Part shown: one piece after another, positions 1 through 64,000 of the stretch | Position numbering within the stretch: the first letter of the stretch is position 1 | Layout of the letters: every line of letters begins with the position of its first letter | Source of the DNA: a virus | Lineage: Duplodnaviria > Heunggongvirae > Uroviricota > Caudoviricetes | Length of the DNA stretch: 64,000 bases | IMG/VR virus record: IMGVR_UViG_3300027963_000050 | Reading direction: 5' to 3' (one strand) | Notes under the pieces: generated by a model | What the model was told of the DNA's origin: nothing | The model's input: the letters and a program-made list of their open reading frames with translations, nothing else | The model's database searches: none | Program-made: the position numbers and the translations under genes

Positions 1-335
1 GTATTTTTGAACGCTTGTTTGATTTTTTTACTAAAAACGTCATTAATCCATTCTTTTTCACCAACAACATCAATCCGATAACCATATGACATTATGTTTA
101 CTTGAAACAATGAATTCACAATACGAGTCAAATCTTCAACAAATTTGTTCATTTTATTACCAGAATTAACTAAATTTAGTTTATTTTCAAGTAAATCAGA
201 CATATTTAACCTAAAATCAAGTCTATATGAGTATCCTGTATCCCTTAAAAAACCAATAATACCTTCAGGAAGATGTTTCCCGAGGTATCTCTCAATAATT
301 TTTTTTAATTCAGGTGTTATTTCATTGTGACTCAT
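1..335 (-). CDS. hypothetical protein (3'-truncated by window edge)
   Basis: Minus-strand frame from ATG at 333-335 (MSHNEITPELKKIIERYLGKHLPEG...) stays open to position 1. The start overlaps the upstream stop (TAATG). Missing from the ORF track only because it is incomplete. Confidence 0.4.
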   Translation of the reverse strand, partial: MSHNEITPELKKIIERYLGKHLPEGIIGFLRDTGYSYRLDFRLNMSDLLENKLNLVNSGNKMNKFVEDLTRIVNSLFQVNIMSYGYRIDVVGEKEWINDVFSKKIKQAFKN

Positions 336-703
336 TAGTATTTCTCAATCGTTTTAACTTTATGGTTATATGTTTTTTCAAACCATTCTTTTAATAATGT
401 CTCAAAATGGTCTCCAAATATAGATTGAATGTTTTTAAGCCAATATTCACCGTATCTTAATATTGGTAAATCTTCTTCATTACCTTCATCACCCGGAGTA
501 TCTTGATATTGTAGAGTCCAATCATCATTTTCCCAATCTTCTTCAGTATCTTCATAAAAATTTAACACATCTAAATCAACATAACGACTTTTTTCTTGAA
601 CCCAATAATCATAAGACCTAGTACCTTTTTCTAAATCAGAATAAGGTACCATCATCTTTTCAAATATGGAAAATAATTTATCGTATTTAATATTAAGGTT
701 CAT
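335..703 (-). CDS. hypothetical acidic protein with family-2-like leader (MNLNIKYDKLFSIFEKMM)
   Basis: Track ORF 335..760. The internal Met at 701-703 gives a TAA-A-ATG junction with the upstream gene and the 'aaggttcat' start context shared with family-2 genes. Confidence 0.5.
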   Translation of the reverse strand: MNLNIKYDKLFSIFEKMMVPYSDLEKGTRSYDYWVQEKSRYVDLDVLNFYEDTEEDWENDDWTLQYQDTPGDEGNEEDLPILRYGEYWLKNIQSIFGDHFETLLKEWFEKTYNHKVKTIEKY

Positions 704-704
704 A

Positions 705-1076
705 TTACCAAGTTCTACACGCCCAATATCTTGCCTTCCATCTTGGTCCCGGATTATCACAATTCATTCTTGCTCTAAAAGATTTTCTTCTAGCAGGATT
801 ATTTTTCTTAATGGTCATTCTTTTTCCGTGAGCAGATTTTCCACCAAAACCAAAGTTAACCTTAACAACTTTACCTTTGTCGTTCTTAACATACACTTTA
901 GATTTTTTAACATCCCCTTGCATAATTTTACCAAGTTGAACTTTACGTCCCTGATATTCTGCTTCATTTATTAAGTCACCAACAACAAAGTCGGTCTCTT
1001 CAACTGAACCGTAAAAACTATCGTCTAATTCGTTGAATATTCTATTGTACTGTGATTCTGTAATTATTATTTTCAT
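705..1076 (-). CDS. leader-family-1 protein (MKIIITESQ...), basic C-terminus
   Basis: ORF with the conserved N-terminal MKIIITES leader. The C-terminus is K/R-rich. Confidence 0.6.
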   Translation of the reverse strand: MKIIITESQYNRIFNELDDSFYGSVEETDFVVGDLINEAEYQGRKVQLGKIMQGDVKKSKVYVKNDKGKVVKVNFGFGGKSAHGKRMTIKKNNPARRKSFRARMNCDNPGPRWKARYWACRTW

Positions 1077-1663
1077 TTCTTTTTATAACTTGTCATTGTT
1101 GGTTTATTTCCTGTTCCCACTTTTGGGTCTTTTCTTTCTGCTGTTCTTTTTTGTTGTGTCATCGCCTTCTTCTCACCTTTATCGTATGATGATGCAACCT
1201 TTGGTGTTTCAGATGAAACTTTTTTTGATGGACGACATTTTGGGTAAGCTCTTCCGTCAGCATCCTTTCTTCCACAAGGTGGATGTTTCCCATCAACTTT
1301 TCTACTTACGTCAACCCATTTCTCCTTAAACCAATTACGTAAATCTTCATTTACATTCTTTGGTTTAATTCCTTTTTTTTTCATATTGATGGCAATGGCC
1401 GCTTGTTGAGCCGGACTTGACGCTTCGTTAGTTTCCTCAGATTCGTTAGCCGATTTTTTTTTAACCGTTCTCCATCCACCTCCGTGTTCTTTATACCACT
1501 TTGATGCGAATCCGTTAGCGTAAGCACTTGGATAGACCTTGTACTTAGATTTAGCCGCAGCCTTAGCTCTTGACCATAACTCCGGATTGGTAGGTTTGTT
1601 CTTACCTTCGGTTAAATAGTCCTTCAATAATTGTTCTTGTCTTTCTGTAATTATTAATTTCAT
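1073..1663 (-). CDS. leader-family-1 protein (MKLIITERQ...), Lys-rich basic protein
   Basis: Track ORF 1073..1744. The internal Met at 1661-1663 gives the MKLIITE leader and a TAA-A-ATG junction with 1665..2720. The protein is about 25% Lys; possible DNA-binding or internal head protein. Confidence 0.55.
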   Translation of the reverse strand: MKLIITERQEQLLKDYLTEGKNKPTNPELWSRAKAAAKSKYKVYPSAYANGFASKWYKEHGGGWRTVKKKSANESEETNEASSPAQQAAIAINMKKKGIKPKNVNEDLRNWFKEKWVDVSRKVDGKHPPCGRKDADGRAYPKCRPSKKVSSETPKVASSYDKGEKKAMTQQKRTAERKDPKVGTGNKPTMTSYKKK

Positions 1664-1664
1664 A

Positions 1665-2720
1665 TTATTTATAAATTTTTGATGGTTTAGTATGATGAAT
1701 AACTTCCCGACCATTACTTGATTGGATAACATCGTAATTCTCATTCTTAAACATAATGAACATATTACCTTTATTATAGAGAATATAATTCAAATTTGGT
1801 TTATCTTTATACATATTTTTCATTCCGTAAGTATGTACCACAATATCTCCATTATCTAATTTTTCAGTTTTAGTTACCGGTTTTACTTGAATATTAAAAG
1901 GTTTTTTGCCTTCAATTTTTATTGTAATGTCGGTGGCATCATATCTATCTTTTTTATGTCCCGGAGGGTATGTCGTATATTCAAATTGATATCCTTCTTC
2001 CGTTAACATTTTAACCAAATTCTTTAACGCTTCATCTTCATTTTCAAACCCACTTTTTATTGAGTTCCACTGTATATCCAATAACTTTTTTAAAAATGTT
2101 TTATCATTCTTAAAAACATCCGATAACCATTCAATTTTATCATCACCACCTTCTAACTTCCATCTATGGTTAATTAAATTCTTAACCTCATTTTTTGTAT
2201 CAAAAAAATTCATAATAGACCAATCAATATCATTACCAAGTCTTTCCCCAATAGTATGGATGTTTCTTAATCCGGATGTAAAGTCTTCATCTTCCGGTAC
2301 CCAATAATCAATAAAGGCCAACTTCAAAGAGTCATTAATTTCTTTAGCATTAAAATCTTCTTTAGAAAAACTTGGTTTATCAATTTTTAATAACGGCAAT
2401 AATTTATTATAAACATTTTGACTTAAATCTCTACCAAAAACAAATGGAGATTTTCCGTCAGAACGAACAAAATCTTTATGGAACGCAAACTCACCAAGAG
2501 GACCGTCAAATGTTACTTCAGAACCTTCGTGGTTTTTAACATATTCACTTTGATTAAAAATAGGTCCATTAAAATATATAACACCAATCTCTTCCGGTCT
2601 ATTCTTATCCGGAAGAACACCAATACTCTTATAGTGATATTCAGGTGAAAGAACATTAAAGTCTTTTACCTTCTTAACTTCTGAGATATTGTATTTAGAT
2701 TCTATATTTTCTATATTCAT
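1665..2720 (-). CDS. hypothetical protein (351 aa)
   Basis: Long ORF, tightly packed. No recognisable motif. Confidence 0.55.
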   Translation of the reverse strand: MNIENIESKYNISEVKKVKDFNVLSPEYHYKSIGVLPDKNRPEEIGVIYFNGPIFNQSEYVKNHEGSEVTFDGPLGEFAFHKDFVRSDGKSPFVFGRDLSQNVYNKLLPLLKIDKPSFSKEDFNAKEINDSLKLAFIDYWVPEDEDFTSGLRNIHTIGERLGNDIDWSIMNFFDTKNEVKNLINHRWKLEGGDDKIEWLSDVFKNDKTFLKKLLDIQWNSIKSGFENEDEALKNLVKMLTEEGYQFEYTTYPPGHKKDRYDATDITIKIEGKKPFNIQVKPVTKTEKLDNGDIVVHTYGMKNMYKDKPNLNYILYNKGNMFIMFKNENYDVIQSSNGREVIHHTKPSKIYK

Positions 2721-2760
2721 TACTATAAATATATTGATTTATAGATTAATTAACTAAAAT

Positions 2761-2790
2761 AAAAAACCCCCAATTAAGGGGGTTAAATTT
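2761..2790. terminator. intrinsic terminator hairpin (AAAAAACCCCC-aatta-GGGGGTT + T/A tracts)
   Basis: Perfect 5-7 bp GC stem flanked by an A-tract and a T-tract, directly downstream of the stop of 2790..3167. Confidence 0.7.
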
Positions 2791-3167
2791 TACATTTCCC
2801 AAGCCGGGTTGGTAACTATCAATTTACCATCTTCAAGTCTTGGCAATTCACCTAAGTCGTGGTAGTCAGCATATTCAATATCTTCATCATAATATTTTTC
2901 ACCGTCAAATATTACAAAATGTCTATCATCATCTTCTTTACCTCTTTGACTGTGTCCTTGAGCTTTATAAGAATCTTTAGTTGCTCTATCCACAGATGGT
3001 TTTCCAAAAATATCAGACCACATTCCTTCAGTGATTGGTTTAGCATCACCAAGTTTAGAGTTTAATAATTTGTTAAAATTTTCAGTAACAACTTTCATAC
3101 CACCGGTATGTTGTTCACGGATTGAATTTTTTTCTTCTTCCGATAAATTATTTAATATATGTTTCAT
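2790..3167 (-). CDS. hypothetical protein (125 aa)
   Basis: ORF followed by a terminator hairpin. Confidence 0.5.
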   Translation of the reverse strand: MKHILNNLSEEEKNSIREQHTGGMKVVTENFNKLLNSKLGDAKPITEGMWSDIFGKPSVDRATKDSYKAQGHSQRGKEDDDRHFVIFDGEKYYDEDIEYADYHDLGELPRLEDGKLIVTNPAWEM

Positions 3168-3212
3168 AGTATAGTTTTAATATAAATATGCTCTAACTAC
3201 AAAAAAAAGGAA

Positions 3213-3722
3213 TTATACCTTACCAAACACTTCAAAGAATTTATCTTCATTACTTTTTTCAGGTGGGAATATAAATGACCGAACGTGGAAGGTAACAAAG
3301 TCCAGCTCACAATAAGTCATCTTGAAATAATCCGTTAACTCTTTCCCATATTCGTTCTTACTTTTTTTCATACCATACTTATCATCAAAATATAAATCAA
3401 TCCCAACCAAATATTTTTTAATCGGGTCAAATGTTTCAGGGTTATACATCACATTTTCTCTATATCCCGCAGAAACAACATCTTGAATCTCAGGGAACAT
3501 TTTTGTAACAACATCATTGAATGTTTTTGGGATTTCAATTGGCCGGTTATAAGGACTCTCAAAATTATTAGGGTCAACAGCATTACCACTTGAACCATAA
3601 GCGCCGTATGGATTAGCGTAAGCAGTTATTTGGTTATATAAAACATCATCTTCTGTTTCCATACTATCTCTATAATTGAATTGGTAATAATCTTTCAGGT
3701 AGATATTGTTCAGGACAAACAA
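3213..3722 (-). CDS. hypothetical protein (169 aa; may start at internal METEDDV, 3662)
   Basis: ORF. The first 20 codons overlap the 3' end of the neighbouring gene, so the internal Met may be the true start. Confidence 0.45.
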   Translation of the reverse strand: MFVLNNIYLKDYYQFNYRDSMETEDDVLYNQITAYANPYGAYGSSGNAVDPNNFESPYNRPIEIPKTFNDVVTKMFPEIQDVVSAGYRENVMYNPETFDPIKKYLVGIDLYFDDKYGMKKSKNEYGKELTDYFKMTYCELDFVTFHVRSFIFPPEKSNEDKFFEVFGKV

Positions 3723-4092
3723 TGGTTATACTATCAATGTAACCCGGATAATCCAATAAGTAACTCATATCCACCTCATAGGTTTCCCTATAGTTCAACA
3801 CAATATACGGAGTGGTAACCTTATTGTCAATTTTGATTCTAACCTTTTCAAAATCAAATTGCATAAAACGATATTCCCCATTAACCTCACCCATCAGTTT
3901 TACAACCGTTGAGGTTTCACTCTCAGAACTAACCGAACCGGCAATCAAAAAGAACGAACCCGATGTGTGAGTCTCCGTCACATCCTTATTCACCAACTGT
4001 CGTAAATAAATTTTATCTGTATGATAATTTTTGTACTCAACTCTACAACCAACCATCAATAACACAGCAAATAATAACAATAACTTTTTCAT
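3670..4092 (-). CDS. putative lipoprotein (MKKLLLLFAVLLMVGC signal)
   Basis: Track ORF 3670..4137. The internal Met at 4090-4092 gives a classic lipoprotein signal peptide with a Cys lipobox. Upstream lie a TAtcTTTG box (rc, about 4094-4118) and a terminator. Confidence 0.55.
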   Translation of the reverse strand: MKKLLLLFAVLLMVGCRVEYKNYHTDKIYLRQLVNKDVTETHTSGSFFLIAGSVSSESETSTVVKLMGEVNGEYRFMQFDFEKVRIKIDNKVTTPYIVLNYRETYEVDMSYLLDYPGYIDSITIVCPEQYLPERLLPIQL

Positions 4093-4119
4093 ATAACTTT
4101 TTTTCACAAAGATACAAAT

Positions 4120-4157
4120 AAAAAACCCCACAATCAAGTGGGGTTATATTTTTTTAA
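4120..4157. terminator. intrinsic terminator hairpin (CCCCAC-aatcaa-GTGGGG)
   Basis: A-tract, 6 bp GC stem, T-tract. Lies downstream of 4154..4459. Confidence 0.65.
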
Positions 4158-4459
4158 GATTGAATGAATTTAATCTCAACACCGTATTGATATTCAAACC
4201 AATCTTTAATAAATGGTCCGGCATCATCTTCATTGGGAAAATAAACTTTAGCAAAGTTGTCTAAGAAACTCTTATCAATATATAATCTACCATCGTCAGA
4301 GTCATACTCCATCATAATATCACTATCATAATCATCGTCGTGACCATTAGGGTAATAAATAATGATAAAGTTATCATAATCAGATGCACTACCGATAGAA
4401 CGATTTAAGTATTGAAGTTGAAGGTCCCGGAGTTTATTCTCTGTAATTATTATTTTCAT
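4154..4459 (-). CDS. leader-family-1 protein (MKIIITENK...), highly acidic
   Basis: MKIIITEN leader. Asp-rich (DDDYDSD). Confidence 0.6.
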   Translation of the reverse strand: MKIIITENKLRDLQLQYLNRSIGSASDYDNFIIIYYPNGHDDDYDSDIMMEYDSDDGRLYIDKSFLDNFAKVYFPNEDDAGPFIKDWFEYQYGVEIKFIQS

Positions 4460-4464
4460 ATTAG

Positions 4465-4794
4465 TTATTCCGACACAATTATTTCATTTAATATAATAGA
4501 CATATTTGGCAACCAATTTTCCAACCCATATTCAATGGATGAGATTACATTATAATAATCATCCCGGTCATAATCCCCATTTTGATAAATATTAACATAA
4601 ACTTTAATACCCGAATCTGAATCAATTCTATCAACCTCAATACGATTGATGGAATCAATCTCATACAATTCATCCATCTCACCCAAACCCCAATCTTCTG
4701 ACTCCTCTCTAAGATTATTTAATTCAGAGTTAATTTGAGATTGGATATGAGTTTTTAACTTTTCTATTTTATTTTCTGTGACTATAAACTTCAT
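4465..4794 (-). CDS. leader-family-1 protein (MKFIVTENK...), acidic
   Basis: Track ORF 4465..4818 begins at a TTG. The ATG at 4792-4794 gives the MKFIVTEN leader. Confidence 0.55.
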   Translation of the reverse strand: MKFIVTENKIEKLKTHIQSQINSELNNLREESEDWGLGEMDELYEIDSINRIEVDRIDSDSGIKVYVNIYQNGDYDRDDYYNVISSIEYGLENWLPNMSIILNEIIVSE

Positions 4795-4814
4795 ACAAAT
4801 AAATATCAACCATT

Positions 4815-4864
4815 CCAAAAAAAGGGGGCGGGGGGATTGACAAACGACCGGAGGGAGTTCGGGT
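4815..4864. repeat. GC-rich 47-bp repeat copy 1 (AAAAAAGGGGGCGGGGGGATTGACAAACGACCGGAGGGAGTTCGGGT)
   Basis: Near-identical to 5431..5480. GC island in an AT-rich genome, about 45 nt upstream of a minus-strand start codon. On the minus strand it reads TCAATCCCCCCGCCCCCTTTTTTG. Confidence 0.8.
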
Positions 4865-4875
4865 CCGGAAAGACA

Positions 4876-4912
4876 TAAAAAAACCCACTCGTTAAAGTGG
4901 GGTTATATTTTT
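4876..4912. terminator. intrinsic terminator hairpin (CCCACT-cgttaa-AGTGGG)
   Basis: A-tract/stem/T-tract at the stop of 4911..5402. Confidence 0.65.
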
Positions 4913-5402
4913 AATCATTAGGGAATGAAGTGTTTGATAATAATTTATTAGAAATAATCTTCTTACTAATTTCCTTAACATTAGGGGTGTCCAACCATTC
5001 AGGAAATTGGTTTTTCCCACCTACGTGCATCGTAATATAACCATTCTTATTATTGTTACCATTATATTCAAATGGCCATTTAACTTTAGCAAGTATTTGA
5101 GGATTAGTCGATTTATTTATAACAGATAAACTAAACTTCGGATTTTTTGCAAACTCGTGTTGTTCCTCTTTATTTTTCAAATAATAATGTCTATCAATAA
5201 CCTCTTTATGTTTTTCATAAAAACGGTCCAAAGTAGATTGCATTGCATTAATCAAATCGGGCATTTTATCTCTACTTAATGTTTCACCATCTTTAAGAAA
5301 ACCTCTAAAATCAAAATCATCAAATTCTTCATTTAATATTCTTTTCTCCAATTTAATATTGGATTCCTGAATATGTCTGATTTTACTATAACTCCTATTC
5401 AT
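4911..5402 (-). CDS. hypothetical protein (163 aa)
   Basis: ORF preceded (minus-strand sense) by GC-rich repeat copy 2. Confidence 0.5.
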   Translation of the reverse strand: MNRSYSKIRHIQESNIKLEKRILNEEFDDFDFRGFLKDGETLSRDKMPDLINAMQSTLDRFYEKHKEVIDRHYYLKNKEEQHEFAKNPKFSLSVINKSTNPQILAKVKWPFEYNGNNNKNGYITMHVGGKNQFPEWLDTPNVKEISKKIISNKLLSNTSFPND

Positions 5403-5430
5403 AATATTATTTTATTATAAATATATCGTT

Positions 5431-5480
5431 CCACAAAAAAGGGGGCGGGGGGATTGACAAACGACCGGAGGGAGTTCGGG
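5431..5480. repeat. GC-rich 47-bp repeat copy 2
   Basis: Same 47-mer as 4815..4864, ending at the stop codon of 5481..6500. Confidence 0.8.
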
Positions 5481-6500
5481 TTACGTCGGGTCCGTCAATA
5501 AGATACAAATTACCTTGCAACTATACTTCTTCTTTCCCGTACTCTTATGATTATACACATATTCCACAACGCGGGGGGAATCAAAATTAATATCTTTAAT
5601 TTTATCCTCAATACCTTCCAAATCATAGTTCCCATCAATGTTAATCACAAACACTCTTGGAACATTAGAAAACCTTGCCTCATCCCCATACATCATAAGA
5701 TACTTACATACCTCATACGGGTCATTAATGGAAGACTCCCTCCAATTATCACCATAATCCCTCTTATACTCATTAGTGGTACTCTTGGAAACCTTTTGGT
5801 CAAACCCCTCCCCATTAATAAAGAAATCAAGACCCTTCTTCTTACCAAAGGTGGGGATAATATCAATATTACTGTTGAACATCAAATACTCAATGTAGTC
5901 ATTTTTCAACGTACTAAAAATTTTTAAATAACAATACTGTTTGGTATCGACAGTGTGTTTTTTATACGAAGATTCAAATAACTCAGGATTATAAACAGAT
6001 GGAAAAGTAACAGTTCTTGTTACGTAAGAATCATAGTTATTGGCAACATACGGATACTCATATTCTAAATACCCATCATTACGATACATCTCTTGGTAAA
6101 CCTTGAATACCTGCTTAGCGTTCCGACAATTCTTATACTTGTCACTCAATACATACATATCTCTCAATACATCCCGACAACTTATATATTCCCAATGATT
6201 AACAATGTAATCTGTAACATCCCCAATCTTTGAAATGTCCAAAACCTCATCACCCTTACGGTTTTTCTTAACCGGAACATTCCACTTATCCTTCATAAGT
6301 CTTAAGAATTCCAACCCCCTGTTTAAGTTACCAAGTATAGACTTAACCTGTTCCCTCTCTATTCCATTCATTATATTCATATCATAAAGATAACACATTC
6401 CCCCTTTACAATCAATTTTTTTCCAGAAAATTTTTTCATATCTCATATTCCGATATACGATATGAACCCATCCGGAAATTTTCCGGATTACTATAAACAA
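5481..6500 (-). CDS. hypothetical protein (339 aa)
   Basis: Long ORF. No recognisable motif. Confidence 0.5.
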   Translation of the reverse strand: MFIVIRKISGWVHIVYRNMRYEKIFWKKIDCKGGMCYLYDMNIMNGIEREQVKSILGNLNRGLEFLRLMKDKWNVPVKKNRKGDEVLDISKIGDVTDYIVNHWEYISCRDVLRDMYVLSDKYKNCRNAKQVFKVYQEMYRNDGYLEYEYPYVANNYDSYVTRTVTFPSVYNPELFESSYKKHTVDTKQYCYLKIFSTLKNDYIEYLMFNSNIDIIPTFGKKKGLDFFINGEGFDQKVSKSTTNEYKRDYGDNWRESSINDPYEVCKYLMMYGDEARFSNVPRVFVINIDGNYDLEGIEDKIKDINFDSPRVVEYVYNHKSTGKKKYSCKVICILLTDPT

Positions 6501-6511
6501 TTTCCGGATAT

Positions 6512-6543
6512 AAAAAAACCCCTCCGTTGAAGAGGGGTCTTAA
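6512..6543. terminator. intrinsic terminator hairpin (CCCCTC-cgttgaa-GAGGGG)
   Basis: A-tract, GC stem, T-rich tail, downstream of 6544..6816. Confidence 0.65.
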
Positions 6544-6816
6544 TTATATATGTGAGTGGTCTAATCCGTACTTTGAATGAAGTAACTTCTTACCTTTTCT
6601 TTTTAGATGATTAAGTGATTCATCATCACCTTCACAATATCTTATTATAATGGTATCGTCATCATCAATATCTACGTGACCATTCATTTTATTCTCATCA
6701 CATTCCACCGATTGTATATCGTAAGAAATATCTTCGTCTGAATCATTTTCAGTTATCAATGGTTTAACATTACCCAATGTCGATTCCAATAATTGTTTAA
6801 ATCTATTAACTATCAT
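6544..6816 (-). CDS. small highly acidic protein (90 aa)
   Basis: ORF rich in D/E (DDDDTIIIRYCEGDDE). Confidence 0.45.
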   Translation of the reverse strand: MIVNRFKQLLESTLGNVKPLITENDSDEDISYDIQSVECDENKMNGHVDIDDDDTIIIRYCEGDDESLNHLKRKGKKLLHSKYGLDHSHI

Positions 6817-6969
6817 AATATTGTTTTATATATAAATATACACAACCCCACAAATGGGGGAAATTTTTTCCCAAAAATTTTTTTAGAATTTTCTGAACAA
6901 TTTACCCATAAAGTTTTTTTTAGACATACACATTGCAAAAGGGATTATCCCCCTATATGACACACAGAA

Positions 6970-7085
6970 CCCGGAGGGGAGGGAGGGGGGATACGTCCCC
7001 CACGTACAGGGGAGGGGTATAGGGGGTTATTATGGGGAGGGGTGACAAAAAAACCCCCCTGTAAAAGATGGGGGGAGAGGGTGTA
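6970..7085 (+). repeat. G-run tract (GGGG/GGGGGG x about 9) with embedded CCCCCC-N10-GGGGGG hairpin/terminator (7045-7078)
   Basis: Sequence cccggaggggagggaggggggatacgtcccccacgtacaggggaggggtatagggggttattatggggaggggtgac... in an otherwise 30% GC context. The hairpin lies downstream of the 7153..7614 stop. Confidence 0.6.
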
Positions 7086-7152
7086 TATTTAATATATCCA
7101 AATGATATAGGGAAAAGTTATCAACCTGACAGGGTGACAGTTGTTAATAACT

Positions 7153-7614
7153 TTATTTGGTTGTGGATATAAAGTTATCAACAGTTAATCTACGTGGGGT
7201 CTTCTGAGGTGGGTCCCCATCTTTGGCTAAGATTGATTTAAAGTCGTATGTTGTTTTCATATCTTGGGGGATGTGTTCGTATAGTTCCTCAAGGGTCTTC
7301 TCTAACTTCCTTCTTAGGTCAAACATAGTTGAGTCTTCTTGAGGGTATTCAAAGTAACCACCTAAGGCATAAGTCTTTGTATCTCTTTCATCAGGTTGGG
7401 GTTCAAGTAGTACCCTCTTCCAATAGGGGTTCATTCTTAGTCCGGAGTAATCTGATAGTTCAAAGAAGTTAACATATACATCTATCCCCGTCATTGTGTT
7501 ATACTTATTCCAATCCTTAGTTAGGGACCATCCTTTAACGAAGGGGTATTTCTTTGATAATGCTTTGACTGAGATGTCTATCCCTCTATGTTCTTTATTA
7601 GATAATTGTTCCAT
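7153..7614 (-). CDS. hypothetical protein (153 aa), GC-richer than neighbours
   Basis: ORF. Its codon composition is noticeably more GC-rich than surrounding genes. Confidence 0.45.
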   Translation of the reverse strand: MEQLSNKEHRGIDISVKALSKKYPFVKGWSLTKDWNKYNTMTGIDVYVNFFELSDYSGLRMNPYWKRVLLEPQPDERDTKTYALGGYFEYPQEDSTMFDLRRKLEKTLEELYEHIPQDMKTTYDFKSILAKDGDPPQKTPRRLTVDNFISTTK

Positions 7615-7642
7615 AGTAATAAATATATTGAAAATAAATTAA

Positions 7643-7692
7643 ATAATCCCCCTTTTTGTTTGGTGGTTAAATTTATTATTCGTACCTTTGTA
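7643..7692 (+). promoter_or_regulatory. Bacteroidetes-type promoter 1: AATCCCCC upstream element, TTTG(-33), 20 nt, TAccTTTG(-7)
   Basis: aataatccccctttttgtttggtggttaaatttattattcgTAccTTTGta. Confidence 0.5.
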
Positions 7693-7840
7693 TCACTGAA
7701 TTGGTAACCAACCCAACAGGGGGCGTACCGAGTGGTGGAAGAGTAGACTCCAACCTGCTTTATATTTTTTATATAAATCCCCCATCTTTACTGAGAATCT
7801 CATAATCAACCCTACGTGGTTTTGAAAAAATAGTGTAATG

Positions 7841-7886
7841 AATCCCCCCTTTTGTTGTGAATGTCATAATTTATTTATATCTTTGT
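7841..7886 (+). promoter_or_regulatory. Bacteroidetes-type promoter 2 (duplicate of promoter 1 architecture): AATCCCCCC, TTTG, 20 nt, TAtcTTTG
   Basis: aatccccccTTTTGttgtgaatgtcataatttatTTATAtcTTTGtac. Same element order as 7643..7692. Confidence 0.5.
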
Positions 7887-7930
7887 ACTTTGACGGTGGT
7901 TATCACCGGTAACTCTTAATATCTTAAACT

Positions 7931-8101
7931 ATGATTATTCTTATTGTACTACTATGTCTGTCCTTTGTCCTGTTATGTTTTGGTTTCATTCAGGTATTTG
8001 TTATCCCCACTCTATCACCTGATAGTAAGTTACTTAAGTGGTGGGAGAAACATATGGTTATGGAAGACCCCTATGACAGAGGTCCGAGATAAATTCCTCT
8101 A
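7931..8101 (+). CDS. possible small hydrophobic peptide (56 aa, MIILIVLLCLSFVLLCFGFIQVFVIPTLSPD...)
   Basis: ATG about 45 nt downstream of promoter 2. Predicted N-terminal TM helix. Below the ORF-track size cut-off. Overlaps the 3' end of the minus ORF 8058..8396. Confidence 0.25.
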
Positions 8102-8396
8102 CCTTCTTTAGGGAATGGTTTCTAATGTTCATTGACATATCGGTTAAATCATTCTCTGATAGTGGGGAGTCCATATGAATCTTCTCTATGATATCCCCCA
8201 TATCTACATTGGTTAGTAATAACACTTCCTGCTTTATTCTATTCCCGGACTTGAATAGTTCATATTCACAGGTACCCGAGAAGTTCCCATAGGAATAAAT
8301 CACACTATATTGTGTGTCATTTTGTCTTACTTCCGTATTAAAATCATTTAGGTACATAATTGTTGATAACTTTTTTATAAATATAGTTATTAACAT
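8058..8396 (-). CDS. hypothetical protein (112 aa)
   Basis: ORF in a gene-poor region. Confidence 0.35.
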   Translation of the reverse strand: MLITIFIKKLSTIMYLNDFNTEVRQNDTQYSVIYSYGNFSGTCEYELFKSGNRIKQEVLLLTNVDMGDIIEKIHMDSPLSENDLTDMSMNIRNHSLKKVEEFISDLCHRGLP

Positions 8397-8873
8397 TTAT
8401 GTTGTACATACTCTCAGGGGGGATTGTTAATAACTTTTTATGTTAAAATTCTTGATTTTGACAAAATGTCAGTCTCTTTTCACGATGGGGATAATCTTTT
8501 TCCCCACTTTTACCCCCATTTAACTTACACACTCTACCACTTTTTACCACCGGTTATGGTCCTGACGCTATGTAGAACGTCACTTTTTCCCCTCTGTAGG
8601 GGTCTGTAGGACCAATAAATTAGGTATATACGTTTCCCAGTAAATTATGTAAGTAATGGTACATTACGCGTGGGAACCGTTAGGTGTTAGAAAGGTATCT
8701 TCAACGACCACTTTAGTGGGGTATAATTAACCTCTAATGAACGAACTTAACGATTCATATATGGGACACCATAGAGACACAAAATACCATTAAAAGTTAT
8801 CTTTCATATCAACCTTGTGAGTTTTAAACTGACTACAGTGATACAAAACATAACTTATTATAACATCCACTAA

Positions 8874-8925
8874 TGTTCATTTAATTCCATTGTTCATTGC
8901 AAATGAACATCTATTAATAATGAAC
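8874..8925. promoter_or_regulatory. nested palindromic operator: TGTTCAT-N10-TGTTCATTGCAAATGAACA-N9-ATGAACA (4 half sites)
   Basis: Perfect 8-bp inverted repeat at 8891-8909 plus two symmetric outer half sites at 8874-8880 and 8919-8925. Confidence 0.55.
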
Positions 8926-9069
8926 ACCATACGGATTACTAATCGTGTCTGTAGTTTGTCCCCCTTCTTAATGGGGGGACGAAGTCCCCAATATAATGGG
9001 GGGAATATGTATACATTATTGAGTTTTTTATACATATGGAAGTTGACGTGTATAAATAAATGGATTTCT

Positions 9070-9175
9070 TATACATATACGTATTTATCCGTATATATAC
9101 GAAAATGATACGATATATATTATATTATACATTATGTGGTATATTGTGGGTTTTTGTATATTATAATGTACAAGA
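9070..9175. repeat. AT-rich tract with ATACG/CGTAT palindromes (CGTATATATACG at 9090-9101)
   Basis: tatacatatacgtatttatccgtatatatacgaaaatgatacgatatatattatattatacattatg. Possible DNA unwinding element or binding sites. Confidence 0.5.
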
Positions 9176-9224
9176 AAATAGTAAAGGATGAAACTATGAG
9201 TGAATTCCGGAGTGAAACGTAGGA

Positions 9225-9428
9225 CTATGAACGAATAGATTTATCGTTTAGTATTTTTCTATATATTGAGTGTAACCTTTTACTCTCCTGTTCTATCACA
9301 TCTTCCGCCATAAAAAGAAGTTGTTTTTCCTCCTCTGTCTCAAAACCTGTTCTTACAATACATAACGCCTCTAATAATGTTAATTCTTCCATAGTGTTAA
9401 TTATAAGTAATTCCCCCCGGTTAATCAA
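9225..9428 (-). CDS. small hypothetical protein (about 55-67 aa)
   Basis: Short ORF at the edge of the non-coding hub. May start at the internal MEELTLLEA. Confidence 0.3.
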   Translation of the reverse strand: MINRGELLIINTMEELTLLEALCIVRTGFETEEEKQLLFMAEDVIEQESKRLHSIYRKILNDKSIRS

Positions 9429-9438
9429 TAAAATGTTT

Positions 9439-9446
9439 TATCTTTG
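9439..9446 (+). promoter_or_regulatory. TAtcTTTG -7 box driving the 5-gene tandem array
   Basis: tttTAtcTTTGtatgatatttatattgatATGaaaATG. The ATG of the first array gene is about 19 nt downstream. Confidence 0.5.
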
Positions 9447-9464
9447 TATGATATTTATATTGAT

Positions 9465-9734
9465 ATGAAAATGATTATAAGTGAAAGTAGAATGTATAAT
9501 GTGTTTGTGAAATATATTGATTCACAATATGACTTATCATACAATATTAAAACCCGAGAATTTATAGATAAAAATAATAATATCTTTGGATATGTTGGGG
9601 GAGGAGTATTTTATTATGGTGGTTTATCTACGGAATTAAACTTGGAAGGGTTCTTTGGTAATAAAACAAATAAGATGTTAAAAATTTATTTGAGAGATAA
9701 ATTTCCTGATACACCTATATACTCTATTGAATAA
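9465..9734 (+). CDS. leader-family-1 tandem array member 1 (MKMIISESR...)
   Basis: Track ORF 9444..9734 starts at a TTG inside the promoter box. The ATG at 9465 gives the MKMIISES leader. Confidence 0.6.
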   Translation: MKMIISESRMYNVFVKYIDSQYDLSYNIKTREFIDKNNNIFGYVGGGVFYYGGLSTELNLEGFFGNKTNKMLKIYLRDKFPDTPIYSIE

Positions 9735-9746
9735 TCCCCACGCTTT

Positions 9747-10094
9747 ATGAAATTGATTATAACTGAAAGTAGAAGAAATGATGTCGTAACCAAATGGTTG
9801 GATAGGAAGTATAGTAATTTAATACCAAGACAATATAGTGTATTTACCTCATTTGATGATGAATCAGGTAATAGTGTGTTTTCATATAGTTACGGAGATA
9901 TTACAATTGTAAGTCCTGACCTACAATACGATTTATTTAATATGTTTAACTTAAAAAGATATGACTTAAATCAAATCATTAAACCTTGGGTTGAACAAAC
10001 ATATGGTATAGATGTTGATTTGGTTCAGTACACTACTTGGCATTGTAATAACTGTGGTATGTATCATCCTACTAAACATCATATTATAGAATAA
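9747..10094 (+). CDS. leader-family-1 tandem array member 2 (MKLIITESRRNDVVTKWLD...)
   Basis: Preceded by the conserved junction TAATCCCCACGCTTTATG. Paralog of 10107..10421 (shared VVTKWLD). Confidence 0.65.
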   Translation: MKLIITESRRNDVVTKWLDRKYSNLIPRQYSVFTSFDDESGNSVFSYSYGDITIVSPDLQYDLFNMFNLKRYDLNQIIKPWVEQTYGIDVDLVQYTTWHCNNCGMYHPTKHHIIE

Positions 10095-10106
10095 TCCCCA
10101 CGCCTT

Positions 10107-10421
10107 ATGAAATTAATAATAACTGAAAATAAAATGAGTAGTGTTGTAACCAAATGGTTGGATAATAGCTATGGTGATTTAAGAAAGTCCGCATCTCCTA
10201 TGAATTTTAGATTCATCCACTACAAAGATAAAAATAATCAGACCGTCTTTTTGTTTAATCGTGACACCGGTACAGTTACCATAACTAATAAATCGGTATA
10301 CCATTATTTGAAAGATATGTTTGGTCTTAGTGGTTATGAGTTAAATGTTATCTTAATCCCTTGGTTTATAGAAAGATATAATCTACACGTTGAGAAAGTC
10401 CAATATAGTGACTTACATTAA
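10107..10421 (+). CDS. leader-family-1 tandem array member 3 (MKLIITENKMSSVVTKWLD...)
   Basis: Junction TAATCCCCACGCCTTATG. Confidence 0.65.
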   Translation: MKLIITENKMSSVVTKWLDNSYGDLRKSASPMNFRFIHYKDKNNQTVFLFNRDTGTVTITNKSVYHYLKDMFGLSGYELNVILIPWFIERYNLHVEKVQYSDLH

Positions 10422-10436
10422 TCCCCACGCCTTATT

Positions 10437-10739
10437 ATGAAACTAATTATTACAGAGAGTAAATTTTATAAGATGTTCGCCAAGTTTATGGACGACTATT
10501 TCGGTTTAACATATAAGGCCGTTAAGAAAAAATATTATGATGTTGACGCAATTGAATATATCTTTACAACCAAAGATGGTGATACGTTTGGTAGGTCATT
10601 TGAAAATGATACTTTCACGTATAGTTATGATAAGTATATTATAATTGATTCTTTCTTTGGTGATAAAACAGATGAACTATTATTACAATACCTTAATGAT
10701 AAATTTGGAGATTCTGTTAGAATTAGAAGAATATCTTAA
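10437..10739 (+). CDS. leader-family-1 tandem array member 4 (MKLIITESKFYKMF...)
   Basis: Junction TAATCCCCACGCCTTATTATG. Confidence 0.65.
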   Translation: MKLIITESKFYKMFAKFMDDYFGLTYKAVKKKYYDVDAIEYIFTTKDGDTFGRSFENDTFTYSYDKYIIIDSFFGDKTDELLLQYLNDKFGDSVRIRRIS

Positions 10740-10752
10740 TCCCCCACGCTTT

Positions 10753-11187
10753 ATGAAAGTAATTATAACTGAAAGTAGAATAGAAGAAATAATACAAAAA
10801 TCCTTATCCATCGTATTTGGTGGGTTTGAGGATATAACTTGGAGTTGGGCCGACTTTAATTGTGGTTGGGGTGTTTGTTGTGATATATATGCCGTTGGAT
10901 TTGTTTTACCTAATACTGACCACGATGAATATATCTTTAAGTTGGCTGATGGTAAACACTATGATGATGATGGAGATTACCCGGAAGAAATGAAAGGTGA
11001 ACTACCTGAAGAATGTTATAACCAACCTGATTTATATGACCCCCGATTTGATACAATCGTATTCTATGAAGAGTATGCTGAGAAATTGGAAAACTTCTTG
11101 GGTCCGTTAGATAAAGTTAAAACCCCATTGTTAAATGTCCTAAATGAAATGTTTGGTATGGATGCTAAGGTAATTATTGTTATATAA
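10753..11187 (+). CDS. leader-family-1 tandem array member 5 (MKVIITESRIEE...)
   Basis: Track ORF 10645..11187. The ATG at 10753 follows the conserved junction TAATCCCCCACGCTTTATG and gives the leader. Confidence 0.65.
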   Translation: MKVIITESRIEEIIQKSLSIVFGGFEDITWSWADFNCGWGVCCDIYAVGFVLPNTDHDEYIFKLADGKHYDDDGDYPEEMKGELPEECYNQPDLYDPRFDTIVFYEEYAEKLENFLGPLDKVKTPLLNVLNEMFGMDAKVIIVI

Positions 11188-11281
11188 GGCTCAGGACTTA
11201 TATTGTATCTTTATAAGGTTTAGACCTTATATTACACATTTCGGTAATATTCGTGATTATTACACATTTTGGTAATAATAA

Positions 11282-11686
11282 CTATTTTCCGGTTCCTTTT
11301 TTGATTAAATTAAGACAGTCCGGTGGTATGTTTTGGAATGTTACCATATGTTTTGATACGGACCCAAAATGTTTATCTTTATACCACTTAACATCCGGAA
11401 TCATTCTTGTATTTATTTCCCATATATCATCATCATATGTAGAATCAAACCAAGCTCTTTTGTTTGTGGAGTTTGTTGCAAATATTGCTGGTTGACACTT
11501 ATATCCATAACCCACATAAATCTTATAACATTCCCCCGTTTTTGTTCTTAATCCATCTCTAAGTATATCCTCCCTGAACATTGGATTTGATTTGTGTATA
11601 ACAATATCGTTTGGAGTTACTTCTTTTCCCGCAGGTGAATATAATTCGTTCTCTATTAATATCTTTATTGTGTTAATTAATTTCAT
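11282..11686 (-). CDS. hypothetical protein (134 aa)
   Basis: ORF. TAATG-type close packing with the neighbour. Confidence 0.5.
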   Translation of the reverse strand: MKLINTIKILIENELYSPAGKEVTPNDIVIHKSNPMFREDILRDGLRTKTGECYKIYVGYGYKCQPAIFATNSTNKRAWFDSTYDDDIWEINTRMIPDVKWYKDKHFGSVSKHMVTFQNIPPDCLNLIKKGTGK

Positions 11687-11689
11687 ATC

Positions 11690-12109
11690 TTACTTATTGA
11701 TTAATATCTCAACCAATTCATCAAGTATTTGTCCCGGTAAACTTTCATATTTAACATAATAGTCGCCTAAGTGACCATTAAACTCATCCTCATATCTACT
11801 AATATCTACACTCGTTAGACCTAACCATTCTATTTGATGTTCCTCCCCATCTTCATCACTATAATGAAGTGGTTCTTCATCTATTTCTGTCATACCAAAC
11901 CCACTAGCATCACCTAATTCTCTCACTCTTTCTTTAATGTAGTTGACCTTATCAATCTCCTTTAAGTAGGGCTCAATCATATAATAATTTCCCGCCAATT
12001 TAATGGCGTTGGAGACTCCCATCTTATCAATCATTGTTCTGATGGTGTCTTCCTTTTTATCTTCACTGATTAAGGTGCTAATTCTTTGTATGTTTTCTAT
12101 TAGGTTCAT
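11690..12109 (-). CDS. leader-family-2 protein (MNLIENIQRISTLI...)
   Basis: N-terminal MNLxENIxRI leader with the 'ggttcat' start context. Acidic. Confidence 0.55.
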   Translation of the reverse strand: MNLIENIQRISTLISEDKKEDTIRTMIDKMGVSNAIKLAGNYYMIEPYLKEIDKVNYIKERVRELGDASGFGMTEIDEEPLHYSDEDGEEHQIEWLGLTSVDISRYEDEFNGHLGDYYVKYESLPGQILDELVEILINK

Positions 12110-12859
12110 TTATAATAATTCTATAATATCTTTAACAATATCGGTTTTATCTCTCCTGTCACCTTTATCATCGTAAACACTTATAATATGTTTGGCAATA
12201 TCTTTGTTTTTAACATCTTCTTCTTTAGATAATGGGACGTACTTATTCCAATCATTCTCCATATCTAATCCACCCCAACCTTTCATTTCTTCAGTGTCAG
12301 GTAAATCTTCTTTATCAAATTTACCACCCTCACCTTGTCTCATTCTTTGTAACTTACCAATAAGCTCAGTTTCTTTTTCTTTTGTATGTTTGTGGTTCCC
12401 ACTTTGTAACCCTTGAATGATTTGGTCCATAAACCCTGTCCATCTCTCTGTATTACCTTTTCTTAATAACTCCTCTGATTTATCAGAATCTTGAGACGGC
12501 ATTAATAAGAATACGTTAGGGTATTGACTTAATAATTCTTTCACTCCATCATTGTAAACGTGTCCCCCACCAAAATCTAATATTGATGGTGTATTGTATT
12601 TATTAAAGTCCGGTGATAAAACATATTTTACCAACTCAAACTCTTTTCCATCACCATAACCAAACTTCTCTTGTAATTTGTCAAGTATTACATACTCAAC
12701 ACCAAGTTGTTTTGATAGTTCTTCAGCAACGGTTGATTTTCCTACTGTTGGTGGTCCAATTAAGATGATTCTATTTGTTCCGGAATAACCTTTTTGTTCT
12801 TCCTCAACAAGTAATCCCATCATTTCTTTGATTCTATGTATATTCTCGTGTAAGTTCAT
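12110..12859 (-). CDS. leader-family-2 protein with P-loop NTPase / nucleotide-kinase-like domain
   Basis: Track ORF 12110..12937. The internal Met at 12857-12859 (MNLHENIHRIKEMMGL) gives a TAA-N-ATG junction. Walker A motif LIGPPTVGKST. Confidence 0.55.
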   Translation of the reverse strand: MNLHENIHRIKEMMGLLVEEEQKGYSGTNRIILIGPPTVGKSTVAEELSKQLGVEYVILDKLQEKFGYGDGKEFELVKYVLSPDFNKYNTPSILDFGGGHVYNDGVKELLSQYPNVFLLMPSQDSDKSEELLRKGNTERWTGFMDQIIQGLQSGNHKHTKEKETELIGKLQRMRQGEGGKFDKEDLPDTEEMKGWGGLDMENDWNKYVPLSKEEDVKNKDIAKHIISVYDDKGDRRDKTDIVKDIIELL

Positions 12860-12860
12860 A

Positions 12861-13631
12861 TTATTTTTCTTCCGGTAATTTAGTATCTTTGATAAACTTC
12901 TTGTGTGAATCTTTATACGATTTTTGGGTTTCATCATTCACATCTTTGGTGTATTGCCAATTCCAATACAAGTCATCGTTTGGTTTGAATCCGTAGAATC
13001 TATGAACTTCTTTCTGAACTTCAGTAACATTCTCACCATTCCAATTCTGACCAACACAAATAAATCCGGTCTCAATATCCTCAACAAGATTTGATTCCCC
13101 CAATGTTGCGTGTCTGTTCTCAATCCAAGTCAATCTCTCAATTAAGTTCTGATAGAACATATTGGTTTGTCCCCATCTAATTGAACTAAAGAATATAACT
13201 GTATCAGATTCAAACAACTCTTTGGATATCTTCCATAACTCATCCTTTGGATTGTTATAACTTGCCCAACATCTGTGGTCTCCGGATGGATTCTTTTTCT
13301 TATCTTTGAGCATCGCTTTAAGTAACCCACAGCTGTTCCCATCTTTTCTTGATACATTCCCCTCACAAGGAACTATATTAAGTTCTGACACATCAATTAA
13401 CACTGAGTTTTTTAACTCATCGTTAAGATACATTGCAATCATTTTTGATTTTGGTATATCAATATCTTCCTTATCAAATTGGAATCTATTGGAACAACTT
13501 AAGATTAAAACTTTCTTTTTCTTTTTAAGAATGTCTAAGGTAGTTTTGATTGATTTCCACGCATCGGATTGAGCCATCTCTTCCGAAATCATCATTTCCC
13601 TTATTCTTTGTATGTTTTCTTGTAAGTTCAT
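12861..13631 (-). CDS. leader-family-2 protein, flavodoxin-like fold (NAD(P)H-dependent FMN reductase-like?)
   Basis: Internal Met at 13629-13631 (MNLQENIQRIREMM). KKVLILSCSNR ... DTVIFFSSIRWGQTNMFYQNLIERL resembles the FMN_red / flavodoxin_2 architecture. Weak call. Confidence 0.4.
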   Translation of the reverse strand: MNLQENIQRIREMMISEEMAQSDAWKSIKTTLDILKKKKKVLILSCSNRFQFDKEDIDIPKSKMIAMYLNDELKNSVLIDVSELNIVPCEGNVSRKDGNSCGLLKAMLKDKKKNPSGDHRCWASYNNPKDELWKISKELFESDTVIFFSSIRWGQTNMFYQNLIERLTWIENRHATLGESNLVEDIETGFICVGQNWNGENVTEVQKEVHRFYGFKPNDDLYWNWQYTKDVNDETQKSYKDSHKKFIKDTKLPEEK

Positions 13632-13632
13632 A

Positions 13633-14529
13633 TTAATATCTCCAACTTTCATCATCAAACTTAGTTTTATTTAATGTATCTTTATAATTTGATTCTTCTG
13701 TAAACCCTCCTCTTTCATTCACCCAATTATTAATATATTCAGGGTCACTATTAATATATACATTTCCTGTTGATATATTTTCTAATTTTGATTTAATGTT
13801 TTTAATCTCATCATCATTTAATGTTGTCTCTGAACCAACAACCCCATTTTTAATTCCTGACCCCGGTTCAATAGGATTAAATAACACATCCTTTATTTTA
13901 ATGTGTTGTACTATTTTTTCATTCCACGGTTGTGAACTTCCACCAATATTTGTTTTACCTAAATTTCTTGCGTTATTCCAATGTTTTATTTTATCTGCAA
14001 AAGTTTTTACTAATTCGTCAATTTTTCTATAGTAATGTATAAGTATTGTTTTATTTAAATTATTGTCGTTTTCACTAATTTCTTTATATATCTCATACTT
14101 TATTGGTGAAAATTTATTTAAAAATTCAGGAGGAAAATTAAGAGAACCAATCCATCTTCTACCACTTTCATCTGGTTGACTCATAGCGTCGGATGTTGAA
14201 TCAAAAACTAATTCACCTTCTATTTGAAATAGAACTCCTCCTTTTGTATTTATTCCTTTTAAATTAGATAAAAAATCTTTACCAATATATGTAAAAGTTG
14301 ATATTGGTTTTTCTTTACCAATAATAGATTTAATTTGGTCTATACGTGAAATATCAGTTATATGGAATGTTGTTATTTTTTCTCCACCATACAAATAATC
14401 AATAATACTATCAGTTAAAGGTATATTACCACTAAAGATTTGGTCCCTAATATTACTTTGATTTGAAAGGTCTTCATTGATTAAACCCATCATTGTTCTA
14501 ATCCTTTGTATGTTTTCATTTAAGTTCAT
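13633..14529 (-). CDS. leader-family-2 protein (MNLNENIQRIRTMMGL...), hypothetical
   Basis: Internal Met at 14527-14529. The leader is conserved at nucleotide level with its neighbours. Confidence 0.55.
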   Translation of the reverse strand: MNLNENIQRIRTMMGLINEDLSNQSNIRDQIFSGNIPLTDSIIDYLYGGEKITTFHITDISRIDQIKSIIGKEKPISTFTYIGKDFLSNLKGINTKGGVLFQIEGELVFDSTSDAMSQPDESGRRWIGSLNFPPEFLNKFSPIKYEIYKEISENDNNLNKTILIHYYRKIDELVKTFADKIKHWNNARNLGKTNIGGSSQPWNEKIVQHIKIKDVLFNPIEPGSGIKNGVVGSETTLNDDEIKNIKSKLENISTGNVYINSDPEYINNWVNERGGFTEESNYKDTLNKTKFDDESWRY

Positions 14530-14560
14530 AGTAATAAATATCTCGTTCTTTGACATATTG

Positions 14561-16204
14561 TTATAATCCGTATCTTACTGTACCAGCGGTATATATTGTT
14601 GATATCTGAGCAGCTGTTAATGTTTGATTATACACTTTAACTGTTGATATGTTTCCATTAAAATACGCATTACTTGCAGCTCCATTTCTACCAATGTTAA
14701 CCACACTACTACTATCATTAATAATATTACCAGGATTTACTGAAGATGTATAGGTTTGAGAACCATCTAGATATGTTGTAAAATTCGTACCATTAAAAGT
14801 CATTGTCATATTATGCCAAACATTCGTGGATATTGACCCTCCCGTAGTAGTATAGATACCAGTACTTGTATATAAAACAGAAAATAAACTTGATGTACTA
14901 ACAGCAAGACCCCAACCACCTGAAGTACCTCCAAATTTTATAAGGTAATTGGTCCCACTTTGTGCCGAACTTATTTTAAACCAAACACTAACTGTTAAAT
15001 TAGTTGTAATTGAAGATATATTAGTATATGACGTTAAATCTATATAATCATTTGACCCGTCAAATAAAAATGACCTTTGACCATCTCTTGATAAAGCAAC
15101 ACCATTTGTTAATATTCCGTTAGTATTATTCCCACTAATATCGTTAGCAGTACTTGCCGTCATTACCTGTTTGTTTGTATTATTACCATCTAAATATAAA
15201 ACTAACCCATTTGTTGGTATGAATCTTTGAAGTCCTGCGTAGTAATTTTGTAATATTTCTGCATTTGAAAGTGCTCTTTCATAAACTTGTAAACTATACA
15301 CATAACCTTCATAATATAAGTTAGGAATATGTGTTGCACATAAATTTTGGTTATCAGAATTTAATGTTTGTCCTGACAAATTTAATGAACCTGTTGTAGA
15401 TGTGGTATTAACATATAAAGTATGGACTCCGGTAGTTTTATTAAAAATACCCGCCAACATACAATTACTACCCATAGTTATAGGTAAACTAACATTTAAT
15501 AGTGTGTTTGATGAACCTCTAACTTGAAAATATGCGGTTGTAGAGTTTTGAATTGTTAACTGTATTAACTCAGTAATTGAATTTCTATACGAGTATACAA
15601 CTCCCGGAGGACTTACTGGCGTATTTGGATTTATAAAACAAATAACAGTTAATTCAGTTGGATTAGAAATGGGAATATTACTACCCACATTTACATAGGC
15701 ATTACTACCATTACTAAAATATAATCTACCACCATTTGTTGAGTCATATGGAGCACTATTAGCGATTGAACCTCCACCAGCCGCCCCACTCAACTCAGCA
15801 ATTGCACTACCGGTTTTAGGATAACAAGACACAATTCCCATATCCAAATAAATTGTCAAACCACTTGTGACAATATTTGGCACATCCACATTAAGACAAG
15901 TACCTGCACTGGGGTTGTCTTTAAAATAAGTTAACGCTTGCCCTATTGTTGTATTCCCACTCCCACCTAATTGATTGGAATATGTTATTAATTCTGAATC
16001 ATTTGCCGCAGCATAAAGTGTTGGACTACTAGCTCCATTGGATTTGTATATTGTATAACCACTAACATTAGGTGTTTTACCATTCCAAAATCCGGTAACT
16101 GAAGTTAATCCATAACCGCCTTGATTAACTCCGACGGCAAAAGACCCTAACCTAATTGTGTTTATTGATGTTAAGACGGGGGAATATTTAATTACGTTTG
16201 CCAT
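14561..16204 (-). CDS. putative tail fibre / receptor-binding protein with two concanavalin-A-like (LamG-type) lectin domains
   Basis: 547 aa, rich in S/T/N/G. Motifs LTIYLDMG...YFSNGSNAYVNV and LVLYLDGNNTN...FLFDGSNDYIDL with a C-terminal ...NAEILQNYYAGLQRF are typical of the ConA-like/LamG jelly-roll. Paralog of 17192..19120. Confidence 0.5.
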   Translation of the reverse strand: MANVIKYSPVLTSINTIRLGSFAVGVNQGGYGLTSVTGFWNGKTPNVSGYTIYKSNGASSPTLYAAANDSELITYSNQLGGSGNTTIGQALTYFKDNPSAGTCLNVDVPNIVTSGLTIYLDMGIVSCYPKTGSAIAELSGAAGGGSIANSAPYDSTNGGRLYFSNGSNAYVNVGSNIPISNPTELTVICFINPNTPVSPPGVVYSYRNSITELIQLTIQNSTTAYFQVRGSSNTLLNVSLPITMGSNCMLAGIFNKTTGVHTLYVNTTSTTGSLNLSGQTLNSDNQNLCATHIPNLYYEGYVYSLQVYERALSNAEILQNYYAGLQRFIPTNGLVLYLDGNNTNKQVMTASTANDISGNNTNGILTNGVALSRDGQRSFLFDGSNDYIDLTSYTNISSITTNLTVSVWFKISSAQSGTNYLIKFGGTSGGWGLAVSTSSLFSVLYTSTGIYTTTGGSISTNVWHNMTMTFNGTNFTTYLDGSQTYTSSVNPGNIINDSSSVVNIGRNGAASNAYFNGNISTVKVYNQTLTAAQISTIYTAGTVRYGL

Positions 16205-16264
16205 ACTATAAGTTTATATAATAAATATAAAAAAAAAGAGAATATTACTTCCTCTCGTTTAATT

Positions 16265-16546
16265 TTATCTACCTTCATATTGCCATAGAACAGCATTACA
16301 ATAACTATGGACCGCACCTTCTGTCATATTTGTCTTGTGACAATGTTGAAGGTGGATTGGATGGTCTAAAAACCCTTGCGGAAATAAACCCCAAGTAATT
16401 GGTTTTTTTGTTATCCTTTCGGGTGCACCTTCATATAATGTTTCACCACAATACATACACAGATTGTTCTGTTCCTTAATGTATTGTAGTCTAACTTCCC
16501 TCCGTTGTGATGGTGTTAATTTTGTATAGTCCGTTGGTAAATTCAT
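16265..16546 (-). CDS. HNH endonuclease (93 aa)
   Basis: CMYCGETL ... HLQHCHKTNMTEGAVHSYCN: CxxC plus the H-N-H zinc-finger nuclease signature. Sits between the two fibre paralogs. Confidence 0.6.
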   Translation of the reverse strand: MNLPTDYTKLTPSQRREVRLQYIKEQNNLCMYCGETLYEGAPERITKKPITWGLFPQGFLDHPIHLQHCHKTNMTEGAVHSYCNAVLWQYEGR

Positions 16547-16579
16547 AAAGATTTATTTTGGTAAATTAAAATAATATTG

Positions 16580-16587
16580 TATCTTTG
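16580..16587 (+). promoter_or_regulatory. TAtcTTTG -7 box for the plus-strand cassette 16611..17163
   Basis: attgTAtcTTTGtaatc, 24 nt before the ATG at 16611. Confidence 0.4.
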
Positions 16588-16610
16588 TAATCTAATTAAA
16601 ATAATCAGTT

Positions 16611-16775
16611 ATGTCAAATACTATGTCAGTTGATTCATCAACATTCTCAAGATTAAAAAAAGAGTATCAAAATGCTGTGGCTAATTCTAATAACACCTTC
16701 ATTTTTGATGGTAATGAACTTCTAACCACCTACGCAAAATATCTAATCGAGTACTTAACCCCTATGTTTAAATAA
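16611..16775 (+). CDS. small hypothetical protein (54 aa)
   Basis: ATG 24 nt after the promoter box. The stop overlaps the next ATG (TAAAATG). Below the track size cut-off. Confidence 0.3.
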   Translation: MSNTMSVDSSTFSRLKKEYQNAVANSNNTFIFDGNELLTTYAKYLIEYLTPMFK

Positions 16776-16776
16776 A

Positions 16777-17163
16777 ATGGATGATTACCACGCAATTTAT
16801 GTAACAAAAGTTCTTCGTATTATTAAAAAGTATATGAAAAAACATCCTATAACCGGAATGGTTGAAATGCCTCAGTGGTTTCAATTTCATTATAAGGTTA
16901 AAGGGGTTAGATTTAAAAACGATTGCTATTCTTGGAATAGAGTTCTTTATGTTAATATTGAAGTGTCAGACAAATATTGGAGAATATTAAACCCTATCTC
17001 AGGAATTTCAGGATGGGGTCATTCACAATATTATATGTGGTCATCAAGAAGAAGAAACCAATATATTAGAGATTATGTGAAAAAAGATGTGGAAAAATCA
17101 ATTGGTTTATTTACAATCCCTATTAGAGTAGAGATTGGAACAATTAAGATGGTGGGAGAATAA
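16777..17163 (+). CDS. hypothetical protein (128 aa)
   Basis: ORF followed by a GGTGGG-N7-CCCACC terminator hairpin at 17148-17178. Confidence 0.45.
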   Translation: MDDYHAIYVTKVLRIIKKYMKKHPITGMVEMPQWFQFHYKVKGVRFKNDCYSWNRVLYVNIEVSDKYWRILNPISGISGWGHSQYYMWSSRRRNQYIRDYVKKDVEKSIGLFTIPIRVEIGTIKMVGE

Positions 17164-17178
17164 CCCACCATTTTTGTT
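17148..17178. terminator. intrinsic terminator hairpin (GGTGGG-agaataa-CCCACC-ATTTTTG)
   Basis: 6-bp GC stem plus T-run at the end of 16777..17163. Confidence 0.5.
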
Positions 17179-17191
17179 CTTTGACATATTG

Positions 17192-19120
17192 TTATAAGTT
17201 GTGTCTTTGTTTACCCGCATTGTAAATAGTTAAAACTTCTGAAGCCGTTAAAAGATTCTGATAACTTCTAATTACTGACATATAACCTTTAAAATAATTA
17301 ATACTTGAACCACTGTCTCTACCAATATTAACAATTGTACTACCACCATTAGTACATAGATTACCCGCATATGTTGATGATGTAGCAACGACAGAACCAT
17401 CTAAATAAAGAGTATAAGCACCCGCATAATCAAAAGTCATTGTCACATTATGCCAAACATTTAACGATATCACACCCCCTGCACCACTACCACCACCAAT
17501 ATAACTACCGGCAGTTGTATAAAAACTATAATAAAGACCCGAAGAAGAAACTCCAATTGACCATCCCGCAGATGTTGCTCCATACTTTATAATTGTATTT
17601 GAACCAACCGGTGTTGTATAAAGTTTAAACCAAATACTAATACTAAAATAACTACCTTGGTATGTCAAATGATAAGGTGACCCACAATCAATATAATTAT
17701 TTACACCATCAAAAGAAAATGATGTTCCGGCTTCTCTATGAGCAAGACCCATACCATTCATTAACGAACAATTATTAAGGTCAAAACCCATATCATATGC
17801 GGTAGTTGGAGTTATTACCCTTGTGTTTGTGTTTTCACCATCTAACCATAAATTTATAGTATAAGTATTCCCATTAATAAATCTTTGAAGTCCTGCATAA
17901 TAGTTTTGTAATATTTCAACAACTGAGAGTTGTCTGTTATATACCATAACATTTGCTATGTTACCAACCATTGCTTCGGTTGAAACTTCGGAGGATAATT
18001 TATAACCAACCGCCGAATCTAAAACACCCCCTAATGTAACTAATGACGCACCCAATTGTACACCATCAATATATATATAAGCATTTAAATTATTGAACAC
18101 CCCAACCATATTATACCAAACATTATTTGTAAAAGTTTTAGCTCTCGACAATACAAATGTACTACCACCCATTTTAAAAAAAAACTCAGCATTTGACCCA
18201 TTTTTTCTAATACAAGCAATTTCATTACCAACCGTCATAAATCTCATAATTGTATTGGGTTGAGAAGTAAATTTGAACCAAGCAGATACTGTAACACCAG
18301 CAGTTAAAGTCATTGCTGTGGAACCGGTTACGTGTTGATTATTTGAGGCAGCAAAAACTAACGAACCAAAATTACCTGAATCATATGTTGGCCCTGTATT
18401 AACAAATGTTCCATCATTACTATTTCCACTTAAATCTTTCCAAGTAGAACCTCCTTTAGGATATGATGGTGTAAATCCCGCGTCTAAATTAAGAGTTAAA
18501 CCACTTGCAACAATATTTGGATAATCTGTATTAACACAAAGTTTATCTGTTGATGTATTAAAATAATTCAAAGCATCATATTCTGTAGTTATACCAACAC
18601 CACCTAATTGAGTCGCGAAATAAATTAAATCACTTAGAGAGTTTGAAATATACATAGTCGGAGTACTTGTTCCATTACCAACATACACAACAGCACCATC
18701 TCGATTGCTTGGTGATTTTCCGTTCCAAAAACCTGTTGATGATGTTAAACCATATCCACCTTGATTAACACCAATAGCCCCATAGTTACTACTAACTATT
18801 ATAGGTAGGGTTGATACCACCGCATTTAAACAAATACCTTGTACACTTGCAGTACTAAGAGTACTAGCGTATAAAATATTGTTTTTATAATAATAAAGCC
18901 CAGTTAACCCACTAGCACAAAACGCATTTTGGAAAACACCTGAACCACTAAACAACACAACGTTATCCACTTGACCGGGACAAGGAGTTATACCCACAAT
19001 AACTTTGTTAGTAAAAGTTGCATTCCCACCAGTATTTCCTGTTGCAGAATTTATGTCAGTAGCACTAATTGTTGCCACATAACTATTACAAAATGTAGTA
19101 TTTTTAATTGGATACGCCAT
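17192..19120 (-). CDS. putative tail fibre / receptor-binding protein, ConA-like lectin domains (paralog of 14561..16204)
   Basis: 642 aa. Shares N-terminal IGVNQGGYGLTS.TGFWNGK and LT[IL].LD.G...YF motifs with 14561..16204. The 3' flank cgttctttgacatattgttataa is duplicated at 14532 and 17176. Confidence 0.5.
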   Translation of the reverse strand: MAYPIKNTTFCNSYVATISATDINSATGNTGGNATFTNKVIVGITPCPGQVDNVVLFSGSGVFQNAFCASGLTGLYYYKNNILYASTLSTASVQGICLNAVVSTLPIIVSSNYGAIGVNQGGYGLTSSTGFWNGKSPSNRDGAVVYVGNGTSTPTMYISNSLSDLIYFATQLGGVGITTEYDALNYFNTSTDKLCVNTDYPNIVASGLTLNLDAGFTPSYPKGGSTWKDLSGNSNDGTFVNTGPTYDSGNFGSLVFAASNNQHVTGSTAMTLTAGVTVSAWFKFTSQPNTIMRFMTVGNEIACIRKNGSNAEFFFKMGGSTFVLSRAKTFTNNVWYNMVGVFNNLNAYIYIDGVQLGASLVTLGGVLDSAVGYKLSSEVSTEAMVGNIANVMVYNRQLSVVEILQNYYAGLQRFINGNTYTINLWLDGENTNTRVITPTTAYDMGFDLNNCSLMNGMGLAHREAGTSFSFDGVNNYIDCGSPYHLTYQGSYFSISIWFKLYTTPVGSNTIIKYGATSAGWSIGVSSSGLYYSFYTTAGSYIGGGSGAGGVISLNVWHNVTMTFDYAGAYTLYLDGSVVATSSTYAGNLCTNGGSTIVNIGRDSGSSINYFKGYMSVIRSYQNLLTASEVLTIYNAGKQRHNL

Positions 19121-19380
19121 TATTCAATAAGAAATGGTGTTGACCACTCTAATGTAGATAGAATATCTAATATCTCATCATAGGTATAAGGACCTTCCTT
19201 TGTTGTTAATGTTGAAACACATTCCGGTGTTTCACCATCCCATTTAACAAACGTTTTGGTTTGGTCAACGGATTTTCTAACTGTTTCTTCAGATGTTTCT
19301 AATACTTTAGTAAAATCAATCTTGTTTAATTCTGATATGTTGAATATCATAAATTGTCTGTTTTCGTAATCTTGTGTCAT
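19120..19380 (-). CDS. hypothetical protein (86 aa)
   Basis: ORF. ATGA overlap with the upstream gene. Confidence 0.45.
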   Translation of the reverse strand: MTQDYENRQFMIFNISELNKIDFTKVLETSEETVRKSVDQTKTFVKWDGETPECVSTLTTKEGPYTYDEILDILSTLEWSTPFLIE

Positions 19381-19384
19381 AATA

Positions 19385-19780
19385 TTATCCTATATTTGCT
19401 GCTGTTATTCCTCTAACACCATAGTCAGGGAAATGTTTTTTGAAGAAGTCCTGAATCGCATATTTAAAGTGTCTTGACGCATAACCATAAGGTACAAATT
19501 TCACTAACATATCTTCTAATGAATAATCCCACCATATTTGCTCATTCTTTTTATCATACCTCATTAAATATTTATTATCGTTCTTGTCATTAAATAATAC
19601 TATTGTATCATCATTTTCACTATAAGCATTTATCTCCATACTTAAAAACTTAATCATAATTTTTTGCCACTTTGGATATTCCTCTTCATACTCTTGGTCA
19701 TAACGTTCCCTTGAGATATGAGCGTCTTTACCTTCGTCCATTATTGATTTGATTCTATCTATGTTCTCGTATAAATTCAT
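19385..19780 (-). CDS. leader-family-2 protein (MNLYENIDRIKSIM...)
   Basis: Internal Met at 19778-19780 with the 'aaattcat' context. Confidence 0.5.
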   Translation of the reverse strand: MNLYENIDRIKSIMDEGKDAHISRERYDQEYEEEYPKWQKIMIKFLSMEINAYSENDDTIVLFNDKNDNKYLMRYDKKNEQIWWDYSLEDMLVKFVPYGYASRHFKYAIQDFFKKHFPDYGVRGITAANIG

Positions 19781-19799
19781 TATAACTTTATTCTGTTTA

Positions 19800-20405
19800 T
19801 CACACACAAGAAACGAAACTAGTAACAGTTACAACTTGACCATTTTCATTTGTTACTGTACCATTATCACCGAAACCACAATTAGTTTCACTTAAAACCC
19901 CAAATCCTGTGTATGGTATTGTTAATTCTGGATTAGTGAATAGGTATGAACCAACAACTATTGTTTGGTCATTAGAATAAAATGTTACCGGAGTCTCATC
20001 ACAACAAGTTACATATGAAGTGAATGTGTATACTACTGTTGGATAACTATTCCAAAATCCGTTTGACGATAACCAATTTGAAGCATTTACAGCAGTAGAA
20101 AATGTTTGTGGATTACCGTAAACTCTTGAAACAATTTGAGCCCAATTAATAAATGAGCTGGGTGTTAAATCACTTCTATAAAACCCAACTGAAGCATAAA
20201 CACCCGATATAGGCGTTGGTTGAGTATTTCCCGAAACAGGTGCCGCAATTACATAACCTAACTCTTCATCAGGTCCGTTCCACCAAACAACACCACCACC
20301 CAAATCACGAGCGCCAATTGGGCCAATGGCTAATGTACCAACTTGAGTTGCAGAAGCAATTGGTGTTAATGAAGGATTATACGCGAAAGGTCTTGCTCTT
20401 GACAT
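19800..20405 (-). CDS. fibre-module protein sharing N-terminus (MSRARPFAYNP...WWNGPDEELGYVIAAPVSGNTQPTP) with 20433..22016
   Basis: 201 aa. N-terminal about 60 aa paralogous to the next gene. WWNGP motif related to FWNGK of the ConA-like genes. Confidence 0.5.
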   Translation of the reverse strand: MSRARPFAYNPSLTPIASATQVGTLAIGPIGARDLGGGVVWWNGPDEELGYVIAAPVSGNTQPTPISGVYASVGFYRSDLTPSSFINWAQIVSRVYGNPQTFSTAVNASNWLSSNGFWNSYPTVVYTFTSYVTCCDETPVTFYSNDQTIVVGSYLFTNPELTIPYTGFGVLSETNCGFGDNGTVTNENGQVVTVTSFVSCV

Positions 20406-20432
20406 AGTTATTTAATTTTATTTAATTTTATT

Positions 20433-22016
20433 TTATCTTACCCAATACCATATTATTCCCGGATTTGGCATACAACCTTCAACACCACAATTACCACTAA
20501 TCCAAGGTGCTGGGTTCCAACCCCCATTAGTAATTATAGTTCCCCACCATTCAGAGTTGTAAATATATGAAGTTGTTAATATACCACTATTATTACCACC
20601 ACGGTAAGGCATTATTTGTTCAATACTAGAACTACCATACTCCCAAGTACCAAATTTAATATCAAGAGTAATACTTGTTTGAGTGTTAGCTGTATGAACA
20701 AACGAATAAGATTGAGGTGCTGACCATATACCACCAAATTGGTTTCTTTCGTAAGCATCTATCATATATTGAAACGTTAATCCGGTGTCTTTAATATAAT
20801 CAGCATAAGCAACTATTGAATAGTTTTCACCATTTATAACAGGATTAAATTCATTTAATAATATAGAGTTTTCGTATGTCCAATCGTGAGTATCTTGATT
20901 TGTAACTAATAATGTCCATCCACCTCCATCTGTTGTCATATCAGCGTATATTTGGAATGGTGTTCCACCACTAATATTACCATTTACAATCCAATATAAA
21001 CCATCGGTTGATGCTGAAAAATTTGTTTTAATTTGAAGAGCATTATCACCCGCAGTTTGTGGTGTTGTACCATCTTTATATGAATGCCAATAACCGTGGT
21101 CGGTTAACCAAACACCCGCTAAAGTAGCGTTTGAAAAAGTTTGATTAAAATATTTGTTCACTAACGCAATAAATGTTGAGTCTTTAAATGGGTCGACTTG
21201 GTTTTTGGTTCCAATAAATTTAACTGACGCAGTTAGGTTTGAACCCAATAATGTATAACCTTCAGGTACACCATAAGTGGATGTGTTTAAAATTTCCATT
21301 GTACCAATGGTTCCCGGACAAAATGCAGGATAAATGTTTGTTAAACTAAAAGTACTTAATCCACTATTCCCTGATTCCGGAGTTTGGTCTATGTCATTAT
21401 TCCAATAACCACCATTTACTCTTATCCATACTTTAGTAGAACTACAATTTATTACAAAATCAACAATATCGTTGCTTACCCAAGTTGGTAATCCCGATAC
21501 TTCAACGGTTCCATTTTTCCAATAATGTCCAGCAACATCAACACCAATACTTTTATCATCATTACCAGGATAACCTAAAGGTCCTTCATAATTCATAGAT
21601 GATTTTCCAAAACCTATGAAAGCGGGTTCTCCAGGAAATGGAGAAGGGGGTTCTTGGTATTGAACACTAAACATAACTTTATCGTTATTATTTATCAATG
21701 TATTACCTAATACTGTTTGTTGTTTATTGGTGGGTTGATACGCAATTTGGTCAGAAGATAATATAATACTACTTCCTTTATAAACATTACTTAATGTTAA
21801 ATGTCCATCGGGAGCCCCACTAAATAATGGAGTTGGTTGAGTATTTCCCGAAACAGGAATTGCAATAACATATCCTTGCTCTTCATCAGGACCATTCCAA
21901 AATTGAGGTGAATCGGTAAATCCTGTTATTGGAGCACCAACGGCTAAATCACCAACTTGTATAGTACCACTTATTGGGTCTCCCGGATTATATGCGAATG
22001 GTCTTGCTTTAGACAT
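20433..22016 (-). CDS. fibre-module protein with fibrinogen-related-domain-like region (..YADMTTDGGGWTLLV..)
   Basis: 527 aa. The N-terminus is paralogous to 19800..20405. The internal PFQIYADMTTDGGGWTLL matches the FReD hallmark (DxDTDGGGWT[VL]). Confidence 0.5.
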   Translation of the reverse strand: MSKARPFAYNPGDPISGTIQVGDLAVGAPITGFTDSPQFWNGPDEEQGYVIAIPVSGNTQPTPLFSGAPDGHLTLSNVYKGSSIILSSDQIAYQPTNKQQTVLGNTLINNNDKVMFSVQYQEPPSPFPGEPAFIGFGKSSMNYEGPLGYPGNDDKSIGVDVAGHYWKNGTVEVSGLPTWVSNDIVDFVINCSSTKVWIRVNGGYWNNDIDQTPESGNSGLSTFSLTNIYPAFCPGTIGTMEILNTSTYGVPEGYTLLGSNLTASVKFIGTKNQVDPFKDSTFIALVNKYFNQTFSNATLAGVWLTDHGYWHSYKDGTTPQTAGDNALQIKTNFSASTDGLYWIVNGNISGGTPFQIYADMTTDGGGWTLLVTNQDTHDWTYENSILLNEFNPVINGENYSIVAYADYIKDTGLTFQYMIDAYERNQFGGIWSAPQSYSFVHTANTQTSITLDIKFGTWEYGSSSIEQIMPYRGGNNSGILTTSYIYNSEWWGTIITNGGWNPAPWISGNCGVEGCMPNPGIIWYWVR

Positions 22017-22081
22017 AATTGTTTTATTTATCTATAAATACTTCTTCAATTAAAATAATTGTGAGTTTTAAAAATATATTG

Positions 22082-22089
22082 TATCTTTG
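22082..22089 (+). promoter_or_regulatory. TAtcTTTG -7 box, ATG 5 nt downstream (near-leaderless)
   Basis: attgTAtcTTTGacgtATGaaa. Confidence 0.45.
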
Positions 22090-22093
22090 ACGT

Positions 22094-22414
22094 ATGAAAT
22101 TACTTGATTTTTTAGCCGTTAGATTGATTAGTAAAGACACTGCGAGTGCTGTGAAAGTGTATAATGCGTTATATAGCCAACCTCGTGTGGTATATAAACC
22201 TCAACCACAACCCAAACCAATTGTTAAAGTTGTAGAGAAAATTGTTTATGTTCCCGCACCTGCTCCGGTTGAACCTAAACCATCTCCAAAACCTGTTACT
22301 AAGAAAGAAGAATTGTTAGAGTCATTACAGTACCTCAACAATAAGAAATCTAAAACCAAACAAGATAGAGAGTCTATTGATATTATTAAATCAATTTTAA
22401 AGAATATGAAATAA
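22094..22414 (+). CDS. proline-rich hypothetical protein (106 aa)
   Basis: ORF with PQPQPKP / PAPAPVEPKPSPKP repeats. Confidence 0.45.
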   Translation: MKLLDFLAVRLISKDTASAVKVYNALYSQPRVVYKPQPQPKPIVKVVEKIVYVPAPAPVEPKPSPKPVTKKEELLESLQYLNNKKSKTKQDRESIDIIKSILKNMK

Positions 22415-22495
22415 TATTCTTTTTGCATTCCACTACGCATTGTGTAAAGTTATGCAAATGAAATATAATAAAAAATGTCCGTTATTAACGGACAT

Positions 22496-22831
22496 TTAAT
22501 CATAATCGTGTTTAGCAAGTATATAAACTTTATCAGCCTCTATTCTAATCCTATCTTTAAACCACCACCAAATAACTCTTTCAAGTTCTTCTTCACTAAA
22601 TGAAAATACTTTTAATGGTAACCACACATCTCTATAAACATACACAGCATCATTATTTTCCAACCATTTTAATACAATTTTACCGTCTTTATTTTTAAAA
22701 GTTATTCTATGATTACTAAATACAGAATCTTTATTTAAATCAACATCTTCACGAGTCAATTGATTTATTTTATCATCTAATATCTTATATGCTAATTGGT
22801 ATCTTTTATTCTCTGTTATTAGTATCTTCAT
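22496..22831 (-). CDS. leader-family-1 protein (MKILITENKRYQ...)
   Basis: Leader. First of four tandem family-1 genes on the minus strand. Confidence 0.6.
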   Translation of the reverse strand: MKILITENKRYQLAYKILDDKINQLTREDVDLNKDSVFSNHRITFKNKDGKIVLKWLENNDAVYVYRDVWLPLKVFSFSEEELERVIWWWFKDRIRIEADKVYILAKHDYD

Positions 22832-22833
22832 AA

Positions 22834-23223
22834 TTAAATGTAATCATTAGTTATTTGAGCAACTTCTAATCCTGAATTTTCTTCAAACCATTCCTTGAAT
22901 ACCGGTAACCATTTGTCACCAAATAAAGATGTTAATTTTTCACCAACCGAAGGATATACTAACAATAAAGGACATTTATAATTATGTAGGTGTCCGTAAC
23001 CCGCAAAAAATTCATCTTCCGGACCAGCATTGGCATTACACCCGTAATAGATATAAGAGTCTAAATCATTAATAAAAAAAACAAGGTCACCATACCTATC
23101 AACATCTTCTTGATAAGAGCCGTGTCTTGTGTTTTCATTCCACCCATAATCCGGATAATATGTATCATCCAAATACTTACGGATGATTTGATTAACTCTA
23201 TTCTCAGATATTATTATTTTCAT
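22834..23223 (-). CDS. leader-family-1 protein (MKIIISENRVNQ...)
   Basis: Leader. TAATTATG junction. Confidence 0.6.
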   Translation of the reverse strand: MKIIISENRVNQIIRKYLDDTYYPDYGWNENTRHGSYQEDVDRYGDLVFFINDLDSYIYYGCNANAGPEDEFFAGYGHLHNYKCPLLLVYPSVGEKLTSLFGDKWLPVFKEWFEENSGLEVAQITNDYI

Positions 23224-23527
23224 TTTTCATCATTTTACCTTCTAAACCCCAATCTGAAGCGTATTCATCAAGTTCAAGACCAAACATAGGGTTAAGTTGA
23301 GTCTTTATTTTCTTTAACGTATAACTTGGACTGTGAGTCATTTTACCGTCAATAAAACCAATATGTATTTTGGTTCTACTTATAATATTTTCACCTCGTT
23401 TGTTCTCACCACTAGCCAATTGAATTTGTTTTGTTTCAAAGGTCACTTTTCCCACCATAGGAAATGTAGTGAGAATATACTTCTCAATTAAATCATTTCT
23501 TCGTTCTTCTTTAATTAATATCTTCAT
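23204..23527 (-). CDS. leader-family-1 protein (MKILIKEERRND...)
   Basis: Leader variant. TAATG junction. Confidence 0.55.
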   Translation of the reverse strand: MKILIKEERRNDLIEKYILTTFPMVGKVTFETKQIQLASGENKRGENIISRTKIHIGFIDGKMTHSPSYTLKKIKTQLNPMFGLELDEYASDWGLEGKMMKNENNNI

Positions 23528-23850
23528 TAGTTTAATAATCCTTTATTTACGTGTTGGATAATATTAACCGGTAATTCAAATTTATCAGAAAACCATTCTT
23601 TAACCAACATTTTAACCTGATATGGTGTATAACTAAAATATATAATTGGTTTTATCACATCATCACAAATATATAATATCCCTGACATATAAAGCATTAT
23701 CACACCATCCCCATTACGATATTCAATACGTTTTTTCTCCCCCATTGAATCGGTCACATAATTTACATCCTCATACATACCGGAGAACTCCTTATCCAAT
23801 TCCTGTTTGGCTAATTTGTCCCTTTTATTTTCAGTTATTACTACTTTCAT
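23527..23850 (-). CDS. leader-family-1 protein (MKVVITENKRDK...)
   Basis: Leader. TAATG junction. Confidence 0.6.
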   Translation of the reverse strand: MKVVITENKRDKLAKQELDKEFSGMYEDVNYVTDSMGEKKRIEYRNGDGVIMLYMSGILYICDDVIKPIIYFSYTPYQVKMLVKEWFSDKFELPVNIIQHVNKGLLN

Positions 23851-24458
23851 TAGTTTCTGTTTCCAATATTATTTAATCGTGAGTTGTAAACACTTCTGTA
23901 TTTACTTTTGAGTTCATTATCCGGTAATTCTTCTAATTGATTTCTTCTATGTAATGTTTCCTTATCTAAATAATCAATCATTTCTTCTCTACTAATATTA
24001 TCCATATTAATCATCTGATAACATTTATTGAAATTGTCGTTAATTAATGTTTCATCAATTTCAAATTCAGGATGTCCCATTTCTTGTCCAAATTTGGTTG
24101 CGTATTTCTCATCATACCATTCGGTAATTACATTAAGAATAAAGGGTTGTCTAACCTGTAACATTTTGGATAAAAATTCAATCTCATTTTTATCAACATA
24201 TAAATCACCAGCAAAAAACTTTTCTTCATCACTTTCCTCATCACTAAAAAAATATTTTGCCTCCATAACCAATCTATCACCTTTACACCACTCCTCACTA
24301 TAATTTCCGTAATTATCTTCAGGCGGTGGAAGAACTCTTGATGTCTTTGAGATAAGTTTCTCCATATGTTTTATGATAACAGATTCAGCATTAACCCCAC
24401 CTTTAATGAATTTTCTACTAACCTCTTCTCTTAATATTTTTTTAATTAAATCTTTCAT
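23850..24458 (-). CDS. leader-family-3 protein (MKDLIKKILREEVSRKF...)
   Basis: N-terminal MKDLIKxILREE leader shared with 24458..24799 and 41424..42344. Confidence 0.55.
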   Translation of the reverse strand: MKDLIKKILREEVSRKFIKGGVNAESVIIKHMEKLISKTSRVLPPPEDNYGNYSEEWCKGDRLVMEAKYFFSDEESDEEKFFAGDLYVDKNEIEFLSKMLQVRQPFILNVITEWYDEKYATKFGQEMGHPEFEIDETLINDNFNKCYQMINMDNISREEMIDYLDKETLHRRNQLEELPDNELKSKYRSVYNSRLNNIGNRN

Positions 24459-24799
24459 TATTTACCGTTCTTAATTATTAATTCACCAAGTACCTCAATT
24501 AATCCAACCAACTTTTGGAATTCAACTTGTTCCATATTAACATCCTTAGACAAACCACACAGCTTATCAAGGTGTTCTTTGAATTCTTTTTTAGATTCGT
24601 TGATATCAAACTTACCTTCAGAAGCTTTCTTATAGTATGGTAATTTAACTCTAAAGTGGTGATAGGTTAACATAGATGCTCCACCCTTTTCTTTTGCGTT
24701 CTCAGTAATCTTTGACGCTCCGTCAAATCTCTTTTGAGCAAACTCCTCAAACTTGGATTGAGATTCTTCTCTTAATATTTGTTTAATTAAATCTTTCAT
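24458..24799 (-). CDS. leader-family-3 protein (MKDLIKQILREESQSKF...)
   Basis: Leader. TAATG junction. Confidence 0.55.
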   Translation of the reverse strand: MKDLIKQILREESQSKFEEFAQKRFDGASKITENAKEKGGASMLTYHHFRVKLPYYKKASEGKFDINESKKEFKEHLDKLCGLSKDVNMEQVEFQKLVGLIEVLGELIIKNGK

Positions 24800-24820
24800 A
24801 ATATATAAATATCCGGTAAA

Positions 24821-24853
24821 ATAAAAACCCCCACGTTTGTGAGGGTTATTGTT
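24821..24853. terminator. intrinsic terminator hairpin (CCCCCAC-gttt-GTGAGGG)
   Basis: A-tract/GC stem/T-rich, downstream of 24852..25046. Confidence 0.6.
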
Positions 24854-25046
24854 ATCTTATATCAATTTCGGTGTATTCATCATCGGCACCGTCATATTCT
24901 TCCTTTGTAGATTTGATTAAAACATACCCATTATCGGCAACATAATCCAACACTGCAACCTCATTCTCTGTATTAATCTCCATAGCAATATACCCCACAA
25001 GTTCTCCATCCGGAGTCTCTATCTTTGCGTAATTAAACTCTGTCAT
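24852..25046 (-). CDS. small acidic protein (64 aa)
   Basis: ORF rich in D/E. TAATG junction. Confidence 0.45.
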   Translation of the reverse strand: MTEFNYAKIETPDGELVGYIAMEINTENEVAVLDYVADNGYVLIKSTKEEYDGADDEYTEIDIR

Positions 25047-25381
25047 TATAATACTTCAGTTAGTATTCTCCATTCTACTAATTGATTCCCATCAAAGGTT
25101 ACCTCAACCGGTTTTCCCTTTAGTTTATCAACAGAGTCTACCTTAGCCTCCTTTAATAACTTTGAAACGTATCTCATTATTTCAGAGTAATGTACATCTC
25201 TCTGCGATTCAGTCCATTGTGTGTTTTCAGTCCATTTTATTTGTTCTGAATCCCAATTGGCTCTTGTATCTCCAACACCCCAACTTCCATTACCTAATGT
25301 AACGTGAAGACCTAACATCGCTCCTTGATAACCACCAAGACCAAAACTTACCGACTCAATTTTTCCTAATTTCTTTTCCAT
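25046..25381 (-). CDS. hypothetical protein (111 aa)
   Basis: ORF. TAATG junction. Confidence 0.5.
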   Translation of the reverse strand: MEKKLGKIESVSFGLGGYQGAMLGLHVTLGNGSWGVGDTRANWDSEQIKWTENTQWTESQRDVHYSEIMRYVSKLLKEAKVDSVDKLKGKPVEVTFDGNQLVEWRILTEVL

Positions 25382-25788
25382 TACTCTATTGATTTACTTA
25401 ATTTATCTATATACTCCTGAGCATCTTTCTCAATAAGATATACCCTCATATCATTCATAGCTTTTCTCAATCGTCTTGACTTATCACTAAATGGATTGTG
25501 ATACATCCAAAATGAAATTTCCCAAGCAGGTTTACCATCAATATGAGCTTTAGCGTATTCCTTGTCTGAGAATTGTAAAGTACCTTCATTTGTTGTTGGA
25601 TATTTTGGACTATAATAATCTACAAAACATCCACCCATTCCACACATAACTTCTCTTGTCCAAAGTTCTTTATCATTCTCTAATGACCCAATAATACGAT
25701 TAACATATTTTTCGTTAATCTCCTTCATAGTCAGATTCTTCATATCCTTCACTTTTTTTAATTGATGTAGGTTTTTCATACTCACCAA
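25381..25788 (-). CDS. hypothetical protein (start uncertain: M1, M16 or M21)
   Basis: ORF. Its 5' region overlaps the end of 25715..26236 unless an internal Met is used. Confidence 0.45.
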   Translation of the reverse strand: MVSMKNLHQLKKVKDMKNLTMKEINEKYVNRIIGSLENDKELWTREVMCGMGGCFVDYYSPKYPTTNEGTLQFSDKEYAKAHIDGKPAWEISFWMYHNPFSDKSRRLRKAMNDMRVYLIEKDAQEYIDKLSKSIE

Positions 25789-26236
25789 TGGTTTCTAATT
25801 TATTTTTTAACACGTCAATATCCTCTTGAGTATACATCGGAGCAAAGGTTGGTCTTGAATGGAACGGAACGTTCTCTCTATCTTCCCATCTTTTTAATCT
25901 ATCCTCATAATTTTTTATGTCAGCAACAAATGATGATGCTCCATACCACTTATCATAATCCTCTTCAGATTTGATGTAATTAACCTCACCATAGTTACTA
26001 ATGTTAGCATCCGGATTAGTTGTATAAACATCCACAATACCATCGTAGCCATCATACTGCTCGCATAAGTCATTCACCGCACGTTCGTTGGTTAATACAT
26101 TTTTCCAATTATTACCATACGACCTAACCTGACAGATATATACAAACCCATCGTTAAGATTGTGTATGTAATTACCTATCTTATTTTGAAGTTCTCTTAA
26201 TTCTTCTACCGAGTATTTTGTAAAGTCCATTTCCAT
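25715..26236 (-). CDS. hypothetical protein (173 aa)
   Basis: ORF. Confidence 0.5.
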   Translation of the reverse strand: MEMDFTKYSVEELRELQNKIGNYIHNLNDGFVYICQVRSYGNNWKNVLTNERAVNDLCEQYDGYDGIVDVYTTNPDANISNYGEVNYIKSEEDYDKWYGASSFVADIKNYEDRLKRWEDRENVPFHSRPTFAPMYTQEDIDVLKNKLETIGEYEKPTSIKKSEGYEESDYEGD

Positions 26237-26251
26237 AGCACAAATGTAGGC

Positions 26252-26292
26252 ATAAAAAAAGGAACTAACAAATAGTTCCTTATATTTTTTTA
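26252..26292. terminator. intrinsic terminator hairpin (AGGAACTA-acaaa-TAGTTCCT)
   Basis: A8, 8-bp stem, T-tract. Related in sequence to the hairpin at 41393. Confidence 0.6.
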
Positions 26293-26664
26293 CTTCTTAT
26301 TGAAGTCTTCGTCACTCATATATTTTATATTCCATATGTCGTTGGTAAACCTTTTGGTAAATCTATTAGTATACTTTTCATATATTCGTTTAATGATTTC
26401 ATCTTTTATTATATCGTATAACTTATGAGAACTAACCCATACACTAACCAAATCATAAAGTTTTTCATTATTAACCACAATTAAAACTAATTCAGGGTAA
26501 TATCTTGAAATAACATATTCTCTTGTTCTCGGTGTTAAAAATTCTACATATGAAATGTTATTTCTTGTTCTCGCTTGAAATGAATCATACTTATCAACAC
26601 CAATTCCATTAACAATTGTGTCAATTATTTTCTCAACCTTATCTTCACTGATTTTAATATCCAT
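26290..26664 (-). CDS. hypothetical protein (124 aa)
   Basis: ORF. Confidence 0.5.
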   Translation of the reverse strand: MDIKISEDKVEKIIDTIVNGIGVDKYDSFQARTRNNISYVEFLTPRTREYVISRYYPELVLIVVNNEKLYDLVSVWVSSHKLYDIIKDEIIKRIYEKYTNRFTKRFTNDIWNIKYMSDEDFNKK

Positions 26665-26680
26665 ATCTATAAATATAACA

Positions 26681-26780
26681 CGAGGGCAAAAGTTACCCCC
26701 GTCTTTTGAACGAGGGTAATTATCTCAATTTTTTACTCTCGTTTTTATTACGAAGGTAATTTTTTTAGTTTTTTACTTTC
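26681..26780. repeat. three imperfect about 30-bp direct repeats beginning CGA[GA]GG[GT]AA...TTTTTTACT
   Basis: cgagggcaaaagttaccccc / cgagggtaattatctcaattttttactctcg / cgaaggtaatttttttagttttttactttc. Confidence 0.45.
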
Positions 26781-27204
26781 ATTTATTTTTCATTAATTCT
26801 TTAACAAATTCGTGAGCCTCTAATAATTCAGGGTCAGTTTCCAAAAGATAACGAGTTTTCATATCACTGTAGTTCTCTCGAATGTCTGATATACACCATC
26901 CGAAGAACACAAATAATAATTTAACTTTTATCTTTAGTTTTTTTAAACTCATCTTTTAACATAATTAACGCAAACACACAAATAATACCAATCAATAATG
27001 GTACCGGAGCAGAAGGGTCAGGAGTTACCATTACACCTTCTTTGTTTTCTTTTTATACACTCTTTTCTTCTTGACCGGTGGTTCAATAACCACTTCCTCT
27101 TGAACCAATTGTTTAGGTTTTTTCTTTACTAAATAAAGAACAAGCGATACTAAAATCGCGAGGATTGCGGCAGGTGCAATGAAATTCATTTTTGTTGGGT
27201 TTGC

Positions 27205-27522
27205 TTATAGATTAGGGAAGATTAATACATCTTCATCGGATAAATAGTCGTCTATTTTGCTTTGTTTTCTATTTTGAAAACTTTTCCCAATTTTTCTTAT
27301 ATTTTCACACTCTTCTTTAGAATATTCGTGTGTTATTCTATAAATAAGTCCATCTTCGCTAATATTTAAGACAATCCCATTCTCATTTCTGATGTGGGGA
27401 ACTTCATATGAAATCCCATTTTGACTATCAACACAAATGGTGTTAAATACTTCACTAACAACACCTCTATTTATACCACCATACTTGGTGAATTGAACAT
27501 ACATATCCCCTTCTTTAAACAT
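27205..27522 (-). CDS. hypothetical protein (105 aa)
   Basis: ORF. Confidence 0.5.
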   Translation of the reverse strand: MFKEGDMYVQFTKYGGINRGVVSEVFNTICVDSQNGISYEVPHIRNENGIVLNISEDGLIYRITHEYSKEECENIRKIGKSFQNRKQSKIDDYLSDEDVLIFPNL

Positions 27523-27528
27523 ATTTTT

Positions 27529-27921
27529 TTAATTAGTTGGTTTGCAAATATAATACCACACGTAATCACTATACTCAACACCTAATGCTAATTTGCCCGG
27601 ATTGTTTGTTAATGATATAAGATATATGTTACAACGAATACCTTTTTCATCTAAACAATACCACTCACCACCTTTCTCAGTTTTATTAGCCATTGAAATC
27701 ACATTATAAACTTGTGCGGTTTTTGAATAGATAGTTACTTTTGTCTCTTCTAATTTAATTAAGATATCACAACTTTTAATTGTGGTGTTATCCCACACAA
27801 CTTGTTTGTTATAACTCATTGTTCCCGCTTGGAATGTCTCCGCTCTCATTAAGAATGGATTATCCTGTGAATACATTAATGTTGTTAAGAACAACGCAAA
27901 TACCAATAATATTTTTTTCAT
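27529..27921 (-). CDS. secreted protein (signal peptide MKKILLVFALFLTTLMYSQ)
   Basis: Bacteroidetes-style signal peptide. 4 Cys. Confidence 0.55.
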   Translation of the reverse strand: MKKILLVFALFLTTLMYSQDNPFLMRAETFQAGTMSYNKQVVWDNTTIKSCDILIKLEETKVTIYSKTAQVYNVISMANKTEKGGEWYCLDEKGIRCNIYLISLTNNPGKLALGVEYSDYVWYYICKPTN

Positions 27922-27925
27922 TTTC

Positions 27926-28288
27926 TTATTTTATTAAATTAATAACTATTATAGTTGCAACTATTCCAAAAATTAATCCAATTGTAAAAGCTTTAACTGA
28001 ATAATCTGTTTTTACTGGTTCCGGTATAACCTCAACAGGTTTTGGTTTGTTGTATTTCTTTCTGTAATATGGTTTTTTCTTTCTAACCGGTTGCTCACCC
28101 TCTTTAATCACTCTTGGTTCTGATTGTGGTGGTGATAGTATTTCTTTTTTAATTTTAGGAGTTGTTACTCTTTTTTCTTTGTTGAATAATTCTTCTTCAA
28201 CGTGTTCACTTAATTTTCTTGAACTCATTTTGTTTGATTTGTTTTTTTTAATTGATGACGCAATGGCCGGGATAATATTTGGTCTCAT
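27926..28288 (-). CDS. C-terminally anchored membrane protein, basic/Pro-rich ectodomain
   Basis: C-terminal TM segment KAFTIGLIFGIVATIIVINLIK. K/P-rich N-terminal region. Confidence 0.45.
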   Translation of the reverse strand: MRPNIIPAIASSIKKNKSNKMSSRKLSEHVEEELFNKEKRVTTPKIKKEILSPPQSEPRVIKEGEQPVRKKKPYYRKKYNKPKPVEVIPEPVKTDYSVKAFTIGLIFGIVATIIVINLIK

Positions 28289-28434
28289 TAATGTTCTGAT
28301 TTACTTACACCAATTACAATAAAAACAATAGCAGGTATGGCAAATACCGCATTGACAGAAAACATTAAACATACACAACCTAAAGATAAAAGGTCGTATT
28401 TATTATTTACTATAAAGTTTTTTAGATTATCCAT
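28288..28434 (-). CDS. small membrane protein (48 aa, holin-like size)
   Basis: Track ORF 28288..28494 reads through a terminator hairpin. The internal Met (MDNLKNF...) at 28434 leaves a hydrophobic core. Confidence 0.35.
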   Translation of the reverse strand: MDNLKNFIVNNKYDLLSLGCVCLMFSVNAVFAIPAIVFIVIGVSKSEH

Positions 28435-28448
28435 AGCACAAAGATAAA

Positions 28449-28492
28449 CAAAAAACCCCAAGAATTCAACTCTTGAGGTTATTTTTTTTAAC
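28449..28492. terminator. intrinsic terminator-like hairpin (CCCCAAGA-attcaac-TCTTGAGG + T9)
   Basis: 8-bp stem with one mismatch, flanked by A- and T-tracts. Confidence 0.5.
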
Positions 28493-28496
28493 ATTT

Positions 28497-28670
28497 ACAA
28501 ATCCCGTCTCCACCTTTGGATGGGTTACAGACACATTCCTTCTTGGGTTTACCTGTAATCAGTGTATAATCGGGAAATAAAGTCATCAATGATTTAATCT
28601 CGTCAACTCTCCCGGCACTATCAGTAATTGTGATAGTTTTATTTTCAGTATTAATTTTATATTCCATAAT
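28497..28670 (-). CDS. small Cys-containing protein (58 aa; MEYKINTENKTITITDSAGRVDEIKSLMTLFPDYTLITGKPKKECVCNPSKGGDGICK)
   Basis: ORF below the track cut-off. ATGA overlap with the next gene. Confidence 0.3.
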
Positions 28671-28752
28671 AATCCATTATTAATGCACCAGCAATTACTA
28701 TTATAAGAACCACAATAAAAATTTTTGACGGTAAATTAGATTCTTTTTTCAT
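28667..28752 (-). CDS. small single-TM peptide (MKKESNLPSKIFIVVLIIVIAGALIMD)
   Basis: ORF below the track cut-off. Hydrophobic core. Confidence 0.25.
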
Positions 28753-28753
28753 T

Positions 28754-29473
28754 TTATTTTTTGTGGAACTCTATTATTTTCCACTCACCTTTTTTTGTTT
28801 CAACAAGTGCGGTACAGTTCTCACACCAATCCCCACTATTCATATAATTATCTTTTAACTCCGGTTGATGAATATGACCACATACGGCAACATCACAACT
28901 TTTTTTGTAAGCCAATAGTATTGCGTTGTGTTCAAAATCATTTATGAAATTAACGGCTTTCTTAACACCACTTTTAATATCTTTGGAGATGGAATAATAA
29001 GGTAACCCTCTCATCTCACGATATTTGTTATACACTCTATTCATCCATAGTGCTAAGTCATATCCTCTTGAACCAATGTGAGCCAACCATTTTGCTTTGG
29101 TAATAAACACATCCAACACATCTCCGTGAAACACATACATCTTACGACCATCAAGGGATGTAAAGGTATAATCCTCCGTGATTGTTAGATTGGATAATTG
29201 GAATGGGATAAAATCTTTTAGGAACTCATCGTGATTTCCTCTGAGCCAAATAACATTCACACCCTTCTCACTCATCTTCATTATCTTTCTCAAGACTTTG
29301 GTATGACTTTCCTTCCATTTCCCACCTCTTTTGAGAGCCCAACCATCTACGATATCCCCATTTAATATTAAGGTCTCTGTGGTGTTGTTTTCAAGAAATT
29401 CTATAACATCGTTGGCTCTACTTGATTTGGAACCCAAGTGAATGTCTGATAGAATTATTGTTTTGTATTTCAT
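28754..29473 (-). CDS. calcineurin-like metallophosphoesterase, LpxH-like (UDP-2,3-diacylglucosamine hydrolase family architecture)
   Basis: Motifs ILSDIHLG, LNGDIVDGW, GNHDE, GHIHQ in the order typical of PF00149/LpxH. Confidence 0.65.
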   Translation of the reverse strand: MKYKTIILSDIHLGSKSSRANDVIEFLENNTTETLILNGDIVDGWALKRGGKWKESHTKVLRKIMKMSEKGVNVIWLRGNHDEFLKDFIPFQLSNLTITEDYTFTSLDGRKMYVFHGDVLDVFITKAKWLAHIGSRGYDLALWMNRVYNKYREMRGLPYYSISKDIKSGVKKAVNFINDFEHNAILLAYKKSCDVAVCGHIHQPELKDNYMNSGDWCENCTALVETKKGEWKIIEFHKK

Positions 29474-29513
29474 ATTATCTTAATTTGTAATGTTTCCACA
29501 CTTCATACCTTAT

Positions 29514-29822
29514 TTACAAGAAATGATAATCCAAATACATAACCTCTAAATTGTAGTGTTCTTCAATCCATCTCTCCATTATGTTCTGAATTTGTTTATA
29601 ATTCATACTAAAAAAAGATGATAAAAATGACCATATTTCATCATAATTGATAAAAACATCACCACTTTTTTTATTGTATTCAAATATAACCTGTTTCCCT
29701 TTTTTATATAGAATAAAATTAGGTCTGTCTTCCGTTTCATACGGTTCCAAATCACCAAAGTTATCGCTCAACCAATTAATGACAGCTCTCTCTAATTTAC
29801 TTTCTGTTATTATAATTTTCAT
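29514..29822 (-). CDS. leader-family-1 protein (MKIIITESKLERAV...)
   Basis: Internal Met at 29820-29822. TAA-N-ATG junction with 29824..30534. Confidence 0.55.
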   Translation of the reverse strand: MKIIITESKLERAVINWLSDNFGDLEPYETEDRPNFILYKKGKQVIFEYNKKSGDVFINYDEIWSFLSSFFSMNYKQIQNIMERWIEEHYNLEVMYLDYHFL

Positions 29823-29823
29823 T

Positions 29824-30534
29824 TTAAGTCCAATAATTATGTTCCTTTGTAAAGAACTCATCGTTATTTCTATTAAACCAAGATTTAATCATCATCTTAA
29901 CCATATAGAATAAACCTTTGTTCTTGAATCGTCTTGATGTGGTATAAACAATTTTGTCCGCTACATAAAACTTATTTGGTTTTATCTTTGAACTTAAATG
30001 ATAATCCTCAGCAAACTTATCATCCGGATTAAATCCTCCCAATGAATTGAATACCTCTAAATTAAATAACATAAATCCTCCAACCGCAAATGGTGTAAAG
30101 AATTTGGTTAAGTATTGGATAACATCAAATGATTTATATACATAATTATACTTACCATCGTCAGTTCTTATTTTGGTTGTGGATAAATGATAATCATTTT
30201 CTTTCATTTGTTCAACCATCTCCTTCAACAAATTATAATCGTTCAGGTATATGTCCGCATCCAAGAATAAAACATAGGGTGTCGTTATCTTTTTGGTTCC
30301 ATTGTTTCTGGCTTCAGCAGGAAATCCTCCCTTAATAATCTTTACATTAATATTGGTATGATATGAACCAAGAATACATTTTTGCGTATATCCGTTGTCC
30401 GTTGAAGAATCGGCAACCATAACATTTACACCTTTGATATTAGTTTGCAGGTTTAACAATCCTAAAGTTTTCTTTATAATTAACCCCTCGTTTTTGCAGG
30501 GTATGACTATTGTTAAATCTTTACTTAAACTCAT
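29824..30534 (-). CDS. family-2 glycosyltransferase (GT-A fold)
   Basis: LTIVIPCKNE ... VLFLDADIY (DxD). Confidence 0.7.
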   Translation of the reverse strand: MSLSKDLTIVIPCKNEGLIIKKTLGLLNLQTNIKGVNVMVADSSTDNGYTQKCILGSYHTNINVKIIKGGFPAEARNNGTKKITTPYVLFLDADIYLNDYNLLKEMVEQMKENDYHLSTTKIRTDDGKYNYVYKSFDVIQYLTKFFTPFAVGGFMLFNLEVFNSLGGFNPDDKFAEDYHLSSKIKPNKFYVADKIVYTTSRRFKNKGLFYMVKMMIKSWFNRNNDEFFTKEHNYWT

Positions 30535-30593
30535 ACCTATAAATATACCGGAACTAAATTATTGGTGTGTATATTTATTGTTAAATATTAATT

Positions 30594-31181
30594 ATGAAAA
30601 ACCTTTTATTAGTTTTACTTACCCTGACCACATTCTCATCATTCTCACAAGCATTAAGAGATAGTATTGTGGTTAAAACTCCAATGTTTGAAATTGTATA
30701 TTCAGAGAAATTGGAACAACCTAAATTTATTCGTTATACCGTTCAGTGCCCAAATGGGACCGCATCAAGAACCGGAATGGATTTTTATGTTGATAAAACA
30801 ATTAAAACATCTGATGCTAAAGATTACGAAAAAAACCCTTACGACAAAGGTCACTTAGCCCCTGCTGCCGATTTTAATTGTGATAGAGAAACTCTATATA
30901 AAACATTCACTTACCTAAACTGTTCACTACAACAAGAGAACCTTAACAGAACAACTTGGAGATTACTTGAAGTGAGAGAACGAGAACTAGCAAAAACACA
31001 TAAAGTAGTTCAGGTTGAAATCAGATGTATCTTTGGACCAAAATCAATTCTTCTTCCAACCGGAGCAACAATCCCAACAGCTTACAGAAAAACAATTAAG
31101 TATGATGGTGTTACAGAAGTATACTACTTCAAAAATGAAAAACCATTATCAACCGACTTCACCAAATATAAAGTAAAATAA
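30594..31181 (+). CDS. secreted DNA/RNA non-specific endonuclease (Serratia nuclease / EndoG family)
   Basis: Signal peptide MKNLLLVLLTLTTFSSFSQ. Active-site-like YDKGHLAPAADF (DRGH-type motif). Confidence 0.65.
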   Translation: MKNLLLVLLTLTTFSSFSQALRDSIVVKTPMFEIVYSEKLEQPKFIRYTVQCPNGTASRTGMDFYVDKTIKTSDAKDYEKNPYDKGHLAPAADFNCDRETLYKTFTYLNCSLQQENLNRTTWRLLEVRERELAKTHKVVQVEIRCIFGPKSILLPTGATIPTAYRKTIKYDGVTEVYYFKNEKPLSTDFTKYKVK

Positions 31182-31182
31182 A

Positions 31183-31214
31183 AAAACCCCCTATTAAGGG
31201 GGTTTTGTTTTTAT
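31183..31214. terminator. bidirectional intrinsic terminator (A7-CCCCC-tattaa-GGGGG-T4GT5)
   Basis: Between the convergent genes 30594..31181 and 31211..31564. Confidence 0.7.
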
Positions 31215-31564
31215 AATCCTAAAATTTCTCTTTTTGTTTTATCACTCTTTGCTCCCAACTCAACATATAGTTTTTGAATCTCACCATACGACTTATACCA
31301 TCTTGGTATTGCACCAACATATGAAATATAATATCCCATTAAACAAGTACTTAAACTTGAAGAGATATACGGATTACCACTTGAACTAATCATACTATCC
31401 GGTTTAGCACCATCCAATAGATATGGATTACTCTTTCTAACTTTCTCAATGAACTCTAAAACATCTTCGTCTTTTGGGGGAAATCCTGTTACAGATAGAT
31501 TTACCCCCTCATAAATTAATAAAGACACAAAACCAACAATCAAAAATAACACTAATACTATCAT
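31211..31564 (-). CDS. membrane protein (N-terminal TM)
   Basis: MIVLVLFLIVGFVSLLIY hydrophobic start. Confidence 0.45.
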   Translation of the reverse strand: MIVLVLFLIVGFVSLLIYEGVNLSVTGFPPKDEDVLEFIEKVRKSNPYLLDGAKPDSMISSSGNPYISSSLSTCLMGYYISYVGAIPRWYKSYGEIQKLYVELGAKSDKTKREILGL

Positions 31565-31573
31565 AACTTTATT

Positions 31574-32413
31574 TTATTTTAATCCGTACATTGTGTTCGC
31601 TCCTGATGACAATTGAGTACTTGGAAGTGCTCCATCCCATTTCTCAATCCATTGTTGTTGTAACAACATCGGTGTTAAAGTAGATTGTCTCAACTTGTTT
31701 GATTCAGCCTCAGCTCTTGCGTTTGTTAACAAAGCCTCAGCATCTCCTTGTGCTTTCGCCACTTTAATCTTAGCTTGTGCTGTCGCAGTCTGTACTTGGT
31801 TCTCTGCAGTTAACGCCGCCTGTACCGCGTTGTTCTTAGCGTTAATCGCGTTCTTGAACGATGTTGGATATTCCAAGTTAGATGTAAATTGATTCACAAT
31901 AAATCCTTCTTTAACAACTTGTGATTCTAACAACTTTCGTACTTCAACTTCAAACAGAGCTCTATTAGAGATTAATTGTTCTGCGGTATATTTATTGGTC
32001 GCCAATCGGAATGCGTCATAGATAGCGGTCTTTAAAAATCCTTCCTCTAACTCCGGTAACGTTCTTCTATATTTAGCGAAGATTGATGGAGCTTTATCGG
32101 CACTTACAGAGTAGTTTAAGATAGGAGATACTCTGAACTCGGAACCATCTTTTGTGTTAACCGTGAAAGAGTTGTCACCATCCTCAGTATTCTTATACTC
32201 TTTGTGTTGGATAAAAGTTGGAAACTCATAAACCTTTGTTGTGATAGGATTATAAAATACCCATCCTGTACACGCTGTTACGTTATTAACTCCTTTACCG
32301 GAACCATACATATCAACTTTAACCCCTACGTGACCTGCGTCAATTACTTCACAAGAACTGAACACTGCGAAAAACAATACTACTACACCTACAATTACTA
32401 AAATTCTTTTCAT
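31574..32413 (-). CDS. SPFH/band-7 (prohibitin/stomatin-like) lipoprotein
   Basis: Lipoprotein-type signal (..AVFSSC). Ala/Gln-rich coiled-coil ATAQAKIKVAKAQGDAEALLTNARAEAESN followed by IEKWDGALP, typical of SPFH C-termini. TAtcTTTG box (rc) at 32452-32459 upstream. Confidence 0.55.
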   Translation of the reverse strand: MKRILVIVGVVVLFFAVFSSCEVIDAGHVGVKVDMYGSGKGVNNVTACTGWVFYNPITTKVYEFPTFIQHKEYKNTEDGDNSFTVNTKDGSEFRVSPILNYSVSADKAPSIFAKYRRTLPELEEGFLKTAIYDAFRLATNKYTAEQLISNRALFEVEVRKLLESQVVKEGFIVNQFTSNLEYPTSFKNAINAKNNAVQAALTAENQVQTATAQAKIKVAKAQGDAEALLTNARAEAESNKLRQSTLTPMLLQQQWIEKWDGALPSTQLSSGANTMYGLK

Positions 32414-32488
32414 TTTTTTACTTTTTTAATTATTAATTATTTAATTGGGTACAAAGATATTACTTTATTCCGTACTACCAAATTTTTT

Positions 32489-32728
32489 TTAATCTTTTTT
32501 TTCTTCTTCGTCTTTATACGTGAAAACACCTTTCATATTCTTTAAGAACATAGCGATGTTATCCCCAAAATAGAATATTGGCCCCATCGTTATTGTCGCC
32601 AATAATAAAACACCACCATAGAAAATATAGGTGTCCGACAAATCCATAAGGTAGAATGATAAATTAACCAACTCAACCCAAACAAAGAATACTACTAGTA
32701 CTCCGATAAATTTTAATAAGTTTTTCAT
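32489..32728 (-). CDS. small integral membrane protein (2 TM)
   Basis: Two hydrophobic segments. Confidence 0.45.
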   Translation of the reverse strand: MKNLLKFIGVLVVFFVWVELVNLSFYLMDLSDTYIFYGGVLLLATITMGPIFYFGDNIAMFLKNMKGVFTYKDEEEKKD

Positions 32729-32729
32729 A

Positions 32730-32945
32730 TTATCTCTGAATTAACATATTAGTATTCGCCATTGGTACTCTTAACACCGGAACCACTCCTCCGTTTTCCC
32801 CTGATTTTTGCATTACCTCGTAATACCCGTTCTCAACTTTCACAGTCGGAACATCTTTAAAGTTTAATAATTCTGTTCCTCTGAACCCTTCTTGAAGTAC
32901 AACTGTTTTATCTGTACTGTTAAACACTAATGTTTGCATATTCAT
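32730..32945 (-). CDS. hypothetical protein (71 aa)
   Basis: ORF. ATGA overlap with 32942..33715. Confidence 0.45.
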   Translation of the reverse strand: MNMQTLVFNSTDKTVVLQEGFRGTELLNFKDVPTVKVENGYYEVMQKSGENGGVVPVLRVPMANTNMLIQR

Positions 32946-33715
32946 AATTTTAATTTTAATTTATTTAATAATTTATTTAATTTACTTACCCATTCTTTAT
33001 CAACTTTTGGTCTTTCAATTACTCTCTGTTCTATAGAATAACTCATTTGTTGCCCACCACCAATATATTGATTTTTTGGTTCACTCTTTAAAGGATTACC
33101 ATCATATCTTATTTGAAGAAACTCCCTTTGTTCTCTACCTCTATCCATATAAGAATAGGGGTCACCAGCTAATGAAGTTTTTTGTGTTACTCTATCATAT
33201 TCTCTATATCTTGTAACCCATTCTTTCATTTGTTGAATTCTTGGGTGAGATTCAATCACAACCCTAACATCCGACCATCTACGAGTGTTACTCATAGTAA
33301 TATATTCATACAACAAATCCAAATAAGTTTTTACAATAGTTCTGTATGGTGTGACAACAATAATATTAAAATTAACCATAGTAGTCAAGTCATACCATCT
33401 CAATACTTCATCCGTTGATTCTAAAACTGCGCTAATAAGAATTTCTGTTTGACTATACTCCTCTTTCATTTTATAAACAAAACAATAGTTACAAACACCC
33501 CAATACTTTGTGAAATAAACCTCCGATAACATTGTATTGTCTTTATCAATATGATGGCCTAACTCCATATCAAGAAGTCTGTTGATAGTTTTAGTAGTTC
33601 TATCTTGGTCTTCACGGAAATTACGATGCCAATCGGGATTGACCTTATGTCCTCTCCCGACTAAATCTATACCATTATGTAATGCGTTTGATACCATAGG
33701 GCAAATATAAGACAA
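32942..33715 (-). CDS. hypothetical protein (257 aa)
   Basis: ORF. No confident motif. Confidence 0.5.
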   Translation of the reverse strand: MSYICPMVSNALHNGIDLVGRGHKVNPDWHRNFREDQDRTTKTINRLLDMELGHHIDKDNTMLSEVYFTKYWGVCNYCFVYKMKEEYSQTEILISAVLESTDEVLRWYDLTTMVNFNIIVVTPYRTIVKTYLDLLYEYITMSNTRRWSDVRVVIESHPRIQQMKEWVTRYREYDRVTQKTSLAGDPYSYMDRGREQREFLQIRYDGNPLKSEPKNQYIGGGQQMSYSIEQRVIERPKVDKEWVSKLNKLLNKLKLKL

Positions 33716-33752
33716 ATTATTTTATCATACTATTTATTAGTAAAATATTTTT

Positions 33753-34232
33753 ATGGAACATAGCGTATTTGAAAAAATGAGTGATAGAGTTATCTTCTCA
33801 GTTATTAAACAAATTATCAATAATGTCGATATCGATATGGTTGAAAATTCAGCTGATTGGCAATTTTATCAAGTGGTTGAAAGTGTTTGTAAACTATTTT
33901 CAATTGACCCATCAATTCAAGATACGGATTTTCTTTATAATGTTATTAAATTAAATGAAGATATTTTTGAAGAAAATTCTCTTAATTCGCCATTAAAAAA
34001 ACCAACATTAAAAAATTACGAATATGATTGGATTGTTACAATGAAGTCAATTGTTAATGAATATTATAAAAACACAATTTCATTATATTCCGATAAAGAT
34101 GAGCTTAATGACCTTTTGTACACCTTAAAAAGTGAAGGTACTTTAGATGTTTTTGACGGAGATTTATACGAAGAAGATACTAGAGATAGTGAAATGTTAG
34201 ACGATGAACTTGGTAGTGTAACTGAAATTTAA
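33753..34232 (+). CDS. acidic hypothetical protein (159 aa)
   Basis: ORF. D/E-rich C-terminus. Confidence 0.5.
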   Translation: MEHSVFEKMSDRVIFSVIKQIINNVDIDMVENSADWQFYQVVESVCKLFSIDPSIQDTDFLYNVIKLNEDIFEENSLNSPLKKPTLKNYEYDWIVTMKSIVNEYYKNTISLYSDKDELNDLLYTLKSEGTLDVFDGDLYEEDTRDSEMLDDELGSVTEI

Positions 34233-34237
34233 GAATT

Positions 34238-35056
34238 ATGGAAAAGCACAAATTATTAACCTTAGTAAAAAAAACAGGTAGAAGTTTTAAGAATCAAAGT
34301 CCTACCGGAGTATATAGAATGATATTAGAAAATAATCATTATGAAGCATTATCTCACGTTCTTAACGCTAAAGACTTGGTAATCTATTCATTATTGGCCC
34401 CACGTTTTAATATGGAATCAGATATTGATGAAGACTACGATAGAATTGAATATAATATGTTCACAATTGAATTAGTTGAAGTGTATGATACTGAACCTGA
34501 GGTTGAATGTGACGAGTGTTACGGTAGTCGTTTTGAAAATTGTGACCAATGTGATGGTACAGGTGAGCAAGAATGTAGTCGTTGCGATAATACCGGTGAA
34601 GAAGATTGTGATTATTGTGATGGTTCAGGTGTTGATGAAGAAGGTGAAGAATGTGATATGTGTCAAGGAGCCGGTAAAACAACCTGCGGAAGATGTAATG
34701 GTGATGGTAACGAATCCTGTGGATATTGTGGTGGTGATGGAGATGTTCAGTGCGGATATTGTGATGGTGATGGTAAAATAGAATCAAAAGATTCTGCTGA
34801 AATAACTTATACTGATTTTGTTTCTTGGAGTGGTCGTTGGAAAATGTATTTCTCAGGACTAAAACACGATGACCAAGTGGATAAAGAAGATGCTGATAAT
34901 TTCTATAACAATAACCAAACTTTAATATTAAGAGACTACCGAGAAATTTCTGAAGATTATCAAGGTTATGAAAATGGAGATACTTTCTTATTTAATATGG
35001 AAGAAAAACCCAATATTATTACTAGAGCTAACGGTAAAGGTGTTGTTGTTATTTAA
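34238..35056 (+). CDS. Cys-rich protein with about 8 tandem CxxC(D/x)GxG zinc-finger-like repeats (DnaJ CR-type)
   Basis: CDECYGS..CDQCDGTG..CSRCDNTG..CDYCDGSG..CDMCQGAG..CGRCNGDG..CGYCGGDG..CGYCDGDG. Confidence 0.55.
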   Translation: MEKHKLLTLVKKTGRSFKNQSPTGVYRMILENNHYEALSHVLNAKDLVIYSLLAPRFNMESDIDEDYDRIEYNMFTIELVEVYDTEPEVECDECYGSRFENCDQCDGTGEQECSRCDNTGEEDCDYCDGSGVDEEGEECDMCQGAGKTTCGRCNGDGNESCGYCGGDGDVQCGYCDGDGKIESKDSAEITYTDFVSWSGRWKMYFSGLKHDDQVDKEDADNFYNNNQTLILRDYREISEDYQGYENGDTFLFNMEEKPNIITRANGKGVVVI

Positions 35057-35598
35057 TCTGCAAAATTACGATAAGTCTCTAAATGTAATTTTATAACATT
35101 ATAGACCTGTGGTAAATAAAATCTTCTTATCCATCTATCATATAGAGCAAGATTCTCAAAACCATCTTTCCATTTAATAAATGTATAAGGTTCACTTCTA
35201 TCTAAATCACCTTCAGTATATGAAAATTTATCATTAAAAAAATCAACACCATCATATGAATTGGTATCAACCGGAATACCATCATTAACATCCCAAAATG
35301 GTGTTGCTAACGAATATGTAATTTCTTCTTTATAGTCACGCCAATTATCCTCAGACCAATCACAATACCAATCTACGGTACCACTAAATCCCTCAAAACT
35401 TATCTGACAATTTTTGTATTTCATTGGAAATAAACCCTCCTTAATTAAATCACCAAGAATATCATTTGCCATACTCAAATCAATATAACACTCACTTCGT
35501 CTAATTAATTCAAGTTTTGATAACCCTGTCATAGTAGATGATTTCTCTATTCCAAAGTCAGTAATTAAATCATTTAATACTTTTTTTCTATCTTTCAT
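35053..35598 (-). CDS. hypothetical protein (181 aa)
   Basis: ORF. Confidence 0.5.
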   Translation of the reverse strand: MKDRKKVLNDLITDFGIEKSSTMTGLSKLELIRRSECYIDLSMANDILGDLIKEGLFPMKYKNCQISFEGFSGTVDWYCDWSEDNWRDYKEEITYSLATPFWDVNDGIPVDTNSYDGVDFFNDKFSYTEGDLDRSEPYTFIKWKDGFENLALYDRWIRRFYLPQVYNVIKLHLETYRNFAD

Positions 35599-35638
35599 AT
35601 TCTTGTATTCTATTTAATAAATATGTATATTTATAGTT

Positions 35639-36310
35639 ATGGTATCACAAAGATTAATAAAATTATATTACGACAAACTTAAAAAACCAACCATTATACA
35701 CGGATTGGTGTTACACCCATTTATGGTCGGTTATCAAATAAAGTGGGAAGTAGAAAACTCTAATGATGTTTCATTTGCCTCTACAGTAGTTGAAGGTCAT
35801 CTTGAAGAGATGTTACACAACTTTTTAACATTAGCCGGTATTACAAATGCCCATTATCCTAGTTCAGGTCTTGATTGGTCACAACTATCAATAGATTATT
35901 GTAAATTAACTAAATCAGATGTTTATATCAATAAAGAAATTAGAAATAAAATAAATAGGTCATTTAATAATCTTAAAGAAATAACGTTAAATGATAGTGG
36001 TTCAATATTAATTGCGAAATGCTTTATTAAGGATTGGTCTATCGAATATGTTGAAACTGAAGCTCTTGGATTTCATTTAGATTTGGAACTATATAACCCT
36101 AAAATTGATAATGAAGATGTTGATGACGACACATTACAAGATTATATTCAAAGTTTTATATATGACGATACAGCCCACGAACAAGAAACTGACATTATAT
36201 GGAAAGCTGCGTCAATAGTACAGAATGAGAAGAATCTTTTTGATGATGTTTATATGTATACACAAGCAATAATTGGTTATTACGATTCATTTGGAAATGG
36301 TTTAACTTAA
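35639..36310 (+). CDS. hypothetical protein (223 aa)
   Basis: ORF. Confidence 0.5.
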   Translation: MVSQRLIKLYYDKLKKPTIIHGLVLHPFMVGYQIKWEVENSNDVSFASTVVEGHLEEMLHNFLTLAGITNAHYPSSGLDWSQLSIDYCKLTKSDVYINKEIRNKINRSFNNLKEITLNDSGSILIAKCFIKDWSIEYVETEALGFHLDLELYNPKIDNEDVDDDTLQDYIQSFIYDDTAHEQETDIIWKAASIVQNEKNLFDDVYMYTQAIIGYYDSFGNGLT

Positions 36311-36669
36311 TTAAAAGTTAAATCAACACAAACCATAGGTAAGAACTTTTCAATATTATCTAATATTTTATCTTCAATGTCATCTTTTACCCAACTTGGT
36401 AAATCCCCTATCATATATTTTTCCCAATCACCTTCAAATCCAACCATAACATCTGAGTCAAGATAAATAGTACCACTATATTTACAACCAGGTTCAGAAT
36501 CCGTTGGACGAAGAACAACACGGTTTACTGTAAACTTAATTTTCCAATCAGCATAATCATCATCCGAATGACTATACGGCATAGTGTATTGTCCCTCCAT
36601 TTTATTGTCTTTATTAACAATTCTACGGATTAATTCACCTAATTTATTTATTTTTTCTTTCGGTGTCAT
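36307..36669 (-). CDS. hypothetical protein (120 aa)
   Basis: ORF. Confidence 0.5.
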   Translation of the reverse strand: MTPKEKINKLGELIRRIVNKDNKMEGQYTMPYSHSDDDYADWKIKFTVNRVVLRPTDSEPGCKYSGTIYLDSDVMVGFEGDWEKYMIGDLPSWVKDDIEDKILDNIEKFLPMVCVDLTFN

Positions 36670-37709
36670 TATATGTAATCAGGTAAAAACTCATTTATAT
36701 ATTTATCCACTAAACGACTATCAGGGTAATCCGGTATTCTAAAATCAAGATAAGATTCATCACCGTTTTCCATTAAAGTATTCATCATTCCTATCCACGT
36801 ACCAACACTGTCAATATTATAATCATAATACCCCCAATTATTTTTTTCCGCAACATATTTGCGAATAGAGTCAACAACCTCATTTGGGTTAAATTTAATA
36901 TAGTACACCTCTGTAAGTTTTTCAGGATTACCATATAACGCAACAGACTCCCATTTAGCACTTTTCATATCAAAGAATGTTTCCAATTCACTAGTAACAT
37001 CATTATATACTTCCGTTTCATACGCACTATTATAAGCGTTTGAATGAATACCATATAAGTCACCTGACAAATCATCTAAATAATCATTATCAATTAAATA
37101 CATAAACGATTCCTCATCACCAATCACATTACCAACGTTTTCAGGTGTTAGATAAAAAATACCTTCATCATCAGCATAGTTATTAAACAAATCCGGACTA
37201 TCATCATCAACCTCAATTTTCCAATTGGTTAATCTATCTAAAATATATTTTTTTAATAGTTCCATATTTTCCGGATTAAGTTCTTCAATAACATCTCTAT
37301 AGATATCATCTGTTGTATTACCCCATCTTTCAAACATATCATTATCTTCCCCTAACACCGCTCTTGCAACATCTCTAGCTGTAGTGTCACGACCACCACC
37401 ATAAAATAAATCAGCTAAGTCCTCTCTATCTCTAAGCCTTAAATAAAAGATACCATCTTTAGGTATTACATCAGATAGTTGTGCAATACATTTTTCTAAT
37501 ATTTCCTTATCATTAGCAATGTTTAACGAGTAATTTAATATCTCTATTTGATAATCACCTAAATTATTATCAAATGGGTCAATATAGTCCAATAAATCTT
37601 TTTTATGGAAAAATCTTAATATGTTTTCCACAGTTTCAAAATATGGTAATAATTCATCTATATCACCATTATTAAAGGCATTTACGTATTTTAAGTATTT
37701 CTCGTTCAT
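36669..37709 (-). CDS. acidic hypothetical protein (346 aa)
   Basis: ORF. TAATG / ATGA overlaps with both neighbours. Confidence 0.5.
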   Translation of the reverse strand: MNEKYLKYVNAFNNGDIDELLPYFETVENILRFFHKKDLLDYIDPFDNNLGDYQIEILNYSLNIANDKEILEKCIAQLSDVIPKDGIFYLRLRDREDLADLFYGGGRDTTARDVARAVLGEDNDMFERWGNTTDDIYRDVIEELNPENMELLKKYILDRLTNWKIEVDDDSPDLFNNYADDEGIFYLTPENVGNVIGDEESFMYLIDNDYLDDLSGDLYGIHSNAYNSAYETEVYNDVTSELETFFDMKSAKWESVALYGNPEKLTEVYYIKFNPNEVVDSIRKYVAEKNNWGYYDYNIDSVGTWIGMMNTLMENGDESYLDFRIPDYPDSRLVDKYINEFLPDYI

Positions 37710-38227
37710 ATCTTAGTTTGACTTGTATAATCAGGTCTAAAGAATATTACTTTAATACCTGTTTTTGATGTTATGTTCTCTTTGAAATAATCATTGATTC
37801 CCCAATTTACCTCATCACTTACTTCCCAACCGTAATCATCATTGTTTAGAGCATCATCTAAACTCATATGGTCACCACCTATATCAACACTACCAGCTAA
37901 ATCATCAACCTTAACTTTAACGGTAACAAATGGTGCATCATCATTTAATCCCCATTTCTTAATATCGGTCACCTCAAAGAAAAAATTGTAAGCGCCAAAA
38001 TTATTTATGTGGTGACGATTTATAAGTAATAAGTTTTTAGCAAGGTCTTTTGATTGTTCCTCACCTCTCCATTCAATTAAGTATTTGTAGGCTTGGTCAT
38101 AGGTAATCTCTTTATTACCATCCAAACCAAATAGAGAAATAAAAGACTTATCTACACTACCACCATTTTTATCCCAATATCGGAATAAAATGTTTTTGTA
38201 ATGAGATTCTGTAATGATTATTTTCAT
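37706..38227 (-). CDS. leader-family-1 protein (MKIIITESHYKN...)
   Basis: Leader. Confidence 0.6.
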   Translation of the reverse strand: MKIIITESHYKNILFRYWDKNGGSVDKSFISLFGLDGNKEITYDQAYKYLIEWRGEEQSKDLAKNLLLINRHHINNFGAYNFFFEVTDIKKWGLNDDAPFVTVKVKVDDLAGSVDIGGDHMSLDDALNNDDYGWEVSDEVNWGINDYFKENITSKTGIKVIFFRPDYTSQTKI

Positions 38228-38277
38228 TTATTATTTCGTTTCTTAAATTATAATTATAAATAGTTAAAACTATAGAA

Positions 38278-38628
38278 ATGGCACATCCAATTTTACATTC
38301 AAAATCCTCCGCTAAGAAGTTTGGTGGTATATGGGAAGATTATATCCACTTACATAACTGGTTGGACGAAACCAAAGGATGGTATGGACATTCATTACAT
38401 AGAGTCTTTAGACATCACTCTGAAGGAATATTTGAGATGGAGCAGAAGTTCGGCCCATCATTCATAAATAGTGACGGAAAAGTCGTCTATACTCGTTATG
38501 TGGGTGAACAACACATCAAAGAGGACTGTTTTAATTACGTACCATCAGCAAAAGAGTGGATGTTAGCATTAGATGCTAAGGAAAAACCTGTATGGATGAC
38601 TAGAACATTAGATATTAATGTAGATTAA
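38278..38628 (+). CDS. hypothetical protein (116 aa)
   Basis: ORF. Confidence 0.5.
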   Translation: MAHPILHSKSSAKKFGGIWEDYIHLHNWLDETKGWYGHSLHRVFRHHSEGIFEMEQKFGPSFINSDGKVVYTRYVGEQHIKEDCFNYVPSAKEWMLALDAKEKPVWMTRTLDINVD

Positions 38629-38650
38629 TATATTTATAGTAAAAAGATTT

Positions 38651-39349
38651 ATGAATGTACCACAATTAACTCCGGAAGAATTAAAAACTTTACAAGTATT
38701 TGCATATTATTGCCGTTCAAACGGTGCCGACGATGTATTTACAACATTTTATTTATCTGCTTGTAGCAGAGATTGGCAAGACGATGATTGGTCTTCAAAT
38801 CAAATACGTAAATCTATTGAAAGTTATGATAAAATTGATGAACTTATTGAAAAATTAGTTGATAACGAGTCAATTACTGATGAATTTACCGAATGTGATG
38901 GCTCACAACGAATTGAAGTTGAAATTGATTGTAAAGAAAGAATGTTAATAATAAACGCCTACCAAACTGTTTATGGTTCTGAACCACACGGTAGTGATTA
39001 CAGTTTAGAAGATATTGAATCTAGCTATGGTGAGGAAGCATTAAAAGCTGTTGAAGAATTATTTGAAAGACTTGATGGAGCAAATGCTACCGTTGATTTT
39101 AGTGGTGGAGGTGACGACGGTTACATTGAAGATGATATGATGATTGGTGGAGAACGATATGATATACCAAAACCTATTGAAGAATTACTTTATTCAATGT
39201 TAAACGGTAGTCACGCAGGATGGGAAAATAATGAAGGAGCCCAAGGAAGTTGGGAATTTGTCTCAAGAGATAAAACTGTAGTATTTGATTTTAATTATAA
39301 CACCGAAGAAGAAGAAAGTGTTGACTTAGATTACATAATAAGATTCTAA
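38651..39349 (+). CDS. acidic hypothetical protein (232 aa)
   Basis: ORF followed by a terminator. Confidence 0.5.
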   Translation: MNVPQLTPEELKTLQVFAYYCRSNGADDVFTTFYLSACSRDWQDDDWSSNQIRKSIESYDKIDELIEKLVDNESITDEFTECDGSQRIEVEIDCKERMLIINAYQTVYGSEPHGSDYSLEDIESSYGEEALKAVEELFERLDGANATVDFSGGGDDGYIEDDMMIGGERYDIPKPIEELLYSMLNGSHAGWENNEGAQGSWEFVSRDKTVVFDFNYNTEEEESVDLDYIIRF

Positions 39350-39386
39350 AAAAACAAAACCCCCACTGTTAAGTGAGGGTTAGGTT
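39347..39386. terminator. intrinsic terminator hairpin (CCCCCACT-gtta-AGTGAGGG)
   Basis: A-tract/stem/T-rich after the stop of 38651..39349. Confidence 0.6.
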
Positions 39387-39575
39387 ATAGTCAGGTTGGA
39401 AGTTCAATAAGTAAATCAAAAAGAGTTTTAAGTTTTGACAAATTAATTTTGAACTGCTGAGTGTTGAGGTTTGAGTACTTTATCATCATCAAAACGTCGA
39501 CGACTTTCATAATGAGTTTGTAGGTAATACGGAATAGTCCATATATATTACATTATATTCCTTCCGGACACTGAA

Positions 39576-39764
39576 CTATACTTTAGGAACCCCACACTCA
39601 AAACAAGTTTTAACAATGATGAAATATCCACCTTCGTTATACAACTTTAAATATTCATCAGGGTTTTCCGGCTTAACATATTTGGTTGGTCTTAGATAAG
39701 TTCTCTCAACCGGTTTTTCTATATGACAAAAATCACATTCGTCAAACTCCACATCACCACTCAT
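39576..39764 (-). CDS. small zinc-ribbon protein (MSGDVEFDECDFC...CFECGVPKV)
   Basis: Internal Met at 39762-39764 gives a TAA-N-ATG junction. Two CxxC pairs. Confidence 0.4.
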   Translation of the reverse strand: MSGDVEFDECDFCHIEKPVERTYLRPTKYVKPENPDEYLKLYNEGGYFIIVKTCFECGVPKV

Positions 39765-39765
39765 A

Positions 39766-40203
39766 TTAAATTTCGGTGATTTGATTATGGTTATCCAAAA
39801 TATCTTGAATCTCTTCAATTTGTCCTTCCATATGTTTAACCATCTCGTCTCTCTCAACAATTGAGATTTCCGTCTCTTTCACAGCAGGTGTCTCACGATT
39901 TCTTGAGTAGTAATCCTGAACAATCCCCTCATTACAATCTAAGTTTTTAATTCTCGCAATCATAGACTTCAATTCTGACAATCTAAAAATGTAACCATAC
40001 ACCGGTCCATTTGCTCTGTGGATATTTGATTTAAGTTCCACTAACTCATTACTTTTTTGGTTAAGTAATTCCATTGATTCTTTAGCCGAATAGGGTCTAA
40101 CATTCCCAACCTCAACCGAGTTGTATGTTGCCACTCTAGTGTGTAAATCTAAAATCTCTTTAACCAATCGGTTTTTCTCTTTTAAAGCTTTCTTTATGTT
40201 CAT
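39766..40203 (-). CDS. hypothetical coiled-coil protein (145 aa)
   Basis: ORF. Confidence 0.45.
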   Translation of the reverse strand: MNIKKALKEKNRLVKEILDLHTRVATYNSVEVGNVRPYSAKESMELLNQKSNELVELKSNIHRANGPVYGYIFRLSELKSMIARIKNLDCNEGIVQDYYSRNRETPAVKETEISIVERDEMVKHMEGQIEEIQDILDNHNQITEI

Positions 40204-40261
40204 AATAAAATTGTTTTATTGTTTGTTTGTATAGTATAATCAATTTAAATCAAAAGTCAAA

Positions 40262-40597
40262 TTACCACACCTCATATCCGAATACTTTGAACTCACTACC
40301 ACGTAAATCTTTTGCCGATTCTTCCATAACATCTGTAATATGTTTTTTAAAATCATCCGGTGTCATCAACACTCCTTCCACAAAACCAAATATTTGTGCG
40401 GTAGTATTAACAAACACTAATAAATCATCCTCTCTAGAATCCGGGATATTATTGGTCACTACAAAGAAATATTCCCTTGGCTCCGAATAACCCCAATGTA
40501 AATAATAGAACCGATACTCAGGGTGTCTTCTCATTTGGGGAAACTCCTTGTATATCTCAGACAACAAGGAGTTTAGTCTTCTACAGTACTGTGACAT
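40262..40597 (-). CDS. hypothetical protein (111 aa)
   Basis: ORF. ATGA overlap. Confidence 0.5.
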   Translation of the reverse strand: MSQYCRRLNSLLSEIYKEFPQMRRHPEYRFYYLHWGYSEPREYFFVVTNNIPDSREDDLLVFVNTTAQIFGFVEGVLMTPDDFKKHITDVMEESAKDLRGSEFKVFGYEVW

Positions 40598-41343
40598 TAT
40601 ATCATTTTTAAGATGATTTCTGTCTTACCTTCCCATTTCTTAACCTGAGACTTAGGTACCCAAAATTCCATTTCGCCAATCTCTTCAACTCTTCTCAAGT
40701 AATCCTCACGGAATCTGTCAGCTTGACTTATGTCAGTGATGTAAGGGATTCTCATATGTTTAGCACAAGTCTTTCCAACTCCGGTTAACATTGAGAACTC
40801 ATCAGTCAATGTTTTAGCACAACATCTACAAACTTTATTTCTCCCTACTGTCATCTTACCTGAAAACTTAATCGCTTTTGGTGAAACCGCCAACAATTTA
40901 GTAATATCTATAATCATTGGGTTAAATTCTAATCCATAAGTCTCTTTCATTTGTTGACCAATCTTAAGTCCAACAGTTACAGTCTCTCCCGGAGTAGGTA
41001 TTCTCAACTTGTGAGTGTTTGCCTTATCAATATCTTTTTGAATTTGATTCAACGTAGCGTTCACTTGTTTGTCAGACAAAGTTCCGTATTTAATTAACTT
41101 ACTTTTGATTTCGTTAACAAAACTGTTTGGTCCGTCATACTTAGCAATCTTTTGTAAGTCTTCTGACATTGTCTCAACGTTAACCGTTGTTTTAACACTT
41201 TTAAGTGCTTTCTCAGCAAATTCCATTTGTTTTGGTGTTAATTGACCCCATCTTTGTAAAGATGATTTAAGGTTTAATAAAAATTGGTTAGAACCTTCGT
41301 AATTTCTAACTCTTGAAACGGTGGTAGTAGTGGTAGTTGTCAT
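40597..41343 (-). CDS. hypothetical protein with poly-Thr N-terminus and Cys cluster (CRCCAKT...CAKH)
   Basis: Track ORF to 41367. The ATG at 41341-41343 lies 22 nt downstream of a TAtcTTTG box (rc 41365-41372). Confidence 0.45.
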   Translation of the reverse strand: MTTTTTTTVSRVRNYEGSNQFLLNLKSSLQRWGQLTPKQMEFAEKALKSVKTTVNVETMSEDLQKIAKYDGPNSFVNEIKSKLIKYGTLSDKQVNATLNQIQKDIDKANTHKLRIPTPGETVTVGLKIGQQMKETYGLEFNPMIIDITKLLAVSPKAIKFSGKMTVGRNKVCRCCAKTLTDEFSMLTGVGKTCAKHMRIPYITDISQADRFREDYLRRVEEIGEMEFWVPKSQVKKWEGKTEIILKMI

Positions 41344-41392
41344 AATATATCTGTTTTGTGAGTACAAAGATAATACTTTATTTTATATAAAC

Positions 41393-41427
41393 AAAAAAAA
41401 GGAACTAAATGTTCCTCTTTTTTTTAA
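41393..41427. terminator. intrinsic terminator hairpin (A8-AGGAAC-taaat-GTTCCT-T8)
   Basis: Between 40597..41343 and 41424..42344. Confidence 0.6.
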
Positions 41428-42344
41428 TTTGTTAATTCTATCACCGTGTTACCATCCGTTAAGTATTTTGGGTAAGTCCTCAGTATGTCTTGTTTAATTG
41501 TTTTCATAATGTTTTCCACTAGTTCAGGGTTGTCTTTGAAGTTGGAATCCGGAATCATTTTTCTATCAACCATTTTACCTGCTTTAAGAATTTTAACATA
41601 TAGTTTAATCTTACCGTCAACCTCTTCAACATCGTTAATCATAAAATTAACTCTGTGAGCATTTTCCCCCCAACCACCACTAATTAATTTTGATTGGTTA
41701 GTTACACTATCTTTATTCCCAACAAAGTTTGTAACTCTATCCGTATTAACTCTTTCAAGATTATAACGACCATCCATAAGACGTTCTATTTCACCCTTAG
41801 TTACACCAATAACATCTGAGTTTAAGTTTGAATCAAATTTAACAGGGTTGACTTGACTCATTTGTTTTATTGTTGAACTAGAATAAGTATCTAAAGTTCT
41901 ATACCATTGATTATTAATGAACAAGAATACTGGATACCAACCATACGATTTAATCACATAGTACCAATCATTATTATTATTCACATCCCATTGTCCTTCA
42001 ACATTTGAACCTTTGAACGGCATTCTAGCTGAAGCGTATTCATAAGCAGAATTGTTTGCAACTTTCTTTTGTTTGAATTGTTTAAAATCCTTAAAGTTTT
42101 CTTTGGTTATATTTTCGTAATCACCTTCCGGTCTGAAATTGGCGGTATAAACTTCATAATAAAAATTTGACTGATTAGACGATAAACCAAGAACCGGCAA
42201 CATAGACTTAAGAAATTTTAACATTTCCGGTTTAGTCTTAGTCTCCTTTTTATGTTTATCAATATACTTGAATAACATAATTTCCTTTTTAGTTAAAGGT
42301 CCTTCTTGTTCTTCTCGTAATATACGTCTAATTAATTCTTCCAT
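41424..42344 (-). CDS. leader-family-3 protein (MEELIRRILREEQ...), 306 aa
   Basis: N-terminal leader variant of MKDLIKxILREE. Confidence 0.5.
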   Translation of the reverse strand: MEELIRRILREEQEGPLTKKEIMLFKYIDKHKKETKTKPEMLKFLKSMLPVLGLSSNQSNFYYEVYTANFRPEGDYENITKENFKDFKQFKQKKVANNSAYEYASARMPFKGSNVEGQWDVNNNNDWYYVIKSYGWYPVFLFINNQWYRTLDTYSSSTIKQMSQVNPVKFDSNLNSDVIGVTKGEIERLMDGRYNLERVNTDRVTNFVGNKDSVTNQSKLISGGWGENAHRVNFMINDVEEVDGKIKLYVKILKAGKMVDRKMIPDSNFKDNPELVENIMKTIKQDILRTYPKYLTDGNTVIELTN

Positions 42345-42345
42345 A

Positions 42346-42810
42346 TTATTTTAAGAATCTTAATTTATATAACGTAGAATAGATTAATTCTTGAATTGTA
42401 TCAATTTGATTTTGAATGTAAGATTCTTTCACACTTTTTCTTTCTTTTTCAATTGCAAGGTCTAACGCTTTGAAGTATTTAATTAATTGTTCCACACTTT
42501 GATAATCTTCAAGTTTTATTGAATCATATCCTGTAATGATATCGTGTTTACCTTGATAACTTTCAACTAAACCATCTGTTAAATCACCAATACCTTCATA
42601 AAATCCACCCAAAGCCATATGTTCAGCAAAAGATGATTGCGATTTTGTTTGCCAGTGAAATATGTGAACTTGGATTCTAGAGTGAAGTAATTTAGAAACT
42701 AATTTATTAATATTACTTGTTTCAGTTTTTTCTTCTTGTTTAGTTTCCGGCTCTTCTTGTTCTCTCAAAAACATATCTTTTTTCTTGAATTGCATTAATT
42801 TTTTTTCCAT
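42346..42810 (-). CDS. Dps / ferritin-like protein
   Basis: HSRIQVHIFHWQTKSQSSFAEHMALGGFYE resembles the Dps helix-A/B motif (H.FHW...F..H.....YE). Confidence 0.5.
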   Translation of the reverse strand: MEKKLMQFKKKDMFLREQEEPETKQEEKTETSNINKLVSKLLHSRIQVHIFHWQTKSQSSFAEHMALGGFYEGIGDLTDGLVESYQGKHDIITGYDSIKLEDYQSVEQLIKYFKALDLAIEKERKSVKESYIQNQIDTIQELIYSTLYKLRFLK

Positions 42811-42811
42811 T

Positions 42812-43141
42812 TTATTTTCCTATTATAAGGTCGCTATAACCTAGTTTATTCATTCCCCCAACTTCTTCGTCATTATTTTTTTTAAATTCATCATACATAA
42901 ATGATTTAACAACTGATGAAATACTTTGTTCTGCTTGAGCGATTTTACTTTCCATCCAATCTTCTAATTGGTCATCACCGTCATCTTCCATTTTTTCCCA
43001 CATAGCTTGAGTCATTTTAGCAATGAGAAATAATTGTTGTTTTGCCATATATGAACCTTTTTGGTGGTCAGTTTCCGTAATGGTTTTCATTTTGGTAACC
43101 AACTTTTCAAGTTGTTTCTCTGTTAATATAATTTCTTTCAT
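42812..43141 (-). CDS. leader-family-1-like protein (MKEIILTEKQ...)
   Basis: Internal Met at 43139-43141. Confidence 0.45.
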   Translation of the reverse strand: MKEIILTEKQLEKLVTKMKTITETDHQKGSYMAKQQLFLIAKMTQAMWEKMEDDGDDQLEDWMESKIAQAEQSISSVVKSFMYDEFKKNNDEEVGGMNKLGYSDLIIGK

Positions 43142-43171
43142 ATTCAGTTTATTTATAAATATCATAGAAAG

Positions 43172-43222
43172 CAAAAAACCCCCACATTATGTGAGGGTTA
43201 ATTTTGGACCGACATAATGTCG
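43172..43222. terminator. tandem hairpins: CCCCCACAT-t-ATGTGAGGG then CCGACAT-A-ATGTCGG
   Basis: A-tract/stem/T-tract followed by a second perfect 7-bp palindrome. Confidence 0.55.
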
Positions 43223-43252
43223 GCGACTCCACCATCCTATCTTTAAAGAGAA

Positions 43253-43756
43253 TTAGGAAAACTCTGCTGTTGATGATACTCGAAGACCATCAACCTCCTT
43301 ATCATAATAATTTGACATATTAATGAAACTTGGTCTGTAATCTGGTTTTTTACTTTGTTCATTCATATAGTTTTCATCCAACACATATCCATCAGGTTGA
43401 CCCCACTCCAACGCCATCTCAATGAATTCTTCAACATTCTGTAATTCACCATACTCGTTAATTATTCTACCTGAACGAATGAACTTTAATAGTTCTTCTT
43501 TACTAGTGTAGTATTTACCCTCTTGGAAGTTCCATAGAAATTTCCAACCTGAACTTCTCTTTCCTATATGAATTTTCATACCATCAAGGAACTCATCCCA
43601 AGCAGACCATTTCTCAAAACCTTTATTTGTGGTTCTAAAACCATTATAAATGTTCTCCGGACTCCATATATCCAAATCATTTATCTTATCAACCAAGTCA
43701 AGGTATTTAACTCTTACCTCACCTGATTTTGGTATTCTGTAATAATTTGTGCTCAT
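43253..43756 (-). CDS. hypothetical protein (167 aa)
   Basis: ORF. Confidence 0.5.
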   Translation of the reverse strand: MSTNYYRIPKSGEVRVKYLDLVDKINDLDIWSPENIYNGFRTTNKGFEKWSAWDEFLDGMKIHIGKRSSGWKFLWNFQEGKYYTSKEELLKFIRSGRIINEYGELQNVEEFIEMALEWGQPDGYVLDENYMNEQSKKPDYRPSFINMSNYYDKEVDGLRVSSTAEFS

Positions 43757-43768
43757 ATCTTATTATTA

Positions 43769-44044
43769 TTATTTAGTTACTAATGCCTCTACTTTACTTC
43801 TCATATGGTCAGCCAAATCGTAATCATTAACTGATGTTACGATGATTGAATCAACCAAGTGTTTGAATGGAACGTGAATTAAGAAGTCACTTCCGTTGAA
43901 GAAAGTTAAATCATTTTTCAATTCAAGACAACCCTGAACCATTTTCAAGAATAACTTGAATTGGATTGCATCCACAAATGTTTCGTGTAATAGTTTTCCG
44001 AACTTTTCGTTCTCAATTCTAACGGAGTAAGTATTTGTTTTCAT
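43769..44044 (-). CDS. hypothetical protein (91 aa)
   Basis: ORF with a TAtcTTTG box (rc 44065-44072) 21 nt upstream. Confidence 0.5.
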   Translation of the reverse strand: MKTNTYSVRIENEKFGKLLHETFVDAIQFKLFLKMVQGCLELKNDLTFFNGSDFLIHVPFKHLVDSIIVTSVNDYDLADHMRSKVEALVTK

Positions 44045-44195
44045 ATGTTTAATTTTCTATGGGACAAAGATAATACTTTTATTTTAATAAACAAAAAAAA
44101 CCTCAACAAATTTTACTCTGTTAAGGTTTTTATAATACCAACCGTAGAAAGGGGTTGTTGGCTGAATAAATAAATATACAATAAAATTAGAAAAA

Positions 44196-44621
44196 TCAAT
44201 CTTTCTTTAAGATTCTATTAATTAATTTACATAATTGGTCGGTTTTATCATCAAATGGTAGATTTTCAAGGTCAAAGTACCCACATTCAGTGTGTTCCTC
44301 ACCATCTTTGGCGTTTTCCAAGTCCGGATTGATTTTTTCATCTGTTTCCATTAAGAACACATACATAAGACCTTTTACTTCTGAACCATCACGATTATAT
44401 CTTTTAACAAATCCAACTAATTTTAAATCATTATCTAATGTATAATCAGTTTCTTCTTTAAATTCTCGTTTAATTCCATCCATTGGATGTTCATCTTTTT
44501 CTAAATTACCACCCGGTATACTCCATTGACCAGGTAATGAATCTTTAGCATTTCTTTTACATAGTAACACCTCATCACCACATTTGACAATTACACCGGA
44601 ATATCGTTTTACTTCTTTCAT
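44196..44621 (-). CDS. NUDIX hydrolase
   Basis: Nudix box GGNLEKDEHPMDGIKREFKEETD (Gx5Ex7REUxEExGU). Confidence 0.75.
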   Translation of the reverse strand: MKEVKRYSGVIVKCGDEVLLCKRNAKDSLPGQWSIPGGNLEKDEHPMDGIKREFKEETDYTLDNDLKLVGFVKRYNRDGSEVKGLMYVFLMETDEKINPDLENAKDGEEHTECGYFDLENLPFDDKTDQLCKLINRILKKD

Positions 44622-44632
44622 TTTATATTTTT

Positions 44633-44998
44633 TTGTGTATTTATATGTATATGGAATTAAGTATAAACAAAAATAAATTCAAAGTCAAAACTGTTATATC
44701 ATCCAAAGACACTAGTCAAGGAATGATGAACAAAAAATTTGATAATACCTTTAATGGTATGTTATTTATTATGTCCGAAGGACAACACTGTTTTTGGATG
44801 AAGAATTGTATAACACCATTGGATATTATTATGATTGAAGATGATATTATAACAAAAATTCACCACAACTGTCCCCCTTGTAAAACCAAAGATTGTAGAA
44901 ATTATTGTGGTGAAGGTGATATGATACTTGAACTTCAAGGTGGTACCTGTAAAGAATTAGGTATTAAGTCCGGAGACAAAATTGTTCATTACGATTGA
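44633..44998 (+). CDS. DUF192-like small protein
   Basis: FNGMLFI ... HCFWMKNCITPLDIIMIEDD pattern typical of DUF192 (COG1430). Weak. Confidence 0.35.
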   Translation: MCIYMYMELSINKNKFKVKTVISSKDTSQGMMNKKFDNTFNGMLFIMSEGQHCFWMKNCITPLDIIMIEDDIITKIHHNCPPCKTKDCRNYCGEGDMILELQGGTCKELGIKSGDKIVHYD

Positions 44999-46392
44999 TT
45001 TATCTTCTCCTGTAATAATTTTACAAACTCATTCTGAATCATTTTAGTAAACTTAACTGAAGGAGAATCTTCCGCCTCATTATATCTACTACTACCTTTT
45101 GGTGGTCTTTTTCCTCTACCTAAGTAACTTAATCCTGAAATATTTGTAATACATTTGTGACCCCCACTATTTGCTTGAATGAAATCCCAAACATTCACAT
45201 TAATATTATCCAACATTTGTCTATGTTCTTCAGGTAATTCTGAAAAAGGTTTTTCCATCATTTCACCAATGTGGATTAACTTCTCTTTACCATCTTCCAT
45301 TGTTTTAAATTCTTTACCATATAACGCAACAAAATCCTTAAATGTAAACCCAATTGATTCCGCATTAAAATCTTTTGAAGTTTCCGATACCCATTTAATA
45401 GTTGAAAGAGGTATTTCACGTTGTTTTAATTGGTCCTCCCATTTAGACAATACCTCTTGAGCTATCTCACCTAAATTAACACCTTTTAACTCTCGTTCTT
45501 TTTTGAAAGGATTACAAGATGCCTGAACTAATCCTAATGGCCAAGCAATAACTAAAAAGTCAGCTTCAGGATTATTTTTAAATGGTGTATATCTATCATA
45601 AGAACCTGGCTTAAACATTGACCCACCACCGTATTGAACGATAATATTACCTAATACTTTAACATTAGGACTGTCTTGCATTGATTTAACATACTCATCT
45701 TTATTTACTTCAAGTTGTTCCGGTTTTGCATAACCTTTTTCAACCATTATTGATTTAATAGTATTAAGAATATTCAATAACGATGGTGTACATTTCATTA
45801 CCAAAGTTTCTAAGAAACCTGGTTTATTTTTAAATGCCAATAATAGTTTGTTAACAACTAAACCCATTAACATTTTATTTTTTTCTAATGATTTTTCTTT
45901 ATCTACATTGAATAAATAAGATATAACTTGGTCCACACTAATTTCATTCATAGCGTAATTTGCCGAGTCAACCGTTGAAATAAGTAAGATATCTGAAGAT
46001 GGAAATATATCTTTAGGAGATACAACTTGAGAAATTGTTTCAACATTTGAACGAGAACTTCTAAATGAAGTTGATTTAGTATCCTCAGCACCGGCTTGTC
46101 TATCGTGGTGGTCTGTATGAATCACAAACATTGGTTTTCCGTGAGCAAAATCCACTAAGACAGGCATCACGTCCCCTTTGGCATCATTCTTCTTTACAGC
46201 GAATTCTTTATCACCATATTGGATGATATGAGCATCAATTACATCAATACCGTTATTTTTAAGATACTCTTTCATCGCAATTGCTGTCGTAACACCATCT
46301 AAATCTTGGTGAAAATATATTTCAGCCTTAGGATATCTTTTAGCGAGAGCGTTAATATCTCTTAAACCACTTTCATTTATTAATTTTTTCAT
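44989..46392 (-). CDS. DHH/DHHA1-family phosphoesterase (NrnA/RecJ-like)
   Basis: Motifs in order: DLDG (I), VDFAH (II), HTDHHD (III), ..SGGHK.. (DHHA1 GGH). Confidence 0.6.
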   Translation of the reverse strand: MKKLINESGLRDINALAKRYPKAEIYFHQDLDGVTTAIAMKEYLKNNGIDVIDAHIIQYGDKEFAVKKNDAKGDVMPVLVDFAHGKPMFVIHTDHHDRQAGAEDTKSTSFRSSRSNVETISQVVSPKDIFPSSDILLISTVDSANYAMNEISVDQVISYLFNVDKEKSLEKNKMLMGLVVNKLLLAFKNKPGFLETLVMKCTPSLLNILNTIKSIMVEKGYAKPEQLEVNKDEYVKSMQDSPNVKVLGNIIVQYGGGSMFKPGSYDRYTPFKNNPEADFLVIAWPLGLVQASCNPFKKERELKGVNLGEIAQEVLSKWEDQLKQREIPLSTIKWVSETSKDFNAESIGFTFKDFVALYGKEFKTMEDGKEKLIHIGEMMEKPFSELPEEHRQMLDNINVNVWDFIQANSGGHKCITNISGLSYLGRGKRPPKGSSRYNEAEDSPSVKFTKMIQNEFVKLLQEKINQS

Positions 46393-46394
46393 AA

Positions 46395-47498
46395 TTATAT
46401 TGCCGCCTTTACCGCAGTCCCAAACATACTTTTAAGTGCGTCTCCAATAAAGTCACCACCAGTTGATGCAACAGGTGCGGCAGGTGCCGATGTTACAGGA
46501 GCAACTGTCGTTGGTTGTCCATTAATAATACCACCAAAATCTTCCGCCCAAGATTTTTGACCTTCAGGTGTTTGATTAAATTGATTAACTTTTTCTTCTA
46601 AATCACTGTATTTTTGCATCAATTCATCCGGACCAACAAAATTCGCAACACCTAAAAAATCTAATAACCTTAAATACCATTTAGTTCTACCCATTAAAGA
46701 ACGTGTTGCTCTGTTACCAAACAATCTTGGAACACCTCCACGAACTTTTGACATAAATGATGCGTTCGCCAAACCTTTATTATCTCTGAATCCTCTAAAC
46801 GCAGTATCTTTTTCTATTTGTTTTATTAATCGTTTTTTTTCAAGTGAAGATAATGTTTTCCCTTCTAATTTCGCCAACTCAATTGAACGAGTACCCATTT
46901 TTGCTCCGGCACTTTTAAAAATTTGAATATATTCTTCAATAACTTTAACTAACCCTCTACCTAAAAATGGTACTCTACCAATTAACGCTTTTAACATATT
47001 AAGTAATTTAGTCCCCCAACTTGGTGCACTAGAAACCATTTTGGCAATAGGACCTCCCGCAGCTTTAGCCGTTTCCGCAATCTTAGCTGCATCACCAGCA
47101 ACGGCCGCTGCTTTAAACGCTTTAGTACTTGCCCCACCCTTTTTCATCACACCTATCGCCGTTTTACCAATTGCGTCACCAATAATTGGAACTGCGGATA
47201 TTAAAGATAAAATAGCAAATAACTTATCCCCTTGTCTCCAATAACTAATACCATTAACAACATCAACAATACCTGTTGGGTCAAAAATACCAACAAGGTC
47301 ACCCAATGTATTATACCATTTAGCTTCTTTAAGAAGTTTTGATTTTTCAGGATAAGCCGAACGTAAGAACTCAACAACAAAAATTCTATCTTCTTTAGAT
47401 AATGTATCCCATTTTTCTTGAAGTATTTTTTCCTGTTCTTCTTTATATATTTGAAGAATATGTTCTTTTAATTCTGATTCTGTTATAGTTTTTTTCAT
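46395..47498 (-). CDS. leader-family-1 protein (MKKTITESELKE...), Ala-rich 367 aa
   Basis: Leader variant. Central A/G/K-rich low-complexity region (AAVAGDAAKIAETAKAAGG). Confidence 0.5.
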   Translation of the reverse strand: MKKTITESELKEHILQIYKEEQEKILQEKWDTLSKEDRIFVVEFLRSAYPEKSKLLKEAKWYNTLGDLVGIFDPTGIVDVVNGISYWRQGDKLFAILSLISAVPIIGDAIGKTAIGVMKKGGASTKAFKAAAVAGDAAKIAETAKAAGGPIAKMVSSAPSWGTKLLNMLKALIGRVPFLGRGLVKVIEEYIQIFKSAGAKMGTRSIELAKLEGKTLSSLEKKRLIKQIEKDTAFRGFRDNKGLANASFMSKVRGGVPRLFGNRATRSLMGRTKWYLRLLDFLGVANFVGPDELMQKYSDLEEKVNQFNQTPEGQKSWAEDFGGIINGQPTTVAPVTSAPAAPVASTGGDFIGDALKSMFGTAVKAAI

Positions 47499-47499
47499 A

Positions 47500-47859
47500 T
47501 TAATCCCAGCTTAAGAAAAATTTAATTTGATTATCTTCACATCTTAATTTTCCGGCACCCCATCCATTAATCCCTTTAAACTCAATCGCCTCACCAAGTT
47601 TCATCGTAACTTTATCAGTTAAACGAATCGCAGAACCAGTCTTAACAACAATTCCACCAACTGTGGGAGCACCTTTAACAGCAATTACCTGTAAAGCGTT
47701 TGTTTTAGGTAATCCATAATCAGGATTTTTTTTAATAGCATTTAATAATGTATCAGTAAAACTATTTGCCCCACCCATCATTTCATCTTCGTTAATTAAA
47801 TTATATCTTGAACGGATATCGTTTCTTTCTTCTTCGGAAATTATAAATCTTTTTGCCAT
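47500..47859 (-). CDS. hypothetical protein (MAKRFIISEEERND...; leader-1-like)
   Basis: Internal Met at 47857-47859. Confidence 0.45.
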   Translation of the reverse strand: MAKRFIISEEERNDIRSRYNLINEDEMMGGANSFTDTLLNAIKKNPDYGLPKTNALQVIAVKGAPTVGGIVVKTGSAIRLTDKVTMKLGEAIEFKGINGWGAGKLRCEDNQIKFFLSWD

Positions 47860-47902
47860 AATAAATCTTTTAGTTATAAATATACGGAAAATAAAAAAGA
47901 GG

Positions 47903-48766
47903 TTATACAACCTCTTCTTTTAATTCTAATTTTGTTTGTTTTCGTTCATCAATTAACGCTTGGACTCTTTTTCTTGCAATCTCAGTATAATCCGGAGACA
48001 ACTCAATTCCAATCCATCGTCTATCTAATAACTCAGCCGCAAATGCTGATGTTCCACTTCCCATAAAGGGGTCAAGAACAATATCGTTCTTATAAGACAA
48101 TATTTTAATTGCTTTTGACGGGATGTCCATCGAGAATGTAGCTTTAGTTAATGACCTAGTGTCCGCAAAATATTCCCATCGACCAAACACCAAATTCATA
48201 AACTCTTTCTTGTCTTCGTCTTGATAAACCATTTTATTTTTAACCTTACCATCTTCAGTAGTAACCTCAGTTGGTGTTCCCAACCATTGTGAGACCCCTT
48301 TAGATAATTTTTTACTTGTTTTCTTATAAGCTAAAATTATACACTCTTTAGGATTGTAAACATAAGGTGCTGAAGCACTCATCCAAGAACCCCAAGCTGT
48401 CTGTCTAACTCTATGGGGACTATCTTCTGTAAGGTCAACTAACCCACTAAACTTAAACCCCACTTCTTTCATCATCATCCAAAACTCCGCAACAAATAAT
48501 ATTCTCCCACCTCTTTCTTGAACATTCAATTCATTTGGAACATTCACCGCAATCCTACCATCATCCTTCAATACTCGGAACGCCTCTCTCAACCAATCTT
48601 TTGACCACTCGTAATACTCTTCCATTGGTAAATCATCCTTATGAACATCATAAGATATGTTTACGTTATATGGTGGTGATGTTACTAGTAAATCAATTGA
48701 ACCTTCAGGAAATGTTTTCATTACCTCAATACAATCTCCATTTATAATCTTTCCTGTTTCTATCAT
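47903..48766 (-). CDS. DNA N6-adenine/N4-cytosine methyltransferase (beta-class, orphan)
   Basis: N-terminal DLLVTSPPYN (motif IV) and C-terminal DPFMGSGTS (motif I). Confidence 0.8.
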   Translation of the reverse strand: MIETGKIINGDCIEVMKTFPEGSIDLLVTSPPYNVNISYDVHKDDLPMEEYYEWSKDWLREAFRVLKDDGRIAVNVPNELNVQERGGRILFVAEFWMMMKEVGFKFSGLVDLTEDSPHRVRQTAWGSWMSASAPYVYNPKECIILAYKKTSKKLSKGVSQWLGTPTEVTTEDGKVKNKMVYQDEDKKEFMNLVFGRWEYFADTRSLTKATFSMDIPSKAIKILSYKNDIVLDPFMGSGTSAFAAELLDRRWIGIELSPDYTEIARKRVQALIDERKQTKLELKEEVV

Positions 48767-48767
48767 C

Positions 48768-49079
48768 TTACTCTTTTAATTGGTATTCCCAACCATCTTC
48801 TTTTTTAATTGGTATTATTTCTAAATCTAAAAACACTGCGTTCTGCTCACCTGCGTGTAACCCTAATATATTATAATCGTAAAACTCTTCCGCTTCACCA
48901 TAAGTCATTAGGTCTCTTTCTTGTAGTATATTTAATATCCCTTGTTTTGAATATAATATCTTTCTGCCCGAAGAACCAAACTCCTCAACAATCCCAACTA
49001 TTGCACTTTCTAACCCATCCAATAGAATCGCACCTTCTGCGTATTCATCAATATCAACAACCACTTTCAAGACGTTCAA
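48768..49079 (-). CDS. hypothetical protein (103 aa)
   Basis: ORF. TAATG junction. Confidence 0.5.
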   Translation of the reverse strand: MNVLKVVVDIDEYAEGAILLDGLESAIVGIVEEFGSSGRKILYSKQGILNILQERDLMTYGEAEEFYDYNILGLHAGEQNAVFLDLEIIPIKKEDGWEYQLKE

Positions 49080-49290
49080 TTTTACGATTCAAATACCACA
49101 ACGCTTTTTTCATATCCTGAAGTTCTTTATCAGAATCTTTCTTACCAGCTCTTGCGACATATTTTACAACATTGAAGATATAAGCATCTTTATCAAGACC
49201 CCAAGCTTCACACACTTTTACAACCTCATATGGATTGTCTTGTCCCCCGTAATGTTCCGGGTGATTTACCATTTCTTTATTTTCTGACAT
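49054..49290 (-). CDS. DUF3310-like phage protein
   Basis: NHPEHYGG...YEVVKVCEAWGL...NVVKYVARAGKK...ALWYL matches the DUF3310 pattern seen in many phages. Confidence 0.5.
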   Translation of the reverse strand: MSENKEMVNHPEHYGGQDNPYEVVKVCEAWGLDKDAYIFNVVKYVARAGKKDSDKELQDMKKALWYLNRKIERLESGC

Positions 49291-49291
49291 A

Positions 49292-50404
49292 CTATTCTTC
49301 TCTATATTCCCCTAATAATTCTTCATTTGACATAATACCCGAGAATTGTTCTCTGATTTTTGATGTATCCACATCGTCATACATTGCGTGAATGGTTTTT
49401 TCCAATTGGTTAGCAAAAACCAATGCGTCATAAATAACACCAATAACTTTATACGGATTAGCGTTTGACGATGGTCTTCTATCCTCAAGGTAACCTTTCC
49501 AAGTTTCACCAACTGATTTAGGAACTCTAATAGACGCCCCTCTATCCGATATACCCCAACTAAATTTGTCGATTGATTGTGTCTCAAATTTACCAGTTAA
49601 TCTTAAATGATTATCCGAACCATAGTTTTCAATATGAATATTTTGTCTTGAATCAAATGAACCAAAAATTAATTTAAAATAATCTTCCCCACCTACTTCT
49701 CTCATCTTTTTGTTTGAGAAGTTTGTGTGTAACCCTGAACCATTCCACTCCCCAATTTGAATTGGTTTTGGATGAAGTTCAATTGCATAACCTCTTTTCT
49801 CGGCTAGTTTATGTAAGATGTATCTTGACATCCATAAGTCATCAGCTGATGCTAATTTACCTTTGGAGAATATTTGATATTCCCATTGTCCTAACGCAAC
49901 CTCAGCATTGGTTCCCTCAACATTAATACCTAACTCAAGACAATAATTTAAATGTTCATCACTTAAATCTCTACCAACTATTTGTCCACCAACACCACAA
50001 TAGTATTTACCTTGTGGGTCAACAGTTCCACCTCTTTCAAACCCTAGAACATCTTTGTTGTGAGCTGAACGAATAAAGTATTCTTGTTCAAACCCAATCC
50101 AAAAATCGGTATCTTCATCACCTAACTTACTTCTGTCGTTTGTTTCGTGTGGTTTATTATCTTTATCCAACACCTCACATAAAACATAAACCAAATTAGT
50201 ATTACCTTTTTTATACATTCTAACAGGTTTAAGGTAACAATCTGAAGAGAATCCTTCGGCTTGCATAGTTGAACTACCATCAAAACCCCACGCAGGAATA
50301 TCACTAACCTCTTTTGGTAATGTATCAACAACTTTAATTTTACTTCTTAAATTTGGTTCCGGCTTGTATCCGTCAAGCCAAATGTATTCCAACTTCACTT
50401 TCAT
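49292..50404 (-). CDS. glnA: glutamine synthetase, type II (GSII)
   Basis: EYIWLDG..LRSK N-terminus, WGFDGSSTMQAEGFSSD, and HPKPIQIGEWNGSGLHTNFSNKKMRE (GSII ATP/ammonium-site signature). About 370 aa, typical of GSII. Confidence 0.85.
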   Translation of the reverse strand: MKVKLEYIWLDGYKPEPNLRSKIKVVDTLPKEVSDIPAWGFDGSSTMQAEGFSSDCYLKPVRMYKKGNTNLVYVLCEVLDKDNKPHETNDRSKLGDEDTDFWIGFEQEYFIRSAHNKDVLGFERGGTVDPQGKYYCGVGGQIVGRDLSDEHLNYCLELGINVEGTNAEVALGQWEYQIFSKGKLASADDLWMSRYILHKLAEKRGYAIELHPKPIQIGEWNGSGLHTNFSNKKMREVGGEDYFKLIFGSFDSRQNIHIENYGSDNHLRLTGKFETQSIDKFSWGISDRGASIRVPKSVGETWKGYLEDRRPSSNANPYKVIGVIYDALVFANQLEKTIHAMYDDVDTSKIREQFSGIMSNEELLGEYREE

Positions 50405-50608
50405 AATTTAACAATATAATATTTATTTATTTTTATACTTTTTTTATAACCATTTCTTACAGAGAATAATGGTTTTGTTGTAACATTAATCCCAAACCCA
50501 TCATTAAATCTAATAGACCACCCGGATGGTGATATACTAAATAAAATAGAATACTTGAGTACTCTAATTATAGTTTGACTACAACCACTACCAATGTAAT
50601 ATGTTTTT

Positions 50609-50791
50609 TTAGATAGCCACATAATATCCACCACTTAAAGTACTTTCTTTAACATATCCCTCAGATATCAAAATATCTAATTGTCTTTTTGTTTCATCCA
50701 TATCTTTTCTAAGAATGTATTTGGAGATGTAACTGATGTGGATTGGTTGTCGTAACTTATCCATCAATGATTTGATTTGTTTTTTGTCCAT
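50609..50791 (-). CDS. small protein, possible winged-helix DNA-binding (60 aa)
   Basis: ..ISKYILRKDMDETKRQLDILISEGYVKE.. is wHTH-like. Weak. Confidence 0.3.
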   Translation of the reverse strand: MDKKQIKSLMDKLRQPIHISYISKYILRKDMDETKRQLDILISEGYVKESTLSGGYYVAI

Positions 50792-50794
50792 TTG

Positions 50795-51562
50795 TTATTC
50801 TATGTATTTTTTAAGATTAATAGTTTGATTAATATACGCCAATACTCTTCTTTTGAAAATTGGAATCAATGTTTCTTCCAACGGGAATATGTCGCTACAT
50901 AACACTTCAAAAATAGGAAAATCAGATTCATTATTTTTTTCGTATGTTTTAGAAAATTTAGAGATAATTTCTGGAATAGTCAAATCTAAATACTCACCAT
51001 CGTAAATTGATTGCAACGTAGTTTTTGTTTGATTATTTGATTTGTAGACTTTCTTTGTTGTATACATCCAAATATACAACTTTTCTTTAGTTTTATAATA
51101 AAAGAATCCGGATTTACTTTGTAAATTCATTTTGTTTCTTTTTACGACAACTTCAATAGAATCGTAAACAATACTCCAAATAGATTTTGCGTAGTTAAAA
51201 TAGTCGTGTAGTTGTGGTTGACAAGTTTTTAATATTTTTTCATACTCAATTAATTCCTCATCGTCTAATATAGGGATATCCTTAACTTTCAAGTCAGATA
51301 ACACTAGTTCATCATCATTGGAAGTTAATTTTCTATCCGTATATAAAATTTTGTTTTGATTAATTAGGGTTTGGATGTTCCCTAAATGTAATGAAAGTTC
51401 TATAAACATAGGATAAACCTTCATTTCTTCTAAATATTTATTCATCTTTTGGAAGTAATCCAATAAGATGTATTGTTTCTGTTCAGCGTCAAGGATTCCC
51501 TCAAACAACCAATCAGTGTCCATAATAAAATTTACCTTCTTATTTTTTTGTTTTTTTTCCAT
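50795..51562 (-). CDS. hypothetical protein (255 aa)
   Basis: ORF. Confidence 0.5.
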   Translation of the reverse strand: MEKKQKNKKVNFIMDTDWLFEGILDAEQKQYILLDYFQKMNKYLEEMKVYPMFIELSLHLGNIQTLINQNKILYTDRKLTSNDDELVLSDLKVKDIPILDDEELIEYEKILKTCQPQLHDYFNYAKSIWSIVYDSIEVVVKRNKMNLQSKSGFFYYKTKEKLYIWMYTTKKVYKSNNQTKTTLQSIYDGEYLDLTIPEIISKFSKTYEKNNESDFPIFEVLCSDIFPLEETLIPIFKRRVLAYINQTINLKKYIE

Positions 51563-51612
51563 ATATTATATTACTCAAAATATATGAAACTTATTTGTAA
51601 AAAGGAATAGTT

Positions 51613-52992
51613 TTAGTTAGTTCTCATAATATAATACGTCACACCGTTAACTTCTTCACTATCATATTGACCATCATAACTATTCATAATACCCCAACCA
51701 TCAGAATCAACTAAACCTTGAGCAAGTTCGTCTTCATCAATATATTCTTTAATATCTAAACCAAGATTTTTAAGATAATCTAATGGGTCTCTTCTTACGT
51801 CTCTAACAAGTTCCGCAACTTTAGTATCAATCATATCGTCAGTTGGTTCAGTTTCAACCTCAATACTATCTAACTCTTCTTGAAGAGCTTCAATTTGATT
51901 TTCTAAATCCTCATCATAATCATAATAATTTTCATCATCAGAATCTAATTCAAGTCTCTGTTGATTTAAATCCTCAATTTGAGATTCAAGTTGTTCTATC
52001 CTTTCTTCTTGTTCATCAGTCAATTGATAATCCTCATCACTGAAGTAACTATCCGGATAATCTCTAATTTGATAATCATAATCTTCTTCCGCCATATTAA
52101 CAATTGCGTCAACATCTAAATAATCTTCAATAAATGATTCATTAAATCCATCAGCCCCAACATCATCAATATAAGATTTTGCGTATTGTAATGCCGCCTC
52201 GTCCATCTCTTCATAAGTTCCAACCGAGTATTCATTACCTTTAAATCCAGGTATTAAAACTTCAAATTGAGTTAAACCATAATGAGTATATCTTGGTTGT
52301 GGATACATCATATACACATCTACATTATTCTCTTCTAATTCTTCAATTTCACTTTCAGTCTCTTCAATAGCATCAGTTAATTGACTCACCATATCATCGT
52401 CATCAGTCTCATCATATCTTTTCTGTAACTCATCTAACTTAACTTTAAGAACTTTCAACTTTTCTCTACCATCCTCATCTAAAGCATCAATTTCACCAAT
52501 ACTTACTAAGTTATCAAATAACGCGTGAGCCTTTTCTCCGGTCTCATCACCTTGTTCTAAAGCCCACTCATCGCCATCACGAAGAGATTCTTGTTCACCA
52601 AGTTTAGCATTTAGTTCTTGTTTTTCTCTAATTCTCTCACGAGGAGAATTATGGTCAGAAATATATCCCTTAACTTTCATATCACCAAGATTGGACACAT
52701 TAGTTCTACTAATATTCAATGACCCATCAATATAGGCAACATTACCTAAACTATCAGTTGGAGTACTATCAAGGGTTAAGTCACCAGTAATCCATAAAGG
52801 TTTACCTTCAAACCTTTTCATTTTAGTTATCGCTTTCCCGTGATAACTACCCAATCTCATTAATTCCAAATATTCTTCCGGAGATATTTTATAATATTCC
52901 CCCTCAACTTCTTCAGTAAGTTTTTTAATATACTTGGATAATGATTTCTCGTTAAGTTGTATTCTTTTATTCATAATAATAAATATCAACAA
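51613..52992 (-). CDS. large, extremely acidic coiled-coil protein (459 aa)
   Basis: Very high D/E content with long acidic runs (DDDDMVSQLTDAIEETESEIEELEENN; DSDDENYYDYDEDLENQIE). Confidence 0.5.
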   Translation of the reverse strand: MLIFIIMNKRIQLNEKSLSKYIKKLTEEVEGEYYKISPEEYLELMRLGSYHGKAITKMKRFEGKPLWITGDLTLDSTPTDSLGNVAYIDGSLNISRTNVSNLGDMKVKGYISDHNSPRERIREKQELNAKLGEQESLRDGDEWALEQGDETGEKAHALFDNLVSIGEIDALDEDGREKLKVLKVKLDELQKRYDETDDDDMVSQLTDAIEETESEIEELEENNVDVYMMYPQPRYTHYGLTQFEVLIPGFKGNEYSVGTYEEMDEAALQYAKSYIDDVGADGFNESFIEDYLDVDAIVNMAEEDYDYQIRDYPDSYFSDEDYQLTDEQEERIEQLESQIEDLNQQRLELDSDDENYYDYDEDLENQIEALQEELDSIEVETEPTDDMIDTKVAELVRDVRRDPLDYLKNLGLDIKEYIDEDELAQGLVDSDGWGIMNSYDGQYDSEEVNGVTYYIMRTN

Positions 52993-53067
52993 AGATATAA
53001 AATATATTTACATATTACTATTATCGTTGATATTTATGGTTATAAACGTTTAATAATTTAAAATTAT

Positions 53068-53226
53068 GGGCTGCGGATGTAAAAACAAAGCAAATCAATC
53101 ACAACCGGTACAACAATCGGGACAATCTCAACCTCAGGCACCGTCTCAGGCACCACAGCCTAAAACAGCGCCAATCCAAGAGTCAATCCGTAAAGTTGTA
53201 GAGAAATATTACAACAAAAAATAATA
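53068..53226 (+). CDS. small Gln/Pro-rich protein starting MGCGCKNK (52 aa)
   Basis: Stand-alone ORF below the track cut-off, immediately followed by a strong terminator. Not certain to be coding. Confidence 0.3.
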
Positions 53227-53242
53227 TTTCATTATGTGAAAA

Positions 53243-53270
53243 TTCAAAGGGACTTCGGTCCCTTTTTTTA
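53243..53270 (+). terminator. intrinsic terminator (AAGGGAC-TTCG-GTCCCTT-T7; UUCG tetraloop)
   Basis: Perfect 7-bp stem, TTCG loop, T-run. Confidence 0.7.
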
Positions 53271-53324
53271 TTATCTATTTATTAATTAAATTATTTTCAT
53301 TATTCATTGGTATAATTTAAAAAT

Positions 53325-54143
53325 ATGAAATACATAAATGAAAATTCAAACAAAGGATTAGTTAGTATATTTGCTGACTTTTTAGTTAAAGAGATAAACA
53401 AAACACATAATTACGATGTGGTAATTGAAGTTACAGACTGTGGTAAGTTTTTTGTCGTTAACGGTTTAACCAACTCTGATAAGATTTTGGATATGGTTCA
53501 AATGAAAGAAGAGTTCACCAAAGAATATAAAACATTATTAGAGAAGTACGGTTACACTAATCTAAACATTATTGACCTGATTATTTATAGTCAGGAATTA
53601 GCGAAGAAAACAGATTACACTTTTGACTTCTACTCATCAACAAGACCATCATATCACCACAAGGTTATTAATACTTTAGTTGATAACCCACAACCTTTAT
53701 TCAACACTATTCAATACACAACCAAATTGGAGTACGAGTTGGACTATTCAGAGAATAACACATCTAATTTACCGTATTTCACATACGCACCGTTAAATGT
53801 ATCATCCGAATTTCCCCACGGGTATAGTTTAAGTATGGGAAGACAGGAGTATTACTATTCAGAATACATCTGTAATCAATTATTTGATGTAATACTAACC
53901 GATAAGTTAACTTTCAAATATTCGTCCGTTAAAGAAGATGAGGACAATCAAATTAATCTTTACTCAACGAGTTTATTCCCACGAAAAGATATAATCTCTA
54001 TGGTCTTAGATGTATTTGATTTTGATATGTTAATCTTTAATGATAAAATAAAAGGTTACGATATTATGGAAGATTTAACTAAACCATTTGATAAAAAACC
54101 TTGGCTCGTAAAAGATAAAGTTAAAGACCTGATATTATTCTAA
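53325..54143 (+). CDS. hypothetical protein (272 aa)
   Basis: ORF ending at a bidirectional terminator. Confidence 0.5.
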   Translation: MKYINENSNKGLVSIFADFLVKEINKTHNYDVVIEVTDCGKFFVVNGLTNSDKILDMVQMKEEFTKEYKTLLEKYGYTNLNIIDLIIYSQELAKKTDYTFDFYSSTRPSYHHKVINTLVDNPQPLFNTIQYTTKLEYELDYSENNTSNLPYFTYAPLNVSSEFPHGYSLSMGRQEYYYSEYICNQLFDVILTDKLTFKYSSVKEDEDNQINLYSTSLFPRKDIISMVLDVFDFDMLIFNDKIKGYDIMEDLTKPFDKKPWLVKDKVKDLILF

Positions 54144-54180
54144 AAAGAAAGTCCCCAATCAAGGGGACTTTTTATTTTTT
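54143..54180. terminator. bidirectional intrinsic terminator (A5GAAA-GTCCCC-aatcaa-GGGGAC-T5AT6)
   Basis: Between the convergent genes 53325..54143 and 54172..54459. Confidence 0.7.
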
Positions 54181-54459
54181 AAAGTGTTCTTTAATAATTA
54201 ACACACCATCGTCAATGTCTTCATAATCTCTATCCGGAGCAAATAAGAAACTTTTTTCATTATCCTTATCCGGATTCTCAATAATCATAAATGCCGGTAC
54301 AAAATCGTTTTGAGTTACCTCAACAAACATTTCATACTCATCATTATGTTCAAAGATATCTCTCTCAAGAAAATCAATATTAGACTCTTTTAATTTATCT
54401 TTCATTTGAACACAATACGGACAACCATCCATTGTGAAGATAAACAATAACTTATCCAT
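54172..54459 (-). CDS. glutaredoxin/NrdH-like redoxin
   Basis: FTMDGCPYCVQMKDKL: CPYC active site in a glutaredoxin-like N-terminal context. Confidence 0.6.
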   Translation of the reverse strand: MDKLLFIFTMDGCPYCVQMKDKLKESNIDFLERDIFEHNDEYEMFVEVTQNDFVPAFMIIENPDKDNEKSFLFAPDRDYEDIDDGVLIIKEHFKK

Positions 54460-54775
54460 TGATTAGGTTAGTTACCAATTGTTTAATTTGACCTTCCATT
54501 TGCATTCCCGGCTGAGAATACACTTCTTTACCATCAGAAAATGATTTAACTGTTGGGATTGCTCTAATACCTAACTGAGACGCAAATTCTTTATTCTCTT
54601 CAACATTCAAAGTGAATAATTGAACCTCTGAATTTTCTTTTCTATACTCCTCTGAAACTTTTTCAAAAGCCGGTTTCATAACTTTACAAGGTCCGCACCA
54701 CGGAGCCCAAAAGTCTACCACTAATTTTTCCCCATTGTTAATTTTTTCCTGTAATAATTCTTGTGTAATTTCCAT
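54452..54775 (-). CDS. trxA: thioredoxin
   Basis: VVDFWAPWCGPCKVMKP canonical WCGPC motif. 107 aa. Confidence 0.9.
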   Translation of the reverse strand: MEITQELLQEKINNGEKLVVDFWAPWCGPCKVMKPAFEKVSEEYRKENSEVQLFTLNVEENKEFASQLGIRAIPTVKSFSDGKEVYSQPGMQMEGQIKQLVTNLING

Positions 54776-54777
54776 TC

Positions 54778-55098
54778 TTAATCTTTTTTTGTTAATCGTT
54801 TTATTTGTAGTAAAATATAATCTACCACGTTTTGTTTATCCACCTTTGTTAAAATAAATATCTTAGTCTCCGACTTTCGTAAAATTAAAATACCGGTAGA
54901 ATCATATTCATATAATCTATCATTATACACTATTTTGTGTTCATTATTCACAAAATAATTAAACCATAGTAAATGTGATTTATTTAAAAATTTGTCTGTA
55001 TCTTCGTTAGAAATTGTTGGATACACCTCTATAATACTAGGGTGAACTCCAAACCTTTCTTTAAAGGTATCTACGCAATGTTGTGGTATTTCTTTCAT
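54778..55098 (-). CDS. hypothetical protein
   Basis: Track ORF to 55146. The Met at 55096-55098 gives a TAA-N-ATG junction with 55100..56878. Confidence 0.45.
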   Translation of the reverse strand: MKEIPQHCVDTFKERFGVHPSIIEVYPTISNEDTDKFLNKSHLLWFNYFVNNEHKIVYNDRLYEYDSTGILILRKSETKIFILTKVDKQNVVDYILLQIKRLTKKD

Positions 55099-55099
55099 A

Positions 55100-56878
55100 T
55101 TATAATGGGAAAACATCATTATCATCCCAATTTTGAACTGGAACAATATTATAATTATACGAATTTAATTGCATAATTGAATCATTTTTCCAACATAATT
55201 GACGTTCAGTAGTGTCTTTTCCGGTTTTAGTTACAGAATATCTTATTACATCTTTTGACATCCAATCAGAGAACAATTCTCTTTTTTTGAACTCACCTTT
55301 AATCTGTAAGGTATCAAACAAATCCTCATATTGGTAAATTTTATTATCCAATTTGATTAATGCGTCATCCCAACTTTCATCCAATCTATCATTACGTTTA
55401 CCCAAAGTTTGATATCTTTCTAAATCAAACGTGTTATGTAGTGAAGGTAAAGTAATACGATATTCAATTGACGCTCTCTCTTCAGTTTCTCCTTGACCTC
55501 GTCTCATAGATATCAATAAGGAATCAATTCTTCTAACATATGTCTTAACACAATTAGATTGGAATGAGGACTCGTTGTTGTATCGTTTGGATGTTGTTAA
55601 CACCTCAGGATAATATGACCCATCTTTGGTTAAGATAACCTCATTTACTTTATCCACAAACTCTTGGTTGTAGATTCTAGTAAAGTCACCATTGGTGTAA
55701 TGGTTATATTTCTCCGACCAATCATAATGCTCTTGAACAAACTCATCGTGAGTTCTTGATGTCCATTTAACCGGTTCCATTTGGTCCAATAAACGATAAA
55801 ATCTAAAGTGGTCTTCAATTACATTACTGTTAACTAACCCTTTTTGACATAATTTATATATCTCAAAGAAATTGGAAAACTCTTTTTTTGTTAATAACCC
55901 TTTTCCAATATTATTATGAAATGTACTTTGTTTATTATGTTCCAATAATAATTGGACAAACTCATCCGATTGATTTAAAATAAACTTCTCACCAAATATT
56001 GAACAAGCGTTATTAAAATTAAGAACACCATCAAATGATTTAACGTTATGTAATACCCTCTTAACTTTATCCCCCTTTAAGTTATGAACCCTCATTAAAG
56101 CATCAATATACTTATACCCACACTTCACCAAATCTTTCTTCTTTGGTTGGGGATAGGTATTCATAAGTTCAAACCAATTGTTTGGAACTTTAATTCCTTG
56201 AGCATCCAAGTATCTTTTGTAGATTCTTTGTTCAGGAAGTAAGTCAGCATATAGTTCAGTTCCGGGAATGGCGTTAACAAAGGTTGAGATAACCTGATTA
56301 ACTATTGTTGGAATATCCACTTTATCTTTATCAACTATTGAGTTGAATGATTCTCTCAAGTATCGTCTCATATTATTGATAGGGTCATTATTAAAAAGGA
56401 CTCTTCTAATATTTTTACGACATTTTCTCTTCAAATGGTAGTTGTCTAATGAACCGGTATATAACGCATTTGTTTTATAGTTGAATGTAATAAACTTACA
56501 ATTAGTACTTAATCTAAACCATTTACCCGCAACACGTCTTGTTTTACTATAATTGAATACCTTGAAAGAAACTTTATCATTTTCTTTAGTCACACAGATA
56601 ATCACCCTATTCAAATATAATTGAGCAAGTGGGTTCCCGTAATGTTCTACAAATTTTTCTTCTGTATCGTAATCCGCATTAAAAGTATAGTCACCCCAAG
56701 GCGTATAACTTGTATGCCTTCCTGAACTTAAACTAGTTTCAATCGTTCCCCAAAAATCATCCTCAACCTCTTTTTTAAGAGGACGAATAGGATTGGTATC
56801 CAAGTATTCAGACACTTGATACTTCTTTACGGTATAGTTAAATAATTCTTCTTTCATCAGGTTTATTTTGAACCACAA
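55100..56878 (-). CDS. large hypothetical protein (592 aa)
   Basis: Long ORF. No motif recognised by eye. Confidence 0.5.
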   Translation of the reverse strand: MWFKINLMKEELFNYTVKKYQVSEYLDTNPIRPLKKEVEDDFWGTIETSLSSGRHTSYTPWGDYTFNADYDTEEKFVEHYGNPLAQLYLNRVIICVTKENDKVSFKVFNYSKTRRVAGKWFRLSTNCKFITFNYKTNALYTGSLDNYHLKRKCRKNIRRVLFNNDPINNMRRYLRESFNSIVDKDKVDIPTIVNQVISTFVNAIPGTELYADLLPEQRIYKRYLDAQGIKVPNNWFELMNTYPQPKKKDLVKCGYKYIDALMRVHNLKGDKVKRVLHNVKSFDGVLNFNNACSIFGEKFILNQSDEFVQLLLEHNKQSTFHNNIGKGLLTKKEFSNFFEIYKLCQKGLVNSNVIEDHFRFYRLLDQMEPVKWTSRTHDEFVQEHYDWSEKYNHYTNGDFTRIYNQEFVDKVNEVILTKDGSYYPEVLTTSKRYNNESSFQSNCVKTYVRRIDSLLISMRRGQGETEERASIEYRITLPSLHNTFDLERYQTLGKRNDRLDESWDDALIKLDNKIYQYEDLFDTLQIKGEFKKRELFSDWMSKDVIRYSVTKTGKDTTERQLCWKNDSIMQLNSYNYNIVPVQNWDDNDVFPL

Positions 56879-56907
56879 AAGTAAGACATTAAATTTGAAT
56901 ATACAAA

Positions 56908-57198
56908 TTAATTAAGGGAAAAATGAGCAAATTGTGTGTGATAAATTATGGACTTAATCTTATCCATATCAACCTCATCGTTCTGAGATTGTTTAAGAGC
57001 CACAACAATAGATATAATTTGTTTTTGGGTTAAGGAAACATCCTCTCCGTTCTCAATATTATCTAATGATTGTTGTTTTACTCTGTCGTAGAAGTCATCC
57101 TTTAAAACATCCCCAATTAACTCAAGTAAGTCATTGGGGTTGTTGTTAAAGAAAGTTATAAATTGATTAATGTAGATTTCAACGTCAACATTTTTCAT
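56908..57198 (-). CDS. hypothetical protein (96 aa)
   Basis: ORF. Confidence 0.5.
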   Translation of the reverse strand: MKNVDVEIYINQFITFFNNNPNDLLELIGDVLKDDFYDRVKQQSLDNIENGEDVSLTQKQIISIVVALKQSQNDEVDMDKIKSIIYHTQFAHFSLN

Positions 57199-57220
57199 TT
57201 TTGTAGTTTTTTAGTTAATA

Positions 57221-58579
57221 CTAATTTAAATAATAGAATCCCATACCTTCATCATCAAGTCTATCTCGTAAACCTTGTGGTATATTAATGTTTGGATTAA
57301 CATCTTTTAAGTTAATAAACGCAAGATTTGGTAATTCTTTAATACATTCAGGTAAAGATTGTAAATCTTTATTACCCGGAAGAGCTAAGAAATTCAAATC
57401 TTTTAACTGACAAATTGTATCAGGTAATGTTTTTGCAATGTTTTGTAACATTAACGCTTCTAAGTTTTTAAATCTACCAATAGATGTTGGAACCTCTAAC
57501 GCAATTCTTTCTTGACTCTTATTATTGATTAACAATTTAGTAATTGTATCAGGTAAAGACTCAAATAATTCATCAAAACCATATAGAGCAATGAATTTAC
57601 CTGAAGCACTATCCGGATAGTTAATCTCAACAATATCACCACCACCACTTGTTAAACCTTTAGCAAATTGAGGTTTAAAATATTCCTTAAGTTCCGCACC
57701 TCTACCATTTAAGAACTCTACTAAATTAATTCCTCTATCTCTTCTGTCCATATATTGATTAGATGGGAAGTGGAATTGATATCTTTCTTTAGGTAACCCT
57801 GTTTTTTTACCAAACTCTGTTGAACTATTAGGTAGTATTACATAATACGGACCATCTTTGATATAGTGACTAAAATAGGTACCATCAAGTTTTGATGTAC
57901 ACCAATTAGTTTCATCATTCTCATCTCTAGTATCATAATAACCACCAAAATAAGCACCAGCGTTTTTACCTTCGTCATTATTTTCAGTAATTTTTACAAT
58001 TGTCCAATCAGGTGTAACAATTTCAATATTTGAACCGGGATATTGATATGGATTTTCTTTTGTAATTCTTTCTTCTTTAGATGATTTAGAATCTTTAGAT
58101 AATTTAAATTCATCAACAGCTAAAGATAATGTTGCCGGTGTATATTTTGCAATATCTCTTTCACCTTCAGGTAATCTACCTTTAAATCTTTCAAATTTTA
58201 ATAAATCAACATTTATTTTATCCATATCTTCTATGAATAAACGTCTATATTCTTGAGCCGCTCTCTTATATTCAGGTGTACCCACCTCATATTCCAATTT
58301 AGGTTGAACAAAGTTTCTCAACATCCATTGAACATATTTACCAACTTTAACTTTTGACATTTCTTCAAAAGTTGCACCTTCTTTATTAAACCCTTGAGGA
58401 GCTTTAGTATCAGGGTCTCCAAATATTATATTTTTTAATGTGTCAAAATCCATAATACCTTTTACCGGTCTTCCTGTCTCACTCTTTGCTTTTGGGTTTG
58501 GTTTAACAAACTTGTCGTAAAATAATTGTAAACGTGCGTTTTCAGTTATTAAATTAGATAGTAATGATGTAATTTTCAT
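57221..58579 (-). CDS. protein with C-terminal leucine-rich repeats
   Basis: C-terminal LPDTITKLLINNKS..LEALMLQNIAKTLPDTICQLKDLNFLALPGNKDLQSLPECIKELPNLAFINL has an LxxLxLxxN-type periodicity. Confidence 0.5.
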   Translation of the reverse strand: MKITSLLSNLITENARLQLFYDKFVKPNPKAKSETGRPVKGIMDFDTLKNIIFGDPDTKAPQGFNKEGATFEEMSKVKVGKYVQWMLRNFVQPKLEYEVGTPEYKRAAQEYRRLFIEDMDKINVDLLKFERFKGRLPEGERDIAKYTPATLSLAVDEFKLSKDSKSSKEERITKENPYQYPGSNIEIVTPDWTIVKITENNDEGKNAGAYFGGYYDTRDENDETNWCTSKLDGTYFSHYIKDGPYYVILPNSSTEFGKKTGLPKERYQFHFPSNQYMDRRDRGINLVEFLNGRGAELKEYFKPQFAKGLTSGGGDIVEINYPDSASGKFIALYGFDELFESLPDTITKLLINNKSQERIALEVPTSIGRFKNLEALMLQNIAKTLPDTICQLKDLNFLALPGNKDLQSLPECIKELPNLAFINLKDVNPNINIPQGLRDRLDDEGMGFYYLN

Positions 58580-58675
58580 TTTAATTGTTTTAATTATAAA
58601 TATTCGTTTTTTGTAAATAATTCGCTAAACTTTATTCAAGAGTACAAAGATAATACTAATTATCAACAATCCAAA

Positions 58676-59524
58676 TTATTTTTGATAATTCATAATTAAA
58701 AGTTCTTCACCCATATTTTGAGCTTTACCCTTCTTAGCCGCAGCCGCCTTAGCAAATTCTTTCTTCTCCCACACATATTGAAGTTGTGGGAACCAAGTGT
58801 GTAATTGTGGAAAATCATAATACGATAATGAGAACTTACCTTGAATACCTTTTAAACAATCCGCCAATCTCTCGTGGTCCGTACTATCAAAGTCGTGGTT
58901 GTTGTAATAATTCTCAGTCTTCCAATATGGGGGGTCAGCATAAACATATGTAGATGGACCATCATACTTTTGAATAACCTCTTCAAAGTCCATATTCTCC
59001 ACCTTAGTAACCTTTAAGAAGTGTTCCACCCAATCAGGTTTAGATAACTTATCTCGGAATGTAAGATACTTTGATTTATATTTCCCTTTCAAATCTATAA
59101 ATGAACTTGTTTCCGGTTTAGACCCCGAAAATACCTGAGCCAATACATATGCGTATTTTGCAGCAACAACGTAATCGTAAGGTTGTACGCTGAAATTCTC
59201 GGCAAATATTTCAGCTTGGAAGCTGATGAATTGTTCTTTATAGATATCCGGTGTCGGAAACTCATTTCTTTGCTGACAAGGAATATTATTCACTTCTTCT
59301 AATAATCTCTCAGGATTCTGAAGACACTGAAATAAATTGTAGTTAAGCGGATTGAAGTCGTTATAAACAACTTCTTTTAAATTGGGGTACTTGGTTAAGT
59401 CCATATTAAAGAATACCCAAAACATCCCTGAGAATGGTTCTACGTATGTTTCAATGTCGTTAGGTATGAATGGAACAATCCATTTACCTATTTTAGATTT
59501 ACCCCCGATGTATGATAATGCCAT
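58676..59524 (-). CDS. dam: Dam-family (D12 class) N6-adenine DNA methyltransferase
   Basis: Start at the internal MALSYIGGKSKIGKWI (Dam N-terminal motif). Catalytic YADPPYW. Confidence 0.8.
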   Translation of the reverse strand: MALSYIGGKSKIGKWIVPFIPNDIETYVEPFSGMFWVFFNMDLTKYPNLKEVVYNDFNPLNYNLFQCLQNPERLLEEVNNIPCQQRNEFPTPDIYKEQFISFQAEIFAENFSVQPYDYVVAAKYAYVLAQVFSGSKPETSSFIDLKGKYKSKYLTFRDKLSKPDWVEHFLKVTKVENMDFEEVIQKYDGPSTYVYADPPYWKTENYYNNHDFDSTDHERLADCLKGIQGKFSLSYYDFPQLHTWFPQLQYVWEKKEFAKAAAAKKGKAQNMGEELLIMNYQK

Positions 59525-59622
59525 AATTTCTTTTTTATAAAGTATAAGAAATAAAAAGTGAAAAAGCAACTTTCTCTTTCAAATATTTTTAACTATATTT
59601 ATTTTAAATTAAATTTATAACT

Positions 59623-59850
59623 ATGGAAACTGTAGAAGGAGAAATCATTGACGTAACGGAAATAAACAAAAACGTTGTACCTGAACCCCCTAAAAAAAAT
59701 TGTAAAACTTGTAAACAAGGTAAAGAAGCTGTATCGTCTGTTAGACAAACTCAAAAAATACTAGTATTCGCATCTCTTTATTTTTTATTTGCCGGTATAT
59801 ATGGTACAATAAAATTGATTAAGGATATTCTACATTATTTTGGATATTAA
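59623..59850 (+). CDS. small C-terminally membrane-anchored protein (75 aa)
   Basis: ORF with a CKTCKQGK segment and a C-terminal hydrophobic helix. Confidence 0.4.
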   Translation: METVEGEIIDVTEINKNVVPEPPKKNCKTCKQGKEAVSSVRQTQKILVFASLYFLFAGIYGTIKLIKDILHYFGY

Positions 59851-60770
59851 GTTCTATTGAATTTAATAAATTGATTAATATACATATCCCCGTTATTAAA
59901 CCCTTTAGATTTTACTCTAAGGGGTTTTGAACTATCAAACTGACTTGGTAACTTTACTGAAATATTCCCTTTAGGGTGTGGGACCTCTAACATCTCTTTA
60001 TATAAGTCACTTAAATTAAAGTAGGCGTTATAAATCAAATCATCCCCATTTTTTTCAAAGTTATTTTCAGGTTGAACTTTAACACGTAAAACTAAATTAC
60101 CGTACATACCATCTTTCCAATCACCTTTATTTTGAAGTCTTAAAAATTGTCCGTCATCAATTCCGTGTGGTAATTTAATTGTAATACTATCCACTGAACT
60201 TTTAGTACCCTCACCACTACATCCTCCACATATTTTTGTAAAATTGAATCCTCTACCACTACAAGAGTGACAAGGTTGTCTGAATACCTGACTAAACATT
60301 CCCGTACCCATTCTTTGAACAATAAATCCGGAACCACTACAGATAGAACAATTTGTTTTATCTCCACCGGTACCACTACAATCCCCACACATATGTTTTC
60401 TTGAGTAGTTTATTGTTTTATCTTTAGCGTTATAACTCTCAAACACTCCAACATTAACATCAACTATCTTATCCGGAACCGCACGTTTTCTTTGTTGAGC
60501 TCCGTTGAACATATCCCCAAAAGGATTAAATCCACCACTAAATGGGTCAAACCCACCTCCCCCACCAAATGGATTAGAACGTTGATTATCGTATTGACTT
60601 CGTTTATTTTCGTCACCTACCGTATCATAAGCTTCAGAAATCTTTTTAAATTTATTTTCATCACCACCTTTATCCGGATGATGTTCTACCGCCAATTTTC
60701 TATAGGCTTTCTTTATCTCATCTTGAGTCGCGTTTTCATTAACACCTAATGTTTGATAAAAATTTTCCAT
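59847..60770 (-). CDS. dnaJ: DnaJ/Hsp40 co-chaperone (type I: J-domain, G/F region, 4x CxxCxGxG zinc finger)
   Basis: YQTLGV...AYRKLAVEHHPDKGG (HPD). FGGGGGFDPFSGGFNPFG. CGDCSGTG/CSICSGSG/CHSCSGRG/CGGCSGEG. Confidence 0.9.
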   Translation of the reverse strand: MENFYQTLGVNENATQDEIKKAYRKLAVEHHPDKGGDENKFKKISEAYDTVGDENKRSQYDNQRSNPFGGGGGFDPFSGGFNPFGDMFNGAQQRKRAVPDKIVDVNVGVFESYNAKDKTINYSRKHMCGDCSGTGGDKTNCSICSGSGFIVQRMGTGMFSQVFRQPCHSCSGRGFNFTKICGGCSGEGTKSSVDSITIKLPHGIDDGQFLRLQNKGDWKDGMYGNLVLRVKVQPENNFEKNGDDLIYNAYFNLSDLYKEMLEVPHPKGNISVKLPSQFDSSKPLRVKSKGFNNGDMYINQFIKFNRT

Positions 60771-60810
60771 ACTTGTTTACTTATATTTAATATAAAACTA
60801 ATTTTTTATT

Positions 60811-61452
60811 ATGAACTATCTAATAGTATTATTCAAAAATAAGATAAAAAAGAAAATAATAAATAAATTTATAACTCATAAAAAGGCAAATGAGTATTAT
60901 AAAAATTTGTTAATGGAAAGTGATTCCGTAATATTTGAACGGGAATATGAAAATGGTTATCTATGTAGTTATGAACTAGCAATATTAGAAAAAACGTCAG
61001 GTAGTTTTTTACCTATTTTTTTAAAAGATGAATTAGGTAGAAAGATTAAAGTTAACTTAGATGACGACGATTACACTATTAATCTAATATCAAAATATAA
61101 AACAGAAGAATTAATATTAGACACGACCACAAATAAAAAAATAAACTCAAAAGAGTTTATTAAATTATATTTAAGTGGTTCCGGACTTAAATTAGTATCT
61201 AAATTGAATAATAAAGTTGTTGTTCAAAATGATAACACCTTTAATTTATTTACCTTAAAGAATGATAACGACTCAAATAGATTTATTGATTCAATCTCTA
61301 ATTATTTTATAGAACAAAAAAGGTCTGATTGTATTTTTGTTAAAGACTATTCAACCACACAAAGAAAATATTTATACAATCTTTTAATTGATAACGGATT
61401 CTCTAAGAGTTATCTTCAACGTCAGTCAACGACTCATCCAATAAAAACATAA
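60811..61452 (+). CDS. hypothetical protein (213 aa)
   Basis: ORF. Confidence 0.45.
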   Translation: MNYLIVLFKNKIKKKIINKFITHKKANEYYKNLLMESDSVIFEREYENGYLCSYELAILEKTSGSFLPIFLKDELGRKIKVNLDDDDYTINLISKYKTEELILDTTTNKKINSKEFIKLYLSGSGLKLVSKLNNKVVVQNDNTFNLFTLKNDNDSNRFIDSISNYFIEQKRSDCIFVKDYSTTQRKYLYNLLIDNGFSKSYLQRQSTTHPIKT

Positions 61453-61654
61453 ATTCAACCCCCGACAAATCAATCTTAAATTGTTTATGAGAATGGTCAA
61501 TTGTTCTGAAATTTTTTTGAACTTTTTTAAACTCATCTAATTTTAATTCAAGGGCGACAGCGATAACACCATTAGGAAAGAGTTCCTCCAATCCATCCGC
61601 AATTAACGCTAATTTTTCTATAATCCCATCAATACTTTTTGTATTCTCTGCCAT
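61403..61654 (-). CDS. hypothetical protein (83 aa)
   Basis: ORF. Confidence 0.4.
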   Translation of the reverse strand: MAENTKSIDGIIEKLALIADGLEELFPNGVIAVALELKLDEFKKVQKNFRTIDHSHKQFKIDLSGVEFMFLLDESLTDVEDNS

Positions 61655-61818
61655 AACGTTATTTTTTTAGGTGGTTCAGGTGGTTTCGGTAGAATATCCT
61701 CCCTCGTTAATTTTTTTAACTCGTTTATTATTTTCTCTTTTTCGGATTGGAGTTGTATTTGACTCTTTAGTGAGTCATTTTTTAGGAGTTCCAACTCCTT
61801 CAAGACTTTCTTCTTCAT
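61618..61818 (-). CDS. hypothetical coiled-coil protein (66 aa)
   Basis: ORF. Confidence 0.35.
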   Translation of the reverse strand: MKKKVLKELELLKNDSLKSQIQLQSEKEKIINELKKLTREDILPKPPEPPKKITLWQRIQKVLMGL

Positions 61819-62233
61819 CTACTAATTCTATTTTACCGGTTTTTAATTCAAAATTAAGATTTTTTAAACTAGTCAAGTCTTGTCTCTCAAATATTGATTT
61901 AAGCTCCTCAACTTTGTTTTGGAATAATCTATCTTTTTCTTCTCTGTCGTGATTGTATTTAATAATATTCTTTAAATTCTCCGACATTTTCTCCACCGAC
62001 TCTTCATTTATTTCAGAAACAAACGAAAAGAATCTATGTCCATCAGCCTTACTTGTTTGTTCCATCACCTTATCTTCATCAACATATTTTTTAGGTAATT
62101 TCCAAGTAGTCGGAAAACTAAGGTCAAAACTTAAATAACTCTCTAATTTTCTAACCGATTGTAAATAAGGTAACAACGCAGAAAATTCTTTATATAAACT
62201 CATAATTAATTTTGTATTAAATAGGTTAAGCAA
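61775..62233 (-). CDS. hypothetical protein (152 aa)
   Basis: ORF. Confidence 0.45.
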   Translation of the reverse strand: MLNLFNTKLIMSLYKEFSALLPYLQSVRKLESYLSFDLSFPTTWKLPKKYVDEDKVMEQTSKADGHRFFSFVSEINEESVEKMSENLKNIIKYNHDREEKDRLFQNKVEELKSIFERQDLTSLKNLNFELKTGKIELVDEEESLEGVGTPKK

Positions 62234-62394
62234 TACGTTATTGCTAATCCAAGATATATAAGTTCCCCTCTATACCATTCAAATTTCTTTGGTGGGTTAG
62301 AAAATAGGGAACTCATTATCCTAGCAACCGTTCTCAAAACGGTCAGTAGTGAAAAAATGAATACAAATAAAAATATTGTATTAATATTATTCAT
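62206..62394 (-). CDS. small membrane protein (62 aa)
   Basis: Two hydrophobic segments. Confidence 0.35.
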   Translation of the reverse strand: MNNINTIFLFVFIFSLLTVLRTVARIMSSLFSNPPKKFEWYRGELIYLGLAITYCLTYLIQN

Positions 62395-62397
62395 TAC

Positions 62398-62574
62398 TCG
62401 TCTCCTTTTCTTTCTGCTAAAATCTCTTTTCTAAGACTATCCAATAATTTTTTCAATTCTTGTGCAGATTTTCTAGCTCTTGTACCGGCACTTTTATTTC
62501 CGGCAAAGAATTTAGATGTGTCAACTGATAATTCCTCAGTTAAAGACTTAATTTGTTCTAATGTTTCCATTTTA
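62398..62574 (-). CDS. Hc1-like histone H1-type DNA-binding protein (58 aa)
   Basis: METLEQIKSLTEELSVDTSKFFAGNKSAGTRARKSAQELKKLLDSLRKEILAERKGDE. The ..GNK.A..R.R..S..L.K.....RKE.. pattern matches the N-terminal domain of Hc1/HctA-type bacterial histone-like proteins. Below the track cut-off. Confidence 0.4.
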
Positions 62575-62651
62575 AATTTAGTTTAATAATTTATTTTATT
62601 ATGTAAAAAATAATTTTTTTTATGTTATAGTAAACACTATAGGGGTTTTTT

Positions 62652-63119
62652 TTACTTTTTAACATTTTTATCTAACACTTTATATATAGTTGATACCATA
62701 TCAATGTCTGATTTTGTAAAGGATTTTTTAACGTTGAATAGTTCTTTAAAGAATTTACCGATGGAACTTCTAACCTTTTCGTTCTTTTGATGATAAAAAA
62801 CTTCCGTAAAGAACTCATAAAAATAATCGTAATGTTCCCCGTTATTTTGAAAATTAATACCTTCTTGTTTGAAATTACTAATTATCTTACCCCAACACCA
62901 TTCAAAATGTTTTTTATTGTCGTTTTCCGTTAAGATAATTTTAGTTTCATTAGGCAAGTCATTTTCACCTAAATAAGTTTCTAAAATTAAAATATTAAGT
63001 GAATGGGCAAAATCAAAGTATAATTCCATTTTTTCAGGAATCATATTATTCACCCGGAACCAAACGTCAACGTCTTCCGGTGTTAAAGGTTTTGATATGT
63101 AGTTAAAAAAATTCTCCAT
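62652..63119 (-). CDS. hypothetical protein (155 aa)
   Basis: ORF. Confidence 0.5.
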   Translation of the reverse strand: MENFFNYISKPLTPEDVDVWFRVNNMIPEKMELYFDFAHSLNILILETYLGENDLPNETKIILTENDNKKHFEWCWGKIISNFKQEGINFQNNGEHYDYFYEFFTEVFYHQKNEKVRSSIGKFFKELFNVKKSFTKSDIDMVSTIYKVLDKNVKK

Positions 63120-63166
63120 AGAGTTCGTCTATGGAGAAATTATAAGTTATATTATGTGTTTGTAAA

Positions 63167-63991
63167 TTATTGAGTTATTTGATTATAACCCATCAACGAT
63201 TTCATTCTATTAAATTCTTCACTAATTAATTTTTCTTGTTTTTCATTACTCTCAGTTTTAAGATGTAACCCATTTCCCGATTCTTGACCTGTTTTATCAC
63301 TTATAACAGGTTGAGGGGCTTTATTGTATGCCGCTCTTTTAGCTTTATTGTACGCACCTTTCTTACGAGTTTTATTTAATTTTTTATTCTCATCAGTTTC
63401 AACAGCGTTAGCCCATTCTGAATTATTTCCAGTTTTTGATGAACCTTCAATATTATTATCCATCCACTCTTCATTAGGATGAATTTCATCATAATCTAAA
63501 GTTTGCATCCCAGGTCTTAAGTAATCGTCAATAAATTCTTTACCATCGTCAGAAAGTTCATAAGCAGTTTTCTTCATTTTTTCTAACTCTCCATTCCCTT
63601 TAGGGAATACTTTTGGTTCCATTGAATATTCACCTTTAGAACCGTCTTTAAGGTAATCTTTCATTTTTTTAGTAACATCTTTAATGTAATCGTCATTTTC
63701 TTTACCAGAACCTTTGTGAGCCTTCTCATACGCCGAATAACCTTTAGGTGTTCCACCAATTGGTTTTAATTTTGTGTCGGTTGTTTTTTCAATCGCTTCA
63801 GTTTTTTGTTCTTTAACAATTCTTTCAATCATAGATACTAATTCACTTTCAGTTAATCTATAAGATTCTTTAACCTGATATTCTTTACCATCCACTTCAA
63901 ATGAATCTTCCCCACTTTTTTTAGCGTTAGCCAAGGCCCCTGAAAACGCATTACCTTCGTCTGTTTCAGTTTTTTTACCCTTTCTTAACAT
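63167..63991 (-). CDS. Lys/Glu-rich hypothetical protein (274 aa)
   Basis: ORF. Its start lies near the right window edge. Confidence 0.5.
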   Translation of the reverse strand: MLRKGKKTETDEGNAFSGALANAKKSGEDSFEVDGKEYQVKESYRLTESELVSMIERIVKEQKTEAIEKTTDTKLKPIGGTPKGYSAYEKAHKGSGKENDDYIKDVTKKMKDYLKDGSKGEYSMEPKVFPKGNGELEKMKKTAYELSDDGKEFIDDYLRPGMQTLDYDEIHPNEEWMDNNIEGSSKTGNNSEWANAVETDENKKLNKTRKKGAYNKAKRAAYNKAPQPVISDKTGQESGNGLHLKTESNEKQEKLISEEFNRMKSLMGYNQITQ

Positions 63992-64000
63992 CTTAAAATC

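Follow-up and report, generated by a model that had tools for sequence, protein, structure and literature searches.

A reusable N-terminal tag on many proteins of an uncultured T4-superfamily jumbo phage lineage as a candidate capsid-targeting propeptide

Roughly one gene in four of the 64,000-nucleotide stretch of viral DNA analyzed here (hereafter the window; 26–35 of about 105 ORFs) begins with one of a few short leaders, and the consensus tag reads MKIIITE(S/N)Q(Y/L)xxL. By analogy with the capsid-targeting sequence (CTS) of T4, we give somewhat better than even odds (roughly 55%) that this tag is a capsid-targeting propeptide removed by a protease. The window comes from a lineage of uncultured T4-superfamily jumbo myoviruses, whose host is probably a member of Bacteroidota. 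Most likely, the principle is the one already known from T4, used at a far larger scale.

All 18 genes named in the original prediction are present at exactly the coordinates given there, with the N-termini described, and they constitute class 1 (MK[ILV][IV]ITE type). The pattern MK[ILV][IV]ITE has 10 matches in the six-frame translation of the window, compared with a mean of 0.005 in 200 shuffles, and about 8e-5 matches would be expected from amino-acid composition at 105 N-termini. A looser pattern, [ILVMF][ILV][ILV][TS]E, occurs 17 times in window ORFs of at least 60 aa, and 16 of these occurrences lie 2–4 residues past the Met that starts the gene. Two further classes, both absent from the original prediction, comprise five genes (class 2, MNLxENIxRI[KR]xxM) and three genes (class 3, M[KE][DE]LI[KR]xILREE), and about nine more genes carry degenerate variants. 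Classes 2 and 3 end in Phi-Phi-x-E, which is common to all leader classes. In a logo of 211 leaders, I5 reaches 92% and T6 88%; E7 was a requirement of the search behind that logo, but the Glu is also present in 18/18 window leaders, a set found without that constraint. The tag recurs on hundreds of different proteins from low-GC viral contigs. The window genes concerned, together with a DnaJ gene discussed below, are as follows.

705..1076, minus strand: leader gene, 123 aa, MKIIITESQYNRIF; basic-domain cargo of very wide occurrence, phrog_7595
1073..1663, minus strand: leader gene, 196 aa, MKLIITERQEQLL; DUF5872 cargo
4154..4459, minus strand: leader gene, 101 aa, MKIIITENKLRD; small paralog family
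4465..4794, minus strand: leader gene, 109 aa, MKFIVTENKIEK; heads a run, with TATTTATT upstream
9465..11187, plus strand: five tandem leader genes (9465–9734, 9747–10094, 10107–10421, 10437–10739, 10753–11187); small paralog family
11690..14529, minus strand: four tandem class-2 genes (13633–14529, 12861–13631, 12110–12859, 11690–12109), MNLxENIxRI[KR]xxM...PhiPhi-x-E
19385..19780, minus strand: class-2 leader gene, 131 aa, MNLYENIDRIKSIMDEG
22496..23850, minus strand: four tandem class-1 genes (23527–23850, 23204–23527, 22834–23223, 22496–22831)
23850..24799, minus strand: two class-3 genes (24458–24799, 23850–24458), MKDLIK[KQ]ILREE
29514..29822, minus strand: leader gene, 102 aa, MKIIITESKLER; small paralog family
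37706..38227, minus strand: leader gene, 173 aa, MKIIITESHYKN
41424..42344, minus strand: class-3 leader gene, 306 aa, MEELIRRILREEQ
42812..43141, minus strand: leader gene, 109 aa, MKEIILTEKQLEKL; a second TITE at residues 21–24
44989..46392, minus strand: DHH phosphoesterase with the degenerate leader MKKLINESG; orthologs elsewhere begin MKIIITESQFRMMIKESG
46395..47498, minus strand: leader gene, 367 aa, MKKTITESELKE; Ala-rich cargo
47500..47859, minus strand: variant leader gene, 119 aa, MAKRFIISEEERNDIRSRYNLINED
59847–60770: DnaJ gene

The tag is modular, in that the cargo is kept and the leader is exchanged. The cargo of 705–1076 is 80–93% identical across relatives, and the N-terminal 15–45 residues switch among at least five leader types; Pelagiphage homologs of this cargo are without a leader. 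The leader is likewise swapped or lost in orthologs of 24458–24799 and of the DHH enzyme, and it is absent from cultured-phage homologs of tagged cargo. The original prediction described the 18 genes as unrelated and completely divergent beyond the leader, which overstated the case because 9–10 of them form one diverged paralog family of about 100 aa (9465, 9747, 10107, 10437, 22496, 22834, 23527, 29514 and 4154, with 10753 weakly linked). These remain linked by BLASTP after removal of the first 12 residues, align over their full length and have a common C-terminal W-x3-(Y/F)-x-Phi-x-V motif. The description does hold for the other eight (705, 1073, 4465, 23204, 37706, 42812, 46395 and 47500), among which no mutual similarity was detected beyond residue 12, and the mean column identity outside the tag is 5% in 110 non-redundant tagged IMG/VR proteins.

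The paralogs, several of which are in tandem, would suit recent gene duplication as the origin of the leader similarity, and the TAATCCCCACGCYTT element preceding the last four genes of the 9465..11187 array, along with the A/U-rich leader codons, would suit a DNA-level 5′ cassette. Such a cassette would comprise promoter, ribosome-binding site and first codons and would either have been passed around by recombination or be retained because it makes initiation efficient where an AT-rich host has no Shine-Dalgarno sites. Both ideas are largely refuted, and we regard them as very improbable. Duplication is at odds with the unrelated cargo on the other eight genes and on more than 100 IMG/VR proteins (lysozyme, DHH, M23, LysM, Pterin_4a), and quite different leader sequences stand on near-identical cargo. 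The cassette, raised in the original prediction as a shared 5′ translation-initiation cassette, is rejected because neither the third codon positions nor the upstream DNA are conserved: identity within the leader codons is 0.92 at positions 1 and 2 but 0.60 at position 3, Ser8 is encoded by both the TCN and the AGY codon families, and the 30 nt upstream of leader genes are 34% identical, which equals background. Selection on the tag acts at the protein level.

A common upstream motif connects the tagged genes with structural genes. The 26 tagged window genes are distributed over 10 gene runs, and every one of these runs has TATTTATA (TATTTAT[AT]) at its head; one run is led by the class-3 genes 24458–24799 and 23850–24458 and continues into the four class-1 genes of 22496..23850; the motif heads 10/10 runs with leader genes versus 14/33 runs without them (Fisher p=0.001). 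In relatives, TATTTAT[AT] was found upstream of terminase, portal, protease, scaffold, neck and tube genes and was not found upstream of DNA polymerase or SNF2 helicase genes. Given this distribution over about a dozen genes, TATTTATA may represent a late promoter.

Genes for Peptidase_S77, scaffold and Gp23 were not found in the 64-kb window or its flanks (~7 kb on the left, ~4 kb on the right); head genes were seen in relatives only, which counts against the capsid reading. Close relatives, which share 70–80% identical proteins with the window and have a tail tube 73–76% identical to that of the window lineage, encode Peptidase_S77, Portal_T4, scaffold and the Gp23 capsid protein. One of them (L339), with proteins 77–80% identical to those of the window, gives matches to S77 at 1.7e-21, Gp23 at 9e-73 and Portal_T4 at 9e-78, and the L302–L312 group has both the 73–76% identical tail tube and a 70–79% identical homolog of 24458–24799.

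Several leader genes of these relatives sit in the head module itself. In L306/L044, the gene order is protease, a 52-aa gene, MKKIKLTEADL, MKIIITEEQLKKIK, an 81-aa gene, scaffold and capsid gene, and the cargo of 24458–24799 is 70–79% identical to the MKIIITEEQLKKIK protein, the gene of which lies between protease and scaffold genes. In L037, the protease is followed by MTLTKDVLKRIIKEE, MKIIITETKLRN and MEKNKIIIESQLRN; the product of 42812–43141 looks, by inspection of sequences, like the protease- and capsid-adjacent gene products of relatives, with a 35% tblastn match to L037 as its sole scored match. A homolog of 12861–13631, 69–80% identical, adjoins the capsid gene in relatives, and 37706–38227 has leader-bearing homologs in IMG/VR, one of them on a 308-kb contig with the neck gene of the lineage. 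Other Gp23-type lineages have their own leaders in the head module, such as five MIKLK[KE]LLxE genes between a protease homolog and a scaffold-like gene in L286. A cultured relative, Flavobacterium phage immuto, has FLxE leaders of its own. The location of leader genes at large counts against the capsid reading: 7 of 120 random leader loci contain head genes, approximately what random placement in a 300-kb genome would give. Also against it, MKIIITE genes were not found in the 21-kb head loci of a sister jumbo lineage whose protease and capsid protein are the same.

The head proteins of relatives contain sites that resemble the tag. The propeptide of their capsid protein contains an invariant M-I-N-E with S/A as the next residue, located 8 residues ahead of the part aligning with residue 25 of mature T4 gp23*, and the invariant I-T-E of the tag is consistent with this putative M-I-N-E|S cleavage site. 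Protease N-termini read KLLTE|S, and LITE|A and LITE|N occur in scaffolds. Enrichment of Phi-[TN]-E was seen for the scaffolds of L216 and L221 and not for those of L044 and L070, an unevenness that counts against the capsid reading. The T4 prohead protease gp21 cuts after L/I-X-E, which is its sole requirement (PMC9026906), and the invariant tag Glu with its hydrophobic P3 fits this rule, as the original prediction had proposed in reading I-T-E as an IxE site. Nevertheless, positions 8–13 (S/N, Q, Y/L, L), past the proposed cut, are also conserved, so that a pure P-side recognition site fails to account for the tag, and this weighs against the capsid reading.

The tag might also be nothing more than a place where the S77 protease or one of its paralogs cuts, either to mature or activate the protein or to separate the parts of a polyprotein. 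It would then have no targeting role, and most tagged proteins would be unpackaged. The Phi-Phi-x-E of all leader classes, the internal leader-like sequences at domain junctions and the sufficiency of L/I-X-E for the T4 protease would all agree with this. We consider it quite improbable, since a bare cleavage site need not be exactly N-terminal, as 16/17 window occurrences are, the conserved M-K-I-I-I would be superfluous, and the loss of seven residues is an unlikely activation switch for ~30 unrelated folds. Moreover, S77 proteases are active within proheads, and therefore their substrates must be there.

Comparison with T4 gives likenesses and differences. The T4 internal proteins are diverse and the CTS alone is conserved among them (PMC3012670). 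As in T4, a short N-terminal propeptide of the form MK...(L/I)-x-E, here of 7–13 residues, is carried by diverse small proteins at variable loci and occurs with a Peptidase_S77 protease, a scaffold and Gp23 (here in relatives), with a similar site in the capsid propeptide; T4 also packages an ADP-ribosyltransferase (Alt), comparable to an ART-PolyVal-like domain in one relative. However, the sequence likeness to the T4 CTS, MKTYQEFIAE (PMC8442874), is limited to M1, K2 and the terminal Phi-x-E, and the tag is either analogous to the CTS or diverged from it beyond recognition. The tag has 7 residues to the Glu versus 10 in T4, conservation extends beyond the Glu by 6 residues, a single genome has several interchangeable leader classes, and there are tens of tagged genes per 64 kb versus a handful in T4. 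Unlike the T4 internal proteins, the cargos here include enzymes and cell-wall hydrolases and are not uniformly basic. The analogy with T4 internal proteins drawn in the original prediction thus gains from the S77, scaffold and Gp23 genes of relatives, the L/I-x-E fit, the leader genes between protease and scaffold and the upstream motif, and loses the claim of unrelated genes for about half of the 18, which are paralogs.

Other systems are less similar. The jumbo phages phiKZ, 201phi2-1 and SPN3US have ~50 head proteins, many of them paralogous, with N-terminal propeptides cut after Glu at multiple sites each by a gp21-related protease, and the paralogs gp53 and gp54 have an identical 15-residue N-terminus (PMC5694885; PMC9026906). 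Nevertheless, these phages form another lineage, one that has virion RNA polymerases, their propeptides are mostly longer than 100 residues and not conserved between families, and their motif is S/A/G-x-E (PMC5694885), whereas here P3 is Ile, Leu or Val and a single short consensus tag serves many families.

Polyvalent proteins, reportedly described by Iyer et al. in 2017, are multi-domain effectors of phages and conjugative elements delivered with DNA. They resemble the protein of the relative in which an ART-PolyVal-like domain (just under the Pfam cutoff, 30.7 vs 31.2 bits) is followed by an internal leader-like junction, MNKIKITEEQYSKL, as well as the fusion proteins of relatives in which two tagged cargos are joined by a leader-like linker; 1073–1663 is fused to the 705–1076 cargo in relatives. 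The proteins here differ from one giant multi-domain polyvalent protein in being mostly small individual cargos, and each bears a tag of its own at the N-terminus. Encapsulin cargo-loading peptides are short conserved terminal peptides that bring diverse cargo into an HK97-fold shell, but they usually sit at the C-terminus, and no protease removes them.

On the capsid-targeting reading, we infer that the tagged proteins would be made late, alongside head proteins, that the tag would bind them to the prohead's scaffolding core, and that the Peptidase_S77 prohead protease would cut it off after the invariant Glu (I-T-E|S/N). The mature proteins would remain packaged in the head with the DNA and could then be injected into the host, and classes 2 and 3 would be interchangeable with the MKIIITE propeptide.

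A general N-terminal module unrelated to the capsid, which we consider unlikely, could be a docking peptide or degron recognized by a chaperone or AAA+ protease of host or phage origin, or a helix-capping or solubility element on cytoplasmic accessory proteins. The tagged proteins are very many and varied, with metabolic-type enzymes among them, and their genes are spread across the genome; conservation to position 13 and an AlphaFold2 model of the 10107–10421 gene product, in which residues 2–22 form a single continuous helix, would also suit such a module, as would the DnaJ encoded in the window. The Met-basic-PhiPhiPhi of the tag may resemble a ClpX N-terminal recognition class. Such a module leaves unexplained the invariant Glu and hydrophobic P3 in all leader classes, the match to capsid, scaffold and protease protein sites, the leader genes between protease and scaffold genes in several lineages, and the structural-gene upstream motif on tagged runs. 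It also fits poorly with the Met-less leader-like sequences kept at the domain junctions of fusion proteins.

Among tagged IMG/VR cargo, seven Phage_lysozyme matches were found, along with LysM, Hydrolase_2, peptidoglycan-binding and M23 domains, and cargo types such as Phage_lysozyme, LysM and M23 would suit injected or virion proteins, as would the sub-cutoff ART-PolyVal match. Pfam further identifies enzyme-like cargo, namely pterin-4a carbinolamine dehydratase and P-loop kinase-like proteins (the latter including the product of 12110–12859), and flavodoxin-like and HAD-like cargo was recognized by inspection only. Some cargos resemble ordinary cytoplasmic enzymes, an observation that counts against the capsid reading.

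The original prediction called the scale unusual, and 26–35 tagged genes among ~105 ORFs are indeed unprecedented beside the handful of T4 CTS proteins and the ~50 head proteins of SPN3US. This unprecedented number also counts against the capsid reading. It is possible, if doubtful, that an uncultured freshwater and marine T4-superfamily jumbo clade loads and injects about a hundred proteins by means of a few interchangeable N-terminal address tags, which would be by far the largest injected phage proteome known. Its cargo would then comprise cell-wall hydrolases, ADP-ribosyltransferases, phosphoesterases, small paralogous host-interference proteins and metabolic enzymes, and the leader would be a sequence-readable label for the injected effectors of uncultured phages.

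With the tag as a capsid-targeting propeptide, the T4 CTS principle would be widespread in the T4 superfamily, have several lineage-specific "dialects" and scale to tens of cargos per genome, and the tag could be used for packaging foreign proteins into Bacteroidota phages. If the tag acts otherwise, it still has to be explained why hundreds of unrelated proteins show such conservation at specific positions. Under the capsid-targeting reading, the tag would provide a direct sequence rule for listing the head-carried, injected proteins of a large, uncultured and environmentally abundant phage group, the neck gene of which alone is carried by more than 600 IMG/VR stretches; first-strike proteins of this kind act against host defences and normally escape notice unless proteomics is done.

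All 18 genes that the original prediction had credited with an N-terminal MKIIITE-type leader are present among the open reading frames of the window exactly where it had placed them, and every one starts with that peptide. In this stretch, which has 32% G+C and is densely filled with short genes, the strict form MK[ILV][IV]ITE occurs ten times, against a mean of 0.005 in 200 shuffles, and composition predicts about 8e-5 matches at 105 N-termini. A looser pattern, Phi-Phi-Phi-[TS]-E (Phi, hydrophobic residue), was found 17 times in window open reading frames of at least 60 aa, and 16 of these matches lie directly after the initiating Met, indicating that the motif is specific to N-termini. Two further classes of N-terminal motif had been overlooked, here called class 2 (five genes) and class 3 (three genes), the MKIIITE type being class 1:

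11690-14529 (-), four class 2 genes in tandem, leader MNLxENIxRI[KR]xxM...Phi-Phi-x-E
19385-19780 (-), class 2
23850-24799 (-) and 41424-42344 (-), class 3, leader M[KE][DE]LI[KR]xILREE

The class 2 genes include those of a P-loop kinase-like protein and of a protein that is flavodoxin-like by inspection, and in orthologs elsewhere MKIIITE is replaced by class 2 or class 3 leaders. About nine more genes carry degenerate variants, and in total 26–35 of the approximately 105 window open reading frames are tagged.

Selection is on the peptide and not on the DNA. Across the ten strict leaders, codon positions 1 and 2 show an identity of 0.92 and position 3 one of 0.60 (Ile is encoded by ATA, ATT and ATC, Thr by ACA and ACT, Ser8 by TCA, TCT and AGT), and identity in the 30 nt upstream is 34%, equal to background. 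Variable third positions and background upstream identity indicate that selection acts on the peptide, and on the same figures the shared 5' translation-initiation cassette that had been offered as an alternative is rejected. The sole conserved upstream DNA is TAATCCCCACGCYTT, an intergenic string at 9732-9746, 10092-10106, 10419-10436 and 10738-10752 (+) that directly precedes four of the five genes in the plus-strand array. Upstream of 4794 and 9465 there are C-rich runs as well.

When the first 12 residues were cut off and all 18 proteins were compared with each other, 9-10 of them stayed linked: they form a single family of about 100 aa, can be aligned from end to end and share a conserved C-terminal W-x3-(Y/F)-x-Phi-x-V motif, so the view that the genes diverge completely behind the leader was wrong for about half of the set. 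Tandem duplication explains the leader-gene arrays. The remaining eight proteins have no mutual similarity beyond residue 12, which argues against duplication as the source of the leader, just as the unconserved third codon positions and upstream 30 nt argue against a DNA-level cassette; we regard either origin as highly improbable. A 367-aa Ala-rich protein is among these eight, as are the following:

1073-1663 (-), DUF5872 protein
705-1076 (-), phrog_7595 protein

Most cargos, that is, the protein parts after the leader, had no match in Pfam and PHROGs searches. For the small family (10107-10421; alignment of 29 sequences), AlphaFold2 gave a model with a mean pLDDT of 91 and an average of 63 for residues 1-10, which are modelled as the free start of a helix (2-22) outside the beta-sheet; Foldseek found no match for this model in the PDB at E <= 0.001. 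The model of 705-1076 (pLDDT 42) was set aside. The W-x3-(Y/F)-x-Phi-x-V C-terminus is also present on proteins with other leaders and longer middles, at 335-703 (-) and 23850-24458 (-), suggesting that the small family's C-terminal element may be modular too.

A degenerate DNA pattern for MK-x-IITE, run against IMG/VR, matched at least 120 stretches; among the matches listed, nearly all have 28-35% G+C and many have 2-4 matches each. The logo of 211 distinct leaders reads M K(0.96) I I I(0.92) T(0.88) E [S/N/E] Q(0.68) [Y/L/F] x x [L/I], with Glu7 imposed by the search pattern and independently present in 18/18 window leaders, and its information ends after position 13. Outside the tag, the tagged proteins among the matches listed have a mean column identity of 5%, and their Pfam families include Phage_lysozyme (7), Phage_L5_gp82 (6), LysM (4), Hydrolase_2, PG_binding_1, Peptidase_M23, Pterin_4a and DHH; the tag was never found on neck, sheath, baseplate, helicase, methyltransferase or thioredoxin families. 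Homologs of the cargo from cultured Pelagibacter and Roseobacter phages are untagged, as in the T4-like pelagiphages HTVC008M and C48C1, where the leader is absent. The DHH gene is also found in "huge phages" of 635-735 kb, but 50-kb samples of these had no leaders, which rules out the tag as a feature of those phages.

The same cargo occurs under different leaders, which shows that the tag is an add-on and that the leader classes are interchangeable modules. Residues 23-123 of 705-1076 are 80-93% identical in relatives, and the N-terminal 15-45 residues alternate among at least five leader types, for example MKIIITESQYN, MSKNIIxLTESDIQRIVL, MENLKFIIREAL and MKLSELKQLIQQVIMED. Likewise, 24458-24799 starts with MKDLIKQILREES and its cargo is 70-79% identical to proteins starting with MKIIITEEQLKKIK, and the window DHH protein starts with MKKLINESG and an ortholog elsewhere with MKIIITESQFRMMIKESG. 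In many relatives, 1073-1663 and 705-1076 (-) are one fused gene with a leader-like linker between them, and at locus L339 a DUF5872 protein fused with 705-1076-type cargo adjoins the capsid gene. Leader-like sequence also stands at internal domain junctions, as in an ART-PolyVal-like protein (a match just under the Pfam cutoff) with ...MNKIKITEEQYSKL... and in fusion proteins with internal ...KVIAVSEEQFERLFE.... No paper turned up in full-text literature searches for the motif strings.

A bacterial virus is indicated by lipoprotein and Bacteroidota-type signal peptides that were recognised in the sequence itself, and the DNA comes from freshwater-lake metagenomes. When 8 kb of the window were compared with GenBank phages by Megablast, nothing matched, and no near relative was found among them. 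The neck gene is present in more than 600 IMG/VR stretches (protein 73-100% identical in the best 80; contigs up to 322 kb), and one 308-kb contig has it together with a homolog of 37706-38227. Close relatives are the group L302-L312 (tail tube 73-76% and homolog of 24458-24799 70-79% identical) and L326, L327, L339 and L346, with proteins 69-80% identical to 705-1076 and 12861-13631. By capsid protein, the nearest cultured phages are Flavobacterium phage immuto, for which no virion proteomics paper was found, Microcystis phage Mel-JY01 and Rhodothermus phage RM378.

Leader loci have genes common with the window, plus tail sheath, baseplate wedge protein and head-tail adaptor. A Gp23-family capsid protein, Portal_T4 and Peptidase_S77, the prohead protease, were found at the leader locus L034/L216, and L339 scored 9e-73, 9e-78 and 1.7e-21 for the three, respectively. 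Prohead protease and capsid genes are thus present in close relatives but the window's own were not seen; a search for them beside the neck gene led to genes for DNA polymerase and glycosyltransferases. From these close relatives we infer that the window phage probably has the same head machinery. Gp23 homologs 62-65% identical to the L034/L216 capsid protein lie on contigs of 250-384 kb and belong to a sister lineage (L221 and relatives), whose neck protein is 36-43% identical to that of the window lineage and whose head loci have no MKIIITE genes; the Gp23 loci with the best scores, 75-82% identical to the query, are also of this lineage. In the window lineage, the gene at 14393-15496 (-) of locus L136, close to the neck gene and the DNA polymerase gene and with the TATTTATA motif upstream, encodes by inspection a cysteine peptidase of papain-like (C1) type, a candidate second processing enzyme.

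In T4, gp21 recognises L/I-X-E and cleaves behind it, and the 10 N-terminal residues of IPIII are enough for capsid targeting (PMC9026906), and the internal proteins of T-even phages are diverse, with the capsid-targeting sequence (CTS) alone conserved (PMC3012670). I-T-E, which had been put forward as an IxE site, agrees with the gp21 rule in its invariant Glu and in its Ile at P3. The alignment of capsid proteins has an invariant M-I-N-E followed by S/A-T-D, 8 residues ahead of the segment aligning with residue 25 of mature T4 gp23*; relatives have YLINE|A, FLINE|A and YMINE|S, and we infer that this is the putative maturation site. The proteases start with KLLTE|S (L216) and KLLTE|F (L037), the L216 scaffold contains LITE|A and LITE|N, and L221 has DITES and PITES in its scaffold and KITES in a core protein. 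Phi-[TN]-E is enriched in the L216 and L221 scaffolds (6 vs 1.6 expected, p=0.005; 8 vs 1.6, p<0.001) and not in those of L044 and L070. That the tag serves for cleavage only is improbable in our estimate.

Leader genes also adjoin head genes. At L306/L044 the order is protease, 52 aa, MKKIKLTEADL, MKIIITEEQLKKIK, 81 aa, scaffold and capsid gene; at L037 three leader genes follow the protease; and at L339 four stand directly after the capsid gene, ahead of baseplate genes (DUF5872, Pterin_4a, a class 2 flavodoxin-like protein and one resembling 42812-43141 by inspection). Further Gp23-type lineages, too, have distinct leaders of their own, carried by arrays of small genes within or beside the head module: L286 has five MIKLK[KE]LLxE genes (about 6004-8366) between a protease homolog and a scaffold-like gene, L299 six MKLTKSKLKEIIREELLNE genes, L246 the leader MNIRKIIKEE, and cultured immuto (L301) FL[TVK]E leaders of the pattern M.NF.L..FL.ENKLT. 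In immuto (vB_FspM_immuto; host Flavobacterium sp. LMO8), a 75-aa protein with the putative site MENNFD...FLKE|S is encoded between protease and scaffold, and two further proteins have FL[TV]ENKLT. Lineage-specific leaders at head modules, of which we found no description, look like a general feature. Across L285/L286, L299, L246, L282 and L301 such leaders include MIKLKKLLxE and MKKSELKAIILE.

The best-supported reading, to which we give a probability of roughly 55%, is that the tag is a CTS-like propeptide, which would direct proteins to the prohead and would then be removed by the prohead protease. Against it stand the unprecedented number of tagged genes, the enzyme-like character of several cargos, conserved positions beyond the putative cut, the lack of enrichment of leader loci close to head modules (T4-type head genes in 7/120 random leader loci, not above chance), and a sister lineage with the same protease but without the tag. 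Beside these points, an N-terminal recognition or stability module that acts independently of the capsid may be considered, which we hold to be unlikely. The scale of packaging required by a CTS-like tag is conceivable on grounds of capacity, since a T4 head holds about 1000 internal-protein molecules (PMC3012670) and SPN3US has more than 40 MDa of ejection proteins and about 50 head protein species. The principle is known from T4; what is new is the tag sequence, the interchangeable leader classes and the scale.

The octamer TATTTAT[AT] stands on the sense strand ahead of the ATG in 25 of 105 window genes, with its first base at a fixed distance of 11-13 or 20-25 nt (35 nt in one case), and is a candidate late promoter. 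Examples of (GA)TATTTAT[AT] sites are:

2724-2731, 4798-4807, 9450-9459, 14533-14542
24804-24813, 38255-38262, 43154-43163, 47875-47882

All 26 class 1-3 genes lie within ten same-strand runs headed by the motif, which heads 10/10 runs with leader genes vs 14/33 without (Fisher p=0.001); counted by gene, the figures are 26/26 tagged vs 39/70 (p=5e-6). In relatives it is upstream of terminase, portal, protease, scaffold, neck, tube and baseplate-like genes and not of DNA polymerase or SNF2 helicase genes. What recurs on the sense strand is TATTTATA, the reverse complement of the T4 late-promoter string TATAAATA; the string itself, read on that strand, is not the motif of interest.

Four window proteins, at 14561-16204, 17192-19120, 19800-20405 and 20433-22016 (all -), have no leader and are probably fibres or decoration proteins: the two large ones match the "virion structural protein" phrog_8510 and have a common conserved C-terminal part, and the other two share the N-terminus MS[RK]ARPFAYNP, one with weak SPRY and fibrinogen-C matches. 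Unusual accessory genes of the window are:

28754-29473 (-), LpxH-like phosphoesterase, by inspection
34238-35056 (+), protein composed of repeated CxxCxGxG zinc-finger units
49292-50404 (-), glutamine synthetase
59847-60770 (-), full DnaJ
about 62394-62570 (-), Hc1 histone-like protein of 58 aa, with a Pfam mark in L212

In the related lineage L246, a glutamine synthetase lies between the portal and protease genes.

Follow-up and report, generated by a model that had tools for sequence, protein, structure and literature searches.

T4-type phages have mobile regulatory cassettes known as promoter-early stem-loops, or PeSLs (Arbiol et al. 2010, PMC2839356; Comeau et al. 2014, PMC4122927). They are located upstream of ORFans in the T4 hyperplastic regions and at indel junctions between close relatives, an ORFan lying between two PeSLs constitutes an excisable unit, and homologous recombination is the mechanism proposed for them (PMC2839356). 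The formation of mini-circles by recombination between flanking copies has been established for PeSLs. Here, we describe a repeated element from a 64-kb stretch of phage DNA (the window, meaning the whole stretch that was analysed) that is PeSL-like in its working, yet a different element. Both are repeated intergenic motifs of ~50-100 bp that would join terminator and promoter functions, the terminator here being a separate hairpin directly upstream in about half of the cases; both occur in regions of small ORFans and at junctions of insertions, deletions and replacements, and in both a single ORFan between two copies is typical. PeSLs, however, combine a sigma-70 consensus promoter, with conserved -35 and -10 sequences and an AT-rich upstream region, with a stable stem-loop, whereas here a GC-rich block without a conserved stem-loop stands upstream of the core promoter. 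The sigma-70 core is absent, the core promoter being either of two non-sigma-70 types, and this phage lineage is unrelated to T4.

Two further systems of T4 and its relatives are comparable in part. Middle promoters of T4 have a MotA box at -30 in place of the -35 element, and sigma is appropriated by AsiA/MotA. The element described here resembles them in that a phage-specific sequence takes the place of the host -35/-33 element, in front of a host-like downstream box and at a subset of promoters, but it spans ~45 bp rather than 9 bp and stands at a variable distance to the canonical promoters. Neither a MotA/AsiA homologue nor any other binding protein for the element was identified. At the variable internal-protein (IP) locus of T-even phages, reported by Repoila et al. 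in 1994, a shared promoter is said to be combined with a shared N-terminal capsid-targeting leader. Here too, differing cargo ORFs have a common upstream regulatory sequence and a short N-terminal leader. Such homology at the 5' ends of cassettes, comprising regulatory sequence and leader, could drive their exchange; that the leaders direct packaging into virions here would be pure conjecture.

An exact 47-bp repeat upstream of two small genes

The window is AT-rich (~31% GC), and the genes around the repeat are all on the minus strand. The 47-mer AAAAAAGGGGGCGGGGGGATTGACAAACGACCGGAGGGAGTTCGGGT, written for the plus strand, occurs in two exact copies at 4818-4864 and 5435-5481. The repeat had been noticed in a sequence-only reading of this DNA and is confirmed, with coordinates that shift by 3-4 nt and a spacing of 617 bp rather than 616. 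No third copy was found in the 64-kb window at up to 3 mismatches, and no further copies would be expected there by chance. Read in the direction of the genes, the element is laid out as box 1 CCGRACTCCCTYCGGTCG, a spacer of 7-9 nt ending in TCAAAT, the C-tract CCCCCCGCCCCC, and a T-run of T6-9. On the minus strand, the 321-aa gene is followed by copy 2, the 163-aa gene, a terminator, copy 1 and the 109-aa gene, with the following features:

5481-6446, minus strand: gene for a 321-aa ORFan, upstream of copy 2
5435-5481, minus strand: copy 2 of the 47-mer, an exact repeat
5480-5462, minus strand: box 1 of copy 2
5452-5441, minus strand: C-tract of copy 2
5440-5435, minus strand: T-run of copy 2
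5418-5425, minus strand: promoter-like box TATATTTA (class B, see below), 15 nt past the end of the C-tract and 15 nt before the ATG at 5402
4911-5402, minus strand: gene for a 163-aa ORFan with the leader MNRSYSKIRHIQESN..., between the two copies; the exchanged cassette
4884-4901, minus strand: intrinsic terminator of the 163-aa gene, CCCACTTTAACGAGTGGG then T7, from a terminator scan; directly upstream of copy 1
4818-4864, minus strand: copy 1 of the 47-mer, an exact repeat that fits the family consensus (173 instances)
4863-4845, minus strand: box 1 of copy 1, CCCGAACTCCCTCCGGTCG
4844-4836, minus strand: spacer of copy 1, TTTGTCAAT
4835-4824, minus strand: C-tract of copy 1, CCCCCCGCCCCC
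4823-4817, minus strand: T-run of copy 1
4800-4807, minus strand: class B box GATATTTA, 16 nt past the end of the C-tract and 5 nt before the ATG at 4794
4465-4794, minus strand: gene for a 109-aa ORFan with the leader MKFIVTENK..., downstream of copy 1

Copy 1 lies between the intrinsic terminator (4884-4901) and the ATG at 4794. Copy 2 adjoins the stop codon of the 5481-6446 gene, its first base overlapping the TAA (5481-5483), and precedes the ATG at 5402. The distance to the ATG is 44 nt (ATG 4794) and 53 nt (ATG 5402) when counted from the start of AATCC, and 23 nt and 32 nt, respectively, when counted from the end of the repeat. For the flanking genes, neither a significant Pfam nor a significant PHROG family was found, with marginal matches only (E > 0.001), a situation also described for the T4 hyperplastic regions (PMC2839356). 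Both proteins encoded downstream of the 47-mers open with N-terminal leaders that recur (MKFIVTENK... and MNRSYSKIRHIQESN...). When leader motifs were scored, with the MNRS-type leader omitted from the scoring, they were present in 39% (55/141) of the proteins encoded downstream of an element and in 21% of background ORFs, an approximately twofold enrichment. No match to the leader peptides was found in the papers searched.

Anatomy, distribution and orientation of the element family

Exact-pattern scans in which both halves of the repeat served as queries gave 23 and 20 stretches with the element among viral contigs of 6-322 kb, and at least 119 metagenome contigs. The pooled loci comprise 173 distinct contexts among the matches listed, 94% of them with box 1, and the consensus in gene sense is (A)CC-CGRAC-TCCCTYC-GGTCG, 7-9 nt ending in TCAAT or TCAAAT, CCCCCCGCCCCC, and T4-10 (mostly T6-8). 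The C-tract and several positions of box 1 are invariant over 41 aligned sequences, whose flanks could not be aligned. The regions downstream of the 173 contexts fall into 81 unrelated clusters, on contigs from many samples. The element resembles PeSLs in being a repeated intergenic motif, here with 173 instances, mainly upstream of ORFans in variable genome regions.

A scan of bacterial and archaeal genomes, one per species, gave 7 matches, only 1 of which had the full element, on a 2.5-kb contig of a genome bin with window-like composition (31.6% GC). The other 6 of the 7 were unrelated C-tracts in GC-richer contigs, and an origin of the element from host genomes was rejected. As far as the scanned collections go, the element is phage-specific. 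Megablast of window positions 3000-9000 against 50,697 phage records yielded no match among known phages, nor did tblastn of one 585-aa window protein against the same records, and no paper containing the box 1 sequence was found.

The element is tightly bound to gene direction. All copies within a locus have a single orientation in 70/70 multi-copy loci. A co-oriented ORF of at least 60 aa, taken from its first ATG, begins 15-70 nt past the T-run in 117/151 instances (77%), compared with 9.9% when positions were drawn at random from those loci and 15% on the opposite side. These results bear out the earlier proposal of an element that stands upstream of promoters and shares the orientation of the gene behind them. 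On the other side of the element, a co-oriented ORF ends 20-130 nt upstream in 133/151 instances, and two forms can be distinguished by the distance from the upstream stop to the C-tract. In the short form (28-45 nt), box 1 stands against the stop codon, as in copy 2; in the long form (52-104 nt), a terminator hairpin lies between, as in copy 1. A separate intrinsic terminator is located directly upstream in about half of the cases, copy 1 included. From one copy to the next the distance is 376-4366 bp, with one ORF in between in 37/73 pairs and two ORFs in 24/73, that is, one or two in 61/73. Exceptions are instances in L019, L034 and L018, where a terminator or no gene follows the element. 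The sequence-only reading had asked whether the 47-mer might belong to a longer mobile repeat that recurs many times without regard to genes; the element is indeed longer, many-copy and recombination-prone, yet its position relative to genes is strictly kept, which leaves the promoter proposal unrefuted on this point.

Core promoters, spacing and the probable form in which the element acts

The upstream regions of window genes contain two promoter-like classes. Class A is of the Bacteroidetes type, with TTTG, 19-21 nt and TAnnTTTG (usually TATCTTTG). Class B consists of [TG]ATATTTA followed after 5 nt (or ~15 nt) by ATG; in the window, 17/33 of these boxes have a co-oriented start codon no more than 30 nt downstream, at exactly 5 nt in 8 cases, compared with 4/25 for the reverse-complement word used as a control. 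Each class is frequent in the window without the element. Sigma-70-type promoters were not enriched, with 15 in the region 4300-8000 and 16.9 in shuffles. A class B box follows the element in 102/173 instances, and in 94/102 of these it starts 14-19 nt beyond the end of the C-tract. In 31 instances a class A TAnnTTTG follows instead, its -7 box starting ~11-15, 22-23, 31, 40-42 or more nt past the end of the C-tract. This variable distance argues against a fixed -35-like role of the element at TAnnTTTG promoters. Since the element precedes either promoter class and both classes occur without it, it is best described as an optional upstream module rather than a core promoter, and for the same reason a regulatory effect of the element stays a proposal. 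The earlier idea that the element marks one promoter class is not supported, because both classes are widespread without it and either may follow it in relatives.

At the two promoters linked to the 47-mers, no TAnnTTTG was found before the ATG, and the Bacteroidetes spacing of 19-21 nt between TTTG and TAnnTTTG is not present; this spacing occurs at 7659-7690 and, approximately, at 7851-7885. At the window copies, the T-run and the G after it make up a TTTG just 8-10 nt upstream of the class B box, which does not agree with its earlier assignment as a -33-like element; it is the C-tract that would occupy about -29 to -41. We infer that transcription would start a few nt past the class B box, in which case transcripts from promoters with the box 5 nt before the ATG would be nearly leaderless. 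Judging by spacing only, box 1 of the window copies would then lie at about -50 to -68. Of the 173 instances, 68% have a G and 88% a purine directly past the T-run, compared with 25% G after other T-runs in the same loci, and this would fit a conserved TTTG word and an initiating purine equally. The lengths of T-run and spacer were correlated over instances (r = -0.41), but not significantly over distinct spacers; a significant compensation would have shown selection on total spacing.

The shorter motif AATCCCCC had been put forward as a recurring promoter-proximal sequence. It occurs 7 times in the window, with 2.3 expected and 7 reached in 2/100 shuffles, and all occurrences lie between 4831 and 10745. 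Two of them belong to class A promoters:

7645-7690, plus strand: class A promoter with AATCCCCC at 7645-7652, TTTG at 7659-7662, a 20-nt spacer and TACCTTTG at 7683-7690
7841-7885, plus strand: class A promoter with AATCCCCCC at 7841-7849, TTTTGTTG at 7850-7857 and TATCTTTG at 7878-7885

The block at 7645 is an insertion missing from many relatives, and that at 7841 is kept in most of them. A further occurrence, at 7776, is within a conserved non-coding RNA-like element, and the one at 10738 overlaps a stop codon and lies 9 nt ahead of an internal start. The promoter-proximal position upstream of TTTG...TAnnTTTG therefore holds at 7645 and 7841, whereas the count of 7 against 2.3 supports AATCCCCC as a general promoter motif only weakly.

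Several structural and RNA-based readings of the element were considered and rejected. Single-sequence folds of both strands were no better than shuffles (z-scores -1.1 to 0.06), speaking against a hairpin. A candidate 8-bp stem, CGACCGGA/TCCGGTCG, is perfect in a few copies, and its 62.5% pairing equals that of shuffles; its sole variable pair was A-U in 14, G-C in 6, G-U in 6 and unpaired in 15 sequences (two independent sites). The stem showed no covariation above shuffles, and RNAalifold gave no consensus pairs in the element. Searches of Rfam, at the gathering threshold or with E up to 1, gave no match, and no tRNA was found. The element is not an intrinsic terminator, as the T-run follows an unpaired C-tract and the nearest possible stem is more than 20 nt upstream without covariation; the terminator scan near the copies detected only the separate hairpin at 4884-4901. 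Some copies read GTTTCAATCC, reminiscent of a solitary CRISPR-repeat-like unit, but the spacer is variable and a repeat-type hairpin is absent. A G-quadruplex or i-motif was dismissed because G-runs are absent from several box 1 variants and a four-tract motif is not conserved. No word of the element of 11 nt or longer recurs elsewhere in the 64-kb window on either strand, leaving no guide or antisense partner there. In the dCas12f-sigmaE system, a guide RNA complementary to the upstream site acts together with linked dCas12f and sigmaE genes (Hoffmann et al. 2025, PMC12259090); such an RNA-guided transcription target was rejected here, as the 64-kb window has no guide-like complement and there is no Cas12f, TnpB or sigma among the listed families of the window. 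The lack of structure, of an Rfam match and of an antisense partner suggests that the element probably acts as double-stranded sequence. Conservation far beyond that of the surroundings fits the earlier suggestion of recognition by a specific factor, for which no candidate binding protein was found; the reading as a promoter-upstream, probably factor-recognised element is partly supported.

Mosaic breakpoints at the element and their interpretation

The 163-aa protein recurs in identical form on 11 contigs, where its neighbours differ. The contig L004 is 99.96% identical to window positions 13000-4875 and diverges right before copy 1; there, another gene follows, behind a short AATCCCCCCGC-TTTTG promoter. 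In L006, the homology block (98.3%) corresponds to 5481-4818 and includes both copies up to their outer ends; the 321-aa gene is absent upstream and the two genes at 4154-4794 are absent downstream, with homology found again from 4103 on. In L007 and L008, the block corresponds to 5481-4875. The 109-aa gene together with 4154-4459 is missing from L006, and in L004, L007 and L008 it has been replaced; the 321-aa gene is absent from L006, L007 and L008. In all four contigs (L004, L006, L007 and L008), the terminator at 4884-4901 is kept together with the 163-aa gene. Indel or replacement junctions between close relatives, the second feature of PeSLs, were thus found at the breakpoints 4875, 4818 and 5481. 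Several metagenome contigs that carry the 321-aa gene or other neighbouring genes end in or beside the element, which is what a repeat variable within populations would be expected to produce. What the sequence-only reading had missed is that the single gene between the two copies is traded as a cassette among related phages.

One identical right half, comprising T-run, promoter and 163-aa gene, is joined to four variants of box 1 and spacer, with TCCGG or TTCGG in box 1 and TTTGTC, TATTCA or ATTTTA in the spacer. The combination of one right half with four left halves indicates crossovers inside the invariant AATCCCCCCGCCCCC-T run. An empty-site allele, in which the 321-aa gene, a single element and the 109-aa gene would follow one another, was not found among the contigs encoding those proteins.

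These findings favour, with a probability of roughly 0.55, a PeSL-like regulatory cassette module that doubles as a recombination junction. The element would be a portable, phage-specific module of ~45 bp that sits past the end or terminator of a small gene and ahead of the core promoter of the gene that follows. It would be bound as double-stranded DNA by a sequence-specific factor, which may be a phage activator, a repressor or a sigma-like subunit, and which would add one common control to otherwise independent promoters; the binding of this factor and the direction of its regulation are what we infer here. Being nearly invariant, the core would also serve as a homology patch for the exchange, insertion and deletion of ORFan cassettes of one or two genes. 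A bolder version, to which we attach only a small probability, holds that the element is the site of a phage transcription specificity factor and the junction of an integron-like array trading leader-tagged ORFans, possibly anti-defence effectors delivered with the virion; in these large phages with probable Bacteroidota hosts, the factor would act by sigma appropriation of the MotA kind or be a phage polymerase. Against the preferred reading, gene conversion among the copies, instead of selection for binding, could maintain their conservation.

The element might, alternatively, be a promoter complete in itself and serve a phage-specific RNA polymerase or a sigma-like factor, in a T7-type layout with a recognition block, a T-run that melts and a start at the next purine, so that the downstream box would be a second, independent promoter. 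A near-invariant block of ~45 bp that is present in few copies per genome, strictly in the direction of the genes, would suit this idea, as would the preference for G and purines after the T-run, and it would make the variable distance to the canonical promoters easier to explain. The G is, however, equally explicable as part of TTTG, the Bacteroidetes -33 word; a T-run varying in length from 4 to 10 would move a fixed start site; and the distance of 14-19 nt to the TATATTTA box in 94 cases would be explicable only by shared ancestry. Moreover, neither a sigma factor nor an RNA polymerase was found in the 25 of 42 top Pfam families listed for the 101 window ORFs, with ~150 kb of the genome lying outside the window. 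We therefore regard a self-contained promoter as unlikely. A role as RNA in read-through transcripts, as a processing site, a Rho-loading or insulating signal or a small-RNA target, has even less in its favour. About half of the pairs have the stop 28-45 nt before the C-tract and no terminator, so that read-through would include the element, whose sense strand is C-rich and G-poor, and the conserved RNA-like element nearby has an invariant GGGGGCG, the complement of CGCCCCC. Yet this complementarity amounts to only 7 nt, and the GGGGG is predicted to pair inside the RNA-like element. Rho-loading is defined by composition, whereas here single positions are invariant over 41 sequences; no conserved structure, covariation or Rfam match was obtained; and in the other half of the cases a terminator stands directly upstream, so that the element would rarely be transcribed from there.

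Recombination could also be site-specific, the element being an integron attC/attI-like site cut in the C-tract by a phage recombinase. The co-oriented arrays of cassettes with one or two genes, each delimited by the recurrent site, recall integrons, and the crossovers map between spacer and T-run. Unlike in integrons, however, no integrase or recombinase family is present among the listed Pfam matches of the window, what is conserved is the sequence and not a structure-defined imperfect palindrome of the attC kind, and each cassette has its own promoter. Homologous recombination on a patch of 20-45 bp together with promoter and leader codons would give the same breakpoints, and a dedicated recombination site is accordingly very improbable. 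Least credible of all is a recent local duplication of an intergenic segment without function. The 100% identity of the window copies over 47 bp is what such a duplication would leave, but it would account neither for the 173 listed contexts with 81 unrelated downstream clusters from many samples nor for invariant core columns between flanks that cannot be aligned. The regulatory cassette module that doubles as a recombination junction is the reading we prefer.

The locus provides two testable sequence handles, the 45-bp GC-rich module and the promoter-like box TATATTTA-N5-ATG, which may be used to study transcription control in these phages and to find regions of fast-evolving accessory genes in metagenomic phage genomes, although, as long as neither a binding factor nor a temporal class is demonstrated, their practical value would be modest. 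On the preferred reading, the idea of the mobile regulatory cassette would be extended beyond T4-type phages, with the same logic at work in large AT-rich phages that belong to an unrelated, uncultured lineage and have Bacteroidetes-type promoters.

Conserved RNA-like element

Downstream of a class A promoter (Bacteroidetes type, TTTG followed by TAnnTTTG) at 7659-7690, a conserved element was found that shares 72-91% identity among more than 30 related loci, the adjoining genes varying between loci:

7690-7800, + strand: conserved ORF-free element, ~110 nt

GGGGGCG and GGAAGAGTAGACTCC form invariant blocks within it. A covariance model of the element gave 27 hits, corresponding to 26 related loci and the window with one copy each; paired cells in the model amounted to 98.9%, and three pairs covaried (UA/CG, CG/UA and CG/AU). 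The motif AATCCCCC, which the sequence-only reading had described as recurring and promoter-proximal, is at 7776 the 3' strand of a predicted GGGGG:CCCCC helix, which is invariant and hence gives no covariation signal. Searches against Rfam and for tRNAs returned no match to the element, which is a candidate for a new phage small RNA.

Intergenic regions and variation of the upstream repeat

Further features were noted in this part of the window:

6864-7153: non-coding stretch in which G-runs lie close together on the + strand, appearing as C-runs on the gene strand, e.g. CCGGAGGGGAGGGAGGGGGGAT
7115-7187 and 8357-8448: near-palindromic word (GTTAWTAAC or TGTTGATAACTTT), present six times in all
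7895-7910, + strand: conserved hairpin (CGGTGnTTATCACCG) in the 5' leader behind the conserved class A promoter 7841-7885
7931-8092, + strand: ORF for a hydrophobic peptide of 53 aa, after the hairpin leader

The non-coding stretch is 73-79% conserved in L001, L006 and L007 (numbered loci in related contigs) and has the words ATCCCCCC, CTCCCTCC and TCCGG in common with the 47-mer, the repeat found upstream of promoters, in a different order; its predicted folding was no better than that of shuffled sequences. The near-palindromic words flank the divergent promoters on both sides, inside large intergenic regions, and some copies match TTATCAACA, which is one mismatch from the DnaA-box consensus. 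Possible roles for these words are as operators or as a replication origin. The order of class A promoter, hairpin leader and 53-aa ORF is kept in most related loci.

The upstream repeat, which consists of box 1, a spacer, a C-tract and a T-run, is itself variable. Among otherwise homologous copies upstream of one family of 163-aa genes, the T-run ranges from T6 to T10, suggesting slippage that would alter how far the C-tract lies from the promoter box. In some relatives, a second, degenerate copy (CCGACC..TTCGGTCGG..ATATCCCCCC) directly follows the repeat.

Window 4817-4823 and 5435-5440; loci L019, L055, L061, L106 and L142: T-run length variants
L011 4259 (-) and L054 1133 (+): repeat with a degenerate second copy directly behind it

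Box 1 is the sole surviving part in L161, as is the C-tract in the downstream L004 promoter TAATCCCCCCGCTTTTG; therefore, the two halves of the repeat can exist apart.

Start-codon boxes and shared N-terminal leaders

Many window genes carry a [TG]ATATTTA box upstream of the start codon, at a constant spacing of 5 nt (or 14-21 nt). Of the 33 such boxes in the window, 17 have a start codon in the same orientation no more than 30 nt downstream.

2726-2733, 7620-7627, 16222-16229, 26670-26677: [TG]ATATTTA box, examples
30540-30547, 35626-35633, 47877-47884: further examples

This spacing suggests a phage promoter class whose mRNAs would be leaderless or very short-leadered. The box recalls the T4 late TATAAATA box, and putative virion protein genes are among those headed by it.

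The same short N-terminal leaders open many unrelated window ORFs. MK[IFLV]IITE[SN] begins ~18 of 101; NLxENIxRI..MMGL, NRFKQLLES and MNRSYSKIRHIQESN..LEKR.L.E also recur.

1076, 4459, 4794, 9465, 9747, 10107, 10755, 22831, 23223, 23527, 23850, 29819, 38227: starts of leader-bearing ORFs, first group of examples
12109, 14535, 19780: starts, second group of examples
5402: start, third group
9465-11187, + strand: four or five small paralogues arranged in tandem, each beginning MK[MLV]II[ST]ES.., with repeated junction sequences

Within this tandem array, 10755 (MKVIITESR), 9 nt past AATCCCCC at 10738, is probably the true start of the gene called from 10672. In the protein database, the MNRSYSKIRHIQESN..LEKR.L.E leader is fused to varied C-terminal domains (PG_binding_1, SLT lytic transglycosylase and thioredoxin). 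Behind the upstream repeat, leaders occur at roughly twice their background frequency. A role as a targeting signal, for example for virion packaging, is conjectural.

Follow-up and report, generated by a model that had tools for sequence, protein, structure and literature searches.

What is the block at positions 6817-9440 of this phage sequence (64,000 nt in all, hereafter the window) for? A first-pass annotation had proposed a replication origin or regulatory hub. The hub part stood, given the promoters, repeated motifs, palindromes, structured RNAs, and conservation that we found, whereas the arguments for an origin mostly failed. The sub-features that had been listed are present in the sequence; two of their coordinates were off by 10-16 nt. 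Uncultured aquatic jumbo phages of Bacteroidota share the block as a conserved non-coding cassette, whose best reading is an early-transcription and regulatory cassette with many RNA elements.

The low coding density was borne out: a greedy cover by ATG-initiated ORFs accounts for 44% of 6817-9440, versus 90.6% outside. Under the same cover, the four largest gaps in the window include 8397-8919, 7615-8057, and 6817-7152; the first of these stops at a spurious ORF and, with that ORF removed, reaches 9224 (828 nt). The description of the block as holding only two doubtful ORFs was wrong, as ORF153, ORF99, and ORF53 are real conserved genes.

7153-7614, - strand: ORF153, a fast-evolving protein with a conserved position
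7931-8092, + strand: ORF53, conserved gene for a small membrane protein of 53 aa
8058-8357, - strand: ORF99, a conserved small alpha/beta protein
9225-9392, - strand: ORF55, a small, poorly conserved ORF

The slot of ORF153 holds a - strand ORF of 128-186 aa in 47 of the 59 loci examined, and phmmer matched 41 of these 47 to the family (E 1e-27 to 1.6e-4). Public gene callers also call ORF153; it had no match in Pfam or PHROG, and its AlphaFold model is unusable (pLDDT 41). ORF99, whose true start is the ATG at 8357, is convergent with ORF53, overlaps it by 35 nt, and has 104 homologues. It belongs to no Pfam family, and its AlphaFold model (pLDDT 87) gave no significant fold match in the PDB and no recognizable DNA-binding fold. 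Relatives of ORF53 keep the C-terminal motif IIPxLxPDxKFxKWW, while the transmembrane part varies. The final 11 codons of ORF55 overlap the hairpin at 9178-9258, described below.

The non-coding pieces are 70-95% identical in dozens of related phage contigs, in which the flanking genes are variable, and the block's non-coding DNA is conserved above the level of the neighboring genes. Two host-type promoters, two RNA elements, repeated protein-binding-like sites, and three small genes all lie inside the block. Transcription diverges locally, with the left-hand genes on the - strand and the genes at 9465-11187 on the + strand. Both of the twin strong promoters reported earlier were confirmed, and their type is that of Bacteroidota sigma-A (TTTG / TAnnTTTG); a scan for E. 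coli-type promoters found no enrichment.

7643-7690, + strand: promoter P1, with upstream box AATCCCCC, -33 TTTG at 7659-7662, and -7 box TACCTTTG at 7683-7690
7695-7765, + strand: structured small RNA of about 70 nt with a tentative 3' end, ORF-less, downstream of P1
7759-7777, + strand: A/T-only palindrome TTTATAT-TTTT-ATATAAA, directly 3' of the small RNA
7841-7885, + strand: promoter P2, with box AATCCCCCC, -33 TTTG at 7851-7854, and -7 box TATCTTTG at 7878-7885
About 7894-7909, + strand: stem-loop or palindrome CGGTG-GTTAT-CACCG, at +5 of the P2 transcript
9439-9446, + strand: third sigma-A-type -7 box, TATCTTTG, 19 nt 5' of a gene array

P1 and P2, both on the + strand and 195 bp apart, have a 30-nt repeat in common. 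They are full -33/-7 matches, of which the window contains 14 versus about 5 expected; further Bacteroidota sigma-A-type promoters are scattered across it. Compared with the sigma-A promoters of Flavobacterium psychrophilum (-33 TTTG / -7 TAnnTTTG, PMC9723704), P1 and P2 have both elements at the expected spacing, and their -7 boxes TACCTTTG and TATCTTTG match the Bacteroidota sigma-A consensus (PMC9723704). Unlike the described host consensus, they are preceded by a AATCCCCC(C) box, of which the interval 4.8-10.8 kb contains 11 copies and the rest of the window hardly any. Transcription would start at about 7695 from P1 and about 7890 from P2. Since the Flavobacterium -7 box occupies -12 to -5 relative to the start (PMC9723704), the 5' end of the small RNA would fall at the base of its covarying stem. 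The array behind the third -7 box comprises five paralogous genes (9465-11187), and the box precedes the first of them. The stem-loop at the beginning of the P2 transcript, reported at 7896-7910, lies rather at 7895-7909; of 14 loci, 10 keep it and four have a clean deletion, and in two loci a U-G wobble allows pairing on the + strand alone. A second palindrome, reported at 8028-8041, is found instead at 8012-8025, within ORF53, and is not conserved.

Along the small RNA, a P1 stem (CUG-AA-UUGG / CCAA-CAG) precedes GGGGGCGNACC, after which come a small hairpin (ACC/GGU) and, with an invariant sequence, the 3' hairpin GGUGGAAGAGUAGACUCC. Compensatory changes occur at five of the seven pairs of the P1 stem, and 99% of its cells pair, a result reached by 0 of 500 shuffles. 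Across 94 matches, 96.5% pair, with compensatory changes at 9 of 14 pairs. Comparison of the homologues shows the predicted 5' hairpin to be backed by covariation and the 3' domain to be invariant. Linker lengths shift out of frame among relatives, so the RNA contains no ORF. A TAnnTTTG box stands immediately 5' of it in nearly all of 98 unique homologues. The covariance model for this RNA (R1) has a single match in the window (7691-7763, 96 bits); the core was found in at least 118 metagenome contigs and in nine IMG/VR contigs of up to 340 kb, and some distant phages carry two or three copies. Among 185,579 genomes there were just two spurious matches, and no bacterial genome has it as an RNA gene. 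No clear terminator for the small RNA was found; the A/T-only palindrome, which in relatives retains its A/T palindromic character while its sequence changes, could serve as a weak terminator or as a site.

Phage small RNAs with their own strong promoters include phi29 pRNA, the P4 CI RNA, ToxI-type antitoxin RNAs, and RNA anti-CRISPRs. The small RNA resembles these in being short and ORF-less, with its own consensus promoter, an early-region location, and a conserved, covarying structure. Unlike them, it matched no Rfam family in sequence or structure; it is also not a repeat array, does not look like a CRISPR repeat, and is not located at a genome end. It is a new, 70-nt structured RNA. In layout, a comparison can be made with the PeSL (promoter/stem-loop) cassettes found in hyperplastic regions of T4-type phages (PMC2839356, PMC4122927), which likewise are repeated short intergenic units of an early-type promoter and a stem-loop flanking small variable genes. 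Here, 4819-4890 and 5403-5481 are such units, and the 30-nt repeat of P1 and P2 is a further example. However, host phylum and promoter type differ, and PeSLs lack the RNA genes and the long stretches of conserved non-coding DNA found in the block.

Repeated DNA motifs surround the promoters and the small RNA.

6938-6953, + strand: AAAGGGATTATCCCCC box, itself an inverted copy of the GGGGATAATC at 8487-8496
6973-7042, + strand: G-run tract, GGGGAGGGAGGGGGG followed by the hairpin GGGGGA-UACG-UCCCCC at 6986-7001
7009-7042, + strand: G-quadruplex-type motif G4 A G4 TATA G5 N7 G4 A G4
7047-7075, - strand: intrinsic terminator after ORF153 (CCCCCC, 10-nt loop, GGGGGG, U7)
7115-7153, unstranded: composite cluster A, AAGTTATCAAC, TGACAG at 7127 and 7135 (8-bp period), then TTGTTAATAACTT
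8358-8472, unstranded: composite cluster B, directly upstream of ORF99, with 13-mers at 8360-8372, 8384-8396, and 8424-8436, a ATCCCCCC box at 8418-8424 (- strand), and TGACAAAATGTCAG at 8459-8472
8486-8560, + strand: GGGGATAATC box and a C-rich, almost G-free tract with the repeat TACCAC-TTTT-TACCACC

The repeated 13-mers held up well: all four matches to TTGTTRATAACTT with at most one mismatch are inside the block, versus 1.1 expected in the whole window, and weaker copies occur at 7115 and 8384. They are conserved as part of composite sites (TTGTTRATAAC and two TGWCAG) that bracket the cassette, as do GGGGATAATC and the G-run and C-run tracts. The entire cluster A unit is conserved in most of 29 aligned loci; a further 13-mer at 7172-7184 is limited to this phage and a few relatives. 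In cluster B, GTTAATAAC and TG(A/T)CA-N3-TGTCAG are present in 25 of 25 distinct homologue sequences, the most distant included. GGGGATAATC has just two copies in the window, at 6943 (-) and 8487 (+); conservation of the AAAGGGATTATCCCCC box extends to 29 loci, and the homologues of the 8487 copy have it as well. The G tract, too, is real: 6973-7042 is the most G-rich 80-nt stretch of the + strand outside + strand genes and includes the top G-minus-C window, and on the - strand it is C-rich and G-poor. G3+N1-7 x4 motifs occur in the window at 7009-7042 only. Across the 29 aligned loci, GGGGAGGGAGGGGAGGGGGGATAC hardly varies; the four most distant relatives have it in rearranged form. In relatives, the terminator varies in its loop and retains its stem. 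On the right flank, 8495-8560 contains 23 C versus 4 G, and the motifs of the 8486-8560 tract are conserved.

If the block were an origin, the 13-mer/TGWCAG composites would be iterons for a phage initiator, the promoters and G-rich tract would give transcriptional activation or an R-loop- or G-quadruplex-stabilized primer, and the AT-rich spacer (9010-9175) or the A/T palindrome would be the melting element. We consider this unlikely. The parallels would be the origins of T4 and T7, which combine a promoter with an unwinding element, and ColE1 RNA II. As in the promoter-dependent or iteron-type origins T4 oriF/oriG, the T7 primary origin, and lambda ori, strong promoters here adjoin A/T-rich DNA, and repeated short motifs lie in a non-coding island; unlike those origins, the block has no linked initiator gene, phased direct-repeat array, conserved unwinding element, or skew signal. 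The repeated motifs are confined to the block, with conservation across 25-29 loci; the sequence of the G-quadruplex-type tract is itself conserved; the block contains an AT-rich stretch as well as both strong promoters; and conservation of non-coding DNA above that of the flanking genes is what an essential cis element would show. Because the iteron-like 13-mers are real and conserved, the sequence by itself allows an origin role. However, there are only 3+3 sites in mixed orientation, and one 13-mer cluster lies exactly over the region upstream of ORF99, as an operator would. The DnaA-box-like TTGTGGATAT is indeed at 7161-7170, but the window has 48 such one-mismatch DnaA-box matches in total, a background level, and this one is not conserved in relatives; perfect boxes occur in the window just at 30178 and 55650. 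The expected GC-skew inflection was absent: within the window, skew is negative and the cumulative curve falls on both sides of the block, and the sole local bump follows the + strand genes and the G tract. No recognizable initiator, helicase, or primase gene lies within 10 kb, and the two or three copies of the small RNA in some distant phages also argue against an origin. Nothing we tested shows the block to be one.

The right part of the block is rich in small structures.

8590-8790, + strand: conserved non-coding block with small hairpins that covary and short linear motifs
8675-8688 (AACC..GGUGUU), 8708-8719 (CCAC-UUUA-GUGG), and 8761-8774 (UAUGG-GACA-CCAUA), + strand: small hairpins
8794-8856, unstranded: 62-nt imperfect palindrome with the words AAGTTAT, TATCA, and GTGAG/CTGAC
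8873-8927, unstranded: four half-sites, the first two forward and the last two reverse (ATGTTCAT at 8873, TTGTTCAT at 8890, ATGAACAT at 8903, ATGAACAC at 8920)
8958-9005, + strand: four alternating C-run/G-run segments (GUCCCCC, GGGGGGAC, GUCCCC, GGGGGG)
9010-9175, unstranded: variable spacer, 77.7% AT, containing TTATACAT repeats and a single CGTATATATACG palindrome
9178-9258, + strand: long imperfect hairpin of 80 nt and 28 pairs, strand-specific and highly conserved

These elements could be taken for parts of one or two discrete large structured ncRNAs spanning 8440-9260, which would be the main point of the locus, with the DNA "sites" as incidental RNA helices; this seems to us quite improbable. 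Several of the small hairpins do covary (CCAC/GUGG, CCC/GGG, and CCUC/GAGG; AACAC/GUGUU versus GACAC/GUGUC) and have RNA-like tetraloops (UUUA, GUAA, GUCA), and G-U wobbles, as in the UAUGG/CUAUA variant, pair on the + strand alone. Both strands fold better than shuffled sequence, 8440-9260 contains no conserved ORF, and the L126 group of seven distant relatives has no ATG-started ORF of at least 35 aa in its equivalent of about 750 nt. Against a large RNA, there is no sigma-A promoter within 8397-9260 on either strand, no Rfam family matched, and the automatic consensus fold of 8470-9012 contains local hairpins only and favors neither strand. The 62-nt palindrome occurs in both orientations in relatives, with its mismatches flipped (L034, L110, L112), and in mosaic forms; reverse-strand BLAST matches show 75-92% identity. 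This freedom of orientation also speaks against an RNA and indicates a DNA-level function, as an origin would have.

The nested four-site array that had been described as operator-like was confirmed at 8873-8927 as a conserved TGTTCAT palindrome. Its spacers diverge while its half-sites are conserved, and one locus (L033) carries one symmetric double change. As RNA it would fold at -14.3 kcal/mol (z -4.65), and in five loci an unrelated nested palindrome (GGATTATACC...) takes its place in an identical layout, so that the shape is unchanged, as a large RNA would allow. The same replacement, with the conserved half-sites and variable spacers, also speaks for an operator-like array. However, the inner and outer stems repeat the same word, and therefore an array of protein sites fits better than RNA helices.

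The GTCCCCC hairpin is present, at 8958-8980 and not at 8968-8990. The four segments can pair as 1:2 and 3:4, or as 2:3; the 2:3 hairpin covaries (GGGGAC/GUCCCC, GGGGAAC/GUUCCCC, GGGGGAU/AUCCCCC), and the fold has -27.5 kcal/mol (z -2.8). Conserved G-run/C-run hairpins and repeated motifs in a non-coding island could also be terminase recognition sites of a packaging (pac/cos) signal or genome terminus, and two public contigs end no more than about 50 nt past the 9178-9258 hairpin. We regard this as very improbable: the window has no recognizable terminase gene, the locus lies at about 187 kb, well internal, in a 214.8-kb IMG/VR relative, and in other loci the contig ends do not pile up at one position but are scattered.

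The spacer at 9010-9175 is AT-rich as described, with TTATACAT at 9028, 9069, and 9125, but CGTATATATACG, reported as several palindromes, is a single copy at 9090. The stretch 9020-9170 (151 nt, 77.5% AT) is at the 97.6th percentile of 150-nt windows and is not the most AT-rich of the window. The spacer is the least conserved segment, with indels and a variable length, and in two loci (L005 and L055) it contains Endonuclease_7 ORFs, which are homing-endonuclease insertions. This variability and tolerance of inserted genes, the AT content, and a distance of about 550 nt to the nearest 13-mer cluster count against the spacer as the unwinding element of an origin.

In contrast to the spacer, the hairpin at 9178-9258 is about 95% identical across relatives. 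Its apex hairpin covaries, compensatory changes occur at four pairs, and there are several U-G wobbles. The + strand folds at -22 kcal/mol (z -3.9) versus -7.6 (z -0.4) for the - strand, and covariance model R2 scores 115 bits (+) versus 35 (-). The hairpin was found in 26 loci, in every one of which the small RNA is on the same strand; inside it is an 8-codon mini-ORF (MSEFRSET).

We return to the early-transcription cassette, for which we infer transcription starts, read-through, and RNA 3' ends from the sequence. Shortly after infection, host RNA polymerase would initiate at P1 and P2. The small RNA would act in trans, probably via a protein bound at its invariant 3' hairpin, and the P2 transcript would read on through convergent ORF99 as antisense and continue across 0.9 kb of structured non-coding sequence as far as the hairpin at 9178-9258. 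Phage-encoded regulators would use the 13-mer/TGWCAG sites and the TGTTCAT array as operators to shut off or confine transcription from P1 and P2; no DNA-binding protein was identified: ORF99 has no recognizable fold of that type, and the ORF153 model is unusable. Two further points weigh against this reading, the absence of a clear small-RNA terminator and the 8470-9012 consensus fold, which has no preferred strand. The - strand terminator at 7047-7075 and the outward-facing C-rich tracts on each flank would insulate the neighboring genes. The G tract and many linear motifs are conserved beyond the need of insulators or terminators, so a further role at the DNA level, as origin or packaging signal for instance, could overlie the cassette. 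At about even chances, then, the block forms the conserved non-coding core of an accessory module that an uncultured aquatic Bacteroidota jumbo phage expresses early, and works mainly via transcription and RNA.

The gene-poor block at 6817-9440 is unusual, and the observation made in the first-pass annotation, which proposed a replication origin or regulatory hub here, was largely right. The block is 44% coding, against 90.6% elsewhere, and holds three of the window's four largest gaps. It is less empty than was thought: three small genes (ORF153, ORF99 and ORF53) have conserved counterparts. All of the sub-features itemised in that annotation exist, with two coordinates to be corrected: the G/C hairpin lies at 8958-8980 and the second palindrome at 8012-8025. 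The latter is a by-product of the ORF53 coding sequence and is not kept in relatives. In the following list, 13-mers are repeated TTGTTRATAAC-type motifs.

Features of the block, in window coordinates
6943 and 8487, inverted pair: GGGGATAATC box, exactly two copies in the window
7075 to 7047, - strand: intrinsic terminator of ORF153, CCCCCC-N10-GGGGGG-U7; stem kept in relatives; adjoins the G tract
7115-7153: left composite of AAGTTATCAAC, TGACAG, GG, TGACAG and TTGTTAATAACTT
7153-7614, - strand: ORF153, seemingly unique by DNA; position conserved in relatives
7659-7662 (TTTG) and 7683-7690 (TACCTTTG), + strand: promoter P1, consensus match
7851-7854 (TTTG) and 7878-7885 (TATCTTTG), + strand: promoter P2, consensus match
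7894-7908, + strand: stem-loop CGGTG-N5-CACCG, 4 nt past the predicted P2 start
7931-8092, + strand: ORF53, coding-type pattern with a variable transmembrane part and conserved C-terminal IIPxLxPDxKFxKWW
8357 (start ATG, not 8396), - strand: ORF99, called by public gene finders
8358-8472: right composite, three 13-mers within ~80 nt upstream of the ORF99 start codon, then TGACAAAATGTCAG

The ORF153 slot holds a - strand ORF of 128-186 aa in 47 of the 59 related loci examined, and phmmer recognized 41 of the 47 slot ORFs as ORF153 homologues (E 1e-27 to 1.6e-4). The structure model of ORF153 was unusable (pLDDT 41). ORF99 has 104 homologues, each of ~100 aa; its predicted model is of good quality and has four strands and two helices. 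In a comparison with the PDB, this model had no significant neighbour, no HTH or RHH fold and no match to a DNA-binding fold. ORF99 is convergent with ORF53, and the two overlap by 35 nt. Searches of Pfam and PHROGs with all local ORFs and 25 other window ORFs returned nothing tied to replication or DNA binding. A conserved start, MLKFLILTKCQS (8440), was considered as the beginning of a small protein and rejected: the stop codon shifts, the downstream residues are unconstrained, and this ORF is missing from distant relatives.

One IMG/VR relative is syntenic over the block at 72-76% identity. A search with the 18-21 nt core of a small RNA located downstream of P1 retrieved 9 IMG/VR loci and at least 118 lake and marine metagenome contigs. 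When all core-bearing loci were mapped onto the window, the non-coding pieces 6850-7150, 7600-7930 and 8350-9260 were common to 20-95 loci, whereas the flanking genes were common to just 1-10. From this difference we infer that the conserved core of this variable neighbourhood is non-coding DNA. We also considered the 1.2-kb segment between the 17-nt inverted repeats 7171-7187 and 8357-8373, which flank P1 and P2, as an invertible switch (inverton). This was rejected: all relatives aligned across the block are colinear.

The "twin promoters" of the first-pass annotation are both full matches to the Bacteroidota sigma-A consensus, scored as a -7 box TAnnTTTG with a -33 TTTG or TTG 17-23 nt upstream. 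In the TTTG/TAnnTTTG consensus the -7 box is located at -12 to -5 (PMC9723704); transcription should therefore start at ~7695 from P1 and at ~7890 from P2. A scan for E. coli-type promoters revealed no enrichment (21 found, 19.7 expected). Of 14 loci, 10 keep the stem-loop just past the predicted P2 start, and the other four show a clean deletion of it. In two loci a variant pairs solely as a U-G wobble on the + strand, which favours a putative 5' mRNA stem-loop over an operator. No + strand terminator was found between ORF53 and ORF99, and transcription from P2 probably reads antisense through ORF99. An ATCCCC(C) box occurs in 11 copies in 4.8-10.8 kb, each in the orientation of the gene that follows; the rest of the 64 kb has a single copy. 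The box stands before P1, P2 and several other gene starts in that interval, and may form part of a promoter or activator site specific to the phage.

The stretch downstream of P1 contains no ORF, and its ~80 nt differ from the first relative at only 3 positions. In nearly all of 98 unique homologues, a TAnnTTTG box stands immediately 5' of the element and is followed by a variable hairpin, GGGCGNACC, a variable linker and an invariant GGUGGAAGAGUAGACUCC. The linker between GGGCGNACC and GGUGGAAGAGUAGACUCC varies in length, and not by multiples of three. The predicted 5' end of this small RNA (7695 to about 7765, + strand) coincides with the base of the 5' stem. In a plain MAFFT alignment of the homologues, the 5' hairpin shows compensatory changes at 5 of its 7 pairs, and 99% of the cells pair; none of 500 shuffles reached the observed score, and slid registers did not come close either. 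The covariance model R1 built for the small RNA has a single hit in the window, at 7691-7763 with 96 bits. Across the 94 sources searched it gave 94 matches, counting extra diverged copies in two distant phages, and it matched 91 of the 94 sequences; the 18-nt core is present in at least 118 contigs. In the alignment of the R1 matches, 96.5% of the cells pair, with compensatory changes at 9 of 14 pairs. The 3' hairpin is invariant and carries no covariation information for or against its pairing. There is no canonical terminator, and an A/T-only palindrome (7759-7777) adjoins the 3' side.

As an RNA gene, the core is absent from 185,579 bacterial and archaeal genomes, in which only 2 unrelated coding matches were found. 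The small RNA had no match to an Rfam 15 family, and a tRNA/tmRNA scan of 33 related loci did not place it near tRNA genes. We conclude that it represents a candidate new family of structured small RNAs carried by phages. In distantly related contigs, the main copy is accompanied at 1.2-1.6 kb by one or two additional diverged copies: L125 (3263-3340 and 4489-4556) and L089 (1232-1291).

A ~70-nt intergenic unit is repeated at 4819-4890 and 5403-5481 (- strand), upstream of two small genes. It consists, in order, of a stem-loop CCGGA...TCCGG, CAATCCCCCCGCCCCC, a T run and GG. Several relatives have kept the unit, which is similar to the promoter/stem-loop cassettes (PeSLs) of T4-type phages. 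Within the small RNA, the invariant GGGGGCG (7719-7725) is complementary to CGCCCCC in these units (4824-4830 and 5441-5447). As a target of the small RNA the units were rejected: the best non-self duplex reached -48 kcal/mol (z -3.5 among 2556 windows) and the second copy -32, which is not significant.

A second element lies at the far end of the block, where 9175-9258 is ~95% identical in every relative that has the stretch. The segment 9178-9258 folds into a single long imperfect hairpin of 28 pairs, flanked by an A run and a U run. At the apex, two pairs switch jointly from GU...AC to AC...GU in 8 of 18 sequences; in the basal helix two pairs co-vary, and several positions vary only from U-A to U-G. 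The fold is much stronger on the + strand (-22 kcal/mol, z -3.9) than on the - strand (-7.6, z -0.4), as is the score of its covariance model R2 (115 versus 35 bits). R2 matches one copy per locus in 26 loci, always on the same strand as the small RNA. Rfam gave no real match to the hairpin at permissive E. The hairpin may double as a terminator, although its sequence conservation is far above a terminator's needs. Inside it, an 8-codon mini-ORF (9194-9220, + strand; ATGAGTGAATTCCGG...TAG, MSEFRSET) is preceded at 7 nt by an AAGGA box; most relatives keep the position of its stop, and its last three codons change via the paired apex. The public contigs L131 (Ga0209596_1007843) and L132, both of which have the identical ORF99, stop within ~50 nt past the end of the hairpin at 9258, possibly through a break in the assembly where the conserved island ends.

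The repeated 13-mers noted in the first-pass annotation are significant: the whole window would be expected to have 1.1 matches with at most one mismatch, and the four that it does have all fall in the block. They belong to larger composites that are kept in relatives. The 13-mers, 4-6 in number, form two clusters separated by 1.2 kb, in mixed orientation and joined with TGWCAG pairs, and this conserved arrangement would suit operators and iterons equally well. A 62-nt palindrome (8794-8856) is built from the same words as the composites (AAGTTAT, TATCA, GTGAG/CTGAC) and is the sole part of the block that flips. Its occurrence among relatives in both orientations and in mosaic forms indicates a probable symmetric role at the DNA level, with recombination between the arms. 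A TGTTCAT array consists of two forward and two reverse half-sites, all four conserved, with diverged spacers and one symmetric double change; five loci have in its place an unrelated nested palindrome with the same layout (the alternative GGATTATACC palindrome). Since a single word is common to the inner and outer arms, we favour a candidate multi-site operator of lineage-specific specificity over a pure RNA helix. The possibility of one large RNA over 8470-9012 was rejected: consensus folding of both strands gave local hairpins only, with no strand preference.

A transcription-primed origin might look like this, a conserved island of non-coding DNA that combines repeated motifs with strong promoters and a G-rich tract. 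However, the DnaA-box part of the origin proposal failed. The block has no perfect DnaA box (TTATCCACA), the window's perfect boxes being elsewhere; one-mismatch boxes number 48 in the window (31 expected) and 5 in the block, two of which are by-products of the 13-mers. The best local match (7161-7170) is absent from relatives. The AT-rich block 9010-9175 (77.7% AT) contains a 151-nt stretch that reaches only the 97.6th percentile of 150-nt windows and is not the window's extreme. It is the least conserved and most indel-prone part, lies ~550 nt from the nearest site cluster, and tolerates inserted genes. In two loci (L005 and L055), Endonuclease_7 (PF02945) homing-type genes are inserted in this spacer, between the G/C hairpins and the 80-nt hairpin. 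Nor was the expected inflection in cumulative GC skew seen within the 64-kb window: the skew is negative on both sides of the block, and a local bump at 7-11 kb matches the position of the + strand genes and of the G tract. The domain search of neighbouring ORFs revealed no initiator or replication gene, and the ORF99 model suggests no DNA-binding fold. After comparison with relatives, the specific argument from iterons, DnaA box and AT-rich DNA is thus not supported, and we regard an origin at this block as improbable. An origin and a regulatory cassette are not mutually exclusive.

In the window (31.8% G+C), the density of runs of at least four G or C at 6-9 kb is 5-10 times that of the rest. 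G-quadruplex-type motifs (at least four runs of three or more G, loops of 1-7 nt) occur only in the tract 6973-7042, where 7009-7042 is a predicted motif by this definition. The tract, GGGGAGGGAGGGGAGGGGGGATAC, is nearly invariant across 29 loci; in relatives its first cluster reads G4-A-G3-A-G4-A-G6. On the + strand of the opposite flank, 8495-8560 is rich in C and has hardly any G. The C and G runs that alternate at 8958-9005, four in all, allow two pairings, and the middle hairpin co-varies. The least certain parts of our reading are the roles that the G/C runs and the ATCCCC(C) box might play in insulation, termination and the modulation of promoters.

No tRNA genes were detected in the window by a tRNA/tmRNA scan. 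Rfam 15 gave no matches over the whole window at gathering thresholds; at permissive E, the block and both RNA elements had only chance-level matches up to E = 10. Among 50,697 deposited phage genomes (INPHARED), nothing similar was found by DNA, in near and distant modes, or with the ORF99 protein, and no paper turned up when the literature was searched with sequence strings. The larger ORFs of the window encode virion-type Laminin_G_3 proteins, a DNA methylase, DnaJ, an SPFH protein and a glutamine-synthetase-like protein. The sigma-A signature TTTG/TAnnTTTG is present in intergenic regions of the window, one homologue in the ORF99 protein search is labelled 'Bacteroidetes MAG', and related IMG/VR contigs span 175-340 kb. 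The promoter type, this homologue and the contig sizes point to an uncultured jumbo phage of a Bacteroidota host as the source. Adjoining the block, a tandem array of five paralogous small genes (9465-11187, + strand) has N-termini MK(L/M/V)IITES(R/K), with TAATCCCCACGC(C/T)TTATG before each later copy and 19 nt from a TATCTTTG -7 box to the first copy.

The best-supported reading of the block is a conserved early-transcription/regulatory cassette, whose main products would include two previously undescribed structured RNA elements. It is conceivable but doubtful that the cassette serves host takeover or counter-defence through RNA, as a locus shared by a large clade of uncultured aquatic Bacteroidota jumbo phages, with the ~70-nt RNA (invariant GGGCGNACC...GGUGGAAGAGUAGACUCC domain) and the 80-nt hairpin as two new functional RNA families. 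The two RNAs might then act as protein decoys, sponges or parts of a ribonucleoprotein, and the timing of their expression would be set by the G-quadruplex tract and operators. In another version, these RNAs together with the G tract might prime replication via an R-loop.

To our knowledge, Bacteroidota jumbo phages of lakes and oceans are known almost solely from metagenomes, and their regulation is unstudied. In this accessory region, which is variable, the best-conserved DNA is non-coding, and comparison with relatives corrects the tempting equation of iterons, a DnaA box and AT-rich DNA with an origin. The candidate operator sites and the conserved G-quadruplex tract are each directly testable, and the two RNA elements are searchable: their covariance models, R1 and R2, mark a whole phage clade.
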